This document shows positions 1 through 29,483 of a stretch of DNA of 29,483 nt, piece by piece. The stretch comes from an uncultured Acidobacteriota bacterium. GTDB taxonomy: Bacteria > Acidobacteriota > Blastocatellia > Pyrinomonadales > Pyrinomonadaceae. Below the pieces are notes generated by a model. It did not search any database and was not told where the DNA came from. It saw only the letters and a list, made by a program, of their open reading frames with translations. The translations under genes and the position numbers were made by a program. The stretch spans positions 1 to 29,483 of the forward strand of contig CADEEU010000003.1 in NCBI GenBank assembly GCA_902826385.1. The letters are read 5' to 3'. How positions within the stretch are numbered: the first letter of the stretch is position 1; every line of letters begins with the position of its first letter.

Positions 1-1494
1 CGCGCGTTTTTTACCCGGCGGATTCAATCCTGTATTTTTGCACAGGTTGCATTTCACCGCGAGCAGATCGTCGGTTGCCGTGACCGGAGGTGGAAGCTTT
101 GTCTGCCCGAGTGAAAGAACGGAAAGCGCGCTTGAGATTAAGTTGACGTTTGTCTCGATGCCGCCGTGCATCGGCACCATCGATATCGCGTTGTAGGGAC
201 ATTGCGTCGCACAGTCGCCGCAGCCAATGCAGGTCGCGCGGTTGATGTCGATTTCGCCGTCGGGAAAGCGAGCAATGGCTCCGGTCGGGCACCCGGTCAG
301 GCATTCCGGGTCCTGGCAATGCATGCATACGGTCGGGACAAGGACACTTTGCGTTGCACTTCGCGTTGGTTTTACAGGCCGTTCGATGTGAATGCCGCGG
401 CGGACGAGACGCGATGTACCGTGCACTTTGTGACAGGCGAGCGAACAATTGCCGCAACGGATGCACTTCGCCATGTCCATCACGAGCAGGTTGACCGCAT
501 CGGCTATGCCGGTTTCTATCTCGCGGCTGGCGGCGGTCAGCGAACGTTTGTCATCGGGCGGCTCAGGGGCTTCAGACGGTCCTGTTTCCGACATCGCTTT
601 CAATGCGGGTACGACGGCATTGCGTAAATTTGCTTCGTCTCGAAGCCGCGTGACCGCAATCTCCAGCACCTCGATACGGCTGCGGGCGGTTGCGGTAAAT
701 TTCCAGTCGGCGGGTTTGTCTACCGCATTAAGCCCAAGGCACGTCCCGTCACCGATCAGGTCCATAGCGACCGAACCGTCATCGAGCAAAAGGTCGGCCG
801 CAAGCGGATTAAACTCCGCTCCGCTAACTCGCTGAAGCCAGCCGTTGCGGATGTAGATGACGCGATTTACCGGATCGCCCTCGCGAAAAAGAACGTGGTC
901 TTTTTCATAGACAACGAATCGAGCCGCGTCACCTAATTGCTTTCGAACGTCAGCCGTAAGCTGAGAGCCGGCGGCCTCGTTCAGTTCGTTCAAAGTTAAG
1001 GAAAGGCCGTATGAGCGGTAGTTTCGATCAAGAGCCTTACCGAATTTCGGTAGCTTGCGAAGCAGGCGAATAGCGGGGCGCATCATCTCGATCACGATCG
1101 CCGATTCATTACCGCTGACGATCACGGACGCACTTCGCGGCGTGCCGGAAAGCAAGGCCATTTCGCCGAACGAATTTCCGGGCGCAACCTCGCCTACTTT
1201 TCGCAGTGAGCCCTGATCGGTGACAGTGGCGTCAAGCTTACCGGTGACAAGAATATAGAAGATACTGCTTTCCCATGTGTTTTCGACGATGATCGTTTCG
1301 CCAGGCTGGTATTCGAGAAGCCGTGCGTAGGGACCGACTTTTTTGGCGCGATAGCTGCGGCCAAACAGAATGACGTCCATTTCAAGCTCATTCTTAAACT
1401 CCTCGTTCGGAAGTTTTTCGACAAGCTCTGAAACGATATCTACATTCTGGAACGCCTCGATGATCAGGTCGTGATTTGTAATTTCACGCGGCAT
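1..1494 (-). CDS. Two cyclic-nucleotide-binding domains fused to a DmsB/NrfC-type 4x[4Fe-4S] ferredoxin domain (3' end outside the window)
   Basis: Hand-translated, not in the ORF track. ATG at 1494 with GAGAGG upstream; the frame is open for 498 codons to the window edge. First cNMP cassette FGEMALLSGTPRSASV; second domain VLFREGDPVNRVIYIRNG. Cys motifs CIRCGNCSLAC, CMHCQDPECLTGCP, CIGCGDCATQCP and KCNLC. Confidence 0.88.
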   Translation of the reverse strand, partial: MPREITNHDLIIEAFQNVDIVSELVEKLPNEEFKNELEMDVILFGRSYRAKKVGPYARLLEYQPGETIIVENTWESSIFYILVTGKLDATVTDQGSLRKVGEVAPGNSFGEMALLSGTPRSASVIVSGNESAIVIEMMRPAIRLLRKLPKFGKALDRNYRSYGLSLTLNELNEAAGSQLTADVRKQLGDAARFVVYEKDHVLFREGDPVNRVIYIRNGWLQRVSGAEFNPLAADLLLDDGSVAMDLIGDGTCLGLNAVDKPADWKFTATARSRIEVLEIAVTRLRDEANLRNAVVPALKAMSETGPSEAPEPPDDKRSLTAASREIETGIADAVNLLVMDMAKCIRCGNCSLACHKVHGTSRLVRRGIHIERPVKPTRSATQSVLVPTVCMHCQDPECLTGCPTGAIARFPDGEIDINRATCIGCGDCATQCPYNAISMVPMHGGIETNVNLISSALSVLSLGQTKLPPPVTATDDLLAVKCNLCKNTGLNPPGKKRA

Positions 1495-1521
1495 CGGCCT
1501 CTCTTTTTCACCGAGAAGATA

Positions 1522-1923
1522 TTAGGTTGGTTTGGTGTAGAAGTAAAAAGCAACTCCGCCCGCAATGATCGCAAATGCGAATAAAAGTAAAAGTGCTGCC
1601 GAACCAACAACGATCCAAATGACGTAAGAGTTCTTTTTTGGTTCGGATTTCGGCAGTGCTACGGCCGGTTTAACGACGGGCTGAATTGGAATCTTTGTAA
1701 CGGGATTTAGAGGCTTATCCGGAGTTTCCGAAATGTTCAGGCCCATGTCCGACAGTACCATGTTGAACGCCGTTTGGCTGAACTGAATGGTGTTGCCTGA
1801 GGCTTCGAACTCAGAATTTTCGATCCGCTGCTGTTCAGCCTCAAGCGGACTGCCGCACCCGGGGCAGAATGCTTTTGCCGCGTCTGCCGTTTCTCCGCAA
1901 TTGTTACAACTTCTAATACCCAT
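1522..1923 (-). CDS. Zinc-ribbon protein with C-terminal transmembrane helix
   Basis: N-terminal CNNC-x10-CPGC, a Pro-rich linker and the hydrophobic segment YVIWIVVGSAALLLLFAFAIIAGGVAFYFY; it starts 5 nt after the upstream stop. Confidence 0.75.
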   Translation of the reverse strand: MGIRSCNNCGETADAAKAFCPGCGSPLEAEQQRIENSEFEASGNTIQFSQTAFNMVLSDMGLNISETPDKPLNPVTKIPIQPVVKPAVALPKSEPKKNSYVIWIVVGSAALLLLFAFAIIAGGVAFYFYTKPT

Positions 1924-1928
1924 GCGGA

Positions 1929-2576
1929 TCAGTTCGACTTGTGGCAGATAAGACAGTCCTGCGTGGTTGCAAAGCCCGGTTTCTTTTTCAGCTCAGGACG
2001 CAGCTTTGCGGCCGCATCGTGGCAGGTGTTGCAGTTGATGTGATAAGCAAGCTCGTTGTTGAGATCTTTTTTTATCGATTTGCCACCCTCGGTGTAGAGG
2101 GCTGTCGGCATCGTCTTATCGTCGGGAACACTTCCGTCCTGAAAGTGGCAGAAACGACATTCATTTACTTTTTGCGGTGAGGCTTTCCACGATTCGAGGG
2201 TCAGCGACACCTCTCTTTCGGAAGTAACGAGCGGGGATTTCATCGCCGACTTTGGTTGATCGGTATGATGGCATTCAACGCAGCCGACCACCGATTTGCC
2301 GTCCGGGCTGTAAGGCTTGAACGCATGTGTTTCATGACTGAAAGGAACTTCGCCATATTCGGACAAACTGTCCTTACCGAGCGTGAATTCCTTGCTCATC
2401 GTTTTGTCTGCCGCAGGGGGCTTAGCAGTCGTATTTGCGGTTGCGGGCGTCGGAGACGGTTTTGCCTGAGCCTGTACGGTGGTACGCAAATCCGGCAGAT
2501 CGACCGAACCGATCGCTATGAACGCCGCGGCCGAGACAAAAACTGTTATCACAAATATTTTCAATAGGTTGGTCAT
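1929..2576 (-). CDS. Tetraheme class III (c3-type) cytochrome c, exported or membrane-anchored
   Basis: Hydrophobic N-terminus; FSHETH, then CVECHH, CRFCH, YHINCNTCH and CLICH, which is the c3 ligand pattern. Confidence 0.9.
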   Translation of the reverse strand: MTNLLKIFVITVFVSAAAFIAIGSVDLPDLRTTVQAQAKPSPTPATANTTAKPPAADKTMSKEFTLGKDSLSEYGEVPFSHETHAFKPYSPDGKSVVGCVECHHTDQPKSAMKSPLVTSEREVSLTLESWKASPQKVNECRFCHFQDGSVPDDKTMPTALYTEGGKSIKKDLNNELAYHINCNTCHDAAAKLRPELKKKPGFATTQDCLICHKSN

Positions 2577-2602
2577 ACGGTGGGCCGGGAGAGGGCAATT
2601 AA

Positions 2603-2632
2603 ATTAAACCGTACTTTTCGAACTCATGTCAA
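2603..2632 (-). promoter_or_regulatory. Putative internal sigma70 promoter for the tetraheme cytochrome and downstream genes
   Basis: The minus strand reads TTGACA-N18-TTTAAT within the only ~107-bp gap of the leftward gene run. Confidence 0.45.
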
Positions 2633-2683
2633 TGATTTTGGGACGAGACGAATTCTGTATTTTTGCGACGTAACAATCCATTT

Positions 2684-3553
2684 CTAGTTCGGAAGCATGT
2701 CGAAGCCCGAGCCTGCGTGACATCGTTTGCAGTTGGCAAAATCGGCGTCGCCGAAAGCTCGAACGTTGTTGTGGCAGGTGGCACAGCTTGTTCGATTGCC
2801 GTCGGCTTTGCGATGACCGTGTACGAGAGGCAATGTAACCTGGCGTGATTGCGGAGCACGAGCAACAATATCGTGACACTCGTTACAGGAAACTCCTTGG
2901 GCAGAAGAATGAGATGCGTGGCTGAAAACCGCACGGAATGCGTATCGCGATTGCGGCGTGCGGCTGTAGGGGGCGAGTTCGTGACAGACGTTGCACGAAC
3001 CGATCTTGCTCTCCGGCGTGTGGCAGGATAAACAATCTGCGTGAGCACTTATCCCCGCGGGAATCGATTTAGCCGCACCGGCAGGTGAATGACACGCAAC
3101 GCAGCCGTTACGCGGCTCGGCGGCCCCGCGTGAGTGAACAGCGTGGTCGAACTTCATATTAAAGCCTTCTGAAAACTTTGCGGGAAATGCCGCAACCGTC
3201 GGCGGCGATACATTCAGGTCTTGATGACAAATGGCGCACATCTTCGGCTCTTGCGACGTGAACTGATTTAGATGACAGCCAATGCACGAATCGTGTCCGG
3301 CGTATTTCAATTCCATCGAAACCTTCAACGATCCGGATTCGCGTTGGTGGCAGGAATCGCAAGCGAAAGATTGATGCTCGGGAATGCGGTGAGAGAAATT
3401 TTCAAACGTTTTTTGCGAAGTTCGCACTAACGGAGGTTCGGGCGTTTCCAACGAGGTGATTGTCGGCTGAAGACGTTCGCCCTTTTGAAGGCACGATGCA
3501 ACAAAGATCGCGAATACGATTGCGAGAATGCCTTTCTTTAAGAATGTTTTCAT
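2684..3553 (-). CDS. Nonaheme cytochrome c lipoprotein (three c7-like triheme modules)
   Basis: Start reassigned to ATG 3553 (MKTFLKKGILAIVFAIFVASC, lipobox-like VASC). Nine motifs: CDSCH, CIGCH, CAICH, CVACH, CLSCH, CNVCH, CNECH, CATCH, CKRCH, in triplets each preceded by F[S/D]H..H. Confidence 0.88.
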   Translation of the reverse strand: MKTFLKKGILAIVFAIFVASCLQKGERLQPTITSLETPEPPLVRTSQKTFENFSHRIPEHQSFACDSCHQRESGSLKVSMELKYAGHDSCIGCHLNQFTSQEPKMCAICHQDLNVSPPTVAAFPAKFSEGFNMKFDHAVHSRGAAEPRNGCVACHSPAGAAKSIPAGISAHADCLSCHTPESKIGSCNVCHELAPYSRTPQSRYAFRAVFSHASHSSAQGVSCNECHDIVARAPQSRQVTLPLVHGHRKADGNRTSCATCHNNVRAFGDADFANCKRCHAGSGFDMLPN

Positions 3554-3588
3554 TAACGCGGTTTGTTGGCCTGCTTCATTCCATCCAC

Positions 3589-4611
3589 TCAATTCTGATG
3601 GCTCGGCGGAATCGGGAACCTTCCGACCTCGGGCGAATGGCAGTAAATACACTGAAACGTCGGTTTCTTTTCCTCCAAACTCGCCTCCCGTTTTCCGATC
3701 TCTTCGCGAATCACAGGTCCGTGGCACGAACTCGTGCTGCACGTCAGGATAGGCACGTCCGCATCCTTCATCTTTGCTATGTCGGAGTTTTGCGCAATTC
3801 GGACGTGACAGGTCATACAGTCTTTATTGACGTGGTTTTTGCTCAAGTGATCGAACTTTATCGAATACCGGCTGATTGTGTTCGAATCGAAATACGGTGT
3901 CGTCAATTTATGACAACCCGCGCAATCAGTACGGGCGGGTTTTTGATTTTGATAATGACACGTGAAACAGGACGCATGCGAGTTCGGCGAATCTTTGAAA
4001 AAACCTGCAGCGGGCAGAAACGCTCCGGTCGCTGCTTCGACAAGCGGCTTCACCCCAGCTGAAACACGCGGGCCGTATTTTGGAAGTTTTTCCGTCGTTT
4101 TATGACAGATCGCGCAGTTATTGAATTCAGGCGTTTTCGGATCGTCTGCGGATCGAAAATTAGTCGGAACAAAATGGGCGACCACAGTTTCCGTTTGTTT
4201 GACGTTCCTTGCGATCAAATCCTGATGGACGTCGTGAGGGAAAACAATTGAAAATTCCTGCGAACGGGAACGAACGGGAAACGGAAATCTGGCCGCACCT
4301 CGTGGGCCGGGATTCGTGTGACAACCCGCACAGATCGCCGGTCGGTTACCGCTGAAAAAATCGCGGCGGTGACAATTGATGCATGATGCATGGCCCGGAA
4401 AGTCAGCGACGTCCGGATAGCCGCGAGTTGAAACCCAATTGGACGTCGGAACTTTGTGGCATGAACTGCAGTCGATCTTTTTGTGTGAAGCAGAGGCGTG
4501 CGAGAACCCTTTGTCACGCCGCTGGGCCGAAGCCGGGTCGGACGGACCGAGAAACATCACGGCCGCAGCCGACGCAAAAAAAGCAAAAATGAACAAGACG
4601 CGAAGTTTCAT
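3589..4611 (-). CDS. Nonaheme cytochrome c (three c7-like modules; 8 CXXCH plus 1 CX4CH), Sec signal peptide
   Basis: ATG 4611 overlaps the upstream TGA (ATGA). Motifs CSSCH, CINCH, CAGCH, CAICH, CFTCH, CAGCH, CMTCH, CSTSSCH, CIYCH; signal peptide ends ASA-Q. Confidence 0.88.
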   Translation of the reverse strand: MKLRVLFIFAFFASAAAVMFLGPSDPASAQRRDKGFSHASASHKKIDCSSCHKVPTSNWVSTRGYPDVADFPGHASCINCHRRDFFSGNRPAICAGCHTNPGPRGAARFPFPVRSRSQEFSIVFPHDVHQDLIARNVKQTETVVAHFVPTNFRSADDPKTPEFNNCAICHKTTEKLPKYGPRVSAGVKPLVEAATGAFLPAAGFFKDSPNSHASCFTCHYQNQKPARTDCAGCHKLTTPYFDSNTISRYSIKFDHLSKNHVNKDCMTCHVRIAQNSDIAKMKDADVPILTCSTSSCHGPVIREEIGKREASLEEKKPTFQCIYCHSPEVGRFPIPPSHQN

Positions 4612-5372
4612 TTTTGCTCGCACGCTCCTGTTCCGCATTGCGGCAGATCTTTCACGATGACTTCACAATTTTTTATTGTTTTACCCGCTTCCGGCACCTG
4701 TAAATTAAGTTTTGCCGTTTTGCCTGGTTCGACCGAAACCTCGCACGCCCAGACATAGCTCTTCTTTCCCACTTCCATCGCCAAGATGTTCGACACCGTA
4801 AACTTTGTCGCGACCGGCACCGGAATATCAATGAAGATAGATTTGACCGTAATGGTATCGGTCATCGACGACTGAAGCGGTTTTGCGTTACCGAGCAGGG
4901 TTTCCGAAAGCGTTCGTTTTTGAAGGTAAAAACCGTTGACCAGGTTCGCCGACATGTTGGTCAAAAGCCAGTCACGGGCGATCGCGGGTTTAGATCGGAA
5001 CTGCGTCATGCCTTTTGTGAATGCCGCCTTAAATTCCGGCACACTCTGAATCTCGCTCTCCGACGGCGTCCGGCAATATGGCGATTCGCAATCGGCCGCC
5101 TGCAGCCAGCAGATGAACGGCTGGCTGGCCTTCGCCCGCTTGTAATAGCAATCACGCGAAACGACCTCGGCGGTTCTGATCCGCTCGAGCAGGGAAGAGT
5201 TTTCTTTGAGTCCACCAGTAAAAAGATAGAAACGTTTCCGCGTCAACTTCTCCACCTTGCCGTCGATCTTCACCCGGCCTGAAACTTCGAGAGCTCCTGT
5301 CGAGGCAGCCTGCGGCAAAGCCATCGGTGCCAGAAGAAACGTTAAGAATGTGACAGCGAGACAGCGAGGCAT
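4608..5372 (-). CDS. Hypothetical secreted Cys-rich protein
   Basis: 254-aa ORF with a signal-peptide-like start and 8 Cys in the mature part but no CXXCH; tightly coupled to both neighbours (3-nt gap, 4-nt overlap). Confidence 0.75.
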   Translation of the reverse strand: MPRCLAVTFLTFLLAPMALPQAASTGALEVSGRVKIDGKVEKLTRKRFYLFTGGLKENSSLLERIRTAEVVSRDCYYKRAKASQPFICWLQAADCESPYCRTPSESEIQSVPEFKAAFTKGMTQFRSKPAIARDWLLTNMSANLVNGFYLQKRTLSETLLGNAKPLQSSMTDTITVKSIFIDIPVPVATKFTVSNILAMEVGKKSYVWACEVSVEPGKTAKLNLQVPEAGKTIKNCEVIVKDLPQCGTGACEQK

Positions 5373-5375
5373 AAT

Positions 5376-7031
5376 CTACGGCAGAGTCGGACGGGCTGGG
5401 AACTTTAAGAAAGGAAGCCGGACGCCGCGTACCAGCACTCGGTCGGAACGCATCTCGACGGCAGGGGCAAAATTATTCGCACCTGCGGCAGCTATAAAAT
5501 CGTCCTGATCGATGCCGTCGCCGCTAACCCCGATTCCGCCCGCGAGCACGCCGCCTTTGTAAATTGGCAGGCCGCCTGCAAAAATCTGAATACCGTTCGG
5601 TAATTCCGGAATTGTTGTGCACGGACACGGAGCCATGCCGCCGCGTTTCTGTCGGCCGTACGCGCGACAGCTTACAGGCGGAGAAACGAGAGCGGTCCGA
5701 ATAAGATCCAACTGAAGCCCCACATTGAACGGGCTCCAATTAGAAAGCGGCGTGCTGAACGGACCAGCAGTTGTATTATTAATACCGTCCGGGAACAGAG
5801 GTCGATGTAGAAAACCAACCGCACGGTCACTAAACGCCACCGAGCCGTTCAAACCAATTCCGTCCGCCGCCGCTCTCGTAACGTAGCTGCCAAATCCGGC
5901 GGCGTTCAATTTTGTCGCAGCGTCCGGACGCGCGAAGAACATCGACGTACGCGCCTTTTGTACCGAAACGTCCAGCCCAAAAATCGGAGCATCGTTTTGA
6001 CCGAAAATTCCAAGAACCGCGCCGTTGACATCGACCACGGCGACGTTCACACGCGCGTTGCCGCCGATCGGCTGACGAATCCCGGCTCTCGTGATATTCG
6101 CGATCTGTGCCGCCGAGGCGAGTATCTGCTGAACGTCCGCAAGCGTCAGAACCGTTCCGGCCGTTGTTGGAAAACGTACAGTCGCTCGTCCCGGAACCCC
6201 ACCCGCCGTCGTTGGAAAAAAATCGCTCGCCGGCGCGGCTATTACAGGAGCGGTAACGCTACCAGGCAGACTGCCGAACGGCGTCGTCGGCACGTCCGGC
6301 ACGGTCGCATTGTTTAGATAGGGAAGCCGGATTCCTTCGACAAGAATATTGTCGCCGCGGATCAGTGGCGGCGATTCAAATCCGCGCACTGCGGCGATCG
6401 CAATGATCTCTTCCACAGCCTGATCGTTATCCAGCGGGTTGCGATCGATCGTGTAAAGTCCGTCGCCCTCAATACCGACGCCTCCGACCGCGAATCCATT
6501 TTTATAAACCGGTATGCCGCCGGGATCGCCGGAAAGCCCGAGAGGCAAACCCTCGATCGCAACATCCGAACACGGAAGAGTGGAAAATTGCACGCCGTAA
6601 AGCGGTCCACCGGGACGATTGTCGATGCCGGGCGGGAAATGTTCCTGAATGATGAACGAAGCCGTGCGAGTGGTGAATGCGTTACCGGACGTAGAAAACA
6701 AGCCGGCCGTGCCAGCCTTTGAATACGAAGCCGCGGCGCTCGGCACGATCAAATTCTCGAGTCCCTGACCGGCCGTTCCGACGCTTCTGATAAGCGTCGT
6801 TGATGATGCGCCGGTCATCGCGAATGTGCCCAGCAGATTACCCTCATTGTCCGTAACTGAAACCGTTACGCGCTGATTCAATGCGCCAGCGGCAGAAACG
6901 GCCTGCGCAATTATCCGCTGAACATCGACGACTGTAAGACTGTTTTGAGAAAAGACAGGAAGATTAAAAAGAAGCAGGATCGCGGCACTGGCAAAAAACT
7001 CAAATTTTTTCACCCGGCATTTTCGGTTCAT
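5376..7031 (-). CDS. Secreted heme-binding protein with two GlcG/HbpS (DUF336) domains
   Basis: Two repeats of LT..DVQ.I.A.A...A...V.V.V.D..G..LG.F, each followed by G.P.YK.G...GG.G..GDG.D motifs; N-terminal signal peptide (VFS-Q). The start could alternatively be the GTG six codons downstream. Confidence 0.82.
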   Translation of the reverse strand: MNRKCRVKKFEFFASAAILLLFNLPVFSQNSLTVVDVQRIIAQAVSAAGALNQRVTVSVTDNEGNLLGTFAMTGASSTTLIRSVGTAGQGLENLIVPSAAASYSKAGTAGLFSTSGNAFTTRTASFIIQEHFPPGIDNRPGGPLYGVQFSTLPCSDVAIEGLPLGLSGDPGGIPVYKNGFAVGGVGIEGDGLYTIDRNPLDNDQAVEEIIAIAAVRGFESPPLIRGDNILVEGIRLPYLNNATVPDVPTTPFGSLPGSVTAPVIAAPASDFFPTTAGGVPGRATVRFPTTAGTVLTLADVQQILASAAQIANITRAGIRQPIGGNARVNVAVVDVNGAVLGIFGQNDAPIFGLDVSVQKARTSMFFARPDAATKLNAAGFGSYVTRAAADGIGLNGSVAFSDRAVGFLHRPLFPDGINNTTAGPFSTPLSNWSPFNVGLQLDLIRTALVSPPVSCRAYGRQKRGGMAPCPCTTIPELPNGIQIFAGGLPIYKGGVLAGGIGVSGDGIDQDDFIAAAGANNFAPAVEMRSDRVLVRGVRLPFLKFPARPTLP

Positions 7032-7042
7032 GGCCGCAATGA

Positions 7043-7071
7043 TTTTTATACGTTATCGATTTGCGAGTCAA
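7043..7071 (-). promoter_or_regulatory. Possible sigma70 promoter for the leftward operon
   Basis: The minus strand reads TTGACT-N17-TAAAAA. Confidence 0.35.
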
Positions 7072-7119
7072 GCAGTTTTGCACAGGATGCGGAAGCTGAC
7101 GCCTTAGTGTGTGCAACTG

Positions 7120-7128
7120 TGCTATGAT
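7120..7128 (+). promoter_or_regulatory. Possible extended -10 promoter for the rightward operon
   Basis: TG-C-TATGAT, 53 nt upstream of the ATG at 7182. Confidence 0.4.
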
Positions 7129-7181
7129 GCTCGCGGTTTTTTTAAGAAGTCTTCGAGTAGTCGTGCAAACCATCTGCGTCG

Positions 7182-9281
7182 ATGCCTGTTGACCGAATAA
7201 AACTTACAACCGCCATTTTCATTGTTCTCGTCGTCGGGACATTGTGTTCGTTCGCACAGAATTCCAACGGCCGACTTATTGGAAAGGTTCTCGATGCGGA
7301 CAGCAAACCGCTCGCGGGCGTTACCGTTGTCGTCACCAACCAAACGACATCGCAGACACGAACTGAAATTACGGAATCGGATGGAGAATTTTCTTTTCGC
7401 CTCCCGGAAGGGGCCTACAAAATAAGCGTTGCCGATCCATTTGAAGCCAGGTTTGATCGGGGCAAGGTCGCCGAATATGGAACGTTCGCAAACGTAATCT
7501 GCGATCAAACAAAGAAGCTCTGCCCTACGCTTGAGAACGTAATAATCGACGGAGGCGAGAAGAAAATAGAATTCATCGCCGTCGATACTTCGAAAACAGA
7601 CCCAACCAAACCTGAAAGCAAAAAAGAGCCGGACAGCCGCGAAACGCTCGATCGGTGGCGAATAGGCTTTCCCGAATACGACCGCTACGGCGACAAAGGT
7701 GCACGCGGACGCGACATTCCGTTTCGCCGAAGCCGCTGGTACGACCCCTATAATCAAAACGTTCTCAAAGGCGACAAACCGATTTTCGGCGACGATTATT
7801 TCATCGTGTTGTCGGCGGTGAGTACGACCGGTTTCGAATTACGCCGAACGCCATCCGGCAATAACGTCAGCTCAAACGAACCAGCCAGCAATAATTTTTT
7901 CGGCCGCCCTGAGAGCCTTTCTTTTAACCAAACAATTCAGCTTTCGTTCGAACTGTTCAAAGGCCAAACCGTTTTTCAGCCGAGGCAATGGGCGATAAAA
8001 ATTTCACCGACGTTCAGTGTGCCGAACTACCTGAACGCTCGCGAAAACGGCATCGTTAACATCGACGTCCGTCGCGGAACAAACCGCGTGGATCTTCATG
8101 CCTCACTCGAAGAGGCGTTCGCCGAGGTGAAGTTGTTCGACACGAACGACAATTACGACTTCGTCTCCGTGCGTGCCGGCATTCAGCCCTTTACCGCCGA
8201 CTTCCGCGGTTTTCTTTATTCGGACAACAACCTCGGCATTCGCACTTTTGGGGCGTTTTCGAACAATAAATCGCAGTTTAACTTTGCGTATTTTCGACAG
8301 CTTGAAAAAGACACGAACAGCAATCTGAACTCATTGGAAGAATTGCGTGGCCAGGACATTTTTATCGGCAATTTTTTCCGGCAGGATTTTTTGTTTAAGG
8401 GCTACACCATCCAAGGCGTCGCCGCATACAACCATGACCGGGCAGACACGCATTACGACAGCAACGGTTTTCTGGTGCGGCCGGCATTGGTCGGCAGTTT
8501 TCAACCGCACGCGGTGAAGGCCGGTTATATTGGCATTAACGGCGACGGTCACATCGGCTGGCTGAACCTGACGAACTCCTATTACTTTTCATTCGGCGAG
8601 GACGAGTTCAATCCGATAGCGGGACGCAGAACACAGATCAGAGCACACATGGCGGCGGTCGAGGCATCCGTTGACCGTGACTGGCTTCGGTATAAAGTTT
8701 CTGCTTTTTATGCCTCCGGCGATAAAGAGCCGACAGATGATAAAGCGGGCGGCTTTGACGCCATTTTCGATGACCCAAATTTCGCGGGCGGACAATTTTC
8801 CTATTGGAACCGTCAGGGCATTCGGCTTGTCTCGACCGAGATCGGGCTGGTGCAGCCGAACAGCCTGTTGCCAAGTTTGCGTTCGAGCAAAACCGAAGGC
8901 CAGGCGAACTTCGTAAATCCCGGGCTGATGCTTTTCAACCTAGGCGTCGATGCCGAGGTGACGCAAACGGTCAAGGCAATATTCAATGCGAATTATTTGC
9001 GTTTCGATCGCACCGAACCACTCGAATATGTTTTGTTCCAACCACGTGTACGGCACGAAATCGGCACCGATTTGAGCCTAGGCGTAATCTACCGGCCGTT
9101 TTTGGTCAACAATATGACATTCACCTTCGGCGGCAATATTTTCCTGGCCGGCAAGGGCTTTCGCGACGTTTATACCGACCGTTCACGGAACTGTCCGATA
9201 CCAAGCTTCTGCACGCCCGACGTGCCGAACCCATCGAAGCCGCAGTACACGTTGTTTAGTCAGATGAAGTTGATATTTTAA
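7182..9281 (+). CDS. Outer-membrane beta-barrel protein with N-terminal carboxypeptidase-regulatory-like domain
   Basis: Signal peptide (SFA-Q); domain GRLIGKVLDADSKPLAGVTVVVTN...GEFSF.LPEGAYKI; many alternating amphipathic strands; terminal beta-signal QMKLIF. Confidence 0.8.
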   Translation: MPVDRIKLTTAIFIVLVVGTLCSFAQNSNGRLIGKVLDADSKPLAGVTVVVTNQTTSQTRTEITESDGEFSFRLPEGAYKISVADPFEARFDRGKVAEYGTFANVICDQTKKLCPTLENVIIDGGEKKIEFIAVDTSKTDPTKPESKKEPDSRETLDRWRIGFPEYDRYGDKGARGRDIPFRRSRWYDPYNQNVLKGDKPIFGDDYFIVLSAVSTTGFELRRTPSGNNVSSNEPASNNFFGRPESLSFNQTIQLSFELFKGQTVFQPRQWAIKISPTFSVPNYLNARENGIVNIDVRRGTNRVDLHASLEEAFAEVKLFDTNDNYDFVSVRAGIQPFTADFRGFLYSDNNLGIRTFGAFSNNKSQFNFAYFRQLEKDTNSNLNSLEELRGQDIFIGNFFRQDFLFKGYTIQGVAAYNHDRADTHYDSNGFLVRPALVGSFQPHAVKAGYIGINGDGHIGWLNLTNSYYFSFGEDEFNPIAGRRTQIRAHMAAVEASVDRDWLRYKVSAFYASGDKEPTDDKAGGFDAIFDDPNFAGGQFSYWNRQGIRLVSTEIGLVQPNSLLPSLRSSKTEGQANFVNPGLMLFNLGVDAEVTQTVKAIFNANYLRFDRTEPLEYVLFQPRVRHEIGTDLSLGVIYRPFLVNNMTFTFGGNIFLAGKGFRDVYTDRSRNCPIPSFCTPDVPNPSKPQYTLFSQMKLIF

Positions 9282-9306
9282 GCGGCAGATGACGGAAATG
9301 TCTCGT

Positions 9307-9373
9307 AGTAAAGTGATAGCTGATAAGTAAGAAGTGATAATGAAAATAGGGCTTATCACTTTTTACTTTTCAC
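9307..9373. repeat. Intergenic inverted repeat built from 7-nt units
   Basis: Units AGTGATA/GCTGATA/AGTAAGA/AGTGATA. Arm 9325-9340 AAGTAAGAAGTGATAA matches the reverse complement of 9353-9368 at 15/16. Confidence 0.7.
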
Positions 9374-9401
9374 CTAAAACTAATTGCGAAGAATACAAAC
9401 C

Positions 9402-12400
9402 ATGATCGCAAAGAGCAACAAACAAAATCGGCTCAAGCTCATCGTCCTGATCGTCTTTGCGTTTCTCGCGACGGTGGTTTATTGGAAACATTCCTCGCAC
9501 GCTCAGAATGCGGCGAACACGAACGGTCGTCCTGCCCCATCGACTGAGACCTCAACGACACCGACCACAACGCCGGAAGTAAAACTCGAAGGCTGCCTGA
9601 AATGTCATAACAACATAGAGCCGATGCATCGCTACAACACTCGCGGCGATGTGTTCGATACGCTCGATGAAGGGAGGGATGCACAGGGCCTAACCTGCAC
9701 GGCATGTCATGGCGGCAACCCGGCGGCGATCACGCAAAGGGAAGCTCACGTGCAGCCGAAATTTCCGAAAGAGTGGAATTGCAAAAACGGAGATTGTTCC
9801 AGCCGAAATCCGGAGCGTACGAACACGCTGCTCGCACGCGAAAGCTCGGAATTTGTGAGGTTCGTGAATCCCGGCGATTTTCGTGTCATCGCACAATCCT
9901 GTGGAGAATGCCACGCGGACGAAAATCAAAAAGTTTCACGCGGGATGATGGCCCACGGGGCGATGTTGTGGGGAGCGGCCCTTTATAACAACGGCTCGCA
10001 TCCGATCAAGGATGCCCAGTTCGGCGAAAGCTACGACGAGAACGGCAACCCGCAAACTTTGTTTCAAGCACCGAAACCGACGCGCGAAGATCAGGCCTCG
10101 AAAGGCCATCTCGAATTCTTGAGCCCGTTGCGGCGATGGGAGATCTCACAGCCGGGCAATGTACTTCGCGTCTTCGAACGCGGCGGCAAACGCCGGTTGG
10201 AGGTTGGGCTGCCCGATAAAGAGGAAGAAGGCGGAAAGCCGGATAAAGGCCTGAGCCCTCGCGGATTGGGCACAAACAACCGCACCGATCCGGTTTTTCT
10301 CGGCATACAAAAAACTCGACTGCTCGACCCGACTTTAAATTTCCTTGGCACTAACGATCACGCCGGCGATTACCGTTCGGCCGGCTGTACTGCGTGTCAC
10401 GTGATTTATGCGAACGACACTGGCGTCGCCGCCAGTTCCTATGCTGCGGCAGGTAATCGCGGATTCTCGCAATCGGCGGACACGAGCATTCCGAAAAACG
10501 AAGCCGGTCATCCGATAAAACATCAGTTCACATCGCGCATCCCGACCACGCAGTGTATGACCTGCCACATGCATCCGGGCACGAATATGGTCGCCACCTA
10601 CTTAGGGCAAACGTGGTGGGACAATGAATCGGACGGAAAAGCGATGTACCCGCAGGATCGGCAGATCAACCCGACGCAGGCTGACGAGGTGAAAAAGCTC
10701 GACAAGAATCCCGAAGGAGCGAGCTTGCGTGGGCTTTGGACCGATTCCGTGTTCTTACAAAACACCGGCACCGCCGATTTCAACAGCAAATTGAAAAATG
10801 TCCAGTTCGCCGATTCGCACGGACACGGGTGGATGTTCAAGAACGTCTATAAAAAAAACCGGAAGGGAAATTTGCTCGATGCGGAAAATAAAATAGTTTC
10901 GCCCGATGATCCCGACAAATTCAAAAAAGCCGTACATCTTAAGGACATCCACCTCGAAAAAGGGATGCACTGCGCCGACTGTCACTTCAGCCAGGACAGC
11001 CACGGTACGGGCATTCTCTACAACGAGCCGCGGGCGGCAGTCGAGGTCGGGTGTGTCGATTGTCACGGATCGATAACGGCCCGTGCGAATGGAATAACAA
11101 GCGGCCCGGCAGCGATGGCTCCGGAAAACCGCAATGAATTGCGTCTTCGCGAACAACAGAAAAAACCACTCATCGGCCGCGACCTGACACGGCTGCGATT
11201 CCGAACGCCGGACGGGAAGCGGACGCCGGTGATGGAAATTTTGACCCGCGACACGACGCGAAAAGACGTCGCCGGAAACGACATCCAGTTGAAACGCGGC
11301 GACGTGATCCAAAATTCCATTGTCGAACCCGGCCTTTGGTGGAAGGTGAAGCAAACCGCCGACACCGTCACGCCCGCCAGCCCTGATTACAACGAAAAAT
11401 CAGCCTACGCCAAAACAATGCAGCGGGACAACGCAACATGGGGCGACGTGAATGTGGCGGAGAATAAACTCGCGCATCAGGACAAAAGCATCACCTGCTA
11501 CGCCTGTCACACGTCTTGGGTGACGAGCTGTTTCGGCTGCCATCTGTCGATGGAGGCGAACCGCAAGATGCCGAACCGCCACAACGAAGGCGGCGATTCG
11601 CGCAACTTTACTTCATATAATTTTCAGGTGATCCGCGACGATATTTTTATGCTTGGCAAAGATGGAACTGTTACAGGACATAAAGTCGCTCCCGTTCGGT
11701 CGAGCTCGGCTGTGCTGGTCTCGTCGCGCAACCAGAACCGTGAATGGATCTATCACCAGCAGCAAACGGTCTCGGCCGAAGGATTTAACGGGCAGGCGTT
11801 TAATACGCACGTGCCGCATACCGTCCGCGGCAAAGAAACGCAGTCGTGCTCCGACTGTCACATGTCCAAAGACCGCGACAATAATGCGTGGCTCGCCCAG
11901 GTGATGCTGCAGGGCAGCAACTTCGTGAACTTTATGGGGCGCTACGTTTATGTCGCGACCGAACACGCGCTTGAGGCCGTCGCCGTCACCGAACACACCG
12001 AACCGCAGGCCGTTTATGGAAGCAATCTGCACCGGCTGGCGTACAAGGACAATTTCGAAAAGTTCGTAAACGGCGGTCGCGAGCTAAAAGAGTATTACGA
12101 AAACAAAGGCCGCCCCGAAGCCTTGCAAGTACAAGTACGCGGCGAGTATGCCTATGTCGCTGCCGGCAAGGGCGGCCTGCGCGTTTACGACATCGCCCAG
12201 ATCGATCACAAGGGGTTTTCCGAACGCATAGTGACCGCTCCAGTCTCGCCGCTCGGGCAACGGTTTTACGTCGATACCAAAAATGCGGTCGCCGTTGCCG
12301 CGCCTTCCATGCTTGCGGTCGATCCAGCAAGATGGCGAACCGTGCGAAATAACGACGGCACTTACAAACAGGTGCCGCCTGAAGAAGCACTAAAATTAAA

Positions 12401-13388
12401 CGCCGAAGCGAAAGCCGCAGGTAAACCTGCCCCAGCAGTTAACGAAGAAGGCCCGATCCATCCGCTATACGCCTATCTATACGTAGCCGATAAAGAGGAG
12501 GGCTTGATCCTGGTCAATGCTGTGACTTTGCTCGACGGCGACCCGCGAAATAATTTTCTAAGTCGAGCCCTGACCTACAATCCCAGCGGCACATTGACTG
12601 GCTCGAACAATATCACGCTCGCGGGAAATTTTGCTTACATTACGACCGAAAAAGAATTGGTGATCGTCGATCTTTCGACGCCTCTGGAACCGAAGATCGC
12701 CGTGCAGATTCCGTTGAATCGACCGAAAGCGGTCGCGGTACAATTTCTATATGCGTTTGTCGTTGACGCAGACGGGATGAAAGTTCTGGATATAAAAGAA
12801 CTTCAGACTTCGGGCAAAGTTTCGCTTGTTGAAACGGCGGTCGTGCCGATTAAAGACGCGAAGGACATTTACGTCGCCCGCACATATGCCTATGTCGCGA
12901 ACGGCTCGGAGGGCGTCGCGATAATCAATGTCGAACGGCCCGAAAATCCGAAACTCGACCAGACATTCAACGATGGAGGCGGCATCAACGACACACATTC
13001 GATAAAAGTCGCGATGACCAATGCCAGCCTTTACGCCTACGTCGCCGACGGCAAAAACGGCCTGAAAGTTTTGCAGTTGACCGACCCGGAAACAATGCCC
13101 GAGTACGCTGGCTTTAGCCCGCGGCCGCAACCGAAACTGATCGCAAGTTTCAAAACAAAAGGCGACGCACTCTCTATCTCAAAAGGCCTCGACCGCGACC
13201 GGGCCGTCGATGAAAGCGGCAACCAGATCGCCGTGTTCGGCCGCCGCGGAGCCAGGCCCTTCACATTCAACGAACTGATGCGGATGCTGCGAAGCGATGA
13301 CGGCAAAGGCGAGTTCTTCTGGGTTTCGGACGAACCGAATAAGCCTTCCCACGCTAAACTCTCGCCGTTATTTTCCTTATACTGGTAA
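9402..13388 (+). CDS. Large exported decaheme cytochrome c fused to C-terminal LVIVD-repeat beta-propeller
   Basis: ATG 9402, signal peptide ending SHA-Q. Ten CXXCH: CLKCH, CTACH, CGECH, CTACH, CMTCH, CADCH, CVDCH, CYACH, CFGCH, CSDCH. Repeats include GEYAYVAAGKGGLRVYDI, YLYVADKEEGLILVN, GNFAYITTEKELVIVDLS, TYAYVANGSEGVAIINV and YAYVADGKNGLKVLQL. Confidence 0.88.
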   Translation: MIAKSNKQNRLKLIVLIVFAFLATVVYWKHSSHAQNAANTNGRPAPSTETSTTPTTTPEVKLEGCLKCHNNIEPMHRYNTRGDVFDTLDEGRDAQGLTCTACHGGNPAAITQREAHVQPKFPKEWNCKNGDCSSRNPERTNTLLARESSEFVRFVNPGDFRVIAQSCGECHADENQKVSRGMMAHGAMLWGAALYNNGSHPIKDAQFGESYDENGNPQTLFQAPKPTREDQASKGHLEFLSPLRRWEISQPGNVLRVFERGGKRRLEVGLPDKEEEGGKPDKGLSPRGLGTNNRTDPVFLGIQKTRLLDPTLNFLGTNDHAGDYRSAGCTACHVIYANDTGVAASSYAAAGNRGFSQSADTSIPKNEAGHPIKHQFTSRIPTTQCMTCHMHPGTNMVATYLGQTWWDNESDGKAMYPQDRQINPTQADEVKKLDKNPEGASLRGLWTDSVFLQNTGTADFNSKLKNVQFADSHGHGWMFKNVYKKNRKGNLLDAENKIVSPDDPDKFKKAVHLKDIHLEKGMHCADCHFSQDSHGTGILYNEPRAAVEVGCVDCHGSITARANGITSGPAAMAPENRNELRLREQQKKPLIGRDLTRLRFRTPDGKRTPVMEILTRDTTRKDVAGNDIQLKRGDVIQNSIVEPGLWWKVKQTADTVTPASPDYNEKSAYAKTMQRDNATWGDVNVAENKLAHQDKSITCYACHTSWVTSCFGCHLSMEANRKMPNRHNEGGDSRNFTSYNFQVIRDDIFMLGKDGTVTGHKVAPVRSSSAVLVSSRNQNREWIYHQQQTVSAEGFNGQAFNTHVPHTVRGKETQSCSDCHMSKDRDNNAWLAQVMLQGSNFVNFMGRYVYVATEHALEAVAVTEHTEPQAVYGSNLHRLAYKDNFEKFVNGGRELKEYYENKGRPEALQVQVRGEYAYVAAGKGGLRVYDIAQIDHKGFSERIVTAPVSPLGQRFYVDTKNAVAVAAPSMLAVDPARWRTVRNNDGTYKQVPPEEALKLNAEAKAAGKPAPAVNEEGPIHPLYAYLYVADKEEGLILVNAVTLLDGDPRNNFLSRALTYNPSGTLTGSNNITLAGNFAYITTEKELVIVDLSTPLEPKIAVQIPLNRPKAVAVQFLYAFVVDADGMKVLDIKELQTSGKVSLVETAVVPIKDAKDIYVARTYAYVANGSEGVAIINVERPENPKLDQTFNDGGGINDTHSIKVAMTNASLYAYVADGKNGLKVLQLTDPETMPEYAGFSPRPQPKLIASFKTKGDALSISKGLDRDRAVDESGNQIAVFGRRGARPFTFNELMRMLRSDDGKGEFFWVSDEPNKPSHAKLSPLFSLYW

Positions 13389-13396
13389 GAGTTAGA

Positions 13397-13870
13397 ATGC
13401 AGAACAAAGAGCAAGACATCGAAACGAAATACAAAACCCTTGTCGTTCTTTGGGCGGCGATGATCGTTTCGCAACTTCTTTTTGTACTGGTGATTTTTTT
13501 CACCCGGCCAAAGCTTTTTCAGCTCGATTTCGGTCAGCCGCTGCTCGGTGATGGCGACCACGGCAGCACCGGGGCCGTGGTAATAGGCTTCGCTGTCGCC
13601 GCGATTACGGCCGTTGCTTTTTCTTTTGCGTTCCGCCGTCGCCTAAACGAGCGTGCCGTTGCCGAGCAAAGTCCGGCAAACGTACAGACCGGTTTCATTA
13701 TTGCCCTCGCATTCTCAGAAGCCGCTTCCCTTTTCGGCCTGGCCCTGGCGTTTGCGTTCGATTATCAATATTTCTTTCTTTGGATGATTCTCGGGATCGC
13801 GGCGATGATTCTGCATTTTCCAAAGCGCACAGAATTCCACGCGGCCAGCTACAAACAAAATCTTTCGTAA
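13397..13870 (+). CDS. Four-TM membrane protein of unknown function
   Basis: 157 aa with four hydrophobic segments; starts 8 nt after the decaheme gene stop. Confidence 0.78.
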   Translation: MQNKEQDIETKYKTLVVLWAAMIVSQLLFVLVIFFTRPKLFQLDFGQPLLGDGDHGSTGAVVIGFAVAAITAVAFSFAFRRRLNERAVAEQSPANVQTGFIIALAFSEAASLFGLALAFAFDYQYFFLWMILGIAAMILHFPKRTEFHAASYKQNLS

Positions 13871-13903
13871 TACTACCAAGCCGAAACAATACTTTAAATA
13901 AAG

Positions 13904-13986
13904 ATTGTAGGGGCAGCATACTGGCTGCCCGCAAATCTTTTGCCTGGGAAAGGCAGATCGGCGGGGACAAGCCCTGCCCCTACAAT
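13904..13986. repeat. GTAG-type REP doublet (inverted pair) between convergent genes
   Basis: Perfect 13-bp terminal inverted repeat ATTGTAGGGGCAG...CTGCCCCTACAAT; each end is GTAG followed by a GC-rich hairpin. Confidence 0.75.
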
Positions 13987-14046
13987 TCGTACTCGCGGGA
14001 CATCTAACCCGCGACACGCGACAGACATTAGTTAGCCTGTACGACG

Positions 14047-14778
14047 TTAAATTGGTTCGAGGTCTAAGCCCTTATTTAGATAGTGATAAAGGTCGTTGAA
14101 ATCGAGCACGGCCCGATTTAGTATCAGCGGAAGCTGGGGGATGTCGCTTGTGTTTACGATCAGGTTGAGGTTGCGTAAGAAAGCTTCGTGGGCGTTCATG
14201 GTCGCACCGCCGTCTTCTAAAGAAACAAGGAAGAGGCGCCGGCGTTCGGACGTGTACATTGCGTTAGCTTTCTGTTGGAGAATTGCGGCGCCACCGAATT
14301 CGGCAGCAAAATCGGGCGAGAAAACGACGATCTCGGTCTTTCCTTCACGAAGCCGCTCGTTAGCCTGTGCCGGAGTTTGAGCTAAGTAAACGCGGTAACC
14401 GCTTGAGGTCAAAAGCTTTGCCACTTCGTCTTTTCTTTCACCAAGACACAAGAGAACCCGCCGCGGTTTGTCGTTCTTTTCATCGCCGGCTTCAAGCGCG
14501 GTATTTCCCGACTGAAGGGCGGAAAGCAGTGACTTTAGCGCGCTGTTGATCTGAAACTCCGATTCCTTTTCGCGAAAGGCCGTCGAGTTTTCGTCTGCTG
14601 CGGGCGCCGCCTTATTCTCGGCCAACTGCTGAACCGTCGACGATACGCGGCCCTTTTGGTCTTTGTTCGCCCGGAGCATGTTCTGGCAGCGAGGGCAGCG
14701 GACCGTAAAGTTACCGCTGGGAATCTTAGATTCGTCCAGTTGAAGAGAAACAGAGCAGTTATCGCAGCGTATTATCAT
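14047..14778 (-). CDS. MJ0042-type zinc-ribbon protein with C-terminal receiver-like domain
   Basis: MIIRCDNCSVSLQLDESKIPSGNFTVRCPRCQNML is the MJ0042 finger pattern; the C-terminal beta/alpha pattern RRVLLC...GYRVYLA...EIVVFSPD is receiver-like. Confidence 0.8.
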   Translation of the reverse strand: MIIRCDNCSVSLQLDESKIPSGNFTVRCPRCQNMLRANKDQKGRVSSTVQQLAENKAAPAADENSTAFREKESEFQINSALKSLLSALQSGNTALEAGDEKNDKPRRVLLCLGERKDEVAKLLTSSGYRVYLAQTPAQANERLREGKTEIVVFSPDFAAEFGGAAILQQKANAMYTSERRRLFLVSLEDGGATMNAHEAFLRNLNLIVNTSDIPQLPLILNRAVLDFNDLYHYLNKGLDLEPI

Positions 14779-15070
14779 GATTTTTGTCCGTTGTACGGAT
14801 GCGTTTTAGAAAAAGTCTGAGGTTGGCAGGCCAACACTACTTCGTAGCCGTGTTGAAAAATAGTCGGTAACCGCTCCCGCCAAGGATAACTAGCCAGAAC
14901 AACAGAACCAAGGGCCTGACGGATTCCGCAATAAACAAAGCAAAGAAAAGAACAAAGATCGAAAGAACAAATCCGAACCACAGAATTGCTTTTGACATAT
15001 TCGTTACCTTCTACGCGGATCAGAAATCCCGAACCCCCACAGCCCAAGACGGATTTCGACACGTGTCTTG

Positions 15071-16279
15071 CTATTCAATCATGTCCAGGACGGATGTGGG
15101 GTTTGTCGTTGCGGGCGGCGGAGGTGCCATCGGTGCCGGAGCGTTCATAGTTCCGCGGGCCTGGTTGACGTAATCCTCCGTGGAAGAAAGGCCTTTGAGC
15201 TGCAGCAGAAGATTGTTCTGGTTGGTTGCATACGACAACCCGTCTTCCAGCGAGATTTTTTTCGTTTCGATCATCCTGCGAATGACCGAATCGAAATCCT
15301 GCATGCCGTCGATCTCGCCGTCGCGAATAGCGTCAAGCAGCGTTTTGCCCTCGCTTTCACCCTTTTCAATATACTCACGCGTACGCGGATTGGATTTTAA
15401 TACCTCGACTGCGGCAATACGGCCCGAGCCGTCGCCTTTCGGGATCAAACGTTGCGACACGATGTAGCGGAACGTCTGTGCCAGACGCGTGCGGATAATG
15501 CGCTCTTCGTTCTTTGGATAAAGCCCAATGATACGGTCGATCGTTTTAGAAGCGTCGATCGTGTGCAGCGTAGAAAGAACAAGGTGACCCGTCTCGGCCG
15601 CTTCGAGCGCAATCTCGGCAGTTTCAAGGTCGCGCATCTCGCCGACGAGAATAACTTTCGGCGCCTGTCGCAAAGCGGCACGCAGGGCCGAGGCAAAATC
15701 CTTTGTGTCGGCACCGACCTCTCGCTGATTTATCGTGCTCTTTTTGTGGTTGTGCAGAAACTCGATCGGATCTTCGATGGTAACGATGTGATAGCTTTTC
15801 GTCTCATTGATGCGGTCAATGATCGCGGCGAGCGTCGAGCTTTTACCGGAACCGGTCGGACCGGTCAACAGGACGACGCCGTTTCGGATATTGGCAATAT
15901 CTGCGAGAGTGTCCGGAAGAGCGAGCGACTCAAAACTCGGAATCTCGTGCGGGATAACACGCATTACAATTGAGTACGAATTACGCTGCTGAAAAATATT
16001 TACACGAAACCTGCACTTTCCCGGCAAAGCATAGCTAAGATCGGCGGTCCGAAATTTTGCCAACTGTGCCGCCGCGTCCGCATTGTCGCGAAGTATCGAC
16101 ATCGCAATCATCTCAGTCTGGTAGGCGCTCAGACGGCCCAGGCCCAGAGGCGATGCGGAATAAAGCGTACCGTTGATTTCGACCTGTGGTTTTTGGCCAC
16201 AGGAAAAGTTCAGATCGCTGACGTTGTCGGACGTAAGCAGCATCTGCTCAATAATGGGTGCTACATCAAGCAAACTCAT
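15071..16279 (-). CDS. pilT: PilT/PilU family type IV pilus retraction ATPase
   Basis: Walker A GPTGSGKS, TIEDPIEF, LRQAPKVILVGEMRD and GHLVLSTLHT. Start reassigned to ATG 16279 after AGGAG. The AIRNLIRE motif is absent, so it may be PilU-like. Confidence 0.88.
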   Translation of the reverse strand: MSLLDVAPIIEQMLLTSDNVSDLNFSCGQKPQVEINGTLYSASPLGLGRLSAYQTEMIAMSILRDNADAAAQLAKFRTADLSYALPGKCRFRVNIFQQRNSYSIVMRVIPHEIPSFESLALPDTLADIANIRNGVVLLTGPTGSGKSSTLAAIIDRINETKSYHIVTIEDPIEFLHNHKKSTINQREVGADTKDFASALRAALRQAPKVILVGEMRDLETAEIALEAAETGHLVLSTLHTIDASKTIDRIIGLYPKNEERIIRTRLAQTFRYIVSQRLIPKGDGSGRIAAVEVLKSNPRTREYIEKGESEGKTLLDAIRDGEIDGMQDFDSVIRRMIETKKISLEDGLSYATNQNNLLLQLKGLSSTEDYVNQARGTMNAPAPMAPPPPATTNPTSVLDMIE

Positions 16280-16479
16280 TAGGTTGGGTGTCTCCTGGAC
16301 AGTTTCAACAAAGGCGGGATTGCGTTTGAAAACAGCTGGAAGCGATAGCTGTCTCGCTGAGATATTATTACCTAATAAATTCTGGAAATGCAAGCACTTT
16401 TTAACTGTGCAAAACTTTGTTAAGCGTTTACGGGACGACTTCGAACCACCTGGTATCTCAAAAAAACCGCCCTAATTCT

Positions 16480-16508
16480 TTGACACAATGGCGGTTTTTC
16501 CATAAACT
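16480..16508 (+). promoter_or_regulatory. sigma70 promoter of the rpmH-rnpA-yidD-yidC operon
   Basis: TTGACA-N17-TAAACT. Confidence 0.7.
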
Positions 16509-16536
16509 CAAAGTTTTCACTTTCGGGTGAATTTTA

Positions 16537-17094
16537 ATGGAGAGTAATTATGCCGCAGAGAACATTTCAACCGAACAACCGCCGCCGCGCGAAAAAGCAC
16601 GGCTTCAGGGCGAGGATGGCGACGAAGAACGGCCGGGCGGTGCTGAAACGCCGCAGGGCAAAGGGCCGCAAACGCCTGACAGTTCAGCATTATTAGACTT
16701 TTCGCTGCCAAAGGAAGCCCGGCTGCGCAAGCGTGCCGAGTTCCTTAAGGTTTACGAGCACGGAAAGCGCATTGAAGGCCGTTTTATGACGGTTTTCCTT
16801 TTGCCTGCTTCCGGCAGCCTCCATCGCGTCGGCATCACAGCCACGAAAAAGGCGATCGGCACGAAGGCGCATGACCGCAACCGGGCAAAGCGATTACTTC
16901 GCGAGGCGTTCCGATTAAGCCGGAACGAAGTGGATGCGATTGGCGTAAAGCTTGACTGGGTGCTGAACGCCAGACGAAATATTTTGAAGACAAAGCTCGC
17001 CGGGCCGCTGGAGGATTTCAGGGCGATAGCCGCAAAGGTGGCGAGATCGGCAGAACTTTTAGCCACAGAAGCTCCGAAGGAACACAGAACGTAA
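16537..17094 (+). CDS. rnpA: Ribonuclease P protein component (start uncertain; the only canonical in-frame start lies upstream of rpmH)
   Basis: [22 protein letters not shown] and the RNR motif [16 protein letters not shown]; position between rpmH and yidD. Confidence 0.9.
16550..16696 (+). CDS. rpmH: 50S ribosomal protein L34
   Basis: Hand-translated: [48 protein letters not shown], with a GGAG Shine-Dalgarno; too short for the ORF track. Confidence 0.97.
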
Positions 17095-17154
17095 ATTGAG
17101 TAATTTGCATTTGTGCATTACTTTCTGTGAACTCCGGCGTCCTCTGTGGCAAAA
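17057..17154. repeat. Imperfect inverted repeat (GCCACAGA...CACAGAA) overlapping the rnpA 3' end
   Basis: TTTTAGCCACAGA...CACAGAA at 17057-17089 faces TTCTGTG...TCTGTGGCAAAA at 17123-17154. Confidence 0.55.
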
Positions 17155-17166
17155 TTGCTTTAAAGG

Positions 17167-17376
17167 ATGAAATTTCTCGTGCTCGATCTGCTGGGTGTTT
17201 ATAAGGCGATGGTTTCGCCTTTTCTTCCGCCTGCGTGCAGATTTGAGCCGAGCTGTTCCGAGTATACAAAGCAGGCTGTCGAGAAATACGGCGCGCTTCG
17301 GGGAACCTGGATGGGCCTCAAACGTATATTACGCTGCCAGCCGTTTTGCAGCGGCGGCCATGACCCGGTGGAGTAA
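17167..17376 (+). CDS. yidD: Membrane protein insertion efficiency factor YidD
   Basis: CRFEPSCSEY...KYGA..G......RILRCQPF..GG.DPV. Confidence 0.95.
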   Translation: MKFLVLDLLGVYKAMVSPFLPPACRFEPSCSEYTKQAVEKYGALRGTWMGLKRILRCQPFCSGGHDPVE

Positions 17377-17449
17377 TTTGCAGTTTTTAGTTTGCCGATT
17401 TGCGAATGCAATTTCTCAAGATCGCAAATTGCAAATCTAAAATCGCAGA
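17377..17449. repeat. Intergenic imperfect inverted repeat of 7-nt units
   Basis: TTTGCAG/TTTTTAG/TTTGCCG/ATTTGCG faces TCGCAAA/TTGCAAA/TCTAAAA/TCGCAGA. Confidence 0.6.
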
Positions 17450-17457
17450 TTTGTAAG

Positions 17458-19386
17458 ATGGATCAACCAAATAATCAAAATCAGTCCCGTTTTCTGATCG
17501 CGGCAGTGCTGTCGATGGTCGTGCTGTTCGGATGGTCGTACTTTTTTGCTCCGACCAGGCCCGCGACGAATTCGAATACAACCAGCGCCGAGGTTGCGAA
17601 CGCGAACACCGGCCAACCACAGCAGACGCCTGCCGCTCCGGCTTCTCAGCCGACGCCGCCGCCCGTCGCCGCGACGCCTGACACCACGCCGAATCGGGCG
17701 ATCACAATAAAATCGCCATTATACGAAGTAACGCTCGATTCAAAGGGTGCGGTCGCGACAAGCTGGATATTGCTGAGAAACAGGACGCCGAAAAGCGATC
17801 AGCCGATATACGCCGACGGCTCGACCGGATCCGAAAAAAAGCCGCTGCAGCTTATTTCGCAAAAAGCGCTCGAGCAAAGCCCGCGTGAACTTCCCTTTCG
17901 CCTTTCTACCGCTGACCAGAACCTGACGACGCTTGCGAACGAGCGAAATTATCAAATCTCGGCCCCGGAAGAGACGATAACGCTGGCCGACGGTCAGGAA
18001 AAGCAGATCGACTTTACGCTGACCGACGCGAGCGGCGTCGAGGTTAAAAAATCGTTTGTATTCCGCGGCGACAGCTACATTTCCGACCTCGGGGTAACGT
18101 TCAAACAAAACGGACAGCCGGTTCCGAACACGCGTCTGGCCATCGGCGCAAGCATCGGCGACCACGCGATCAACCACCACGGGTTTTATCATATCGAGTC
18201 CGAAACGGTCGCGATTGTGAACGGCGATATCCTGCGGCACCAAGGCTATTACTCGTTTACCTACGACGCGAATAACCAAGCGTCGTTAGCCGATCAGGGC
18301 ACCGTCGATTGGGCGGGTGTGGGCGATGCTTATTTCGCCATGGCTGCGATTCCGGCCACTCCCCAGCAGGGCGTCGAGTATCGTGCCTTCAAATACGAAG
18401 TGCAGACGCAGCCGTTTTTCCCGAGCATTTGGAGCTGGGTGATCCGCAGCGCCCAAACGAAAGAGACGCGGCATCTTGTGACGGCGTTTGTCCCCGTGAC
18501 GACGGACGGAACGGTTACGAAGATCTTTACGGGCTCGAAAGACTATTTCCTGGTTTCTCACCTGGCGGATTCGCTGCGTGGAGCAGACGGCCGGCAGATC
18601 GACATAGTCAATTTGATCAATTTCAGCAACTATCGGATACTTCGATTTTTCGTCAAACCGCTCTCGATCCCGATTCTGCACGCTCTTCATTTTTTCAACA
18701 ACATAACGGCCAATTACGGGCTCGCGATCATCATCTTTACGTTCCTGTTTTATTCGCTCCTGTTCCCGCTGAGGTGGAAGCAGTCGAAGTCGTTCAAGAA
18801 AGCTTCGGCGAATGCACCGAAGATGCAGGAGCTGCAGAAGAAGATCAAGGACATGCAGGGAAAGGGCGTTCCGACGGACGACCCGCGGATGCGCGAGCTG
18901 CAAATGCAGCAGCTGCGTCTGACAAAGGACGCGTTGCCGATAGGCGGCTGTCTGCCGATGCTGCTGCAATTCCCGCTGCTGTTTGCTTTCTACACAGCTA
19001 TCTCGGTCGCTCTGGACGCTCGTCAAGCGTCGTTCATGTGGATTCCGGACCTGTCGGCGGCTGACCCGTGGCACTTGCTCGAATTCGGATTTGCGATCTC
19101 GATGATATTGGCGATGAAATTTACGCCGACCGCCGCCGCCGTGACACCCGAACAGCAAATGCAGCAAAAGATGATGACCTGGCTGATGCCGGTTATGATG
19201 CTGTGGGTAATGTGGACCGCTCCGGCCGGATTGCTGCTGTACTGGTTCTTTGGCAACATCGTCAGTTTTGGCCAGCAGATGATCATCAACCGGTTGAACA
19301 AAACCAACGAACCGCCGGCGGCCGAAGTGGTGGAGACTGTGCCGAAGAATGCAAAGAAGGTGAAGCCGAAGTTGAGCACCTCATAG
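17458..19386 (+). CDS. yidC: Membrane protein insertase YidC
   Basis: N-terminal TM, large periplasmic domain, NYGLAIII.T, GGCLPMLLQFP, DLSAADP and PAGLLLYW; start reassigned to ATG 17458. Confidence 0.96.
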   Translation: MDQPNNQNQSRFLIAAVLSMVVLFGWSYFFAPTRPATNSNTTSAEVANANTGQPQQTPAAPASQPTPPPVAATPDTTPNRAITIKSPLYEVTLDSKGAVATSWILLRNRTPKSDQPIYADGSTGSEKKPLQLISQKALEQSPRELPFRLSTADQNLTTLANERNYQISAPEETITLADGQEKQIDFTLTDASGVEVKKSFVFRGDSYISDLGVTFKQNGQPVPNTRLAIGASIGDHAINHHGFYHIESETVAIVNGDILRHQGYYSFTYDANNQASLADQGTVDWAGVGDAYFAMAAIPATPQQGVEYRAFKYEVQTQPFFPSIWSWVIRSAQTKETRHLVTAFVPVTTDGTVTKIFTGSKDYFLVSHLADSLRGADGRQIDIVNLINFSNYRILRFFVKPLSIPILHALHFFNNITANYGLAIIIFTFLFYSLLFPLRWKQSKSFKKASANAPKMQELQKKIKDMQGKGVPTDDPRMRELQMQQLRLTKDALPIGGCLPMLLQFPLLFAFYTAISVALDARQASFMWIPDLSAADPWHLLEFGFAISMILAMKFTPTAAAVTPEQQMQQKMMTWLMPVMMLWVMWTAPAGLLLYWFFGNIVSFGQQMIINRLNKTNEPPAAEVVETVPKNAKKVKPKLSTS

Positions 19387-19439
19387 GTCCTGGCAAACTT
19401 CAGTTTGCCGACGCGCGACAAACTGAAGTTTGTCGGACA
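19387..19439. repeat. REP-like inverted doublet of palindromes
   Basis: CAAACTTCAGTTTG (19394-19407) is the exact reverse complement of CAAACTGAAGTTTG (19419-19432); each unit is itself a hairpin. Confidence 0.75.
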
Positions 19440-19444
19440 TAAAT

Positions 19445-19894
19445 ATGAACGAAACCTGCACAAACGCCGAACAATTTCTCTCCGAGCTGGTCGTCGATCT
19501 CGGCCTGCAGTTGAAGGTTTCCGCCGAGATGACGGATGAGGGCTGCATGCTCGACCTGCAAGGCGAAGATTCGCACTTTGCCCATGCAGAGAACGGCGAG
19601 CTGCTAGATGCGTTCGAAACTCTGCTGTTCCAGATCTACGGCCGCCAACTCGACCGCGAACACCGCTTTGTCGTCGATGCCGACGGCTATCGCCAAACCC
19701 GCAAGAAAGAGCTCCAGGCAATGGCCCGCTTCGCCGGCGATCAGGTGAGAAAGAACGGCCGTCCGTTCACGTTCGGCGTTCTGAACTCAACCGAGCGAAG
19801 GATAATACACACCACTCTACAACTTGAGGAAGATCTGACCAGCGAATCCGTCGGCGACGGCCGAGAGAGACGCCTGCAGGTCAGACTTAGGTAG
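19445..19894 (+). CDS. jag: Jag/KhpB/EloR-family RNA-binding protein (KH plus R3H, no Jag_N domain)
   Basis: VVDADGYRQ.R..EL...A and LNSTERRIIHT (R3H motif); position between yidC and mnmE. Confidence 0.88.
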   Translation: MNETCTNAEQFLSELVVDLGLQLKVSAEMTDEGCMLDLQGEDSHFAHAENGELLDAFETLLFQIYGRQLDREHRFVVDADGYRQTRKKELQAMARFAGDQVRKNGRPFTFGVLNSTERRIIHTTLQLEEDLTSESVGDGRERRLQVRLR

Positions 19895-19905
19895 CTACGG
19901 AAGAA

Positions 19906-19992
19906 AAATTCCCAATTGTAAATTTTCAATTCTCAACTGATCATCAATACCGACAACCGTTTTATTGACGATCAATTTACAATTAGGAATTT
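19906..19992. repeat. Intergenic inverted repeat of 7-nt units
   Basis: AAATTCCCAATTGTAAATT (19906-19924) matches the reverse complement of 19974-19992 at 18/19; units CAATTGT/AAATTTT/CAATTCT/CAACTGA. Confidence 0.75.
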
Positions 19993-20015
19993 AAACCCTC
20001 CTTTGAACATTGCCG

Positions 20016-21398
20016 ATGGCAAACACGATAGTCGCACTTGCAACACCACTGGGCCGCAGCGGCATAGGTGTCGTTAGGCTGAGCGGGAAAGACAGCCTGT
20101 CGTTCGCGGCAAGTCTGTGCGACGGGAGGAATTTCGATCCCGAACCCCGCCGCGCTTATCTAAGAAGCATTTTCGATATTGAAACCGGGGAGCCGATCGA
20201 CGAAGCGATCCTGACCTATTTTAAAGCTCCGCACTCGTTCACCGGTGAAGATGTCATTGAAATCAGTTGTCACGGCTCGCCGGTATTGCTGCGACAGGTT
20301 TTAGATGCGTGTTTAAGGTTGGGCGCACGGATGGCCGAGCCTGGCGAATTTAGTTTGCGTGCTCTGGCAAACGGGCGAATGAATTTGGCCGAGGCCGAAG
20401 CGATTCGCGATTTGATTGACGCGCAAACTGCGGCGTCAGCGAGGCAGGCCGTGCGACAGATGCGTGGTGAATTTTCGCACACGCTGCAGCCGATCAAGGA
20501 CGATCTGCTGGATGCGATCGTGGTACTCGAATCGGCGTTGGAGTTTGTCGAGGACGATTTGCCGGAAATGCAGGCGGCGGGCATCAGGCAAAAACTGGGC
20601 GATACTGCCGAAAACATCGGCCGAATCGCCACTACCTTCAGGGCCGGAAAGCTTATCCGCGACGGTCTGCGCGTGACGCTGGTCGGGCGTCCGAACGTCG
20701 GCAAATCAAGTCTTTTTAATGCGTTTTTGGGTTCCGACCGGGCGATCGTAACTGAGATTCCCGGAACCACGCGCGATCAGATCCACGAGCGTTTTGTCGT
20801 TAACGACATTCCCGTCTCGCTTATCGACACGGCTTGTTTGCGAGAGACCGAAGATGTGGTTGAGAGTATCGGCGTCGAGCGTTCGCGGATGGCTATGGCC
20901 GACGCTGACCTTGTGGTCGTGCTGATCGATGCATCGGAGAAAGTGTCGAAGGAAGACATCGAGATTCTGAGAAGCGTAGAAGAATTGCCGCACATTGTGG
21001 TCGCAAATAAGATCGACAAGATCAGCGGTTCGGACGAGAATGCATGTTTCGAAGAAATTACAGCGGAATTTTCTAATCGCCAAACCGAAATTGCCGCTGT
21101 GTCTGCAAAACAAGGGACGGGAATAGACCGGCTAAAGAAAGCGATCGTAACGCGGTTTGCTCCCGACACCGACAACGGCTCGGGGTTTCTGGTCACGGAC
21201 GCTCGACATCACGATCTGCTCGTCAGGGCCAGGGACGAAATTGAATCATCCATTGCGCTGCTCGATCAAAAGACGAGCGAAGAGATTGTCCTGGTCGGAC
21301 TGCACAACGCGCTTCGATACCTTGGGCAAATAACCGGCGAAACCACGACCGAAGACATGCTGACGCGGATCTTTTCTACGTTTTGTATCGGTAAGTAA
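20016..21398 (+). CDS. mnmE: tRNA modification GTPase MnmE
   Basis: [39 protein letters not shown] and the terminal FCIGK; the G3 motif reads DTAC. Confidence 0.97.
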
Positions 21399-21401
21399 GG
21401 A

Positions 21402-22595
21402 CTAAAGAGTTGTTAGAAACTCTTCGACCGCCACTTCGAGTGCACCGCCGATGGCAGAACCGACGGGTTCGCCGGCTTCGACGGACCAGCCTTCGAATTT
21501 GCCGACGATGCTGCGGCGGATTGCTTCGAACATCGGGTCTTTGATGAACTGCCAGCCGTAAACCAGGCGGCCGCTGATAATGACCCGCGGAACGCCGATG
21601 CCCATTATTACGTTCGCGATTCCGATGCCGAGATAGTCGCCGATCTTCTCTAAAGAGCGGCGCGAGCGGTTATCGCCGTTCTCTGCCTTGCTGACGATCT
21701 CGACAAACCTCGGTACGCTTTCGCCGCGGCCGGGCGGGCGATCACCGAGATAAAGCGTCGCCGCCGATGCAGCAGAGGCATATTTTTCCCAACAGCCGCG
21801 ATTGCCGCAGACACACGGTTTTCCGCCGGCGACAATAGTCATGTGGCCGAACTCGCCTGCAATGCCGATCCCGCTGCCACTGCCGCGAAATACCTCACCG
21901 CCTATAACAAGCCCGACGCCGATGCCGGTTCCTGAACGCACGAGAATGAAGTTGGACATCAGCCCTTCCTCCGTGCGGCGAATTCGCACGCGCGCTTCGT
22001 ACATGGCGGCGGCCGTCGAGTCGTTTTCAACGATGACTTTTACCGACTCATTTACCTTGAGTTTGTCGGCGATCTGAACGTTGTCCCAGCCAAGATTCGG
22101 TGCGTAAACCAGTTCGCTGCGCGAAGCATCGGTCATGCCCGGGACGCTAACGCCGATCACGCGAAGCTGTTTGTCCGGATTGTTTCGGTAGATGCTCTCG
22201 ATGCGCTCACGGGCCATCCTCAACGCGAAGGTCGCTGTTGACGGCGTCTCGAAATCAACCTCTTCTTCAATTTCTCCGTTGAGCGAGATCAACCCGACCT
22301 GAGAGCGACGGACGCCTAGATTAAGCCCGATGAAATAGTCGCGGTCGTTTACGAATGAAAGTACGCGGGCCTTTCTTCCTTCGCCTTCCTGTGTCTCTTC
22401 ACGGATAAGCCCCTCGGCGATAAGCGGCTTGATATTTTCCGTCACCGTGCTTTTGTCGATCTCAAGACGGCTGGCAAGCTCGGTGCGCGTCATCGGTTGG
22501 GCCGAGCGTATAAGCCTAAGCAGAAGACTCCTTTTCCTGGCGGGGCTCGGGGCTGCTCCAGCGGATTCCGCATTTATGACGGACCTGTGATTCAT
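21402..22595 (-). CDS. ROK family transcriptional regulator
   Basis: N-terminal HTH (MTRTELASRLEIDKSTVT), VENDSTAAA, GTGIGVG, and the Zn motif GEFGH...CVCGNRGCWE. Confidence 0.93.
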   Translation of the reverse strand: MNHRSVINAESAGAAPSPARKRSLLLRLIRSAQPMTRTELASRLEIDKSTVTENIKPLIAEGLIREETQEGEGRKARVLSFVNDRDYFIGLNLGVRRSQVGLISLNGEIEEEVDFETPSTATFALRMARERIESIYRNNPDKQLRVIGVSVPGMTDASRSELVYAPNLGWDNVQIADKLKVNESVKVIVENDSTAAAMYEARVRIRRTEEGLMSNFILVRSGTGIGVGLVIGGEVFRGSGSGIGIAGEFGHMTIVAGGKPCVCGNRGCWEKYASAASAATLYLGDRPPGRGESVPRFVEIVSKAENGDNRSRRSLEKIGDYLGIGIANVIMGIGVPRVIISGRLVYGWQFIKDPMFEAIRRSIVGKFEGWSVEAGEPVGSAIGGALEVAVEEFLTTL

Positions 22596-22720
22596 AACTT
22601 TGATTTATGCTCGTTTATTCTACAACGAATGAATCTCGATTTCATATTCATTTCGTCTGTTACTTTTCGCTTGAGCGGATTTAGCCATACAATTGAGATG
22701 CAAAAGGAGAATCTAGAAAA

Positions 22721-24196
22721 ATGATGCCAGCCGACCCAAATCTTGAAATGGAATTTACGTTTGGATCAGAGAGATCCGGCGTTGTCGATGAGCCGATATT
22801 TCAATTGCTGATGCTAGGCGATTGGACCGCCGACGGCGGCCGGCCGGCGCTCGCGCAGCGGCGTGTTATCGAGATCGACCGAGACAATTTTGACGATGTT
22901 ATGAGAGGCCTCGGCGTCGCGCTGAACCTTGAGGTCGGTGGACAAAACGTCGAGTTGGCGTTCGATTCGCTCGACGATTTTCACCCGGATGAGTTATTTA
23001 AGAACGTGCCGATGTTTGCAGAGCTGCGCGATCTAAGAAAGCGTTTGCGAAATTCCGACACATTCAATTCGGCCGCCCGCGAAGTAAGGGAATGGACAGC
23101 GGCCGAGGCGAAGGAAACAGACGTGGAAGTCAGGACCGAAGCGCCCGCAGCCAGCGATAATTTGCTCGACGCGATCCTTTCGAAACCCGAAGGCGGAGCC
23201 GCTGCTTCAAAGGGCGCGGTGTCAGCGGATATTTCCCGTCTGGTCGGCGAACTGGTGAAGCCGCACCTTGTTACCGTAGATGAGAATGAGCAGACGGCAA
23301 TGGTTGCGGCGGTCGACAACGCTACAAGCGAGCTCATGCGGTCGATTCTTCATAACAAGCGTTTTCAGCTGCTCGAAGCTGCCTGGCGAGGGCTTTTCTT
23401 TCTCGTTCGACGGACCGAAACCGCTTCAGACTTGCGCATCTTCATTATGGATGTTCCCAAATCCGACCTAGCGGAAGACGTAAAATCCGAGGCGACGGTG
23501 TTCAAGAAAATAGCCGCCGGGAAGAATGAAGATCCCTTTGCCGCGGTGTTTGGAAATTACGCTTTAAGCCCGGAAGTAGACGATGTCGCCGCACTCATTC
23601 GAATAGCCAAGGCAGCGGCGGCTGTACGAACGCCATTCGTCTCGCATATCCGTCCAGACATTCTGGGCATCGAGTCGCTGGCGAACCATCCCGACTCGGA
23701 CGAATGGGACGTTTCCGGCTCAACCGACGCGGGAAAACTTTGGAACGCAGTGCGCGAAGTACCGGAAACACAATCCCTCGGCCTGGTAATACCTCGCTTT
23801 ATTGCTCGACTGCCTTACGGCGAAGATACGGAACCGACGGAAGCCTTTTCGTTCGAAGAATTTACGGATGAGCACAGACACGACGACTATCTTTGGGCAA
23901 ACGGGTGTTTCGCCGTTGCCCAGCTTCTTGCCAGGACCTACACCGAGCGCGGCTGGCAGTTTGGAGAGTACTTTGCTCAAGACATCAGCGGTTTGCCGCT
24001 GCATGTTTACAAACAGGACGGCCAAGCCGTTTACCAGTCATGCGCCGAGATACAACTTAGTCAGAATGCCGCACAAAAACTAGCGGATTATGGGCTGATG
24101 CCGATAGTTTCATTTAAGAACATGGACCAAATTCGCCTTGTACGGTTTCAATCGATCTCATCTTCGGTGCCGACGCTTGCGGGTCGATGGCAATAA
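22721..24196 (+). CDS. TssB(VipA)-TssC(VipB) contractile-sheath domain fusion protein, C-terminally shortened
   Basis: TssB-like IDRDNFDDVM...F.SLDDFHPD.L; TssC-like ILH...FQ.LEAAWRGL.FLV, PRF.ARLPYG and YLW.N; AAGGAGA Shine-Dalgarno. Confidence 0.82.
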   Translation: MMPADPNLEMEFTFGSERSGVVDEPIFQLLMLGDWTADGGRPALAQRRVIEIDRDNFDDVMRGLGVALNLEVGGQNVELAFDSLDDFHPDELFKNVPMFAELRDLRKRLRNSDTFNSAAREVREWTAAEAKETDVEVRTEAPAASDNLLDAILSKPEGGAAASKGAVSADISRLVGELVKPHLVTVDENEQTAMVAAVDNATSELMRSILHNKRFQLLEAAWRGLFFLVRRTETASDLRIFIMDVPKSDLAEDVKSEATVFKKIAAGKNEDPFAAVFGNYALSPEVDDVAALIRIAKAAAAVRTPFVSHIRPDILGIESLANHPDSDEWDVSGSTDAGKLWNAVREVPETQSLGLVIPRFIARLPYGEDTEPTEAFSFEEFTDEHRHDDYLWANGCFAVAQLLARTYTERGWQFGEYFAQDISGLPLHVYKQDGQAVYQSCAEIQLSQNAAQKLADYGLMPIVSFKNMDQIRLVRFQSISSSVPTLAGRWQ

Positions 24197-24264
24197 ACAA
24201 CCAACTTTGGAACTACCGCAAGGACGAGATCTAACGTGTCCGGTTATACTAATACTTGTGGGTA

Positions 24265-26154
24265 ATGTTTGACGAGAAATTTGATGTAATCGTAATTGGG
24301 GCCGGACACGCTGGCTGCGAGGCTGCTTCGGCGGCCGCGCGGTTGGGAGCGCGGACGGCTTTGGTAACGATAAACTTGGACCTGATCGGCCAAATGTCAT
24401 GTAATCCGGCCGTCGGCGGGATCGCTAAAGGCCATGTTGTTAGAGAGATAGACGCTCTTGGCGGAATAATGGGCCGTGTGATCGACCGCACGGGCATTCA
24501 GTTCAGGTTGTTGAACCGATCACGCGGTCCCGCGGTACAGTCGCCGCGTGCCCAGGCCGACCGAAGTTTGTACCGTGCTGAGATGCGCCGGGTTTTAGAA
24601 GCAACGCCCGACCTGCATCTGCGACAAGGTGTCGTTGTCAGTCTAATTGTTGAAAACAAAAGTGTTATCGGCGTCGAAATGCAGGACACACGTCGATTTG
24701 AAGCAAAAGCCGTCGTGATCGCGACCGGGACATTTCTTAACGGCACCATTCACACAGGAAACCAGACATTTTCGGCCGGTCGTGCGGGCGAGCCAGCATC
24801 GATTGAGTTGGCCGAAGCCCTTAAGAATCAAGGGTTTCCGGTCGGACGACTCAAAACAGGGACGCCGCCGAGACTGGATGGCCGGACCATCGATTGGGGC
24901 GCGTTCGAAGCCCAACCGCCGGACGAAAAGCCGGTGGCATTCTCATTTGCTACCGAAAAGATCGAACAGCCGCAAATCCAATGTTTTATTGGGTATACAA
25001 GCGATAAGCTGCATCAGACGATTCGCGACAATTTGCACCAGTCGCCGCTTTATTCCGGCAAGATTAAGGGCATCGGGCCGCGTTACTGTCCGTCGATCGA
25101 AGACAAGGTCGTGAAGTTTGCCGACAAGGACCGGCACCAGCTATTTCTTGAGCCTGAAGGACATAACACTCACGAGGTATATCTAAACGGCTTTTCAACC
25201 TCGCTTCCGTCTGCTTTGCAGCTCGAACTTCTTAGAATGATACCGGGTTTCGAGACGGTTCAGATTATTCGGCCCGGCTACGCGATCGAATACGATTTTG
25301 TGGATCCGCGCGAGCTCCGGTCGACCATGGAGTCGACGCGGATGAACGGCCTGTTTCTTGCCGGGCAAATAAACGGCACCACGGGTTATGAGGAAGCGGC
25401 GTGTCAAGGATTGTTGGCAGGCGTAAATGCCGCATTTTCGGTCCAGGGCAGGAAAGCCTTTACGCTTGGCCGAGAAGAAGCTTATATCGGTGTTTTGGCG
25501 GACGATCTTATCCAGCATGGTGTCGATGAGCCTTATCGCCTTTTCACATCGCGGGCGGAGGCTCGTTTGCGGCTGCGTCATGACAACGCTGATCAAAGGC
25601 TTTCCCCGAAAGGCAGGGACATCGGCTTGGTTGGTGATAATGATTGGGAAAGGTTCAATAGCAGGCGTGACCGGATCGCAAGTCTAAGAAACGTGCTGGA
25701 TGAAAGCAGATTTAAGCGTTCATCGGCAGAATATGCGGGCGTATCGCAGATTTTGGGCCGCGATCTAGGTGACGCGTTCACGCTCTCGCAGCTTTCGATG
25801 CGGCAGGGCGTCACGCCGGAAATTATTTATCGGCTGCTGCCGCAGCCGACGCGGACGTCAATTAATCTCGCCGAGCTCGAAACAGCACTGGCGGACTCGC
25901 TCTACAGCGGCTATATAGCTAAACAGGATTTAGCGACCGAGCGCGTCAATCATCACGATACATTGAAAGTGCCGGAAGCATTCGAATTCGCCTCCATCGG
26001 CGGGTTGTCTAACGAAATGATCGAACGGCTTGAGCGAGCTCAACCCCGCACCTTTGCCCAAGTTAGAAAAATATCGGGACTTACTCCGGCGGCCGTGTCG
26101 TCGGTTCTCGTTCACCTTACCGCGAATAGCCCGGCTAGCTCGTCGAAAAACTAG
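24265..26154 (+). CDS. mnmG: tRNA uridine-5-carboxymethylaminomethyl(34) synthesis enzyme MnmG
   Basis: [41 protein letters not shown] and [14 protein letters not shown]. Confidence 0.98.
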
Positions 26155-26157
26155 GAT

Positions 26158-26173
26158 TGTGGCACGTGCCACA
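26158..26173. promoter_or_regulatory. Putative variant parS site 1 (TGTGGCACGTGCCACA)
   Basis: Perfect 16-bp palindrome with the parS length and CACGTG core, upstream of parA. Confidence 0.75.
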
Positions 26174-26223
26174 TTTAATACGGCCTCACTAAACCCCAAA
26201 AACGGAATTATCGGCTTCACCTG

Positions 26224-26239
26224 TGTGGTACGTGCCACA
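26224..26239. promoter_or_regulatory. Putative variant parS site 2 (TGTGGTACGTGCCACA)
   Basis: 15/16 match to site 1, starting 66 bp downstream of it. Confidence 0.72.
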
Positions 26240-26315
26240 TTCACTGTCGGATCCGCATCACTGATTACAAGTTCAGCGTGGCCGTGTGATAACTTTATAG
26301 AGAGTATTGCTTACT

Positions 26316-27077
26316 ATGGGTCGAATAATTGCAGTCGCAAACCAAAAAGGCGGCGTCGGGAAAACTACGACGGCGATAAACCTGGCTGCGGCCCTGGCTC
26401 TAGAGAAAAGAAAAGTCCTGTTGATCGACGCCGATCCGCAGGGAAACGCAACGTCGGGCTCGGGCATTCAGCGTTCAAACGGCCGAAGAAATCTCTATCA
26501 CGCGCTTATTTCGGGCGAGCCGGTTCGTGATCTGGTATTGCCGACAGAGATCTCGACAATGTGGGTTGTTCCTTCGGACAAGAATCTGGCGGGCATCGAG
26601 ATCGAGTTCAGCGAGGCCGAAAATCGAGCTACGGTACTCCGTGATCTTTTGCGTGAGATAAAGGACTATTTTCACTTCATTATAGTGGATTGTCCGCCAT
26701 CGCTCGGCGTTCTTACGGTAAACGGCCTGACAGCTGCGGATTCGCTGCTCATTCCGGTACAGTGTGAGTATTTTGCCCTCGAAGGTGTAACTGAACTGTT
26801 TGAAACACTTACGCGGCTGAAAAGAGAGCTGAATCCGAACCTGATGATCGAAGGCCTGCTTCTTACAATGTTCGACGAAAGGACAAATCTTTCATCGGCT
26901 GTGGCGAAGGACCTGCGGGATTTTTACGGATCGCAGGTTTTTAATACGGTGATTCCGCGCAACGTGCGTTTGGCCGAGGCTCCGAGCTTTGGCAAGCCGG
27001 TACTGCTTTACGATCCCAGATCGCGTGGAGCCGAGGCGTATATCAACCTGGCAAAGGAGGTCATTAATCATGGCTAG
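26316..27077 (+). CDS. parA: Chromosome partitioning ATPase ParA/Soj
   Basis: ANQKGGVGKTTTA, DADPQGNAT, DCPPSLG, PVQCEYFALEG and IPRNVRLAEAPSFG. Confidence 0.97.
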   Translation: MGRIIAVANQKGGVGKTTTAINLAAALALEKRKVLLIDADPQGNATSGSGIQRSNGRRNLYHALISGEPVRDLVLPTEISTMWVVPSDKNLAGIEIEFSEAENRATVLRDLLREIKDYFHFIIVDCPPSLGVLTVNGLTAADSLLIPVQCEYFALEGVTELFETLTRLKRELNPNLMIEGLLLTMFDERTNLSSAVAKDLRDFYGSQVFNTVIPRNVRLAEAPSFGKPVLLYDPRSRGAEAYINLAKEVINHG

Positions 27078-27927
27078 ACAATCGCTCGGCCGAGGATTGA
27101 GCGCTCTTCTGGGTGACGAGAGCCCGAAAGACAACGTAATCGAACTCGGCATCGAGCAGATAGTTCCGAATTCGGAGCAGCCACGGACGCGTTTTGAAGA
27201 GTCGGCGCTGGAAGAACTTGCCCAATCAATTAAGGCAAATGGAATCGTCCAGCCGATCGTGGTCCGCAAAACGGACGGAGGCCACCAAATCGTGGCTGGC
27301 GAACGACGGTGGCGGGCTGCGCAAAAGGCAGGCCTGCGACGCGTGCCGGTCGTTGTTCGTGAAGTTACGGATGAAAAGCTCCTCGAGTTGGCATTGATAG
27401 AGAATATTCAGCGTCAAGAGCTAAACCCGATCGAAGAGGCTCGGGCATTCCGCAAACTTATTGATAATATTGGTCTTACGCAGGAAATGGTGGCGGAGCG
27501 TGTGGGTAAAGAGCGGTCGCTGATAGCGACTTCGCTTAGGCTTCTCAAGCTTCCGGATGAGGTGCTGGGCTTTATCGAAGAAGGAAAAATATCCGCCGGG
27601 CACGGACGTGTCCTGTTGATGGCCAACGATTCCGCGACGCAACGGCGCGTCGCAAAAACCATTGTTGCGATGTCACTGTCGGTCCGCGAGACCGAGAGGT
27701 TGATAAAAAAATCCGGCACATCAGAAAAGCAAACTACTGATACTAAAAGGGTTAGTGGTCAGCGAGATGCCAATTTGATATCCGCGGAATCAAAGCTGCG
27801 GCGCAGGCTTGGGACGAACGTAAACATTCTTCCCTCCAAAAGCGGCGTCGGAGGGAAAGTGGAGATTGAATATTATTCCATGGATGATCTTGACCGCGTG
27901 TACCAAGCCATAATAGGAGCTAACTGA
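27070..27927 (+). CDS. parB: Chromosome partitioning protein ParB/Spo0J
   Basis: LGRGLSALL, QPRTRF, the CTP motif GERRWRAA, ENIQRQELNPIEEA and an HTH; the start overlaps the parA end by 8 nt. Confidence 0.97.
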   Translation: MARQSLGRGLSALLGDESPKDNVIELGIEQIVPNSEQPRTRFEESALEELAQSIKANGIVQPIVVRKTDGGHQIVAGERRWRAAQKAGLRRVPVVVREVTDEKLLELALIENIQRQELNPIEEARAFRKLIDNIGLTQEMVAERVGKERSLIATSLRLLKLPDEVLGFIEEGKISAGHGRVLLMANDSATQRRVAKTIVAMSLSVRETERLIKKSGTSEKQTTDTKRVSGQRDANLISAESKLRRRLGTNVNILPSKSGVGGKVEIEYYSMDDLDRVYQAIIGAN

Positions 27928-27938
27928 GGAAAACAGAG

Positions 27939-28370
27939 GTGTTATTGTTTATCTTCGAATTTCTGGGAACGGCCGAGGTGATTCTAATCGGAATCGTCGC
28001 TCTGATATTTCTCGGTCCGCGTAAACTCCCTGAGATTGCCAAGAAGATGGGCAAAATAATGGCCGACTTTCGCAACACTACCAGCGAATTTAAGGAAACC
28101 TGGGAGCGCGAGGTGAATTTTGAAGAAGAAGCCAAAGCCCTGAGAAATCTTGACGATGACCCAGTTCCGCGGATTACGCCTTCAACCTCAGGGGCGGAAA
28201 TCGAAGGTATTTCCGCCCCTGAAGTAAAGCAAATAGACGCTGCCGCCTTTAACGACGCATCCTCGAAACCGGAAAACGGCGCGAAACAAACGGAACTCGA
28301 CACTGACAATGATCAGACCATTGAGAAAAAGGTCGAAACATCGTTGTCCGATAAGAAGAACTGGCTGTAA
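27939..28370 (+). CDS. tatB: Twin-arginine translocase TatB-like (TatA/B family) subunit
   Basis: EVILIGIVALIFLGPRKLPEIA, then an amphipathic helix and acidic tail; lies directly before tatC. Confidence 0.82.
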   Translation: MLLFIFEFLGTAEVILIGIVALIFLGPRKLPEIAKKMGKIMADFRNTTSEFKETWEREVNFEEEAKALRNLDDDPVPRITPSTSGAEIEGISAPEVKQIDAAAFNDASSKPENGAKQTELDTDNDQTIEKKVETSLSDKKNWL

Positions 28371-28403
28371 CGGCCTTTGAATGTGACGCGTATATAGTTG
28401 TAA

Positions 28404-29468
28404 ATGAACGAGTTAAAGACAGGAAGAGGTGAAGACCAGCTAGGGTCTCAGATGTCGTTTCTCGATCACCTGGACGAGTTGCGCAAGCGACTCGTAAATT
28501 CGGTTGTCATCATCATAATTGCGTTTGTTGTGTGCTTTGCCTTTTCCGACGACATCTTCGCCTTTTTAGAAGTACCGGTTCGCCGTGCGCTGTCCGAAGC
28601 ACAGCGTCGAGAAGTTCCGGTGACCGGTCTTACGGGTGATGAGAGGGTTCTGCCGCTAAATACACTTAAAGAAGGTGACCGGGGGCGTTTCGTCTTTTCC
28701 GAATCGACCAAACTTGGAACGGGCGTGATACAGCCGGGTGGTTCGGTGGATTCGGTGGTCGTTCGGGATTCTAACGGGCAGCTTTCATTGTTTACGGATG
28801 AACCGATCTACACTACCACTGCCGTTATACCAAAGGGCGTAAGACTACCGGTAAATTTCGGGGTCGATGTGAATTCCGAGCTTAGCGACGAAAAGCTGAT
28901 CGTGACGACGGCCCAGGAATCGTTCACGCTTTACGTCACTGTATCCCTGTATGCGGCCATCGCCGTCTCGATACCGCTGCTGCTTATTCAAGTTTGGGGA
29001 TTTATTTCGCCGGCACTCTACCGACATGAGCGGGCCTACGTAGTCCCGTTTGTTTTGCTTTCGAGCATTTCGTTCGTAGGCGGAGCCGCCTTTGCCTATT
29101 ACATATTGTTTCCGCCGGCCGTCGGATATCTGCTCGGCTTGGCCGAAGAGTTTCGGCCGCTTCTGCGCGCCACGGACTATTTCGATCTGATAACGCTGAT
29201 CATGCTCGCTATGGGCCTGATCTTTCAAATGCCCGCTATTACCTATGTTTTAAGCCGCATTGGCATAGTCTCCGCCAACTTCCTGATCAAAAGCTGGAAG
29301 CTGGCACTGGTAATAATCTTGATCGTGGCGGCTATAGTTTCACCGACCGGGGATATCCCAAATTTAATGCTTTTTGCGACGCCCATGATGGTGCTTTACC
29401 TTGTTTCGATATTTATCGCGTGGATATTCGGTAAGAAGCGGACACCAGACGACATTCAGCCCGCTTAA
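28404..29468 (+). CDS. tatC: Twin-arginine translocase subunit TatC with enlarged first periplasmic loop
   Basis: MSFLDHLDELRKRL, QVWGFISPALY..E, FAYYILFP, FQMP and SPTGD. Confidence 0.95.
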   Translation: MNELKTGRGEDQLGSQMSFLDHLDELRKRLVNSVVIIIIAFVVCFAFSDDIFAFLEVPVRRALSEAQRREVPVTGLTGDERVLPLNTLKEGDRGRFVFSESTKLGTGVIQPGGSVDSVVVRDSNGQLSLFTDEPIYTTTAVIPKGVRLPVNFGVDVNSELSDEKLIVTTAQESFTLYVTVSLYAAIAVSIPLLLIQVWGFISPALYRHERAYVVPFVLLSSISFVGGAAFAYYILFPPAVGYLLGLAEEFRPLLRATDYFDLITLIMLAMGLIFQMPAITYVLSRIGIVSANFLIKSWKLALVIILIVAAIVSPTGDIPNLMLFATPMMVLYLVSIFIAWIFGKKRTPDDIQPA

Positions 29469-29483
29469 AGCAACCTCCCAAGG

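What the first reader, a model, noticed from the sequence alone, without database searches (positions are those of the whole stretch)
1..13870. Candidate undescribed envelope-spanning redox system: 32 heme-c motifs, a beta-barrel, a double GlcG protein and a cNMP-gated ferredoxin in one divergent locus
Seen: two divergent, tightly coupled gene runs around the 150-bp gap at 7032-7181. They encode an OM barrel, a decaheme-LVIVD protein, two nonaheme c7-type cytochromes (one a lipoprotein), a tetraheme c3, a secreted 2xGlcG heme binder and a cytoplasmic 2xcNMP-4x[4Fe-4S] protein. Established: adjacent barrel plus multiheme genes define porin-cytochrome conduits (MtrAB, Geobacter Pcc), and c7 polymers act as periplasmic wires. 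The components here are not MtrA/MtrB-like, and no quinol oxidase (NrfD/CymA type) lies in the window. Inference: an electron chain from cytoplasm to cell surface, or a redox-sensing or heme-processing machine regulated by a cyclic nucleotide. I recall similar gene sets annotated as hypothetical in other bacteria but know of no functional study; this needs checking.
Basis: partly seen in the sequence, partly recalled or inferred. Interest (0 to 1): 0.88.

Follow-up and report, generated by a model that had tools for sequence, protein, structure and literature searches.

The report
Envelope-spanning multihaem electron-transfer gene cluster
A wastewater acidobacterium carries a conserved, functionally untested set of genes that appears to wire cytoplasmic NAD(P)H through both membranes' compartments to a ten-haem enzyme sitting under a small outer-membrane channel, and the same kit occurs in cultivable aerobic bacteria of other phyla.

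Summary
In detail: ten genes in two divergent runs, with 31 CXXCH plus one CX4CH motif. The organism is a Pyrinomonadaceae MAG from wastewater. The window is a whole contig. The minus-strand operon continues on contig C20 of the same MAG. There the cNMP/4x[4Fe-4S] protein gains a five-helix membrane domain with two WX3HX13H motifs (ferric-reductase/NOX-like, putative dihaem b). An FHA-anchored heptahaem cytochrome and a thioredoxin-reductase-like flavoprotein follow.

The barrel, decahaem-LVIVD protein, 2xGlcG protein and this inner-membrane module are co-conserved, with rearranged gene order and domain shuffling. They occur in Acidobacteriota and Alphaproteobacteria (Erythrobacter, Tsuneonella, Sphingopyxis, Phenylobacterium). 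Nevskia carries all but the 2xGlcG gene; a Planctomycetota-type contig shows only the barrel-decahaem pair. The barrel is an 18-strand AlgE-like channel, not an MtrB-type sheath.

Best reading: an outward, NAD(P)H-fed, second-messenger-gated electron chain ending in a periplasmic decahaem-propeller enzyme docked under a dedicated channel. The substrate is unknown.

It is not wholly undescribed. It matches most defining features of the in-silico "PCC4" cluster (He et al. 2017), and a 2026 preprint flags the FHA-cytochrome trio. I found no functional study. This scan has already flagged the barrel-decahaem pair on other acidobacterial DNA.

The parts
1..1494 (-). A: N-terminal 498 aa of a cNMP-binding x2 + 4x[4Fe-4S] protein, cut by the contig end. 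Its C-terminal 5-TM domain with two WX3HX13H motifs lies on contig C20 of the same MAG.
   Evidence: Pfam cNMP_binding 81 bits and Fer4_11. NCBIfam DsrO/ArrB/DmsB-like, below cut-offs. Full-length relatives are 826-829 aa. Own-genome continuation at C20:18384-19256. His633/647 and His805/819 (L016 numbering) are invariant.
1522..1923 (-). B: zinc-ribbon protein with a C-terminal TM helix. Lineage-specific accessory of unknown role.
   Evidence: Weak zinc-ribbon Pfam hits. Conserved in 22 of 27 close relatives with a full flank. Not found in the proteobacterial clusters.
1929..2576 (-). C: tetrahaem c3/c7-like cytochrome with an N-terminal hydrophobic anchor or signal.
   Evidence: 4 CXXCH. Sub-threshold c3/c7 Pfam hits. 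Conserved in Pyrinomonadaceae relatives.
2684..3553 (-). D: nonahaem c7-type lipoprotein cytochrome.
   Evidence: 9 CXXCH and lipobox VASC. Cytochrome_C7 69 bits, three stretches.
3589..4638 (-). E: secreted c7-type cytochrome with 8 CXXCH + 1 CX4CH. The start is probably Met10 at 4611, overlapping the stop of F.
   Evidence: Cytochrome_C7 42 bits.
4608..5372 (-). F: secreted 254-aa protein with no known family. Conserved within Pyrinomonadaceae only.
   Evidence: No Pfam or NCBIfam hit. Present in 30 of 45 loci with a full flank.
5376..7031 (-). G: secreted double HbpS/GlcG-like (DUF336) protein. A core component conserved across phyla.
   Evidence: Pfam HbpS-like 65 bits. Weak PDB sequence matches to EfgA/GlcG, NahX and PduO-C. 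Present in 41 of 45 loci. 39-41% identity (E about 1e-110) to genes at the same position in Alphaproteobacteria. Alignment A3.
7032..7181 (.). Divergent intergenic region. It holds a conserved -35/-10-like block (about 7042-7071) reading towards G.
   Evidence: Promoter-like hit on the minus strand (the number of hits in the region is at background). The block is conserved in an alignment of 25 related intergenic regions.
7182..9281 (+). H: outer-membrane protein. It has a periplasmic CarboxypepD_reg domain (30-84), an invariant linker motif (157-200) and an 18-strand AlgE-like barrel (206-698).
   Evidence: Pfam. AlphaFold2 model, pLDDT 70, 18 strands. Foldseek best hit AlgE, E 4e-15, TM 0.64-0.70 by target. 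1996 cluster representatives at E<=1e-3.
9402..13388 (+). I: secreted decahaem protein (haem domain to about residue 850) fused to a C-terminal LVIVD beta-propeller. The start is probably the ATG at 9402.
   Evidence: 10 CXXCH, all invariant in 16 class-level homologues; each of four cross-phylum homologues also has 10. LVIVD 73 bits. 45% identity over 1281 aa to the Nevskia homologue. More than 7788 relatives. Only the propeller is well modelled.
13397..13870 (+). J: small multi-TM protein 8 bp after I. Its membership of the system is doubtful.
   Evidence: No family. No homologue next to I in 80 related loci at the threshold used.

Best explanation
The locus is the Pyrinomonadaceae version of a cross-phylum, functionally untested, envelope-spanning electron-transfer system of the 'PCC4' type.

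Shown:
- The gene set is conserved as a unit.
- The component domains are as described.
- The barrel has an 18-strand AlgE-like fold.
- The operon continues on contig C20.

Inferred path:
1. A membrane-anchored thioredoxin-reductase-like flavoprotein with two [4Fe-4S] clusters (N, on C20) takes electrons from NAD(P)H.
2. It passes them to the four [4Fe-4S] clusters of A.
3. A's C-terminal five-helix domain carries them across the inner membrane on two b haems bound by the two WX3HX13H motifs, as in ferric reductase/NOX/MsrQ.
4. The FHA-anchored heptahaem cytochrome M and the periplasmic cytochromes C, D and E relay them.
5. The decahaem-propeller protein I is the terminal oxidoreductase. It stays in the periplasm and docks with its propeller on the periplasmic turns of channel H. 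H admits the substrate or releases the product rather than sheathing a cytochrome.
6. G is a conserved periplasmic accessory.

The cNMP domains of A and the FHA domain of M put electron flow under second-messenger and phospho-threonine control. The direction is most likely outward (a reductase), because inward flow to NAD(P)+ runs against both redox potential and membrane potential. The substrate is unknown.
For: Co-conservation in Blastocatellia:
- H-I is adjacent in 16 of 16 class-level loci and in 58 of 65 named loci.
- G is present in 41 of 45 loci with a full flank.
- Different gene orders keep the same set together (L059, L067, L075, L083, L088, L092).

Cross-phylum:
- Nevskia sp., L113 and L119 carry a [PNDR-cNMP-Fer4] protein, an IMP, an FHA-like-TM decahaem, a barrel and a decahaem-LVIVD protein.
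- Seven Alphaproteobacteria carry [4-haem][2xGlcG][barrel][decahaem-LVIVD]; in five the IM module lies convergent in the fetched stretch.

Homology:
- I is 39-45% identical across phyla.
- H is 34-40% identical across phyla.
- The Fe-S part of A matches at E 1e-37.
- The TM domain of A matches the separate IMP at E 1e-12.
- M matches the FHA-like cytochromes at E 1e-9.

Other evidence:
- Pairwise distances of G, H and I correlate (rho 0.79-0.84).
- The WX3HX13H motifs are present in the MAG's own A and in the proteobacterial IMPs.
- The flavoprotein best matches the YpdA/TrxR family, below cut-off.
- H is an 18-strand AlgE-like barrel.
- H plus the I propeller: ipSAE 0.43, best of 3 controls 0.00. 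This is 'weak support'. The mark was reached by 58 of 80 solved complexes and 2 of 110 mismatched pairs, but only 7 of those 80 passed at a score of 0.60 or under. All contacts fall on periplasmic turns of H (topology).
- The 10 haems of I are spread over about 830 residues, and all 10 motifs are invariant in 16 class-level homologues, with 10 counted in each of four cross-phylum homologues. That looks like an enzyme rather than a wire.
- Named hosts such as Erythrobacter and Nevskia are aerobic heterotrophs to my knowledge (names).
Against: - No experiment or expression data exist, and no RNA run was listed.
- No cofactor (b haems, FAD, Fe-S) is demonstrated.
- The direction of flow rests on thermodynamic argument alone.
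- The haem domain of I could not be modelled (pLDDT below 50), so no active site is identified.
- The H-I docking score is only weak support.
- The cytochromes C, D, E and proteins B and F are lineage-specific. The periplasmic relay therefore differs between phyla.
- Some genomes carry only H-I at the locus, e.g. G014, G035 and G039.
- The system is patchy within the genus: 10 of 24 genomes in one draw, 0 of 7 in another.
Confidence: 0.55

Rival explanations
1. Inward electron-uptake conduit, the model He et al. drew for PCC4. An extracellular or periplasmic donor such as Fe(II) or Mn(II) is oxidised at the outer-membrane module, and electrons pass through the cytochromes to the inner-membrane b-haem protein, which reduces quinone.
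For: PCC4 was found in Fe(II)-oxidising Zetaproteobacteria, in Hyphomicrobium and in drinking-water-filter genomes. This MAG's DNA occurs in wastewater, biofilter and drinking-water metagenomes. The IMP signature resembles quinone-active cytochromes b.
Against: A 4x[4Fe-4S] domain is fused or adjacent on the cytoplasmic side, together with a TrxR-like flavoprotein. That is the architecture of NAD(P)H-to-outside carriers. Electrons from high-potential donors cannot reach NAD(P)+ without an energy input. The named carriers are ordinary aerobic heterotrophs and are not known iron oxidisers (physiology from my own knowledge).
Confidence: 0.2
2. Classical porin-cytochrome conduit. A periplasmic cytochrome (D, E or part of I) is threaded through barrel H, and I sits on the cell surface and reduces insoluble acceptors, as in MtrCAB or OmaB-OmbB-OmcB.
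For: A barrel gene sits next to a decahaem gene. LVIVD / 'choice-of-anchor B' propellers are typical of surface proteins. One acidobacterial cluster of structurally similar barrels carries a cytochrome c3 domain.
Against: The barrel has 18 strands and is most like AlgE; MtrB did not appear among the 50 best fold matches listed. I is 1328 aa, is not a lipoprotein, and no secretion genes are conserved in the cluster. The predicted H-I contacts lie on periplasmic turns (weak support). The NCBIfam ExtM hit is 68 bits against a cut-off of 800.
Confidence: 0.12
3. A redox-sensing, signalling or haem-handling machine rather than a catalytic chain. G (HbpS-like) senses or binds haem or oxidants, and the cNMP and FHA domains transmit the signal.
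For: HbpS of Streptomyces is an extracellular redox-stress sensor component (established knowledge). The cluster carries two kinds of signalling domain.
Against: No kinase, cyclase or DNA-binding output domain is conserved in the cluster. Thirty-nine c-haem motifs, a flavoprotein and Fe-S arrays are far more redox hardware than a sensor needs. G has no invariant His or Cys.
Confidence: 0.08
4. The two divergent operons are unrelated neighbours.
For: Some genomes have H-I without the other genes nearby (G014, G035, G039).
Against: The genes stay linked through several different gene orders and, for most of the set, across phyla.
Confidence: 0.02

Closest known systems
'PCC4' gene cluster, predicted in silico by He, Barco, Emerson and Roden 2017 (Front Microbiol, PMC5566968)
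   Same: A porin gene next to a decahaem cytochrome gene. A tetrahaem cytochrome. A roughly 300-aa five-helix inner-membrane protein with two WX3HX13H motifs, likened there to the ferric-reductase domain. A pfam13247 Fe-S protein upstream of it; in one genome the paper notes they were annotated as a single gene, matching the fusion seen in A here. Further 'redox' genes with shuffled domain order. Occurrence in Alpha-, Gamma- and Zetaproteobacteria, Planctomycetes and water-filter genomes.
   Different: The paper lists cytochromes of 4, 5 and 10 haems. Here they are 4, 9, 9, 7 and 10, and 4, 10 and 10 in the proteobacterial relatives I examined. The searchable text and held supplements mention no LVIVD propeller, no GlcG protein, no cNMP or FHA domain and no Acidobacteria. 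The paper proposed inward flow to quinone. Direct homology to its genes could not be tested, because the identifiers are in image-only tables.
FHA-nonahaem cytochrome / 5-TM protein / [4Fe-4S] protein trio of Ferrigenium straubiae (bioRxiv 10.64898/2026.01.22.701106)
   Same: A cytosolic FHA domain, one TM helix and a periplasmic multihaem domain, encoded next to a five-helix membrane protein and a 4Fe-4S protein. Function unknown.
   Different: That trio is described without a barrel or decahaem-propeller partner. Homology to M and A was not tested here.
MtrCAB / MtoAB / PioAB porin-cytochrome complexes
   Same: A barrel gene adjacent to a decahaem gene, and an envelope electron-transfer logic.
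   Different: MtrB has 26 strands and sheathes MtrA. H has 18 strands and is AlgE-like. I has a low haem density and a propeller. There is no family-level sequence match.
Eukaryotic/bacterial NOX, ferric reductase (FRE) and MsrQ (ferric-reductase transmembrane domain)
   Same: Two HX13H motifs on TM3 and TM5. A cytoplasmic nicotinamide-linked flavoprotein feeds a dihaem transmembrane domain that reduces an acceptor outside the cytoplasm. UniProt names the Alteraurantiacibacter homologue 'Ferric reductase like transmembrane component'.
   Different: There is no Pfam PF01794 match. It has five helices rather than six. An Fe-S array is interposed. The flavoprotein is TrxR-like rather than FNR-like. 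The acceptor is a multihaem chain.
AlgE alginate-export barrel (PDB 3rbh and others)
   Same: 18-strand barrel fold, Foldseek E 4e-15. The Erythrobacter homologue is named 'Alginate export domain-containing protein'.
   Different: 11-12% identity. No Alginate_exp Pfam hit for H. No alginate-synthesis genes nearby.
NHL-repeat beta-propeller proteins in the outer-membrane cytochrome clusters of Desulfovibrio ferrophilus IS5 (PMC5815863) and the Uet cluster of 'Ca. Tenderia' (10.1101/2022.05.06.490989)
   Same: Beta-propellers genetically tied to multihaem electron-transfer clusters.
   Different: Those are separate NHL-type proteins, not an LVIVD propeller fused to the cytochrome.

Membership tests
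PCC4 (He et al. 2017) | Outer-membrane barrel gene adjacent to a multihaem cytochrome gene | tested here: met
   H sits directly upstream of I in the window and in 58 of 65 related loci.
PCC4 (He et al. 2017) | Three periplasmic cytochromes with 4, 5 and 10 haem sites | tested here: inconclusive
   4 (C) and 10 (I) are present. The others have 9, 9 (D, E) and 7 (M) sites. Proteobacterial relatives have 4, 10 and 10.
PCC4 (He et al. 2017) | Inner-membrane protein with five TM helices and WX3HX13H on TM3 and TM5 | tested here: met
   Present as the C-terminal domain of A on contig C20: WMLSH..x13..H and WLPPH..x13..H. The histidines are invariant in five homologues. The domain is homologous to the separate roughly 300-aa IMPs.
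PCC4 (He et al. 2017) | SGXXG motif on TM4 of the inner-membrane protein | tested here: inconclusive
   Pyrinomonadaceae have SSGGL/SSGGA. SGXXG is present in 3 of 4 proteobacterial IMPs checked.
PCC4 (He et al. 2017) | Fe-S protein (pfam13247) upstream of the inner-membrane protein (subgroup II) | tested here: met
   Fer4_11 (PF13247) hit in A, which is fused to the membrane domain.
PCC4 (He et al. 2017) | Sequence homology to the published PCC4 genes | not testable with these tools
   The gene identifiers are only in figures and image-only supplementary tables.
MtrAB/MtoAB/PioAB | Large (about 26-strand) MtrB-type barrel able to sheathe a cytochrome | tested here: not met
   18 strands in the model. 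Best fold matches are AlgE, then OmpM1, chitoporin and Occ-type porins.
MtrAB/MtoAB/PioAB | MtrA/DmsE-type compact decahaem cytochrome | tested here: not met
   I has 10 haem sites in about 830 residues and no DmsE-family hit. Only M gives a sub-threshold hit, 42 bits against a cut-off of 192.
Geobacter Ext (ExtM and others) | NCBIfam equivalog score | tested here: not met
   ExtM 68 bits against a cut-off of 800; ExtN/ExtO 24 bits against 200.
Ferric-reductase transmembrane domain (NOX/FRE/MsrQ) | Two bis-His (HX13H) motifs on two TM helices | tested here: met
Ferric-reductase transmembrane domain (NOX/FRE/MsrQ) | Pfam PF01794 sequence match | tested here: not met
   No Pfam family at E<=10 for the domain.
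Ferric-reductase transmembrane domain (NOX/FRE/MsrQ) | Binding of two b haems | not testable with these tools
   Needs spectroscopy of the purified protein.
HbpS/GlcG (PF03928) | Pfam match above the gathering score | tested here: met
   65 bits against a cut-off of 25, three stretches covering two domains.
HbpS/GlcG (PF03928) | Haem binding or degradation | not testable with these tools
   No invariant His or Cys in the 15-sequence cross-phylum alignment.
AlgE / Alginate_export | 18-strand barrel fold | tested here: met
AlgE / Alginate_export | Alginate-biosynthesis gene context | tested here: not met
   No such genes in the window or in related loci.

The most novel reading that the evidence does not exclude
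A bacterial counterpart of NADPH oxidase/ferric reductase stretched across a Gram-negative envelope. It would be an NAD(P)H-fed chain, gated by cyclic nucleotide and phospho-threonine, that lets obligate aerobes push electrons to a periplasmic or extracellular acceptor through a decahaem-propeller enzyme docked under its own outer-membrane channel. The acceptor could be mineral Fe(III)/Mn(IV), humic quinones, or O2 giving superoxide. If the acceptor is O2, this could be an enzyme behind the widespread extracellular superoxide production of heterotrophic bacteria. That last link is pure speculation.
Probability: 0.3. Interest if true: 0.85.

Novelty: new variant of a known kind. Interest (0 to 1): 0.62.

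Why it matters
The system holds 39 c-type haem motifs in this MAG. Its decahaem component has thousands of relatives, and it occurs in Acidobacteriota and Proteobacteria, with the barrel-decahaem pair also in Planctomycetota. It has no known function, and it sits in ordinary aerobic heterotrophs rather than in metal respirers.

If the proposed path is right, it is a quinone-independent route for cytoplasmic reducing power to reach the periplasm or the outside, with regulatory domains built into the electron carriers themselves. That bears on iron and manganese cycling in soils, water filters and sludge, and on bacterial extracellular redox chemistry.

This work identified named, cultivable carriers: Tsuneonella dongtanensis, Erythrobacter insulae, Sphingopyxis microcysteis and Nevskia sp. 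That makes the question directly testable by genetics.

Tried and rejected
- PDB sequence searches found nothing for H or I.
- The AlphaFold2 model of I (residues 135-1334) failed for the haem domain (mean pLDDT 55). Its Foldseek hits are generic 7-8-bladed propellers and say nothing about function.
- Complex prediction of G with the I propeller gave no support and no evidence either way.
- Rfam found no riboswitch or other RNA in the window.
- Promoter and terminator scans were at background levels.
- No RNA-seq run holding the locus was listed, so co-expression could not be tested.
- NCBIfam hits to ExtM/ExtN/ExtO, DsrO, ArrB and others are all far below their cut-offs and were not used for naming.
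- Searches for LVIVD + multihaem/cytochrome, PCC3/PCC4, FHA + multihaem, HX13H and decahaem + propeller found no functional study.
- PCC3 was rejected as the match: its porins have up to 42 strands and its cytochromes a median of 34 and 21 haems.
- The Verrucomicrobia porin-MHC of He et al. 2017 (mSphere) has a porin of 20 or more strands and an octahaem cytochrome. It was considered, but homology could not be tested.
- The taxonomy of L113/G332 could not be named.
- The supplementary tables of the PCC4 paper are images.

Full report
**What is in the window**

The window is a whole 29.5-kb contig (C3) of a 3.7-Mb, 86%-complete MAG. Close homologues carry the names Pyrinomonadaceae, Pyrinomonadales or 'Chloracidobacterium sp.' (Acidobacteriota, Blastocatellia). 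Near-identical DNA is held in wastewater, biofilter and drinking-water metagenomes.

Minus strand:
- A: 2x cNMP_binding plus a DmsB-type 4Fe-4S array, running off the contig end.
- B: zinc ribbon plus a TM helix.
- C: 4 CXXCH.
- D: 9 CXXCH, with lipobox VASC.
- E: 8 CXXCH plus CSTSSCH.
- F: secreted, no family.
- G: double HbpS/GlcG.

Plus strand, after the 150-bp gap:
- H: CarboxypepD_reg domain plus barrel.
- I: 10 CXXCH plus LVIVD.
- J: small membrane protein.

The count is 31 CXXCH plus one CX4CH. Genes within each run are separated by a few bases or overlap, except for gaps of about 100 bp between C and D and between H and I.

**What lies left of position 1**

In two same-genus genomes the A gene encodes 826-829 residues. 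The extra 300 residues form about five TM helices. Two further genes follow A:
- M, an FHA domain, one TM helix and a heptahaem cytochrome.
- N, a membrane-anchored protein with two [4Fe-4S] clusters and a pyridine-nucleotide-disulfide oxidoreductase domain. Its best NCBIfam match is the YpdA/TrxR family, below cut-off.

The same MAG holds these genes at the end of contig C20: the A C-terminus, M with 7 CXXCH, and N. An unrelated convergent GH92 gene comes next. The contig break therefore falls inside gene A, about 35 codons are missing, and the cluster has 39 c-haem motifs.

The membrane domain of A has no Pfam match. It does carry two W-x3-H-x13-H motifs on separate helices, with the histidines invariant.

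**Co-conservation**

- Class level: in 16 loci from six families of the class, H and I are always adjacent, and G lies nearby in 10 of them.
- Named Blastocatellia loci: among 80 loci, H is directly upstream of I in 58 of 65 testable cases.
- Loci with a 10-kb flank: H is present in 45 of 45, G in 41 of 45, D/E/F in 30 of 45, and A in 22 of 45, where the flank just reaches it.
- Rearrangements: several genomes keep the same genes in other orders. Examples are A-M-N-H-I co-directional, H-I followed by convergent N-M-A-B-C, and H-I-M followed by convergent C-D-E-F-G. Linkage that survives rearrangement is a strong sign of a shared function.
- Distribution: patchy. 31 of 301 sampled Acidobacteriota have I, including all 11 sampled genomes of four other Blastocatellia families.

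**Beyond the phylum**

A profile of the barrel found 1996 cluster representatives among 1.84 billion proteins. The contexts of distant members show the following.
- Nevskia sp. and two unnamed lineages carry a C554-like tetrahaem cytochrome, a single PNDR-cNMP-4Fe-4S protein of about 800 aa, a membrane protein of about 300 aa, an FHA-like-TM decahaem cytochrome, the barrel and a decahaem-LVIVD protein.
- A Planctomycetota-type contig shows the barrel followed by the LVIVD protein.
- A sample of 401 genomes from the phylum of one of these lineages gave 8 carriers.
- The seven other than the query genome itself carry [tetrahaem][2xGlcG][barrel][decahaem-LVIVD]; five also show the convergent [FHA-cytochrome][IMP][PNDR-cNMP-Fe-S] module within the fetched stretch.
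- Six of the seven were looked up by exact sequence. They are Erythrobacter insulae, Tsuneonella sp., Alteraurantiacibacter aquimixticola, Qipengyuania sp., Sphingopyxis microcysteis and Phenylobacterium sp..

BLASTP ties the parts together:

| Component | Cross-phylum match |
|---|---|
| I | 39-45% identity over nearly its whole length, 10 haem motifs in each |
| H | 34-40% identity |
| G | 39-41% identity |
| Fe-S half of A | E 1e-37 to the fusion proteins |
| Membrane domain of A | E 1e-12 to the separate IMP |
| M | E 1e-9 to the FHA-like cytochromes |

The same functional set therefore exists with different gene fusions. Pairwise distances of G, H and I correlate (rho 0.79-0.84).

**The barrel**

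An AlphaFold2 model from a 16-sequence alignment (pLDDT 70) has 18 strands between residues 206 and 698. Its best PDB fold matches are all AlgE, at E 4e-15 and TM 0.64-0.70 by target. OmpM1, chitoporin and Occ-type porins follow, and no MtrB appears among the 50 best matches listed. The ESM Atlas gives the same picture.

The N-terminal domain varies between lineages: CarboxypepD_reg here, and SH3/AMIN, HEAT or none elsewhere. The linker motif DRWRIG..PE...NPY.QN.LKGD.PI is invariant.

An 18-strand AlgE-like barrel is a solute or polymer channel. It is not a sheath for a cytochrome.

**The decahaem-propeller**

All ten CXXCH motifs and 13 further histidines are invariant across the class. The haem density is low, at one per 83 residues. 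Both features fit an enzyme better than a wire.

The haem domain could not be modelled, and only the propeller folded with confidence. The fold search gave generic propellers.

A complex prediction of H (157-699) with the propeller scored ipSAE 0.43, against 0.00 for the best of three controls. The tool calls this 'weak support'. The mark was reached by 58 of 80 solved complexes and 2 of 110 mismatched pairs, but only 7 of those 80 passed at a score of 0.60 or under.

All H contacts (402-407, 456-462, 497-501, 591-596, 641) lie in the short turns. By the strand order of the model, and with the N-terminal domain in the periplasm, these turns are periplasmic. This fits a periplasmic I docked under the channel. 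G with the propeller gave no signal either way.

**Mechanism**

The proposed chain is a cytoplasmic TrxR-like flavoprotein, then an Fe-S array, then a five-helix bis-His domain, then a membrane-anchored multihaem cytochrome. This has the logic of NOX, ferric reductase or MsrQ: reducing power leaves the cytoplasm on two b haems. That step is inferred from motifs and was not shown here.

Outward flow is favoured. The electron moves down the membrane potential and down the redox scale. Inward flow to NAD(P)+ from donors such as Fe(II) would run against both.

The first cNMP domain keeps the canonical FGE...PRSA cassette (sequence). The FHA domain of M is conserved in Proteobacteria as an FHA-like fold. 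Regulation therefore appears to act on the carriers themselves.

The substrate of I is unknown.

**Comparison with the literature**

- He et al. 2017 (PMC5566968) described 'PCC4'. It comprises a porin, periplasmic cytochromes with 4, 5 and 10 haems, a five-helix inner-membrane protein with SGXXG and two WX3HX13H motifs, a pfam13247 Fe-S protein and other redox genes. It was found in Hyphomicrobium, in Zeta-, Gamma- and Alphaproteobacteria and in Planctomycetes, and the proposed model was inward. The present locus meets most of these features. It differs in haem counts and in the exact TM4 motif. The GlcG protein, the LVIVD propeller and the cNMP and FHA domains are not mentioned in the searchable text or in the supplements held. 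Direct homology could not be tested.
- A 2026 preprint on Ferrigenium notes an FHA-nonahaem / 5-TM / 4Fe-4S trio as novel and of unknown function.
- No functional study was found.

Earlier notes of this scan had already flagged the barrel-decahaem pair on other acidobacterial DNA and reached similar conclusions. They are not independent evidence.

**Verdict**

The finding is real and interesting, but it is not a first sighting. It is an acidobacterial variant of an in-silico-described, functionally unknown envelope redox system.

Noticed in passing
L120:10001-11635 (Logan SRR6986820 contig): A 544-aa member of the H barrel family (660 bits to the profile) sits on a contig that looks like a phage or plasmid. 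The contig has many small ORFs, a DNA polymerase III beta subunit, an HNH gene and type IV CRISPR genes Csf1/Csf3, with no cytochrome neighbour.
   Followed up: no
window:7042-7071: A -35/-10-like block (TTGACT, 18 nt, TAAAAT on the minus strand) ahead of G is conserved in an alignment of 25 related G-H intergenic regions. No comparably conserved block lies ahead of H.
   Followed up: partly
L130:10323-11867 (own genome, contig C20): The flavoprotein N of this MAG has 514 aa. It lacks about 106 residues (297-402) that are present in the 632-aa homologue of a same-genus genome.
   Followed up: no
L018:12755-13762: In one same-genus genome an NAD-dependent epimerase/dehydratase gene is inserted between the D and C cytochrome genes of the operon.
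   Followed up: no
L019 and L020 (G035:C2, G039:C2): Two 3.7-Mb, two-contig genomes of the class carry H-I on the roughly 1.0-Mb replicon, with no G, cytochrome or A/M/N genes within 14 kb. The outer-membrane pair can therefore occur without the rest at the same locus.
   Followed up: partly
window:15071-16393: A PilT-like ATPase gene lies 1.2 kb beyond J. A 42-43% identical PilT-like gene lies about 3 kb upstream of H in two relatives (L059, L075). The link may be chance.
   Followed up: no
window:16537-29468: The rest of the contig looks like an origin-proximal housekeeping region: rnpA, yidC, jag, mnmE, a ROK regulator, a TssB/TssC-like 491-aa ORF, mnmG, parA, parB and tatC. I read these from the translations only and ran no domain scan on them.
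   Followed up: no

Follow-up and report, generated by a model that had tools for sequence, protein, structure and literature searches.

A cyclic-nucleotide-sensor, iron-sulfur and membrane protein encoded with multihaem cytochromes in Acidobacteriota: a candidate gated electron conduit

In the TmcABCD, HmcABCDEF and DsrMKJOP complexes of sulfate reducers, electrons are transferred across the inner membrane by a cytoplasmic Fe-S protein, a membrane-embedded di-haem cytochrome b and a multihaem cytochrome c of the periplasm. In NADPH oxidases, especially the Ca2+-gated NOX5, electrons pass outward from NAD(P)H through a flavin and two bis-His haems, which are held by the parallel helices TM3 and TM5 (H-x13-H). 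To our knowledge, the inner-membrane entry points of extracellular and periplasmic electron-transfer chains have been described in few model organisms (CymA, ImcH, CbcL and similar). In the literature on soil and wastewater Acidobacteriota, porin-cytochrome clusters are reported alongside numerous multihaem cytochromes whose substrates are unassigned, and no inner-membrane link was found there. Nothing specific on a combination of cyclic-nucleotide-binding (cNMP), Fe-S and cytochrome components was found in the literature except a preprint on the Fe(II) oxidiser Ferrigenium straubiae (10.64898/2026.01.22.701106). The ‘NHC’ set reported there comprises an FHA-1TM-nonahaem cytochrome, a 5-TM protein without InterPro match and a [4Fe-4S] protein (section 6.3.2); its authors saw no cofactor site in the 5-TM protein, described FHA-multihaem fusions as previously unreported and left the function open (10.64898/2026.01.22.701106).

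The window analyzed here, i.e. the whole stretch of 29,483 nucleotides from an uncultured Pyrinomonadaceae bacterium, carries at its edge a gene which, together with its neighbours, has at its core the same part list as the Ferrigenium set, the two being likened by description only. The encoded chain contains a five-TM module without database domain and a [4Fe-4S] domain, and a protein composed of an FHA domain, a single TM helix and a periplasmic multihaem cytochrome is encoded beside it in 52 of 53 loci. The Ferrigenium cytochrome has nine haems and ours seven, a cNMP domain is unmentioned there, and its Fe-S and TM proteins are products of separate genes, whereas ours are fused (in other lineages of our family they are separate). 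Searches with the module alignment returned mostly fragments or unnamed proteins, with no named Gallionellaceae member among the matches listed. The logic of the Tmc, Hmc and Dsr systems is common to ours, but a NarI-type cytochrome b, a CCG-domain protein and an NrfD-like subunit are absent from our protein and its neighbours. Conversely, neither the cNMP/FHA domains of our system nor its flavoprotein, the presumed entry point for NAD(P)H, occurs in those complexes.

Gene boundaries and cytoplasmic domains

The gene occupies positions 1..1494 of the minus strand, where the 5′ 60% of its full length is present. Its open reading frame of exactly 498 codons runs from an ATG at position 1494 to base 1 of the window without a stop codon. 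It was flagged ‘3open’ because the window begins at base 1 of contig C3, and an ORF track that drops open-ended frames therefore missed it. The proposal of the initial annotation that a gene had been overlooked here was borne out by this frame, by a Shine-Dalgarno sequence (GAGAGG) located 4 nt upstream of the ATG, and by the Pfam domains described below. The ATG begins 27 nt past the stop codon of the preceding gene, and the 498 codons are 80% identical, over their whole length, to full-length relatives of 824 aa. Promoter and terminator scans gave signals at chance level only.

The final 297 codons of the gene were identified at the end of contig C20 (81% identity to a full-length relative). 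The gap between C3 and C20 within the gene amounts to approximately 28-29 codons (~87 nt), and these codons are the part of the 3′ end, whose recovery had been suggested as a check, that still lies between the contigs. Beyond the 498 residues of the window there are ~326 further residues, giving a full product of ~824 residues. In public data, contigs from this strain or from one nearly identical to it extend 341 and 943 nt past base 1 of the window. Complete relatives among those listed have ~820-830 aa, and shorter entries are mostly located on short contigs. The additional ~326 residues change what the protein is.

The N-terminal part matches the cNMP_binding family (PF00027) in two stretches, with 81.2 bits against a cut-off of 27.5 (E 5.4e-23). 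Domain A (aa ~36-174; 973..1389, minus strand; best PF00027 stretch aa 60-131) is canonical and resembles PKA regulatory subunits and PKG by both sequence and fold. Its phosphate-binding cassette (aa 109-124; 1123..1170, minus strand; motif FGEMALLSGTPRSASV) keeps the FGE...PRSAS pattern, as initially annotated, and the F-G-E and R residues are kept in most of the family. Domain B (aa ~181-302; 589..954, minus strand), defined by the second Pfam stretch and by the secondary structure of the model, was correctly read as lacking both the GE and the Arg: in its cassette (aa 252-270; 685..741, minus strand; motif CLGLNAVDKPADWKFTATA) Gly-Glu is replaced by Gly-Leu and Arg by Phe/Tyr throughout the Blastocatellia clade. 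This degenerate cassette is yet conserved within the clade, and it is near-canonical in some distant relatives. No signal peptide or HTH was found in the 498 window codons by translation and Pfam, in agreement with the initial annotation.

The pair as a whole corresponds to the tandem CNB-A/CNB-B arrangement of PKA regulatory subunits and PKG, matching PKG by sequence (E 2.6e-12) and 1rl3_B by fold (E 4e-11). It differs from that arrangement in combining a canonical cassette A with a cassette B that is degenerate in the Blastocatellia clade, and in the presumed object of control, which is the Fe-S/haem module of the same chain instead of a kinase. Some bacterial CNB-fold domains take ligands other than cyclic nucleotides. 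The genome encodes possible signal sources, with 19 matches to Ser/Thr kinases and with domains of class III cyclases.

A helical linker (aa 303-333; 496..588, minus strand), delimited by the secondary structure of the model, connects the sensor pair with a DmsB/NrfC-like four-cluster [4Fe-4S] domain (aa 334-498; 1..495, minus strand), which is incomplete in the window. The Cys array seen there initially was confirmed by a match to Fer4_11 (PF13247, DmsB-type dicluster) of 36.5 bits against a cut-off of 26.2, and the domain also matches ArrB (6cz7_B, E 2.5e-15). Three complete four-Cys motifs, at aa 344-354 (433-465), 390-403 (286-327) and 422-433 (196-231), are followed by the first CxxC of a fourth (aa 482-485; 40-51), all on the minus strand. 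The window therefore holds 14 of the 16 cluster Cys residues, the remaining two falling in the inter-contig gap; in relatives all 16 are present, each at least 90% conserved. The NCBIfam equivalogs DsrO, ArrB, DmsB, NrfC, TtrB, HmcB and HybA all scored far below their cut-offs; the best match was DsrO (67 bits vs 200), and HmcB reached 50 vs 420. Neither the window nor the end of C20 encodes a molybdopterin catalytic subunit or an NrfD-like subunit. Assignment of the protein as a DmsB/NrfC/DsrO-type subunit of a molybdoenzyme or NrfD complex was rejected on these scores and on the absence of a partner from the window and C20.

Membrane module, neighbouring genes and domain fusions

The C-terminal module of full-length relatives consists of five hydrophobic helices, interrupted by a cytoplasmic insert of ~120 residues. 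Among 51 sequences, with identities down to 23%, the only invariant columns are G594, H628, H642, H800 and H814, and the four His residues stay invariant to about 20% identity. Two of the His residues are located on TM3 (H628/H642) and two on TM5 (H800/H814), each pair with the spacing H-x13-H, and all four are also invariant in a module-only alignment that includes stand-alone modules. The predicted topology places the Fe-S domain and the K/R-rich loop between TM2 and TM3 in the cytoplasm, and TM3 and TM5 are therefore parallel. The most likely role of these invariant 2+2 His residues is to ligate a stacked pair of b-type haems, with one haem near each membrane face. Structure models of the full-length protein (pLDDT 86.7, pTM 0.84) and of the module alone (pLDDT 90.6) were obtained.

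No significant match to the module was found in Pfam or among PDB sequences. In the comparison with PDB folds (Foldseek) the best E value was 0.25, and NOX, STEAP and MsrQ are absent among the 50 matches listed. The helical di-haem-b membrane domains of PF01292 (cytochrome b561/Ni_hydr_CYTB; FdnI, HyaC, CybB) and DUF4405 are putatively alike, with matches that lie below the cut-offs. For PF01292 the best member, a single module fragment, aligned over TM1-4 (profile positions 3-125) with 28.1 bits (E 2e-6) against a cut-off of 30.1; other matches (E 0.03-0.2) cover the last helix only (positions 132-164), with both His residues aligned. A single sub-threshold match to DUF4405 had an E value of 5.5e-4, and hhalign of the module against cytochrome b561 members gave a probability of 3.2%. 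Unlike these families, our module is split by the long cytoplasmic insert and has its His residues arranged 2+2 on two helices. A few stand-alone modules are labelled ‘cytochrome b561’ by JGI, and some precomputed labels also read b561.

The His pairs spaced ~13 residues apart on parallel TM3 and TM5 are a trait of ferric-reductase-like proteins. Membership of the module in the ferric reductase domain was, however, unsupported: PF01794 gave no match to the gene at E values up to 10 and none in the genome scan, hhalign against ferric-reductase members gave a probability of 0.1% (with a shallow FRD profile), and such proteins did not appear among the listed Foldseek matches. By these comparisons no homology to the NOX/ferric-reductase proteins was detected. 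Differences from NOX include the five helices with their ~120-residue cytoplasmic insert, an Fe-S relay between the flavin and the putative haems, a TrxR/YpdA-like flavoprotein, and a cytochrome c in place of O2 as the acceptor. An Atlas match named ‘Ferric reductase like transmembrane component’ scored 0.80 and probably represents the same stand-alone modules. The membrane module would deserve a family definition of its own.

Upstream of the gene, in the same operon on the minus strand, are genes encoding a 133-aa zinc-ribbon protein with a C-terminal TM helix (1522..1923; in 46 of 53 loci) and three multihaem cytochromes c with 4, 9 and 8+1 haem motifs (1929..4638; in 46-50 of 53). The operon head encodes a 254-aa secreted protein of unassigned family and a 551-aa double HbpS-like protein (4608..7031). 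On C20 the neighbouring gene encodes a 478-aa protein with an FHA domain, one TM helix and seven CxxCH motifs. All 53 syntenic loci belong to Blastocatellia; the FHA-heptahaem cytochrome is encoded downstream in 52 of them and a Fer4/FAD oxidoreductase in every one. The latter, a Fer4/Pyr_redox protein, has a TrxR/YpdA-like flavoprotein fold. In distant lineages, too, the FHA protein gene lies directly downstream.

The same components are rearranged across the family. In one arrangement Pyr_redox, two cNMP and Fer4 domains form a single soluble protein, encoded beside a stand-alone module and a cytochrome-FHA protein, and some versions place the cNMP domains between the flavoprotein and the Fe-S domain. 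A further protein (P0170) has the heptahaem cytochrome fused to the module (hhalign 99.9%). The minimal set consists of Fer4/Pyr_redox, module and cytochrome, without cNMP or FHA. There is also an all-in-one flavoprotein-cNMP-FeS-module chain (P0243; hhalign 99.4%), and a fused ligand-sensing regulatory domain is a feature shared with NOX5.

A candidate gated conduit and competing explanations

From domain content, conservation of the ligand residues, predicted topology, synteny and domain fusions, we infer that the system is somewhat more probably than otherwise a signal-gated conduit, in which cytoplasmic NAD(P)H electrons would cross the inner membrane to periplasmic multihaem cytochromes. 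The chain is ordered, from its predicted cytoplasmic N-terminus, as tandem cNMP pair, four-cluster domain and five-helix module. Electrons from NAD(P)H would be taken up by the neighbouring Fer4/Pyr_redox protein, through its flavin and its two clusters, pass to the four clusters of the cNMP-FeS-membrane protein, and cross the membrane through the two putative haems of the module. From there they would reach the single-pass FHA-heptahaem cytochrome and subsequently the remaining multihaem cytochromes that the locus encodes, periplasmic and outer. Flow may be tuned or gated by a cyclic nucleotide bound at site A and by phospho-threonine recognition through the FHA domain of the partner. Gating would make sense for such a conduit, which would use up NAD(P)H and dissipate membrane potential. 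Electron transfer gated by cAMP/cGMP, as put forward in the initial annotation, may reasonably be inferred, and it is made more plausible by the accessory character of the cNMP domains, which minimal versions lack and others place elsewhere. If cNMP or phospho-threonine signals gate the flow, bacterial electron transport would be controlled here in a way that has rarely been documented. The family is a candidate inner-membrane link for the abundant soil and wastewater Acidobacteriota.

A bolder version of this proposal, which we offer tentatively, is that the system may perform in bacteria the function of an NADPH oxidase with a set of unrelated components, i.e. as a quinone-independent export valve with a new haem-module family, switched by cNMP and phosphorylation. 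Having left NAD(P)H, electrons would then pass a flavin, six [4Fe-4S] clusters and a pair of haems b before arriving at the heptahaem cytochrome. The switch would be post-translational, with our protein responding to a cyclic nucleotide and its FHA partner to Ser/Thr phosphorylation, and it would set the throughput. If true, a second messenger would here act directly as the gate of an electron-transfer chain, be it respiratory or extracellular.

In principle, a redox wire can be run either way, and the look-alike set of Ferrigenium straubiae is discussed under electron uptake (10.64898/2026.01.22.701106, section 6.3.2). Electrons could run in the opposite direction: donors outside the cell or in the periplasm, such as Fe(II) or reduced humics, would deliver them to the multihaem cytochromes, and the two putative haems would pass them on to the Fe-S clusters and flavoprotein. 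We regard this as unlikely, since such a flow opposes the inside-negative membrane potential, these donors would have to reduce NAD(P)+ in a strongly endergonic step while a coupling device is absent from the locus, the hosts are wastewater and soil heterotrophs, and the Ferrigenium set was likened by description only. A comparably low probability is given to the module being a quinone-reactive cytochrome b (FdnI, HyaC, NarI or CbcL-like) that connects the menaquinone pool with the cytoplasmic Fe-S domain, with the periplasmic cytochromes or with both. The sole named families with similarity, all sub-threshold, are PF01292 and DUF4405; PF01292 members are typically quinone-reactive, and the JGI label of a few stand-alone modules points the same way. 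Against this, fusions of the module with a complete NAD(P)H-flavin-FeS input and with a cytochrome c output occur in some lineages, and they provide a full path without need of quinone. Moreover, a quinone-site motif was not identified in the module, whose His residues are arranged 2+2 on two helices, in contrast to the 1+1+2 pattern of FdnI-type proteins.

The presence of two kinds of signalling domain and the patchy, accessory distribution would also suit a redox and second-messenger sensor, in which clusters and haems report redox state while cNMP and FHA domains integrate signals. Such a role is improbable to a much greater degree: the protein and its constant neighbours lack an output domain (HTH, kinase, GGDEF, etc.), four clusters, two putative haems and at least seven c-haems have the anatomy of a wire, and minimal versions are devoid of any signalling domain. 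The initial suggestion that redox state modulates nucleotide sensing likewise has no output domain to act on. Least credible of all, and almost certainly wrong, is a soluble cytoplasmic cNMP-gated four-cluster ferredoxin ending near the window edge. Only soluble domains are visible in the window, where the frame abuts the contig start without a stop codon; this explanation was rejected because the gene continues on C20, which carries the membrane part, and the lengths of the complete relatives listed and the public contigs running past base 1 also speak against it. The free-standing sensor-ferredoxin of the initial annotation has consequently been abandoned: it corresponds to an assembly-truncated gene, the full protein has a C-terminal five-helix, four-His membrane module, and the gene belongs to a conserved operon with the FHA-heptahaem cytochrome and the Fer4/FAD oxidoreductase. 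Its reading of the domains stands as regards the canonical/degenerate cNMP pair and the four-cluster domain, but not the later membrane module, unseen from the window.

Distribution of the family

The family is auto-annotated but uncharacterised. Close full-length relatives occur in at least 103 species-level genomes, a number obtained with an alignment that reaches close relatives only, and matches with E values below 1e-30 come from 208 clusters of sequences (50% identity). No RNA runs holding the gene were found in a search not aimed at RNA. The system was identified in 29 of 301 sampled Acidobacteriota genomes and in none of the seven other genomes of the same genus; given this patchy distribution, it is accessory and not part of core respiration. 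Plesiocystis pacifica SIR-1, with the full-length member WP_006973339.1, is a cultured carrier, and family members were found in Acidobacteriota and Myxococcota.

A gene interrupted by a contig end

The initial annotation held that a gene at 1-1494, encoding a cyclic-nucleotide sensor fused to a four-cluster ferredoxin, had been missed. This region does contain, on the minus strand (1494..1), an unbroken frame exactly 498 codons long. The window starts at base 1 of C3, a contig in an assembly of 537 contigs (86% complete), so the frame lacks a stop, and it is absent from the ORF list since the list drops open-ended frames. Its ATG start is preceded by GAGAGG, and the stop of the upstream gene lies 27 nt earlier. 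In Pfam searches the product matched cNMP_binding in two stretches (E 5.4e-23) and scored above the cut-off of Fer4_11, a DmsB-type dicluster domain. The two phosphate-binding cassettes described previously, one canonical (cassette A, aa 109-124) and one degenerate (cassette B, aa 252-270), were both located, as was the DmsB-type Cys array, in which three four-Cys motifs are complete and a fourth is represented by its CxxC. Neither a signal peptide nor an HTH was found in the 498-codon product, in agreement with that annotation.

The best matches share 80% identity with the fragment across all 498 residues, and complete relatives, among those listed, are about 820-830 aa long, the shorter entries being mostly on short contigs. 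The remaining 297 codons form the very end of contig C20 of the same genome (81% identity to a full-length relative). The gap between the two pieces, of about 28-29 codons, hides the last C-x3-C-P of the fourth cluster motif. Continuation of the DNA is confirmed by two public wastewater contigs, one identical to the window and the other 98.5% identical, which extend 341 and 943 nt, respectively, beyond window base 1. The missing part changes the nature of the gene product: the soluble domain content proposed initially stands, but a soluble ferredoxin does not, since the gene continues into a membrane module on C20.

The membrane module and its histidines

The C-terminal third of the protein comprises five hydrophobic helices and a charged helical insert of ~120 residues between TM4 and TM5. 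TM3 and TM5 carry two His apiece (H-x13-H), about 21 Å apart along each helix. Both helices are predicted to run from inside to outside, because the Fe-S domain and the Lys/Arg-rich TM2-TM3 loop are placed in the cytoplasm. In a 51-sequence alignment reaching down to 23% identity the sole invariant columns are G594, H628, H642, H800 and H814 (numbering of relative P0002); the same conservation was seen in the module-only alignment, stand-alone modules included. In the 51-sequence alignment each of the 16 cluster Cys reaches at least 90% conservation. Such a set of four His, borne by a pair of parallel helices, classically marks two stacked bis-His haems b, as established in cytochrome b, NOX and FdnI, and we infer that the invariant His of the module bind two haems b. 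Cassette A retains F-G-E and R in most family members. Within the Blastocatellia clade cassette B is degenerate yet conserved; some distant members have a near-canonical version of it.

The AlphaFold2 models of the full-length protein (diverse alignment; pLDDT 86.7, pTM 0.84) and of the module alone (pLDDT 90.6) were confident, and the N-terminal part of the former resembles the CNB tandems found in PKA-R and PKG (Foldseek E 4e-11). The module had no significant fold neighbour in the PDB (best E 0.25), and a PDB sequence-profile search gave no match. Pfam returned sub-threshold matches only, to prokaryotic cytochrome b561 (best E 2e-6, 28.1 bits, cut-off 30.1), with which the TM1-4 and TM5 pieces align collinearly, and to DUF4405 (E 5.5e-4). 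Against profiles of real members, hhalign gave 0.1% for ferric reductases (MsrQ-like) and 3.2% for b561, and genome-wide PF01794 and PF01292 scans did not match the gene. On account of these sub-threshold or low-probability matches and the lack of a significant PDB neighbour, an unclassified family is the best description of the module; it may be related, very distantly, to the di-haem cytochrome b families.

The protein family is named 'cyclic nucleotide-binding domain-containing protein' by NCBI and 'Fe-S-cluster-containing dehydrogenase component/CRP-like cAMP-binding protein' by JGI, so the fusion of soluble domains is already on record; the membrane module is unrecognised in these names and the family is uncharacterised. 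Automatic names for the single module family are inconsistent: several stand-alone four-His modules (among P0424, P0427, P0443 and others) are labelled 'predicted membrane channel-forming protein YqfA (hemolysin III family)' in JGI, and others 'cytochrome b561' or 'Ferric reductase like transmembrane component'.

Gene neighbourhood and modular variants

Directly upstream (1522-1923, minus strand) lies a gene, retained in 46 of 53 syntenic loci, whose 133-aa product has a zinc ribbon at its N-terminus and a TM helix at its C-terminus. Farther upstream on the same strand, in order towards this zinc-ribbon gene, come genes for a double HbpS-like secreted protein, a 254-aa protein of unknown family, and three cytochromes, which have 8+1, 9 and 4 haem motifs. 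The mechanical GTG start (3742) of the nonahaem ORF (2684-3742, minus strand) gives a 154 nt overlap with the preceding cytochrome gene (3589-4638, minus strand); the real start looks like an internal Met about 60 codons in, with a lipoprotein-like hydrophobic segment ending in Cys after it. Downstream, on C20, are genes for a 478-aa FHA/single-TM/heptahaem cytochrome and a membrane-anchored Fer4 and Pyr_redox flavoprotein (best family matches YpdA/TrxR-like). Of the 53 Blastocatellia loci whose flanks are complete, 52 have the FHA-cytochrome and all 53 the flavoprotein downstream of the gene, and 46-50 keep the upstream genes. The next gene downstream likewise encodes an FHA protein in a metagenomic relative, in a third lineage and in a 'Deltaproteobacteria' MAG; in the MAG the protein once more has 7 CxxCH. 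No molybdoenzyme or NrfD-like gene occurs within the window or on the C20 end.

Two further genes are transcribed divergently: one encodes an outer-membrane-type protein that carries a CarboxypepD_reg domain, the other a decahaem LVIVD protein of 1334 aa (9384-13388, plus strand). The latter has 10 CxxCH across about 750 residues, then LVIVD beta-propeller repeats; in the locus of a distant relative an LVIVD protein likewise comes after the FHA gene. A GH92 glycosidase ORF on C20 (L003:7360-10656, plus strand) contains a short X run (masked or N bases) near its start. A single 491-aa ORF at window 22721-24196 (plus strand) is a TssB-TssC fusion: its matches include both the VipB sheath N-terminal domain (E 1.2e-58) and T6SS_VipA (E 3.6e-16). 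No other T6SS genes were seen within the window.

In another acidobacterial family the system is split into three genes, encoding a soluble protein with Pyr_redox, two cNMP and Fer4 domains, a stand-alone module, and a cytochrome with two FHA domains. Relative P0243 unites flavoprotein, two cNMP domains, Fe-S domain and module in one 1110-aa chain (hhalign 99.4%), and in P0170 a heptahaem cytochrome is joined to the module via an extra TM helix (hhalign 99.9%). A minimal version (L011:2478-6392, plus strand) consists of Fer4/Pyr_redox, stand-alone module and multihaem cytochrome, without cNMP or FHA, and provides a useful natural 'unregulated' control. These arrangements point to a core running from flavoprotein/Fe-S to membrane module to cytochrome c, with the cNMP and FHA signalling domains accessory, as regulators would be.

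Among published descriptions, that of a set of three Ferrigenium straubiae genes comes closest in its list of parts; its authors left the function open and saw no cofactor site in the 5-TM protein (10.64898/2026.01.22.701106). The literature on acidobacterial cytochrome clusters makes no mention of a cNMP/Fe-S/membrane-module component. Tmc/Hmc/Dsr complexes and NADPH oxidases resemble the present system in their logic, but membership tests place it outside both.

Proposed electron route and distribution

We propose an outward conduit, in which electrons would pass from NAD(P)H via flavin and Fe-S clusters to the two haems b, and thence through the heptahaem cytochrome to further multihaem cytochromes. 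Cyclic nucleotide at site A would modulate this flow, most plausibly by altered packing of the sensor pair against the Fe-S domain or its donor, and a second input would come from Ser/Thr phosphorylation, sensed through the FHA domain of the partner. Cyclase domains are encoded in the genome, as are numerous Ser/Thr kinases. Outward flow would be favoured by the membrane potential and would drain both this potential and reducing power, which may be the rationale for tight control. Taken as a whole the mechanism is somewhat probable; we are surer of the structural assignment and less sure of direction and gating.

Inward flow through the same carriers, against the direction that the membrane potential would favour, appears unlikely. 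A quinone-linked cytochrome b is equally doubtful. We regard a pure sensor as very improbable. A soluble ferredoxin is scarcely credible for a protein ending in five hydrophobic helices.

Close relatives were found in at least 103 species genomes, and the 80 loci kept are all from MAGs. The system is present in 29 of 301 sampled Acidobacteriota genomes. Since none of the seven other genomes of the window's own genus (98-99% complete) has the membrane module (E <= 1e-10), the cluster is accessory, and this lineage may have acquired or lost it recently. Distant members occur in Myxococcota, including the cultured Plesiocystis pacifica SIR-1 (L116, ABCS01000045.1). In this locus a TM-anchored cytochrome c with at least four CxxCH, truncated by the contig end, follows the gene, and the opposite strand carries a gene for a Ser/Thr kinase about 4.7 kb upstream.

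Follow-up and report, generated by a model that had tools for sequence, protein, structure and literature searches.

Two published gene sets are the closest described counterparts of the locus analysed here. One is the porin-cytochrome cluster PCC4 (He, Barco, Emerson & Roden 2017; PMC5566968); the other, the ptdABCDEFG operon (bioRxiv 10.1101/2023.11.21.568154), includes PtdG, a periplasmic decaheme cytochrome, and PtdE, an Fe-S protein with a cyclic-nucleotide-binding domain. Neither paper assigns a function to its cluster. The extHIJKLMNOPQS cluster of Geobacter sulfurreducens comprises the porin ExtI and the cytochromes ExtKL, ExtM, ExtN and ExtS, and loss of ExtI lowers selenite and tellurite reduction (PMC5877670).

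The window, i.e. the whole 29,483-nucleotide stretch of contig CADEEU010000003.1 that was analysed (assembly GCA_902826385.1, an uncultured bacterium of the Pyrinomonadaceae, Acidobacteriota), carries a gene for a ten-heme cytochrome joined to an LVIVD propeller (Table 1). Set against their descriptions, the predicted module matches PCC4 and ptdABCDEFG by gene content and motifs. As in both, a porin gene adjoins a multiheme cytochrome gene, the ten-heme cytochrome is predicted to be periplasmic (a location that we infer here), and the module includes a pfam13247 Fe-S protein with a cNMP-binding domain and a tetraheme cytochrome, together with two components present in the loci of relatives, a FAD/NAD(P) oxidoreductase and a conserved inner-membrane, FRD-like protein with two WX3HX13H motifs. 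Unlike both, the window lacks the pentaheme cytochrome and instead encodes two nine-heme proteins of the c7 type, and it also has a double HbpS-like protein; its barrel has an N-terminal beta-sandwich, and its cNMP/Fe-S protein is fused to a membrane domain. A propeller on the decaheme is not mentioned in the text of either paper. The adjacency of barrel and decaheme genes, and the putative role in envelope electron transfer, are shared with MtrCAB, MtoAB and PioAB.

Gene and protein architecture

The open reading frame has two candidate starts, TTG at 9384 and ATG at 9402, and homologues start at the ATG. The N-terminus consists of a basic n-region and a 16-residue hydrophobic core followed by S-H-A as a possible cleavage site, and inspection of this N-terminal sequence found no lipobox. 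In the 82 relatives the N-terminal layout is like that of the window's protein, with a lipobox instead in some; the linker position is occupied by 20-60 residues rich in Ala, Pro, Thr and Ser, and approximately 15 of the 82 carry a C-terminal TM helix with a basic (Arg) tail. The anchors and lipoboxes at one end and the TM helices and Arg tails at the other would fit a membrane-tethered periplasmic protein, and we infer a periplasmic location for the decaheme.

Table 1. Features of the decaheme locus; nucleotide positions are those of the window, residues those of the decaheme protein
Feature	Residues (aa)	Position (nt)	Strand	Basis or remarks
Divergent operon, PCC4/Ptd-type module genes		1..7031	-	Also in locus L001 and many of 80 loci
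Outer-membrane barrel gene (699 aa)		7182..9281	+	N-terminal CarboxypepD_reg beta-sandwich; C-terminal Phe
Decaheme/LVIVD-propeller protein gene	1-1328	9402..13388	+	1328 aa; ORF and translation
N-terminal signal peptide or signal anchor	1-35	9402..9506	+	Read from sequence
Thr/Pro-rich low-complexity linker	36-60	9507..9581	+	Sequence; pLDDT <50 in model
Compact ten-heme domain	61-845	9582..11936	+	AF2 model, profile match, fold match
Heme site 1, CLKCH	65-69	9594..9608	+	Invariant in 82 sequences
Heme site 2, CTACH	99-103	9696..9710	+	Motif scan, conservation
Heme site 3, CGECH	167-171	9900..9914	+	Followed by invariant M183, Y195, K203
Heme-free insert	172-328	9915..10385	+	Conservation profile; pLDDT low in part
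Heme site 4, CTACH	329-333	10386..10400	+	Motif scan, conservation
Heme site 5, CMTCH	385-389	10554..10568	+	With invariant H391
Heme sites 6 and 7, CADCH and CVDCH	524-555	10971..11066	+	c3/c7-like pair
Heme sites 8 and 9, CYACH and CFGCH	699-714	11496..11543	+	With invariant H692, H727
Heme site 10, CSDCH	816-820	11847..11861	+	Invariant H806; last heme before propeller
Seven-bladed LVIVD beta-propeller	846-1300	11937..13301	+	Pfam LVIVD; model; fold comparison
Propeller loop K-G-F-S-E-R-I-V-T-A-P-V-S-P-L-G	937-952	12210..12257	+	Predicted barrel contact

Heme sites and heme domain

CXXCH occurs exactly ten times in the protein (aa 65, 99, 167, 329, 385, 524, 551, 699, 710 and 816), whereas 1000 shuffled sequences of the same composition contained 0.011 on average and 1 at most. 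The motifs span 756 residues (aa 65-820), include 20 of the protein's 22 Cys, and are separated by heme-free gaps of 157, 134, 143 and 101 residues; the decaheme with motifs over about 750 residues and long gaps that the earlier note had described is thus what is found. All ten sites are invariant among 82 family members; among distant relatives, about half have CX4CH at site 3. The 82-sequence conservation profile further revealed the conserved H512, H517, H523 and H534 beside heme sites 6 and 7 and, over the whole protein, 13 conserved His outside the motifs as well as the invariant M183. Since the latter would supply ligands enough for ten hemes, six-coordination of all of them appears possible. 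Neither CXXCK nor a conserved Cys outside the motifs was found, and nothing shows the five-coordinate heme that the earlier note had suggested looking for. Further invariant residues are K203, Y195, Y739, R161, R256, R287, R325 and R745.

The AF2 model of aa 45-900 is compact (pLDDT 79, pTM 0.81), and the pTM of a model that combines heme domain and propeller (aa 129-1328) is 0.85. Conservation along the protein peaks in the insert following heme site 3 (column identity 0.5-0.79, highest at aa 241-320), which contains the invariant residues R256, R287, D309 and R325. No Pfam match was found for any of the four long heme-free inserts. Heme sites 6 and 7 lie in a region (aa 503-564) matched by the Pfam families Cytochrome_C7, c3_2 and C554, and hemes 1-3 match an NrfB profile (E 1.5e-5), with weak matches to NrfA. 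The sole multiheme fold match is octaheme OTR (1sp3), aligned over 279 residues across its whole chain at Z 4.3, which is below the noise level of the tool, and a Foldseek search of PDB and Swiss-Prot found no relative. Structure prediction and fold search, as had been suggested, thus yielded a compact fold and a seven-bladed propeller, with this weak OTR match as the only lead to a known multiheme fold.

Propeller and barrel partner

The C-terminal stretch of about 480 residues previously read as LVIVD repeats is confirmed by Pfam LVIVD (PF08309), which matches the whole protein at E 1e-20 and aa 850-1328 at E 4e-24 in five stretches. The scores are 73-84 bits, where the cut-off is 20.2, and the stretch models as a seven-bladed propeller. 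The domain is present in 18 of 18 full-length representatives. Its core (aa 846-1263) matches seven-bladed propellers at VIA Z 29-30, the closest solved structures being lactonase-type (3hfq, 6igb and 1jof, all seven-bladed), while NirS appears among generic Foldseek propeller matches. The propeller is modelled with a pLDDT of approximately 95 and is predicted to be rigidly packed on the heme domain.

The barrel gene lies 120 nt upstream of the decaheme gene, and in 66 of 67 related loci, which span Acidobacteriota, Planctomycetota, Fervidibacter and Pseudomonadota MAGs, a barrel gene immediately precedes the decaheme gene in the same orientation. In one homologous locus a 29%-identical barrel (E 1e-47) stands beside a 41%-identical decaheme. 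The barrel core comprises only about 500 residues. In two homologues of the barrel, the N-terminus bears a tetraheme domain, which suggests that the barrel lies in the electron path.

Co-folding of barrel and propeller gave a score of 0.49 (runs 0.72, 0.00 and 0.49; best control 0.00), classed as weak support. Of 80 solved complexes 58 attain this level, as do 2 of 110 mismatched pairs. Passes of 0.60 or lower are wrong in more cases than they are right, except where the pairing was already likely, and the predictor reads alignments and may be drawn to conserved patches. The propeller residues of the predicted interface have a mean conservation of 0.815 versus 0.587 for the domain (p ~0.002), and the barrel side consists of short conserved turns (p ~0.04). 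The loop predicted at the barrel (aa 937-952) is the most conserved one of the propeller. At that level of support, the model suggests that the propeller serves in docking and not as the cap over an active site that the earlier note had considered.

Distribution and gene neighbourhood

The family is large, with 13,224 matches in a 50%-identity library and more than 6,300 close homologues, and occurs in about 600 species genomes of several phyla at 48-50% identity between phyla. Judged from the sequences, the family as a whole retains both the propeller and all ten heme sites, with CX4CH at site 3 in some distant members. Most carriers belong to ordinary aerobic heterotroph lineages (Pyrinomonadaceae, Bryobacteraceae, Planctomycetota), and the DNA of the window was matched in wastewater, biofilter and drinking-water metagenomes. 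Pfam, NCBIfam and the literature searched give the family no function, in agreement with the earlier description of an uncharacterised, exported multiheme redox protein, which the N-terminal export signal, ten hemes, propeller and well-scored model bear out.

The divergent operon encodes the double HbpS-like protein, an uncharacterised protein of 254 aa, the two nine-heme c7-type cytochromes, a tetraheme cytochrome (215 aa, 4 CXXCH) and a small zinc-ribbon protein. It also encodes a cNMP-binding/4Fe-4S protein whose gene runs off the contig (window 1-1494, minus strand; cNMP_binding E 5e-23, Fer4_11 E 6e-9). A cNMP plus Fer4_11 protein recurs beside distant family members. The membrane part with the WX3HX13H motifs would lie beyond the contig end in the window; two such motifs are present in membrane proteins adjoining family members in loci L014, L015 and L047. 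In relatives a Pyr_redox_2 (NAD(P)H/FAD) domain is fused or adjacent to the module. No conserved secretion system was found in the neighbourhoods of related loci. This gene context, i.e. the upstream barrel and the match to PCC4/Ptd, had been left out of the earlier note.

Comparison with known multiheme families

MtrA holds ten hemes in about 300 residues (300-350) and threads the 26-strand MtrB. The window's protein differs from it in its 756-residue heme span, its compact body and a propeller of about 460 residues, and in a predicted contact on the short turns of the barrel rather than inside it as in MtrCAB. An MtrA-type periplasmic decaheme is ruled out by span, compact model (pTM 0.81) and propeller, and the earlier contention that this is not an MtrA-like compact wire stands. 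The premise that spread hemes indicate an enzyme overlooks MtrC and OmcA, which distribute ten hemes over roughly 650-750 residues. Assignment to the MtrC/OmcA type is not supported either: PF22113 reaches 19.4 of the 30 bits required, over aa 47-108 only, the lipobox is missing, and Foldseek against Swiss-Prot, a library expected to hold MtrC and OmcA, matched no reviewed protein.

The weak 1sp3 fold match and the NrfB profile match link the heme domain to OTR, NrfA and NrfB; unlike OTR, it has ten hemes instead of eight, additional domains of about 400 residues and the propeller. The octaheme enzymes bear special active-site marks, namely CXXCK in NrfA, a Lys-ligated heme in OTR and a Tyr cross-link in HAO. 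Membership among them (OTR, NrfA, HAO/ONR) is not supported, given no CXXCK, no family-model match at meaningful scores and a Z of only 4.3 for 1sp3. The octaheme model TIGR04315 is not listed by NCBIfam at E up to 1, and the octaheme, cd1, HZS_alpha and P460 models of Pfam and NCBIfam gave nothing at meaningful E-values.

With cytochrome cd1 (NirS), hydrazine synthase and the quinohemoproteins, the protein shares the covalent fusion of a c-type cytochrome to a beta-propeller. The propellers of cd1 and PQQ enzymes are eight-bladed and hold the cofactor, and that of the hydrazine synthase alpha subunit is six-bladed, in contrast to the seven-bladed LVIVD/lactonase type found here, which is combined with ten hemes rather than one or two. 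Searches of sub-regions with the PQQ, cd1 and HZS_alpha Pfam models gave no match even at E up to 10; together with the blade number, this speaks against membership in these enzyme families.

Ext likewise combines, in one cluster, a porin, cytochromes with 4, 5, 10 and 12 hemes and a membrane b-type cytochrome, but uses a Rieske/cytochrome b module and not an FRD-like protein, and a propeller is not reported. The NCBIfam models for ExtM (68 bits, cut-off 800, limited to the c3-like pair of hemes 6-7) and ExtN (24 bits, cut-off 200, a weak match to aa 682-825) score far below their equivalog cut-offs, excluding either identity, and the barrel of the window does not match the Ext models.

Discussion

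The reading that we favour, with a probability of about 0.55, makes the protein the decaheme component of an envelope electron-transfer module of the PCC4/Ptd type, in which it acts as a six-coordinate terminal outer-sphere reductase or relay, not as a substrate-binding catalyst. Exported by its N-terminal signal or anchor and held on the flexible linker, as read from the sequence, it would gather its ten c-type hemes into a single compact domain some 800 residues long (motifs observed, fold predicted) with the propeller rigidly packed on it. The propeller would mainly dock, through loop aa 937-952, on the barrel's short turns, which presumably face the periplasm. Electrons would flow outward, starting from the cytoplasmic cNMP-regulated Fe-S protein; in relatives, an NAD(P)H/FAD oxidoreductase domain is fused to this protein or lies next to it. 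They would pass through a membrane protein that binds b hemes at two WX3HX13H motifs, and then through the periplasmic c7-type cytochromes, to the decaheme, and the latter may then reduce an acceptor located at, or arriving through, the barrel.

The inserts and many invariant Arg, Lys, Tyr and Asp are more conserved than a plain relay seems to need, and the 48-50% identity between phyla is unusually high for known wire cytochromes, which counts against the relay reading. A true catalytic multiheme oxidoreductase, in which one heme sits in a conserved pocket and its sixth position is open or labile, is a rather unlikely but serious competitor. The pocket could for instance lie near heme 3 (M183, Y195 and K203 plus invariant arginines) or at the interface of heme 10 and propeller, and a soluble substrate could enter the periplasm via the dedicated barrel, parallel to ExtI. 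Besides the compact globular model (pTM 0.81-0.85), this is favoured by the four inserts without Pfam match, with aa 241-320 best conserved, by more conserved His than ligands needed in addition to the eight invariant Lys, Tyr and Arg listed above, and by the lactonase-type enzymes being the closest solved propellers. The likeness of the NAD(P)H-fed, FRD-type membrane module to two reductase systems, MsrPQ and NOX/FRE, counts in the same direction, as do OTR as the only multiheme fold match, the weak NrfB/NrfA profiles, and the partial ExtM/ExtN matches with the ExtI result (PMC5877670). Conversely, the OTR score lies below noise and Foldseek found no PDB or Swiss-Prot relative, CXXCK, a conserved non-motif Cys and a match to the octaheme, cd1, HZS_alpha or P460 models are all lacking, the conserved His suffice for all-bis-His ligation, and the tetraheme-fused barrel homologues suggest a barrel in the electron path and not just a substrate pore.

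LVIVD repeats occur in cell-surface proteins (Pfam family; bioRxiv 10.1101/2022.05.06.490989), some relatives are lipoproteins as is MtrC, a barrel is adjacent, and the MtrC/MtrF domain II/IV model gives its sub-threshold 19.4 bits (cut-off 30); a cell-surface terminal reductase or adhesin like MtrC/OmcA, whose propeller binds minerals, polymers or cells, is nevertheless very improbable. The N-terminus of the window's protein is a signal or anchor without lipobox, the TM helix and basic tail of about 15 of the 82 relatives suggest inner-membrane tethering unless they are a sorting signal, and the predicted contact involves short turns, which face the periplasm in outer-membrane barrels; neither a conserved secretion system nearby nor a Foldseek match in Swiss-Prot was found. 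The hypothesis of He et al. (2017) for PCC4, an electron-uptake conduit for Fe(II)/Mn(II) oxidation with inward flow from an extracellular donor, draws on PCC4 in Fe(II)-oxidising Zetaproteobacteria, Hyphomicrobium and drinking-water filter genomes (PMC5566968), and the wastewater, biofilter and drinking-water matches of the window point the same way. For the present family we regard it as the least probable of these readings: the cytoplasmic end is an Fe-S/NAD(P)H-type oxidoreductase, its low-potential centres and the inside-negative membrane potential would make inward flow from Fe(II) thermodynamically unfavourable, and most carriers are of ordinary aerobic heterotroph lineages. On the favoured reading of a terminal reductase or relay, the decaheme would probably form the outer end of a putative electron pathway that is widespread.

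Gene product and family

The decaheme-propeller gene can be read from either of two start codons (see table), and the starts of its relatives coincide with the ATG, which gives a product of 1328 aa. This protein contains exactly ten CXXCH motifs, compared with a mean of 0.011 in same-composition shuffles, and 20 of its 22 cysteines lie inside them. LVIVD repeats were matched by Pfam over the final ~480 residues (E 1e-20 with the whole protein; E 4e-24, in five stretches, over aa 850-1328). The earlier note had described ten CXXCH motifs with heme-free gaps and an LVIVD end of that length, and the reading frame, motif count and Pfam match bear out every particular. The protein begins with a signal or anchor and continues into a low-complexity linker; some relatives have a lipobox. 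About 15 of 82 relatives (e.g. loci L037, L038, L039, L068, L080 and L087, and protein P0126) carry a long low-complexity linker and then a C-terminal transmembrane helix with an Arg/Lys-rich tail, which looks like a sorting signal or membrane anchor and is absent from the window's protein. Judged from sequence, these termini would fit an exported, membrane-tethered periplasmic location, without proving it.

Scoring covered more than 6,300 close homologues. Each of the best 120 is ~1320 aa in length and shares 73-90% identity; those with a named source belong to MAGs of Pyrinomonadaceae or other Acidobacteriota and bear no label beyond 'hypothetical' or 'multiheme c-type cytochrome'. An exhaustive search of 50%-identity representatives returned 13,224 matches at E ≤ 1e-3 and 716 at E ≤ 1e-30, the full-length representatives being 1190-1700 aa long and 40-57% identical. 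The scan of species-representative genomes contained 589 relatives. Hosts comprise Acidobacteriota (Blastocatellia, Terriglobia, Bryobacterales, Thermoanaerobaculia), Planctomycetota and Fervidibacter, with identity still at 48-50%, and a Pseudomonadota MAG supplies one family representative. Few uncharacterised families of multiheme cytochromes seen in the analysis are as large. Its occurrence is patchy: it was found in 31 of 301 genomes of the phylum and in none of the seven other genomes examined from the window's own genus. Near-identical window DNA is present in wastewater, biofilter and drinking-water metagenomes; among the runs listed by a search covering runs of any kind, rather than RNA specifically, no RNA run was shown to hold it.

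All ten heme sites are invariant in the family alignment (82 sequences), and the LVIVD domain is kept in 18 of 18 full-length representatives. Heme site 3 is CX2CH in the window and CX4CH (e.g. C-G-T-A-G-C-H) in about half of the distant members, the relatives listed for this variation being P0124, P0126, P0129, P0133, P0134, P0136 and P0137; downstream of it lie the invariant residues M183, Y195 and K203. One relative from a Logan assembly, P0138 (1648 aa), has 28 CXXCH motifs, namely the conserved ten and 18 extra hemes on the N-terminal side.

Coordinates of the features discussed (nucleotides unless marked aa)
Feature	Position	Strand	Remark
Decaheme-propeller gene	9384 (TTG) or 9402 (ATG) to 13388	+	
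CXXCH motifs	aa 65, 99, 167, 329, 385, 524, 551, 699, 710, 816		
Heme site 3	9900-9914	+	
Barrel gene	7182-9281	+	699 aa
HbpS/GlcG-like gene	5376-7031	-	secreted double protein
Hydrophobic-protein gene	13397-13870	+	157 aa
Predicted interface, propeller side	aa 937-952, 1048-1049		
Predicted interface, barrel side	aa 402-407, 456-462, 497-501, 591-596, 641		barrel numbering
Tetraheme-barrel fusion	L077:1754-3871		related locus
Tetraheme-barrel fusion	L087:5419-7725		related locus
Six-gene co-linear operon	L097:1117-13930		Pseudomonadota MAG

Barrel partner and wider module

Gene context, which the earlier note left unused, is the strongest evidence. An outer-membrane barrel with a C-terminal Phe and an N-terminal CarboxypepD_reg beta-sandwich is encoded 120 nt upstream of the decaheme gene, and in 66 of the 67 related loci with enough sequence the decaheme gene is immediately preceded by such a barrel gene in the same orientation. 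These 66 include a locus in which the decaheme is only 41% and the barrel 29% identical (E 1e-47). Searches of PDB and Pfam with the barrel profile gave no relative apart from the beta-sandwich. In view of this tight linkage, a co-fold was run of the barrel core (aa 157-699) and the propeller (aa 845-1300). The resulting score of 0.49 (runs 0.72, 0.00 and 0.49), against 0.00 for the best control, counts as weak support. Among 80 solved complexes 58 attain this mark, as do 2 among 110 mismatched pairs, and a pass at or below 0.60 is wrong more often than not unless the pairing was likely to begin with. On the propeller side the predicted interface coincides with the propeller loop best conserved in the family (conservation averaging 0.815 vs 0.587 for the domain, p ~0.002), and on the barrel side conservation is 0.63 vs 0.52 (p ~0.04). 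The barrel residues sit in turns of 3-6 residues that alternate with loops of 14-25 residues, and by the general rule for outer-membrane barrels these short turns would face the periplasm. A docking role is likely for the propeller, the loop at aa 937-952 being its predicted contact with the barrel.

A natural porin-cytochrome fusion was observed in two barrel homologues, where an N-terminal tetraheme c3-like domain (four CXXCH) replaces the beta-sandwich of the window's barrel. The N-terminal end of known outer-membrane barrels is periplasmic. The position of the tetraheme places this end of the barrel in the electron path.

A double HbpS-like protein is encoded within 10 kb of the pair in 41 of 49 loci; the window's own HbpS/GlcG-like protein belongs to a type that accompanies the pair nearly as consistently as the barrel itself. 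Distant members of the family adjoin a cNMP-binding/4Fe-4S protein and a membrane protein with two WX3HX13H motifs, and at loci L015 and L097 an NAD(P)H/FAD-type Pyr_redox_2 domain lies beside them. At L097 the whole module forms a single operon in the order Pyr_redox_2/cNMP/Fe-S fusion, 298-aa protein, 568-aa cytochrome, HbpS-like protein, barrel and decaheme; the 298-aa protein, at the position of the membrane protein, has no Pfam match. The same parts occur in the window's divergent operon, namely a cNMP + Fer4_11 protein truncated at the contig end, a tetraheme and a pair of nine-heme c7-type cytochromes. The small hydrophobic protein encoded just downstream of the decaheme has no counterpart in 80 related loci and is therefore probably not part of the module.

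Relation to the PCC4 and Ptd clusters

This gene content matches a cluster type defined as PCC4 by He et al. 2017, with a proposed role in Fe(II) oxidation, which comprises a porin, periplasmic cytochromes with 4, 5 and 10 hemes, a pfam13247 Fe-S gene and an inner-membrane protein of five helices with two WX3HX13H motifs (PMC5566968). The same gene set was described in a 2024 preprint as ptdABCDEFG, in which PtdG is the periplasmic decaheme; cultured carriers are given there in Table S7, among them Roseibium aggregatum, Tistlia consotensis and Sulfidibacter corallicola, and the function is called 'completely unknown' (bioRxiv 10.1101/2023.11.21.568154). Every named feature except the pentaheme is present in the module described here. 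Judged by gene content, the decaheme-propeller protein belongs to a gene-cluster type that has twice been described in silico and never studied experimentally or structurally. A propeller on the decaheme is absent from both texts. Within the searchable literature, the fusion to a propeller that is likely to serve in docking appears to be new, as does the gene content in Acidobacteriota. A preprint on a Ferrigenium 'NHC' and a Tenderiales LVIVD protein were set aside as having no relevance to this protein.

Predicted structure

AF2 models of aa 45-900 (112-row alignment; pLDDT 79, pTM 0.81) and aa 129-1328 (pTM 0.85, propeller pLDDT ~95) predict a heme domain that is one compact body with the propeller fixed on, rather than beads on a string. 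With Foldseek, the heme-domain model had no PDB match at E ≤ 0.001 and no heme-domain relative among Swiss-Prot models, where the sole match was to a small SH3-like insert. The single multiheme match in an exhaustive VIA search, the Shewanella octaheme tetrathionate reductase (1sp3; 279 residues over the whole chain), had a Z of 4.3, which is below that search's own noise level. Over hemes 1-3 the family profile matched NrfB (E 1.5e-5); it also gave a weak match to NrfA and a match to a YncE-family propeller. Partial NCBIfam matches to Geobacter ExtM and ExtN were far sub-threshold; membership of ExtM was rejected on a score far under the cut-off, and ExtM was not found in 14 control genomes. 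Only unnamed cytochromes (16-20% identity, TM ~0.5) were found in AFDB clusters, and only unnamed multiheme clusters in an ESM Atlas feature search. One AFDB cluster match (49% identity) bore the name 'Hydrazine synthase alpha subunit middle domain-containing', a lead that was dropped because HZS_alpha matched neither the window's protein, nor its sub-regions (E up to 10), nor 18 relatives. The propeller aligned best to the seven-bladed lactonase-type propellers 3hfq, 6igb (PpgL) and 1jof (Z 29-30), with WD40 propellers slightly below (Z ~26); its Foldseek list was generic (NirS, AztD, BtuG, BamB).

Electron flow and the question of catalysis

With a probability of roughly 0.55, we favour a mechanism in which electrons would start at the cytoplasmic Fe-S/NAD(P)H module, cross the di-heme membrane protein and be passed by periplasmic c7-type cytochromes to the decaheme, whose propeller would dock under the barrel, an acceptor being reduced at the docked decaheme. 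The low-potential cytoplasmic partner and the membrane potential both favour outward flow, so that the Fe(II)-uptake reading of PCC4 becomes less likely and inward electron uptake by this module appears quite improbable. MtrC and OmcA spread their ten hemes across roughly 650-750 residues, and the earlier note's contrast with the wire decaheme MtrA ignores these two proteins. That the protein is itself MtrC-like and placed at the surface is an improbable reading.

The architecture of the favoured mechanism would also accommodate a true catalytic reductase with a substrate pore, which we regard as rather unlikely, though as the likeliest of the rival readings. The four heme-free inserts lack Pfam matches but are well conserved, the best-conserved stretch of the whole protein being aa 241-320 (0.69-0.79), and K203, Y195, Y739, R161, R256, R287, R325 and R745 are invariant; M183, Y195, K203 and the invariant arginines are candidate pocket residues. 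Likewise, the identity of 48-50% between phyla is high for an electron wire. Against catalysis, 13 non-motif histidines conserved at ≥ 0.9 in the 82-sequence alignment (H76, H116, H370, H374, H391, H475, H512, H517, H523, H534, H692, H727 and H806), together with the invariant M183, would suffice to six-coordinate every one of the ten hemes and leave three or four residues over. CXXCK is absent, as is any conserved Cys beyond the ten motifs, and no cd1, HZS_alpha, P460 or octaheme-enzyme model matched. A catalytic role would also fit the lower selenite and tellurite reduction seen on loss of the Geobacter porin ExtI (PMC5877670).

On a more speculative and rather unlikely reading, the protein would form the catalytic head of a periplasmic reductase of a new class, with cytoplasmic NAD(P)H, and not the quinone pool, feeding it by way of the Fe-S protein and an FRD-like di-heme membrane protein. 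Its propeller would hold it beneath a dedicated outer-membrane channel that brings in the substrate, with one open-coordination heme in a pocket formed by the conserved heme-free inserts. If true, this would amount to a widespread non-respiratory reductive system in aerobic soil and water bacteria, possibly used for assimilatory metal reduction or for detoxification of an oxidant or oxyanion.

The carriers are mostly ordinary aerobic bacteria of soil, water and wastewater that are not regarded as electroactive. If the favoured outward, NAD(P)H-driven flow is true, they would own a respiration-independent envelope reductase system. Answers as to whether the decaheme is a relay or an enzyme, and whether the propeller clamps it to the barrel, would give the PCC4/Ptd clusters a function.

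Follow-up and report, generated by a model that had tools for sequence, protein, structure and literature searches.

The stretch of DNA analysed here, referred to as the window, comprises 29,483 nucleotides of contig 3 of the metagenome-assembled genome of a soil acidobacterium of the Pyrinomonadaceae (3.7 Mb in 537 contigs, 86% complete). Within it, rpmH lies wholly inside the reading frame of rnpA and in a different frame, as in the nested genes of Thermus (Table 1). The identity of both products could be established by profile comparison. L34 matched PF00468 (Ribosomal_L34) with 81.4 bits (cut-off 25; 4.3e-23) over profile positions 2–44 of 44, and RnpA matched PF00825 (Ribonuclease_P) with 83 bits (cut-off 22.3; 2e-23) over profile positions 1–106 of 109. 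In an AlphaFold2 model the RnpA core (about residues 61–170) was predicted with a pLDDT of 94–97 and alpha/beta topology. Downstream, the frame runs into a bona fide RnpA core. Relative to rpmH, rnpA is read in the −1 frame (a frame difference of 2), which has no stop from position 16531 up to the TAA at 17092–17094. According to the window sequence and its list of open reading frames, the ATG at 16537–16539 is located 13 nt 5′ of the rpmH ATG at 16550, and it is the sole in-frame ATG, GTG or TTG before residue 15 of the RnpA core. A product beginning instead at the CTG at 16705 would have a calculated mass of 14.6 kDa. An earlier sequence-only reading of this DNA had already placed ATG 16537 13 nt before rpmH, in a frame open across that gene, and had derived from it a 185-aa protein with no other ATG, GTG or TTG ahead of the core; every positional detail was correct, and our re-examination of the reading frames gave the same protein.

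Downstream, yidD is followed by yidC, the reading frame that ends at 19386. The gene dnaA does not adjoin rpmH in the window. Divergent from rpmH, on the minus strand, is a 440-aa reading frame (15071–16393) containing the Walker A motif GPTGSGKS, which by this motif only resembles a PilT-type pilus retraction ATPase.

Table 1 Features of the rpmH/rnpA locus (window coordinates)
Feature	Coordinates	Strand	Evidence and remarks
Sigma-70-like promoter, TTGACA-17 nt-TAAACT	16480..16508	+	10/12 matches; sole match in region; 0.4 expected in shuffles
Inverted repeat TTCACT-TTCG-GGTGAA, possible 5′ hairpin	16516..16531	+	Arms conserved in relatives
Proposed rnpA start, ATG	16537..16539	+	−1 frame; conserved in genus
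rnpA, predicted long form, 185 aa + TAA, 20.6 kDa	16537..17094	+	Open reading frame, PF00825, AlphaFold2 core
Predicted RnpA N-terminal extension, 56 aa up to Pfam domain	16537..16704	+	16550–16696 dual-coding with rpmH
rpmH Shine-Dalgarno, GGAGAG	16539..16544	+	5 nt before rpmH ATG; within rnpA codons 1–3
rpmH, L34, 48 aa + TAG (16694–16696)	16550..16696	+	PF00468; entirely inside rnpA
CTG, Leu of LPKE	16705..16707	+	Homologous to TTG start of non-nested relatives
Ribonuclease_P (PF00825) domain	16705..17034	+	Residues 57–166
yidD	17167..17376	+	PF01809, 1.5e-28; conserved cluster rpmH-rnpA-yidD-yidC

To follow the upstream start among relatives, we used three sets of loci: 37 loci referred to as the genus set (27 species of the same genus code and 10 close, non-identical records), 103 loci that represent the family outside it (53 genera), and 16 genomes that represent the class outside the family (six families). 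These sets contain no locus from the unpublished genomes G057 and G182. The rnpA start just 5′ of rpmH was found to be conserved. Within the genus set, position −13 relative to the rpmH start begins an ATG in 33 loci and a GTG in the remaining four, with T at −12 and G at −11 in 37/37, and positions −14 to −18 vary freely. Among the other family loci, 50 have an in-frame upstream ATG or GTG at −16, −13, −10 or −7. In all, 84 family loci are nested, with the upstream start in the rnpA frame in every case; beyond the 37 genus loci, the 47 further nested loci carry it at −16, −10 or −7. As for ATGs of any frame between −25 and −4 of nested family loci, 75 of the 77 are in the rnpA frame. Nested members occur in 28 of the 54 family genera with data, and most genera are uniform in this respect. 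None of the 16 class outgroups possesses the upstream start. Since the outgroups are not nested, the arrangement arose inside the Pyrinomonadaceae, independently of Thermus, which supports the earlier suggestion of an independent case in another phylum.

We then considered how both starts might be read from a transcript. The −10 box of the promoter listed in Table 1 is conserved in relatives, and from its position we predict a transcript start near 16513–16516, which would place ATG 16537 on the mRNA. Four RNA runs compared at 80% likeness contained only short rpmH contigs of relatives or other organisms, with no 5′ ends. Directly after the predicted transcript start is the inverted repeat, whose arms, TTCAC and GTGA, show little or no variation across 69 family loci; the loop varies in length and complementary bases lengthen the stems. 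RNAalifold yielded 6 pairs for this repeat and no two-sided compensatory change. Folding of the window leader was no more stable than that of shuffled sequences (z = 0.78), and an Rfam scan of 16380–17180 returned no family for the leader. The repeat may stabilise the 5′ end as a hairpin, or serve as a regulatory element in the leader of rpmH. With no two-sided covariation and a leader of ordinary stability, occlusion of the Shine-Dalgarno sequence by this hairpin is a weak possibility. RNAfold additionally placed an outer pairing in most genus loci (for instance L004, L012 and L158; −45 to −6 relative to the rpmH ATG), between CUCUA of the −10 box region and the UGGAG found at both the rnpA start and the rpmH Shine-Dalgarno sequence. 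We dropped this pairing since it probably lies outside the transcript; it probably reflects the conservation of the Shine-Dalgarno and promoter sequences.

The Shine-Dalgarno elements of the two starts differ. The rpmH element overlaps rnpA codons 1–3, which encode the conserved N-terminus M-E-S; conservation at positions −10 to −6 ranges from 34 to all 37 of the genus loci. For rnpA, the sequence-only reading had proposed an SD-like GGTGA 6 nt before ATG 16537. Its position was confirmed (16526–16530); the same bases belong to the inverted repeat described above, as its 3′ arm, and their role as a Shine-Dalgarno sequence is putative. ATG 16537 is thus left with no clear, accessible Shine-Dalgarno sequence, and this counts against its use. 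Other nested family members have a sole Shine-Dalgarno sequence (GAGG or GGAGG) that abuts the upstream ATG at 0–3 nt, which is poor spacing for canonical initiation.

If the ribosome enters rnpA upstream of rpmH, the −1 frame must be free of stops across the whole of rpmH. When about 150 loci were checked for stops in this frame or loss of the start, the outcome favored the proposed arrangement: all 37 genus loci retain both [A/G]TG at −13 and an open frame, and the frame is open in 47 of the 50 other family loci with an upstream start. We compared these counts with what chance would provide. Among family loci with rnpA in frame 0 or +1, which had been selected without regard to stops in the −1 frame, this frame was open in 3/29, with a mean of 1.86 stops. 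It was open in 6 of 24 family loci with rnpA in the −1 frame and no upstream start, and in 4 of the 16 class outgroups. Back-translation of the window L34 with the genome's own codon usage (20,000 draws) gave an open −1 frame in 14.5% of draws; the average was 1.71 stops. The loci with rnpA in frame 0 or +1, the class outgroups and the back-translation are three independent nulls, and they agree that the frame is open by chance in 10–25% of cases. Long open frames elsewhere in the phylum are mostly high-GC chance occurrences accompanied by ordinary downstream starts. When upstream start and open frame were compared in independent pairs on a tree of the RnpA core, only 3 pairs fell on supported branches, too few for power.

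Since kin are not independent, we turned to individual substitutions. For a stop to occur in the −1 frame, a codon ending in T must precede one beginning with AA, AG or GA. At synonymous third positions of the genus loci, T was found at 0/338 sites where it would create such a stop and at 201/921 other sites. The critical sites are by no means frozen, as they vary among A, C and G; Thr25, for instance, is ACC in 18 loci, ACG in 12 and ACA in 7. By parsimony, with a tree inferred from DNA other than rpmH, at least 46 third-position changes fell in the always-critical columns, and none of these involved T, as compared with 44 of 121 changes in safe columns. The avoidance of T has a P of ~1e-9, which becomes ~1e-5 if the T rate is scaled by its genome-wide depletion in this context (0.179 before AA, AG or GA vs 0.290). 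We rejected TpA or context bias as the cause, because the genome-wide drop is just from 0.29 to 0.18 and non-nested relatives carry such T freely.

Neighboring codons co-vary so that T-AG is avoided: Phe19 is TTT in 16 of the 19 genus loci in which Arg20 is CGN and in 0 of the 18 in which it is AGG. Toward the 5′ end of rpmH, Asn9 is AAC in 37/37 genus loci, and the adjacent Asn10 is AAT in 6/37. Selection therefore extends back to at least codons 8–9, which points to a start upstream of rpmH and not inside it. The record of substitutions indicates that the overlapping frame is kept open by selection.

The most serious competing explanation is that rnpA begins after rpmH. The CTG at 16705 is at the position of the TTG initiator codon of non-nested relatives, and the sequence-only reading had offered a start at this codon, coupled to the rpmH stop, as its alternative. 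In the family, 51 of the 53 non-nested loci have a canonical start, mostly TTG, within a few codons after the rpmH stop, and loci without an upstream start have a stop in or just after rpmH. In the genus, no canonical in-frame start was found near the junction in 29/37 loci, and the codon corresponding to the CTG is CTG in 12, TTA in 9, TTG in 7, TTT in 3, CTT and CTA in 2 each, and TCA and CTC in 1 each. As 18 of the 37 loci thus have a non-initiator codon here, the CTG cannot be a general start, and the alternative fails in that form. Such scatter is the pattern expected of an initiator freed from constraint after a new start took over, and CTG 16705 is probably a decayed ancestral start.

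It could still be argued that only a short RnpA of ~129 aa is produced, by re-initiation at CTG 16705 after the rpmH TAG, the upstream ATG being unused. Termination of rpmH occurs 9 nt upstream of the CTG, and non-nested relatives have no Shine-Dalgarno sequence at their TTG and so must rely on coupling. The need for RnpA is also small, ∼1/130 of that for L34 in E. coli (PMC9945441), such that very inefficient re-initiation could suffice, and a few relatives apparently have no canonical start at all. However, this explanation accounts neither for the absence of T across rpmH, in sites as in substitutions, nor for the conserved [A/G]TG at −13, and it would have to work from TTA, TTT, CTT, CTA, CTC or TCA in nearly half of the genus. 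We regard it as improbable. Whether the CTG of this one genome is used as a minor start in addition to the upstream ATG is a separate matter; we consider such use unlikely yet deserving of some weight.

A further explanation is that ribosomes slip by −1 within rpmH, giving a fusion of the N-terminal part of L34 to RnpA, and that the frame is kept open for this purpose. The rnpA frame is indeed the −1 frame of rpmH, and most genus loci contain an AAA AAG pair at Lys15-Lys16 where slippage could be imagined. However, the avoidance of stops begins at codons 2–9, upstream of this site. Only 3/37 loci have an A immediately before AAA AAG, and Lys15 is AAG in 6, so there is no conserved heptamer of the dnaX type. 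Slippage also leaves the conserved in-frame upstream start without a role, and in two decayed relatives described below (L060 and L062) the last stop, at +83, falls after the Lys-Lys site. We rejected −1 frameshifting as the main route on the grounds that the avoidance of stops reaches upstream of the slip site and no heptamer is present, and consider it very improbable. Equally hard to credit is the explanation that the open frame is a functionless by-product of L34 codon composition and shared ancestry: the chance rate given above, six non-nested family loci with rnpA in the same frame that are open without an upstream start, and the kinship of the loci would allow it, but critical third positions changed repeatedly among A, C and G only, adjacent codons co-vary, and non-nested relatives with an almost identical L34 carry 1.7–1.9 stops per gene.

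Taken together, the conserved start at −13, the selection against stops throughout rpmH and the decay of the downstream initiator argue that RnpA is, with high probability, translated in its long form from ATG 16537. In this long form, the extension spans 53 aa up to the residues ALL, or 56 aa up to the Pfam domain. The sequence-only reading had described an acidic extension of ∼50 aa; this is true of the window, where its pI is 4.3, and does not stand as a conserved trait, since the pI across nested loci ranges from 4.1 to 10.8 (median 6.0). Codon positions 2 and 3 of the extension are positions 1 and 2 of rpmH codons. Third positions of rpmH changed with similar frequency in critical and safe columns (46 changes in 6 columns and 121 in 16, respectively), so the choice of residues in the extension shows no trace of selection, which acts against stops alone. 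AlphaFold2, run with an 84-sequence alignment, predicted residues 1–55 with a pLDDT of 43–51 and no secondary structure. Rather than a domain, the extension resembles a disordered leader that is tolerated.

We propose the following sequence of events. One mRNA, made from the promoter at 16480–16508, would give both L34 and RnpA. A ribosome starting at ATG 16537 would pass through all of rpmH in the −1 frame and into the RnpA core, and the 185-aa product would be an RnpA with a disordered extension of ∼55 residues dictated by the codons of L34. Since the two starts are 13 nt apart and a single 30S subunit covers both, the two initiations should exclude each other. rpmH would be served by GGAGAG at the ideal 5-nt spacing, and rnpA by, at most, the weak GGTGA inside the inverted repeat. 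The expected outcome would be much L34 and little RnpA, matching the known stoichiometry, and the same would hold in the other nested genera. The analysis establishes the anatomy of the locus, the conservation of the start and the selection that keeps the frame open; initiation at 16537, competition between the start sites and the resulting expression ratio are what we infer.

Relatives with and without nesting suggest how the arrangement could have come about. The ancestral state would be an rnpA beginning with TTG (or GTG or ATG) a few codons past the rpmH stop, a state that roughly half of the family and the remainder of the class retain. The nested lineage would have acquired an upstream ATG, after which the old TTG would have drifted to Leu or other codons, CTG in the window. 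The region upstream of rpmH reads GGAGA-ATA-ACTGACT-ATG in many non-nested loci and GGAGAGA-ATG-ACTGACT-ATG in nested loci (L080, L096, L112 and L117 versus L068, L076 and L084 in our comparison); at the start codon a single base, ATA vs ATG, distinguishes the two states.

Decay of the nested state can also be seen in the family. L060 and L062 (genomes G160 and G069) have kept the ATG at −10 and have 3–4 stops in the frame. In L057 (G130) the ATG is lost and a stop is present at +5, and L064 (G070) has ATC where its relatives have ATG at −10. We looked for a canonical rnpA start in the open part of the frame of these four loci and found none. A search of the four genomes for protein-only RNase P (PF08745) was likewise negative, with a positive Thermus control. 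Four loci with neither a canonical start nor a protein-only enzyme point to a non-canonical rnpA start in the family, which could also operate in the window; unconventional rnpA initiation may therefore exist in this family. Outside the family, three high-GC Acidobacteriota loci of family code f26 (L162, L163 and L164; genomes G221, G321 and G179) have GTG or TTG at −7 in the rnpA frame, and this frame is open; in L162 and L164 no canonical start follows downstream. Nesting may have arisen a second time in the phylum, independently, in this family.

A broader scenario can be drawn from these observations, and we offer it as possible rather than probable. Nesting would be a recurrent, convergent solution and not a peculiarity of Thermus. 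In the Pyrinomonadaceae it would have begun with a TTG-coupled ancestor, proceeded through the one-base gain from ATA to ATG and ended in decay of the old start. Two mutually exclusive sites 13 nt apart would fix the ratio of L34 to RnpA, and the start-less members would represent further unconventional initiation.

The nested, decaying and non-nested states found within one family constitute a natural series for studying the migration of a start codon. The same series serves for the dual-coding constraint on a ribosomal protein gene and for the production of two essential proteins at very different levels from one initiation region. There is also a consequence for annotation, as gene callers miss rpmH or mis-call rnpA in these genomes.

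The closest known system is the nested rnpA/rpmH pair of Thermus, reportedly described in 2003 by Feltens, Gossringer, Willkomm, Urlaub and Hartmann, who are said to have demonstrated the long protein experimentally by protein chemistry. Our literature search found no nested rnpA/rpmH pair reported from phyla other than that of Thermus. Two later papers describe rpmH within rnpA of Thermus as the only bacterial case described (PMC9841429, 2022; bioRxiv 10.1101/520783, 2019). In both systems rpmH is wholly inside rnpA in another frame, the layout is conserved among relatives, and the RnpA extension is encoded by the DNA of rpmH. In both, too, the rnpA start is just 5′ of rpmH and in the same −1 frame, at an offset of 4 nt in Thermus and 13 nt here. 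The two differ in their start geometry. In Thermus the AUGs form 5′-AUGGAUG-3′ and are said to share one GGAGG Shine-Dalgarno sequence (PMC9841429). Here, the GGAGAG of rpmH comes after the rnpA ATG, and rnpA itself could draw on no more than the weak, separate GGTGA; a Shine-Dalgarno sequence shared by both starts is absent from the window and its genus, and other nested family members have a single one upstream of both starts. The present case also differs in belonging to the Acidobacteriota, with an independent origin, and its long RnpA is predicted from comparative evidence.

The canonical rpmH-rnpA operon of E. coli, B. subtilis and non-nested Pyrinomonadaceae, in which the rnpA start is weak and translationally coupled, has the same gene order, rpmH-rnpA-yidD-yidC, and a low level of RnpA relative to L34 is expected in it as well. 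The non-canonical starts GUG and UUG have been described as typical for rnpA (PMC9945441). Unlike the canonical operon, the window has no canonical start after rpmH, its overlapping frame is kept open by selection, and a conserved ATG precedes rpmH. A further parallel is provided by the ambiguous start sites AUGUG and GUGUG of E. coli, for example those of pqiA and tamA, the latter with two Shine-Dalgarno sequences for two starts (PMC9841429). As at those sites, the starts of two frames are found here in one ribosome footprint and would partition initiation between two reading frames. At the E. coli sites, however, the two starts share 2 nt and the alternative reading frames are short, whereas 13 nt separate the starts in the window and each reading frame encodes an essential housekeeping protein. 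Judged by comparative evidence, the locus is a Thermus-type nested arrangement with a different start geometry, which evolved separately in a large clade of soil Acidobacteriota; the principle itself is known.

What the first reader, a model, noticed from the sequence alone, without database searches (positions are those of the whole stretch)
26158..26239. Two non-canonical parS-like palindromes (TGTGGCACGTGCCACA) just upstream of parAB
Seen: one perfect and one 15/16 copy of a 16-bp palindrome in the mnmG-parA spacer. Established: canonical parS is TGTTTCACGTGAAACA and lies near parAB; the sites here keep the length, ends and CACGTG core but have GG/CC for TT/AA. Inference: a lineage-specific centromere that standard parS searches would miss. 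I recall an acidobacterial ParB being reported with shifted specificity but cannot verify that its site matches this one.
Basis: partly seen in the sequence, partly recalled or inferred. Interest (0 to 1): 0.65.

Follow-up and report, generated by a model that had tools for sequence, protein, structure and literature searches.

The report
Lineage-specific parS centromere with co-evolved ParB
The two palindromes upstream of parAB are very probably this acidobacterium's chromosome centromere (parS), re-spelled from TGTTTCAC to TGTGGNAC half-sites together with a change of a normally invariant DNA-reading asparagine in its ParB, which makes it a rare natural case of a reprogrammed bacterial centromere.

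Summary
TGTGGCACGTGCCACA lies at 26158-26173 and TGTGGTACGTGCCACA at 26224-26239, between mnmG and parA. They are the only such sites in the 3.69-Mb MAG (Acidobacteriota, Blastocatellia, Pyrinomonadaceae). No canonical parS was found at up to 1 mismatch.

The sites are most likely a diverged parS, for five reasons.
- About 100 related genomes carry 1-2 copies of TGTGG-N-ACGT-N-CCACA at the same place, typically ending about 66 bp before parA.
- Sister Blastocatellia families carry canonical parS at that same position.
- A one-contig relative has only two sites genome-wide, both upstream of parA and 33 kb from dnaA.
- The ParB residue equivalent to Caulobacter N178 (a base-contacting Asn) is N in all 19 loci that keep a TGTT(T/C)CAC half-site. 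It is T in all 95 loci without one, including this window (T154). It is N in 148 of the 150 nearest ParB cluster representatives.
- One congener has A178 plus G201A and a private palindrome, TGTGAATCGATTCACA, found only upstream of its parA.

Binding is inferred, not shown. I found no paper that reports the motif. This is a new variant of a known kind.

Side finding: in about 8% of congeners the palindrome sits at the centre of dispersed MITE-like repeats.

The parts
26158..26173 (.). parS-like site 1, TGTGGCACGTGCCACA (perfect palindrome). It starts 158 bp before the parA ATG and 4 bp after the mnmG stop.
   Evidence: The orthologous position holds the same motif class in relatives and canonical parS in sister families.
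26224..26239 (.). parS-like site 2, TGTGGTACGTGCCACA (half-sites TGTGGTAC and TGTGGCAC). It starts 92 bp before the parA ATG and lies 66 bp centre-to-centre from site 1.
   Evidence: A two-site arrangement is the commonest in relatives (56 of 86 distinct T178 spacers).
26287..26295 (+). TGATAACTT, an extended -10-like element (TGnTAnnTT) 29 bp before the parA start. Probable parAB promoter, downstream of both sites.
   Evidence: The motif is present in the last 70 bp of 80 of 105 distinct spacers, against 3.3 expected from shuffles, mostly 20-45 bp before the start codon. Promoter function is inferred. The sigma-70 scan found no full -35/-10 match.
26316..27077 (+). parA (Soj-type ParA ATPase, 253 aa, deviant Walker A KGGVGKTT)
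   Evidence: Pfam AAA_31 4e-64 and CbiA/ParA hits; translation.
27070..27927 (+). parB (285 aa). It has the N-terminal LGRGLSALL peptide, the GERRWRA CTP-binding box, an HTH DNA-binding domain and a C-terminal dimerisation domain.
   Evidence: Pfam ParB_N 5.5e-36, HTH_ParB 2.4e-35, ParB_C 2e-8. Best PDB matches are chromosomal ParB/Spo0J structures 7BNK, 1VZ0, 6T1F, 6SDK and 4UMK.
27505..27549 (+). ParB recognition helix GKERSLIATSLRLLK (residues 146-160). T154 corresponds to Caulobacter N178 and H. pylori N164, which is Asn in nearly all other ParBs.
   Evidence: N178 is listed as a conserved parS-contacting residue in PMC7383237. N164 is listed among the base-specific contact residues in PMC11229316.
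24256..26154 (+). mnmG (gidA), the conserved upstream neighbour. The mnmG-parA-parB order is an origin-region gene order.
   Evidence: Pfam GIDA 5.7e-170. Synteny is kept in nearly all related loci examined (mnmG was not detected in one, L034).

Best explanation
The two palindromes are the chromosomal centromere (parS) of this Pyrinomonadaceae bacterium. The adjacent ParB dimer is expected to recognise each 16-bp site through its helix-turn-helix domain, one half-site TGTGG-N-AC per monomer. It would then close as a CTP-dependent clamp, slide onto flanking DNA, and recruit ParA (and probably SMC) to segregate the origin region, as canonical ParABS systems do. What differs is the spelling of the site. 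Positions 4-5 and 12-13 are GG/CC instead of TT/AA, and position 6/11 is unconstrained. The recognition helix carries Thr (T154) where almost all ParB and Noc proteins have the base-contacting Asn (Caulobacter N178). Shown here: the existence, uniqueness, conservation and positional orthology of the sites, and the covariation with the ParB residue. Inferred: actual ParB binding, that T154 is the causal specificity change, and clamp loading and segregation.
For: (1) The sites are unique in the genome and no canonical parS was found at up to 1 mismatch.
(2) Conservation: 84 of 101 genus genomes have an exact TGTGGNACGTNCCACA match, while the reversed control pattern hit only 1 genome. In 86 distinct related spacers of the T178 clade, 56 have two sites, and the proximal site ends a median 66 bp before parA.
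(3) Positional orthology: nine genomes from eight other Blastocatellia families carry TGTT(T/C)CACGTG(A/G)AACA-type sites, some with changed end bases, upstream of parA; the proximal site starts about 40-225 bp before the parA start. At class level canonical parS is common outside the family: it was found in 74 of 89 genomes of the other families. In the own family it hit 11 of 31 genomes, usually once, about the level of the control pattern.
(4) Intermediates: deeper Pyrinomonadaceae have hybrid sites with one canonical half, such as TGTTTCAC|GTGTCCCA and TGTGGCAC|GTGAAACA.
(5) Covariation: residue 178 is N in all 19 loci that retain a TGTT(T/C)CAC half-site and T in all 95 loci that lack one. 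The ParB tree needs at least 3 changes of the residue, and in the two discordant lineages the site type differs to match. L112 has N178 and near-canonical sites yet is nested in the T clade. G046 has A178 plus G201A and a private palindrome, TGTGAATCGATTCACA, present only four times in its genome, all upstream of parA.
(6) N178 is a conserved parS-contacting residue (PMC7383237), and its H. pylori equivalent N164 is one of five base-specific contact residues (PMC11229316). Of those five, only this one is changed in the window's ParB. Among the 150 nearest 50%-identity cluster representatives, 148 have N and only the two closest have T.
(7) Genome position: in the one-contig relative G047 the only two sites are upstream of parA and 33 kb from dnaA. 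In four further near-closed congeners dnaA lies 18-46 kb from the parAB locus.
(8) The ParB is a complete chromosomal-type ParB with CTPase boxes.
Against: There is no binding, ChIP or genetic evidence. The assembly is 86% complete and has 537 contigs, so a canonical parS on unassembled DNA cannot be excluded for this genome. However, 4 of 5 near-closed congeners have none. The covariation rests on few independent evolutionary events (at least 3). Which bases N178 contacts could not be read, because the figure was not held, so the causal role of N178T is an inference. In about 8% of congeners the same palindrome is dispersed in 9-66 copies inside MITE-like repeats. So the 16-mer can also exist outside a centromere context. 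GC-skew sampling of G047 was noisy and only weakly supports an origin near the sites. dnaA of the own genome is on another contig.
Confidence: 0.87

Rival explanations
1. The palindromes are only a transcriptional operator of the parAB operon, bound by ParB or by another regulator, and have no centromere role. The true centromere lies elsewhere or is absent.
For: The sites lie just upstream of a probable parA promoter element at 26287-26295. Plasmid Par systems commonly autoregulate through sites upstream of parA (background knowledge).
Against: The sites sit about 50 bp or more upstream of the -10-like element and do not overlap it. They occupy the same position as canonical parS in sister families. 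No other parS candidate exists in closed relatives. Chromosomal ParB nucleation at a site equals centromere function in known systems, so this rival largely collapses into the main explanation if ParB is the binder.
Confidence: 0.06
2. The palindromes are structural or mobile DNA unrelated to ParB: a REP/REPIN/MITE-type hairpin repeat, or the intrinsic terminator of mnmG.
For: Site 1 begins 4 bp after the mnmG stop. In some congeners (G042, G197, G206, G184, G001, G214, G046, G041) the same 16-mer is dispersed 9-66 times within conserved 150-200-bp repeats, often flanked by A- and T-tracts like bidirectional terminators.
Against: The own genome has only two copies, both upstream of parA. The local hairpins are no more stable than shuffles (z -0.98 and -0.74) and have no U-tract, and the terminator scan did not call them. 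There was no Rfam match. A repeat or terminator does not explain the ParB residue covariation or the orthology with canonical parS.
Confidence: 0.04
3. The sites are bound by the second ParB-like protein of the genome (contig C241, next to a second ParA-like gene) and not by the adjacent ParB.
For: A ParA/ParB-like pair exists on G000:C241. Its ParB-like protein has ParB_N and a partial HTH_ParB domain.
Against: It is not linked to the sites. Its helix (KSRSTVTELLAIAGLP) is very different, and no ParB_C domain was detected. It is found in only part of the genus. The covariation is with the adjacent ParB.
Confidence: 0.03

Closest known systems
Canonical chromosomal parS (TGTTNCACGTGAAACA) bound by ParB/Spo0J, e.g. 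B. subtilis, C. crescentus, T. thermophilus, H. pylori
   Same: A 16-bp palindrome with TGT...ACA ends and an ACGT centre. One to a few copies lie next to parAB in the origin region. The adjacent ParB has the N-terminal ParA-activating peptide, the GERRxRA CTP box, an HTH domain and a C-terminal dimerisation domain. The location is the same as that of canonical parS in sister families.
   Different: Positions 4-5 and 12-13 are GG/CC, not TT/AA, so a perfect site matches 12 of 16 positions. The unconstrained position has moved from 5 to 6. The ParB recognition helix has Thr instead of the near-invariant Asn178, and usually GHGR instead of GHAR. A standard parS search at up to 1 mismatch finds nothing.
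Noc-NBS of Firmicutes (TATTTCCCGGGAAATA), the documented natural specificity switch in the ParB family (Jalal et al. 2020, PMC7383237)
   Same: It is a ParB-family protein whose 16-bp palindromic target changed at two positions per half-site through a few substitutions in the 162-207 region. This is a precedent for the mechanism.
   Different: Noc is a duplicated paralog with a new function, and its switch involves residues 173, 179, 184 and 201 and bases 1 and 6. Here the sole chromosomal ParB itself changed, along with its centromere, at residue 178 and bases 3-5 in Jalal's numbering. The window's ParB keeps R173 and G201.
Replicon-specific Bsr-type ParB/parS pairs of Burkholderia secondary chromosomes and plasmids (PMC5450999)
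   Same: These are related ParBs with distinct palindromic centromeres and discriminating recognition.
   Different: They serve secondary replicons and plasmids and coexist with a canonical main-chromosome system. Here the primary-chromosome system itself diverged. This paper was seen by title and abstract only.

Membership tests
Chromosomal ParABS centromere (parS) | 16-bp inverted-repeat site | tested here: met
   One perfect palindrome and one 15/16 palindrome.
Chromosomal ParABS centromere (parS) | Match to the consensus TGTTNCACGTGAAACA | tested here: not met
   12 of 16 positions match. Positions 4, 5, 12 and 13 differ. There is no canonical site at up to 1 mismatch in the genome.
Chromosomal ParABS centromere (parS) | Located beside parAB, in the origin-proximal region | tested here: met
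   The sites start 158 and 92 bp before the parA start. In five near-closed congeners the parAB locus, with its sites, lies 18-46 kb from dnaA. GC skew in G047 is only weakly informative.
Chromosomal ParABS centromere (parS) | Evolutionary continuity with canonical parS (homologous position) | tested here: met
   Canonical sites occupy the same spacer in eight sister families, and hybrid half-sites occur in basal Pyrinomonadaceae.
Chromosomal ParABS centromere (parS) | A cognate full-length ParB with HTH and CTPase motifs is encoded adjacent, and its DNA-reading residues track the site | tested here: met
   Domains. Residue-178 covariation of 19/19 against 0/95, with at least 3 changes on the tree.
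Chromosomal ParABS centromere (parS) | Specific ParB binding, parS-stimulated CTP clamp closure, and a role in segregation | not testable with these tools
   Requires EMSA or BLI, a CTPase assay and ChIP-seq.
Noc/NBS nucleoid-occlusion system | An NBS-like site (TATTTCCCGGGAAATA) and the Noc signature Q173/K179/K184/R201 | tested here: not met
   No NBS at up to 1 mismatch. The protein has R173, S179, K184 and G201.
REP/REPIN/MITE dispersed palindromic repeats | Many dispersed copies with conserved flanks | tested here: not met
   The own genome has two copies, both upstream of parA. This feature is met in some congeners only.
Intrinsic terminator | A stable GC-rich hairpin followed by a U-tract | tested here: not met
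   The terminator scan did not call them. Hairpin z-scores were -0.98 and -0.74.

The most novel reading that the evidence does not exclude
Pyrinomonadaceae may be undergoing a centromere arms race. MITE-like repeats that carry the host's own parS palindrome at their centre proliferate in some species, reaching 9-66 dispersed copies. These would create ectopic ParB loading sites. That would select for expanded parS arrays at parAB (3-8 sites in exactly those genomes) and, in at least one lineage, for escape by re-specification of both ParB and parS. That lineage is G046: A178 plus G201A, a new TGTGAATCGATTCACA array, and the old palindrome left only in 10 dispersed repeats. Its sister lineage G042 has 66 copies. 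This would explain why half-site positions 4-6 vary so much across the family (TTC, GGN, AGN, AAA, GTC, and GAA before a TC core) when parS is otherwise nearly invariant across bacteria. The family would also offer a natural series of orthogonal ParB/parS pairs.
Probability: 0.2. Interest if true: 0.8.

Novelty: new variant of a known kind. Interest (0 to 1): 0.62.

Why it matters
Chromosomal parS is described as highly conserved across bacteria (Kawalek et al. 2020, PMC7022226). The ParB residues that read it are described as conserved across about 1,800 orthologs (PMC7383237). A whole acidobacterial clade in which the primary centromere and a base-contacting ParB residue have changed together is therefore a natural experiment in how a one-protein, one-site essential interaction can be respecified without a duplicate copy. 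This complements the ParB-to-Noc case. In practice, parS-based origin and centromere annotation fails in these abundant soil bacteria unless the variant motif is used. The family's graded series of sites and ParBs also suggests candidates for orthogonal DNA-labelling pairs. Finally, it gives a directly testable residue-to-base hypothesis: Asn178 reads TT, Thr178 reads GG/AG/AA.

Tried and rejected
- Sigma-54 promoter (TGGCAC-N5-TTGC): the -12 GC is not at the right spacing. Rejected by inspection.
- Terminator or hairpin: not called and not stable.
- Known RNA family: none.
- Literature search for the motif strings and for acidobacterial parS: nothing relevant. Livny 2007 is not held.
- Base-by-base contacts of N178: these could not be read because they are only in a figure.
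- Independent N178T ParBs outside the clade, as a replicate test: none among the 150 nearest cluster representatives.
- GC-skew sampling of the closed relative: too noisy to place oriC precisely.
- dnaA of the own genome: on a different small contig, so no distance can be given.
- Near-match at window 2770: inside a coding ORF with core mismatches, treated as chance.
- Homology between the dispersed-repeat flanks of G042 and G046: not detected by blastn.

Full report
**1. Observation**

The window holds TGTGGCACGTGCCACA at 26158-26173, a perfect 16-bp palindrome, and TGTGGTACGTGCCACA at 26224-26239, a 15/16 copy. Both lie in the 161-bp spacer between mnmG (24256-26154) and parA (ATG 26316). 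parB follows at 27070-27927, overlapping the end of parA by 8 nt, and then tatA/B and tatC. Dinucleotide shuffles of the window gave a mean of 0.13 matches at up to 3 mismatches, against 3 observed.

The window is a whole contig (C3) of a 537-contig, 3.69-Mb, 86%-complete MAG. Across the assembly these two are the only matches to TGTGGNACGTNCCACA at up to 1 mismatch. Canonical parS (TGTTNCACGTGNAACA) and the Noc site NBS have no match at up to 1 mismatch. Record titles of the closest ParB loci place the organism in Acidobacteriota, Blastocatellia, Pyrinomonadaceae.

**2. Conservation and position**

The mnmG-parA-parB order is conserved in nearly all related loci examined. In 86 distinct spacers of the clade, 56 have two sites, 20 have one and 8 have three to six. 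Centre-to-centre spacing is mostly 24-43 bp, against 66 bp in the window. The proximal site ends a median 66 bp before the parA start.

The half-site consensus in the genus is TGTGG-N-AC. Position 6 is free (C 148, A 117, T 67, G 32), while positions 4 and 5 are G in 90% and 95% of half-sites. Of 101 genus genomes, 84 have an exact match to TGTGGNACGTNCCACA. The reversed control pattern hit one genome.

Across the phylum the motif occurs in 9 of 15 genomes of the own family and in 1 of 235 others. In the single-contig congener G047 the only two sites in 3.39 Mb lie upstream of parA, 33 kb from dnaA. In four more near-closed genomes dnaA lies 18-46 kb from the parAB locus. Sparse GC-skew sampling of G047 shows a minus-to-plus switch between 2.04 and 2.21 Mb, near the sites at 2.019 Mb, but it is noisy.

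**3. Homology with canonical parS**

Nine genomes from eight other Blastocatellia families carry TGTT(T/C)CACGTG(A/G)AACA-type sites, some with changed end bases, in one to three copies upstream of parA. The proximal site starts about 40-225 bp before the parA start. At class level canonical parS was found in 74 of 89 genomes of other families. It was found in only 11 of 31 genomes of the own family, usually as a single hit, about the level of the control pattern. Four of five near-closed congeners have none.

Basal Pyrinomonadaceae have hybrid sites such as TGTTTCAC|GTGTCCCA and TGTGGCAC|GTGAAACA. Other genera use TGTAGNAC, TGTAAAAC, TGTGTCAC or TGAAGCAC half-sites. These are often arranged as two asymmetric sites in mirror orientation. 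The window's palindromes are therefore diverged descendants of canonical parS, not an unrelated element.

**4. Covariation with ParB**

The window's ParB is a complete chromosomal-type ParB. It has the LGRGLSALL peptide, the GERRWRA box, the HTH_ParB domain and the ParB_C domain. Its best PDB relatives are Myxococcus, Thermus, Caulobacter, Bacillus and Helicobacter ParB/Spo0J.

Its recognition helix is GKERSLIATSLRLLK (27505-27549). Aligned to Caulobacter numbering this gives R173, T178, S179 and K184, and later G201 and G203. I derived this mapping by counting along the Caulobacter helix recalled from memory. It reproduces R173, T179, A184 and G201 of PMC7383237. It also matches the five-residue Arg-to-Asn spacing in H. 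pylori ParB, where R159 and N164 are among the residues that bind parS specifically (PMC11229316).

PMC7383237 lists N178 among six parS-contacting residues conserved in about 1,800 ParB and about 400 Noc orthologs. PMC11229316 lists H. pylori R159, N164, K190, R215 and E218 as the residues that bind parS specifically. The equivalents of the other four are conserved in the window's ParB. Only the Asn is replaced.

Across 115 loci, residue 178 is N in all 19 that keep a TGTT(T/C)CAC half-site. Five of those have hybrid sites that my strict filter missed but that one search shows. Residue 178 is T in all 95 loci without such a half-site, and A in one.

On a maximum-likelihood ParB tree N is ancestral and at least three changes are needed. 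L112 has N178 and near-canonical sites (CGTTTCACGTGGAACT) yet is nested inside the T clade. G046 has A178 plus G201A. G201 is described as absolutely conserved in ParB orthologs in PMC7383237. G046 has replaced the array upstream of parA with four copies of TGTGAATCGATTCACA. These are the only copies in its 4.5-Mb genome, and the motif was not found in 100 other congeners.

Among the 150 nearest 50%-identity cluster representatives of 1.84 billion proteins, position 178 is N in 148. It is T only in the two closest, at 67-69% identity, presumably members of the same clade.

**5. Mechanism**

Most likely (about 0.87), ParB dimers nucleate on these two sites, close as CTP clamps, spread, and engage ParA and SMC as in canonical ParABS. 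Recognition has been re-tuned at half-site positions 4-6. An extended -10-like element, TGnTAnnTT, is conserved 20-45 bp before parA in 80 of 105 spacers, against 3.3 expected. In the window it is TGATAACTT at 26287-26295. The sites therefore lie upstream of the core promoter and do not overlap it. That fits a nucleation site better than a classical operator, although silencing by ParB spreading is possible. None of the binding steps was tested.

**6. Rivals**

- A pure operator role (0.06) largely merges with the main explanation if ParB is the binder.
- A terminator or REP-like hairpin (0.04) is not supported. The scan did not call the sites, their hairpin energies are ordinary, and there is no Rfam hit. 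This rival also cannot explain the covariation.
- A second ParA/ParB-like pair on contig C241 (0.03) has a very different helix and no detected ParB_C domain, and it is unlinked to the sites.

**7. Side finding**

Eight of the 101 genus genomes in the census (G042 66, G197 46, G206 33, G184 20, G001 18, G214 15, G046 10, G041 9) have many dispersed copies of the palindrome; a phylum sample added G101 and G125 with 8 each. In G197, G042 and G046 the palindrome sits at the centre of conserved 150-200-bp repeats with species-specific flanks. In G001 pairs of palindromes bound elements of about 121 bp.

The dispersed copies carry the same position-6 variant as that species' parAB array, except in G046. 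Six of these genomes (G041, G042, G184, G197, G206, G001) have enlarged arrays of 3-8 sites upstream of parA. G046 is sister to the G042 lineage on the ParB tree. It has changed ParB and parS while retaining the old palindrome only in dispersed repeats. This suggests, but does not show, a conflict between parS-bearing repeats and the host centromere.

**8. Novelty**

No held paper contains the motif, and none reports an acidobacterial parS. The kind of system (ParABS) is known. The re-spelled primary-chromosome centromere with a substituted near-invariant Asn is a new variant.

The earlier notes of this scan on this window concern other genes and did not bear on this finding.

Noticed in passing
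Relatives G042, G197, G206, G184, G001, G214, G046, G041 (e.g. L150-L164, L170-L175, L135-L145): The parS-like palindrome occurs 9-66 times dispersed in these congeners. It sits at the centre of conserved 150-200-bp MITE-like repeats with species-specific flanks; in G001 it occurs as pairs bounding elements of about 121 bp. Six of them (G041, G042, G184, G197, G206, G001) also have enlarged arrays of 3-8 sites upstream of parA.
   Followed up: partly
Relative G046, L134 (parAB locus; sites at G046:C1:513902-514173): This congener has replaced the array with four copies of TGTGAATCGATTCACA at an 86-bp period, unique in its genome. Its ParB has A178 and G201A (helix RSSVAASMRLL, then AAHGR). The old palindrome survives only in 10 dispersed repeats.
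   Followed up: partly
window 26287-26295 and the orthologous spacers: A conserved TGnTAnnTT element lies 20-45 bp before the parA start codon in 80 of 105 spacers. It is likely an extended -10 promoter element of parAB.
   Followed up: partly
G000 contig C241 (L176:1940-3575): A second ParA-like gene (273 aa) and ParB-like gene (helix KSRSTVTELLAIAGLP, no ParB_C domain) sit between a MiaB-like radical-SAM gene and metK/ahcY. The ParB-like gene is present in part of the genus. Its target is unknown.
   Followed up: partly
Other Pyrinomonadaceae genera (e.g. L056, L066, L085, L099, L109, L111, L123): Here the two sites upstream of parA are asymmetric hybrids, such as TGTGGGAC|GTTTTACA followed by its exact reverse complement. 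The pair therefore forms one larger inverted repeat with the GG-type or canonical half-sites on the outside.
   Followed up: no
window 2770-2785: TGTGGCAGGTGGCACA, a 2-mismatch relative of the palindrome, lies inside a multiheme cytochrome ORF (2684-3742, minus strand). It is probably chance.
   Followed up: partly
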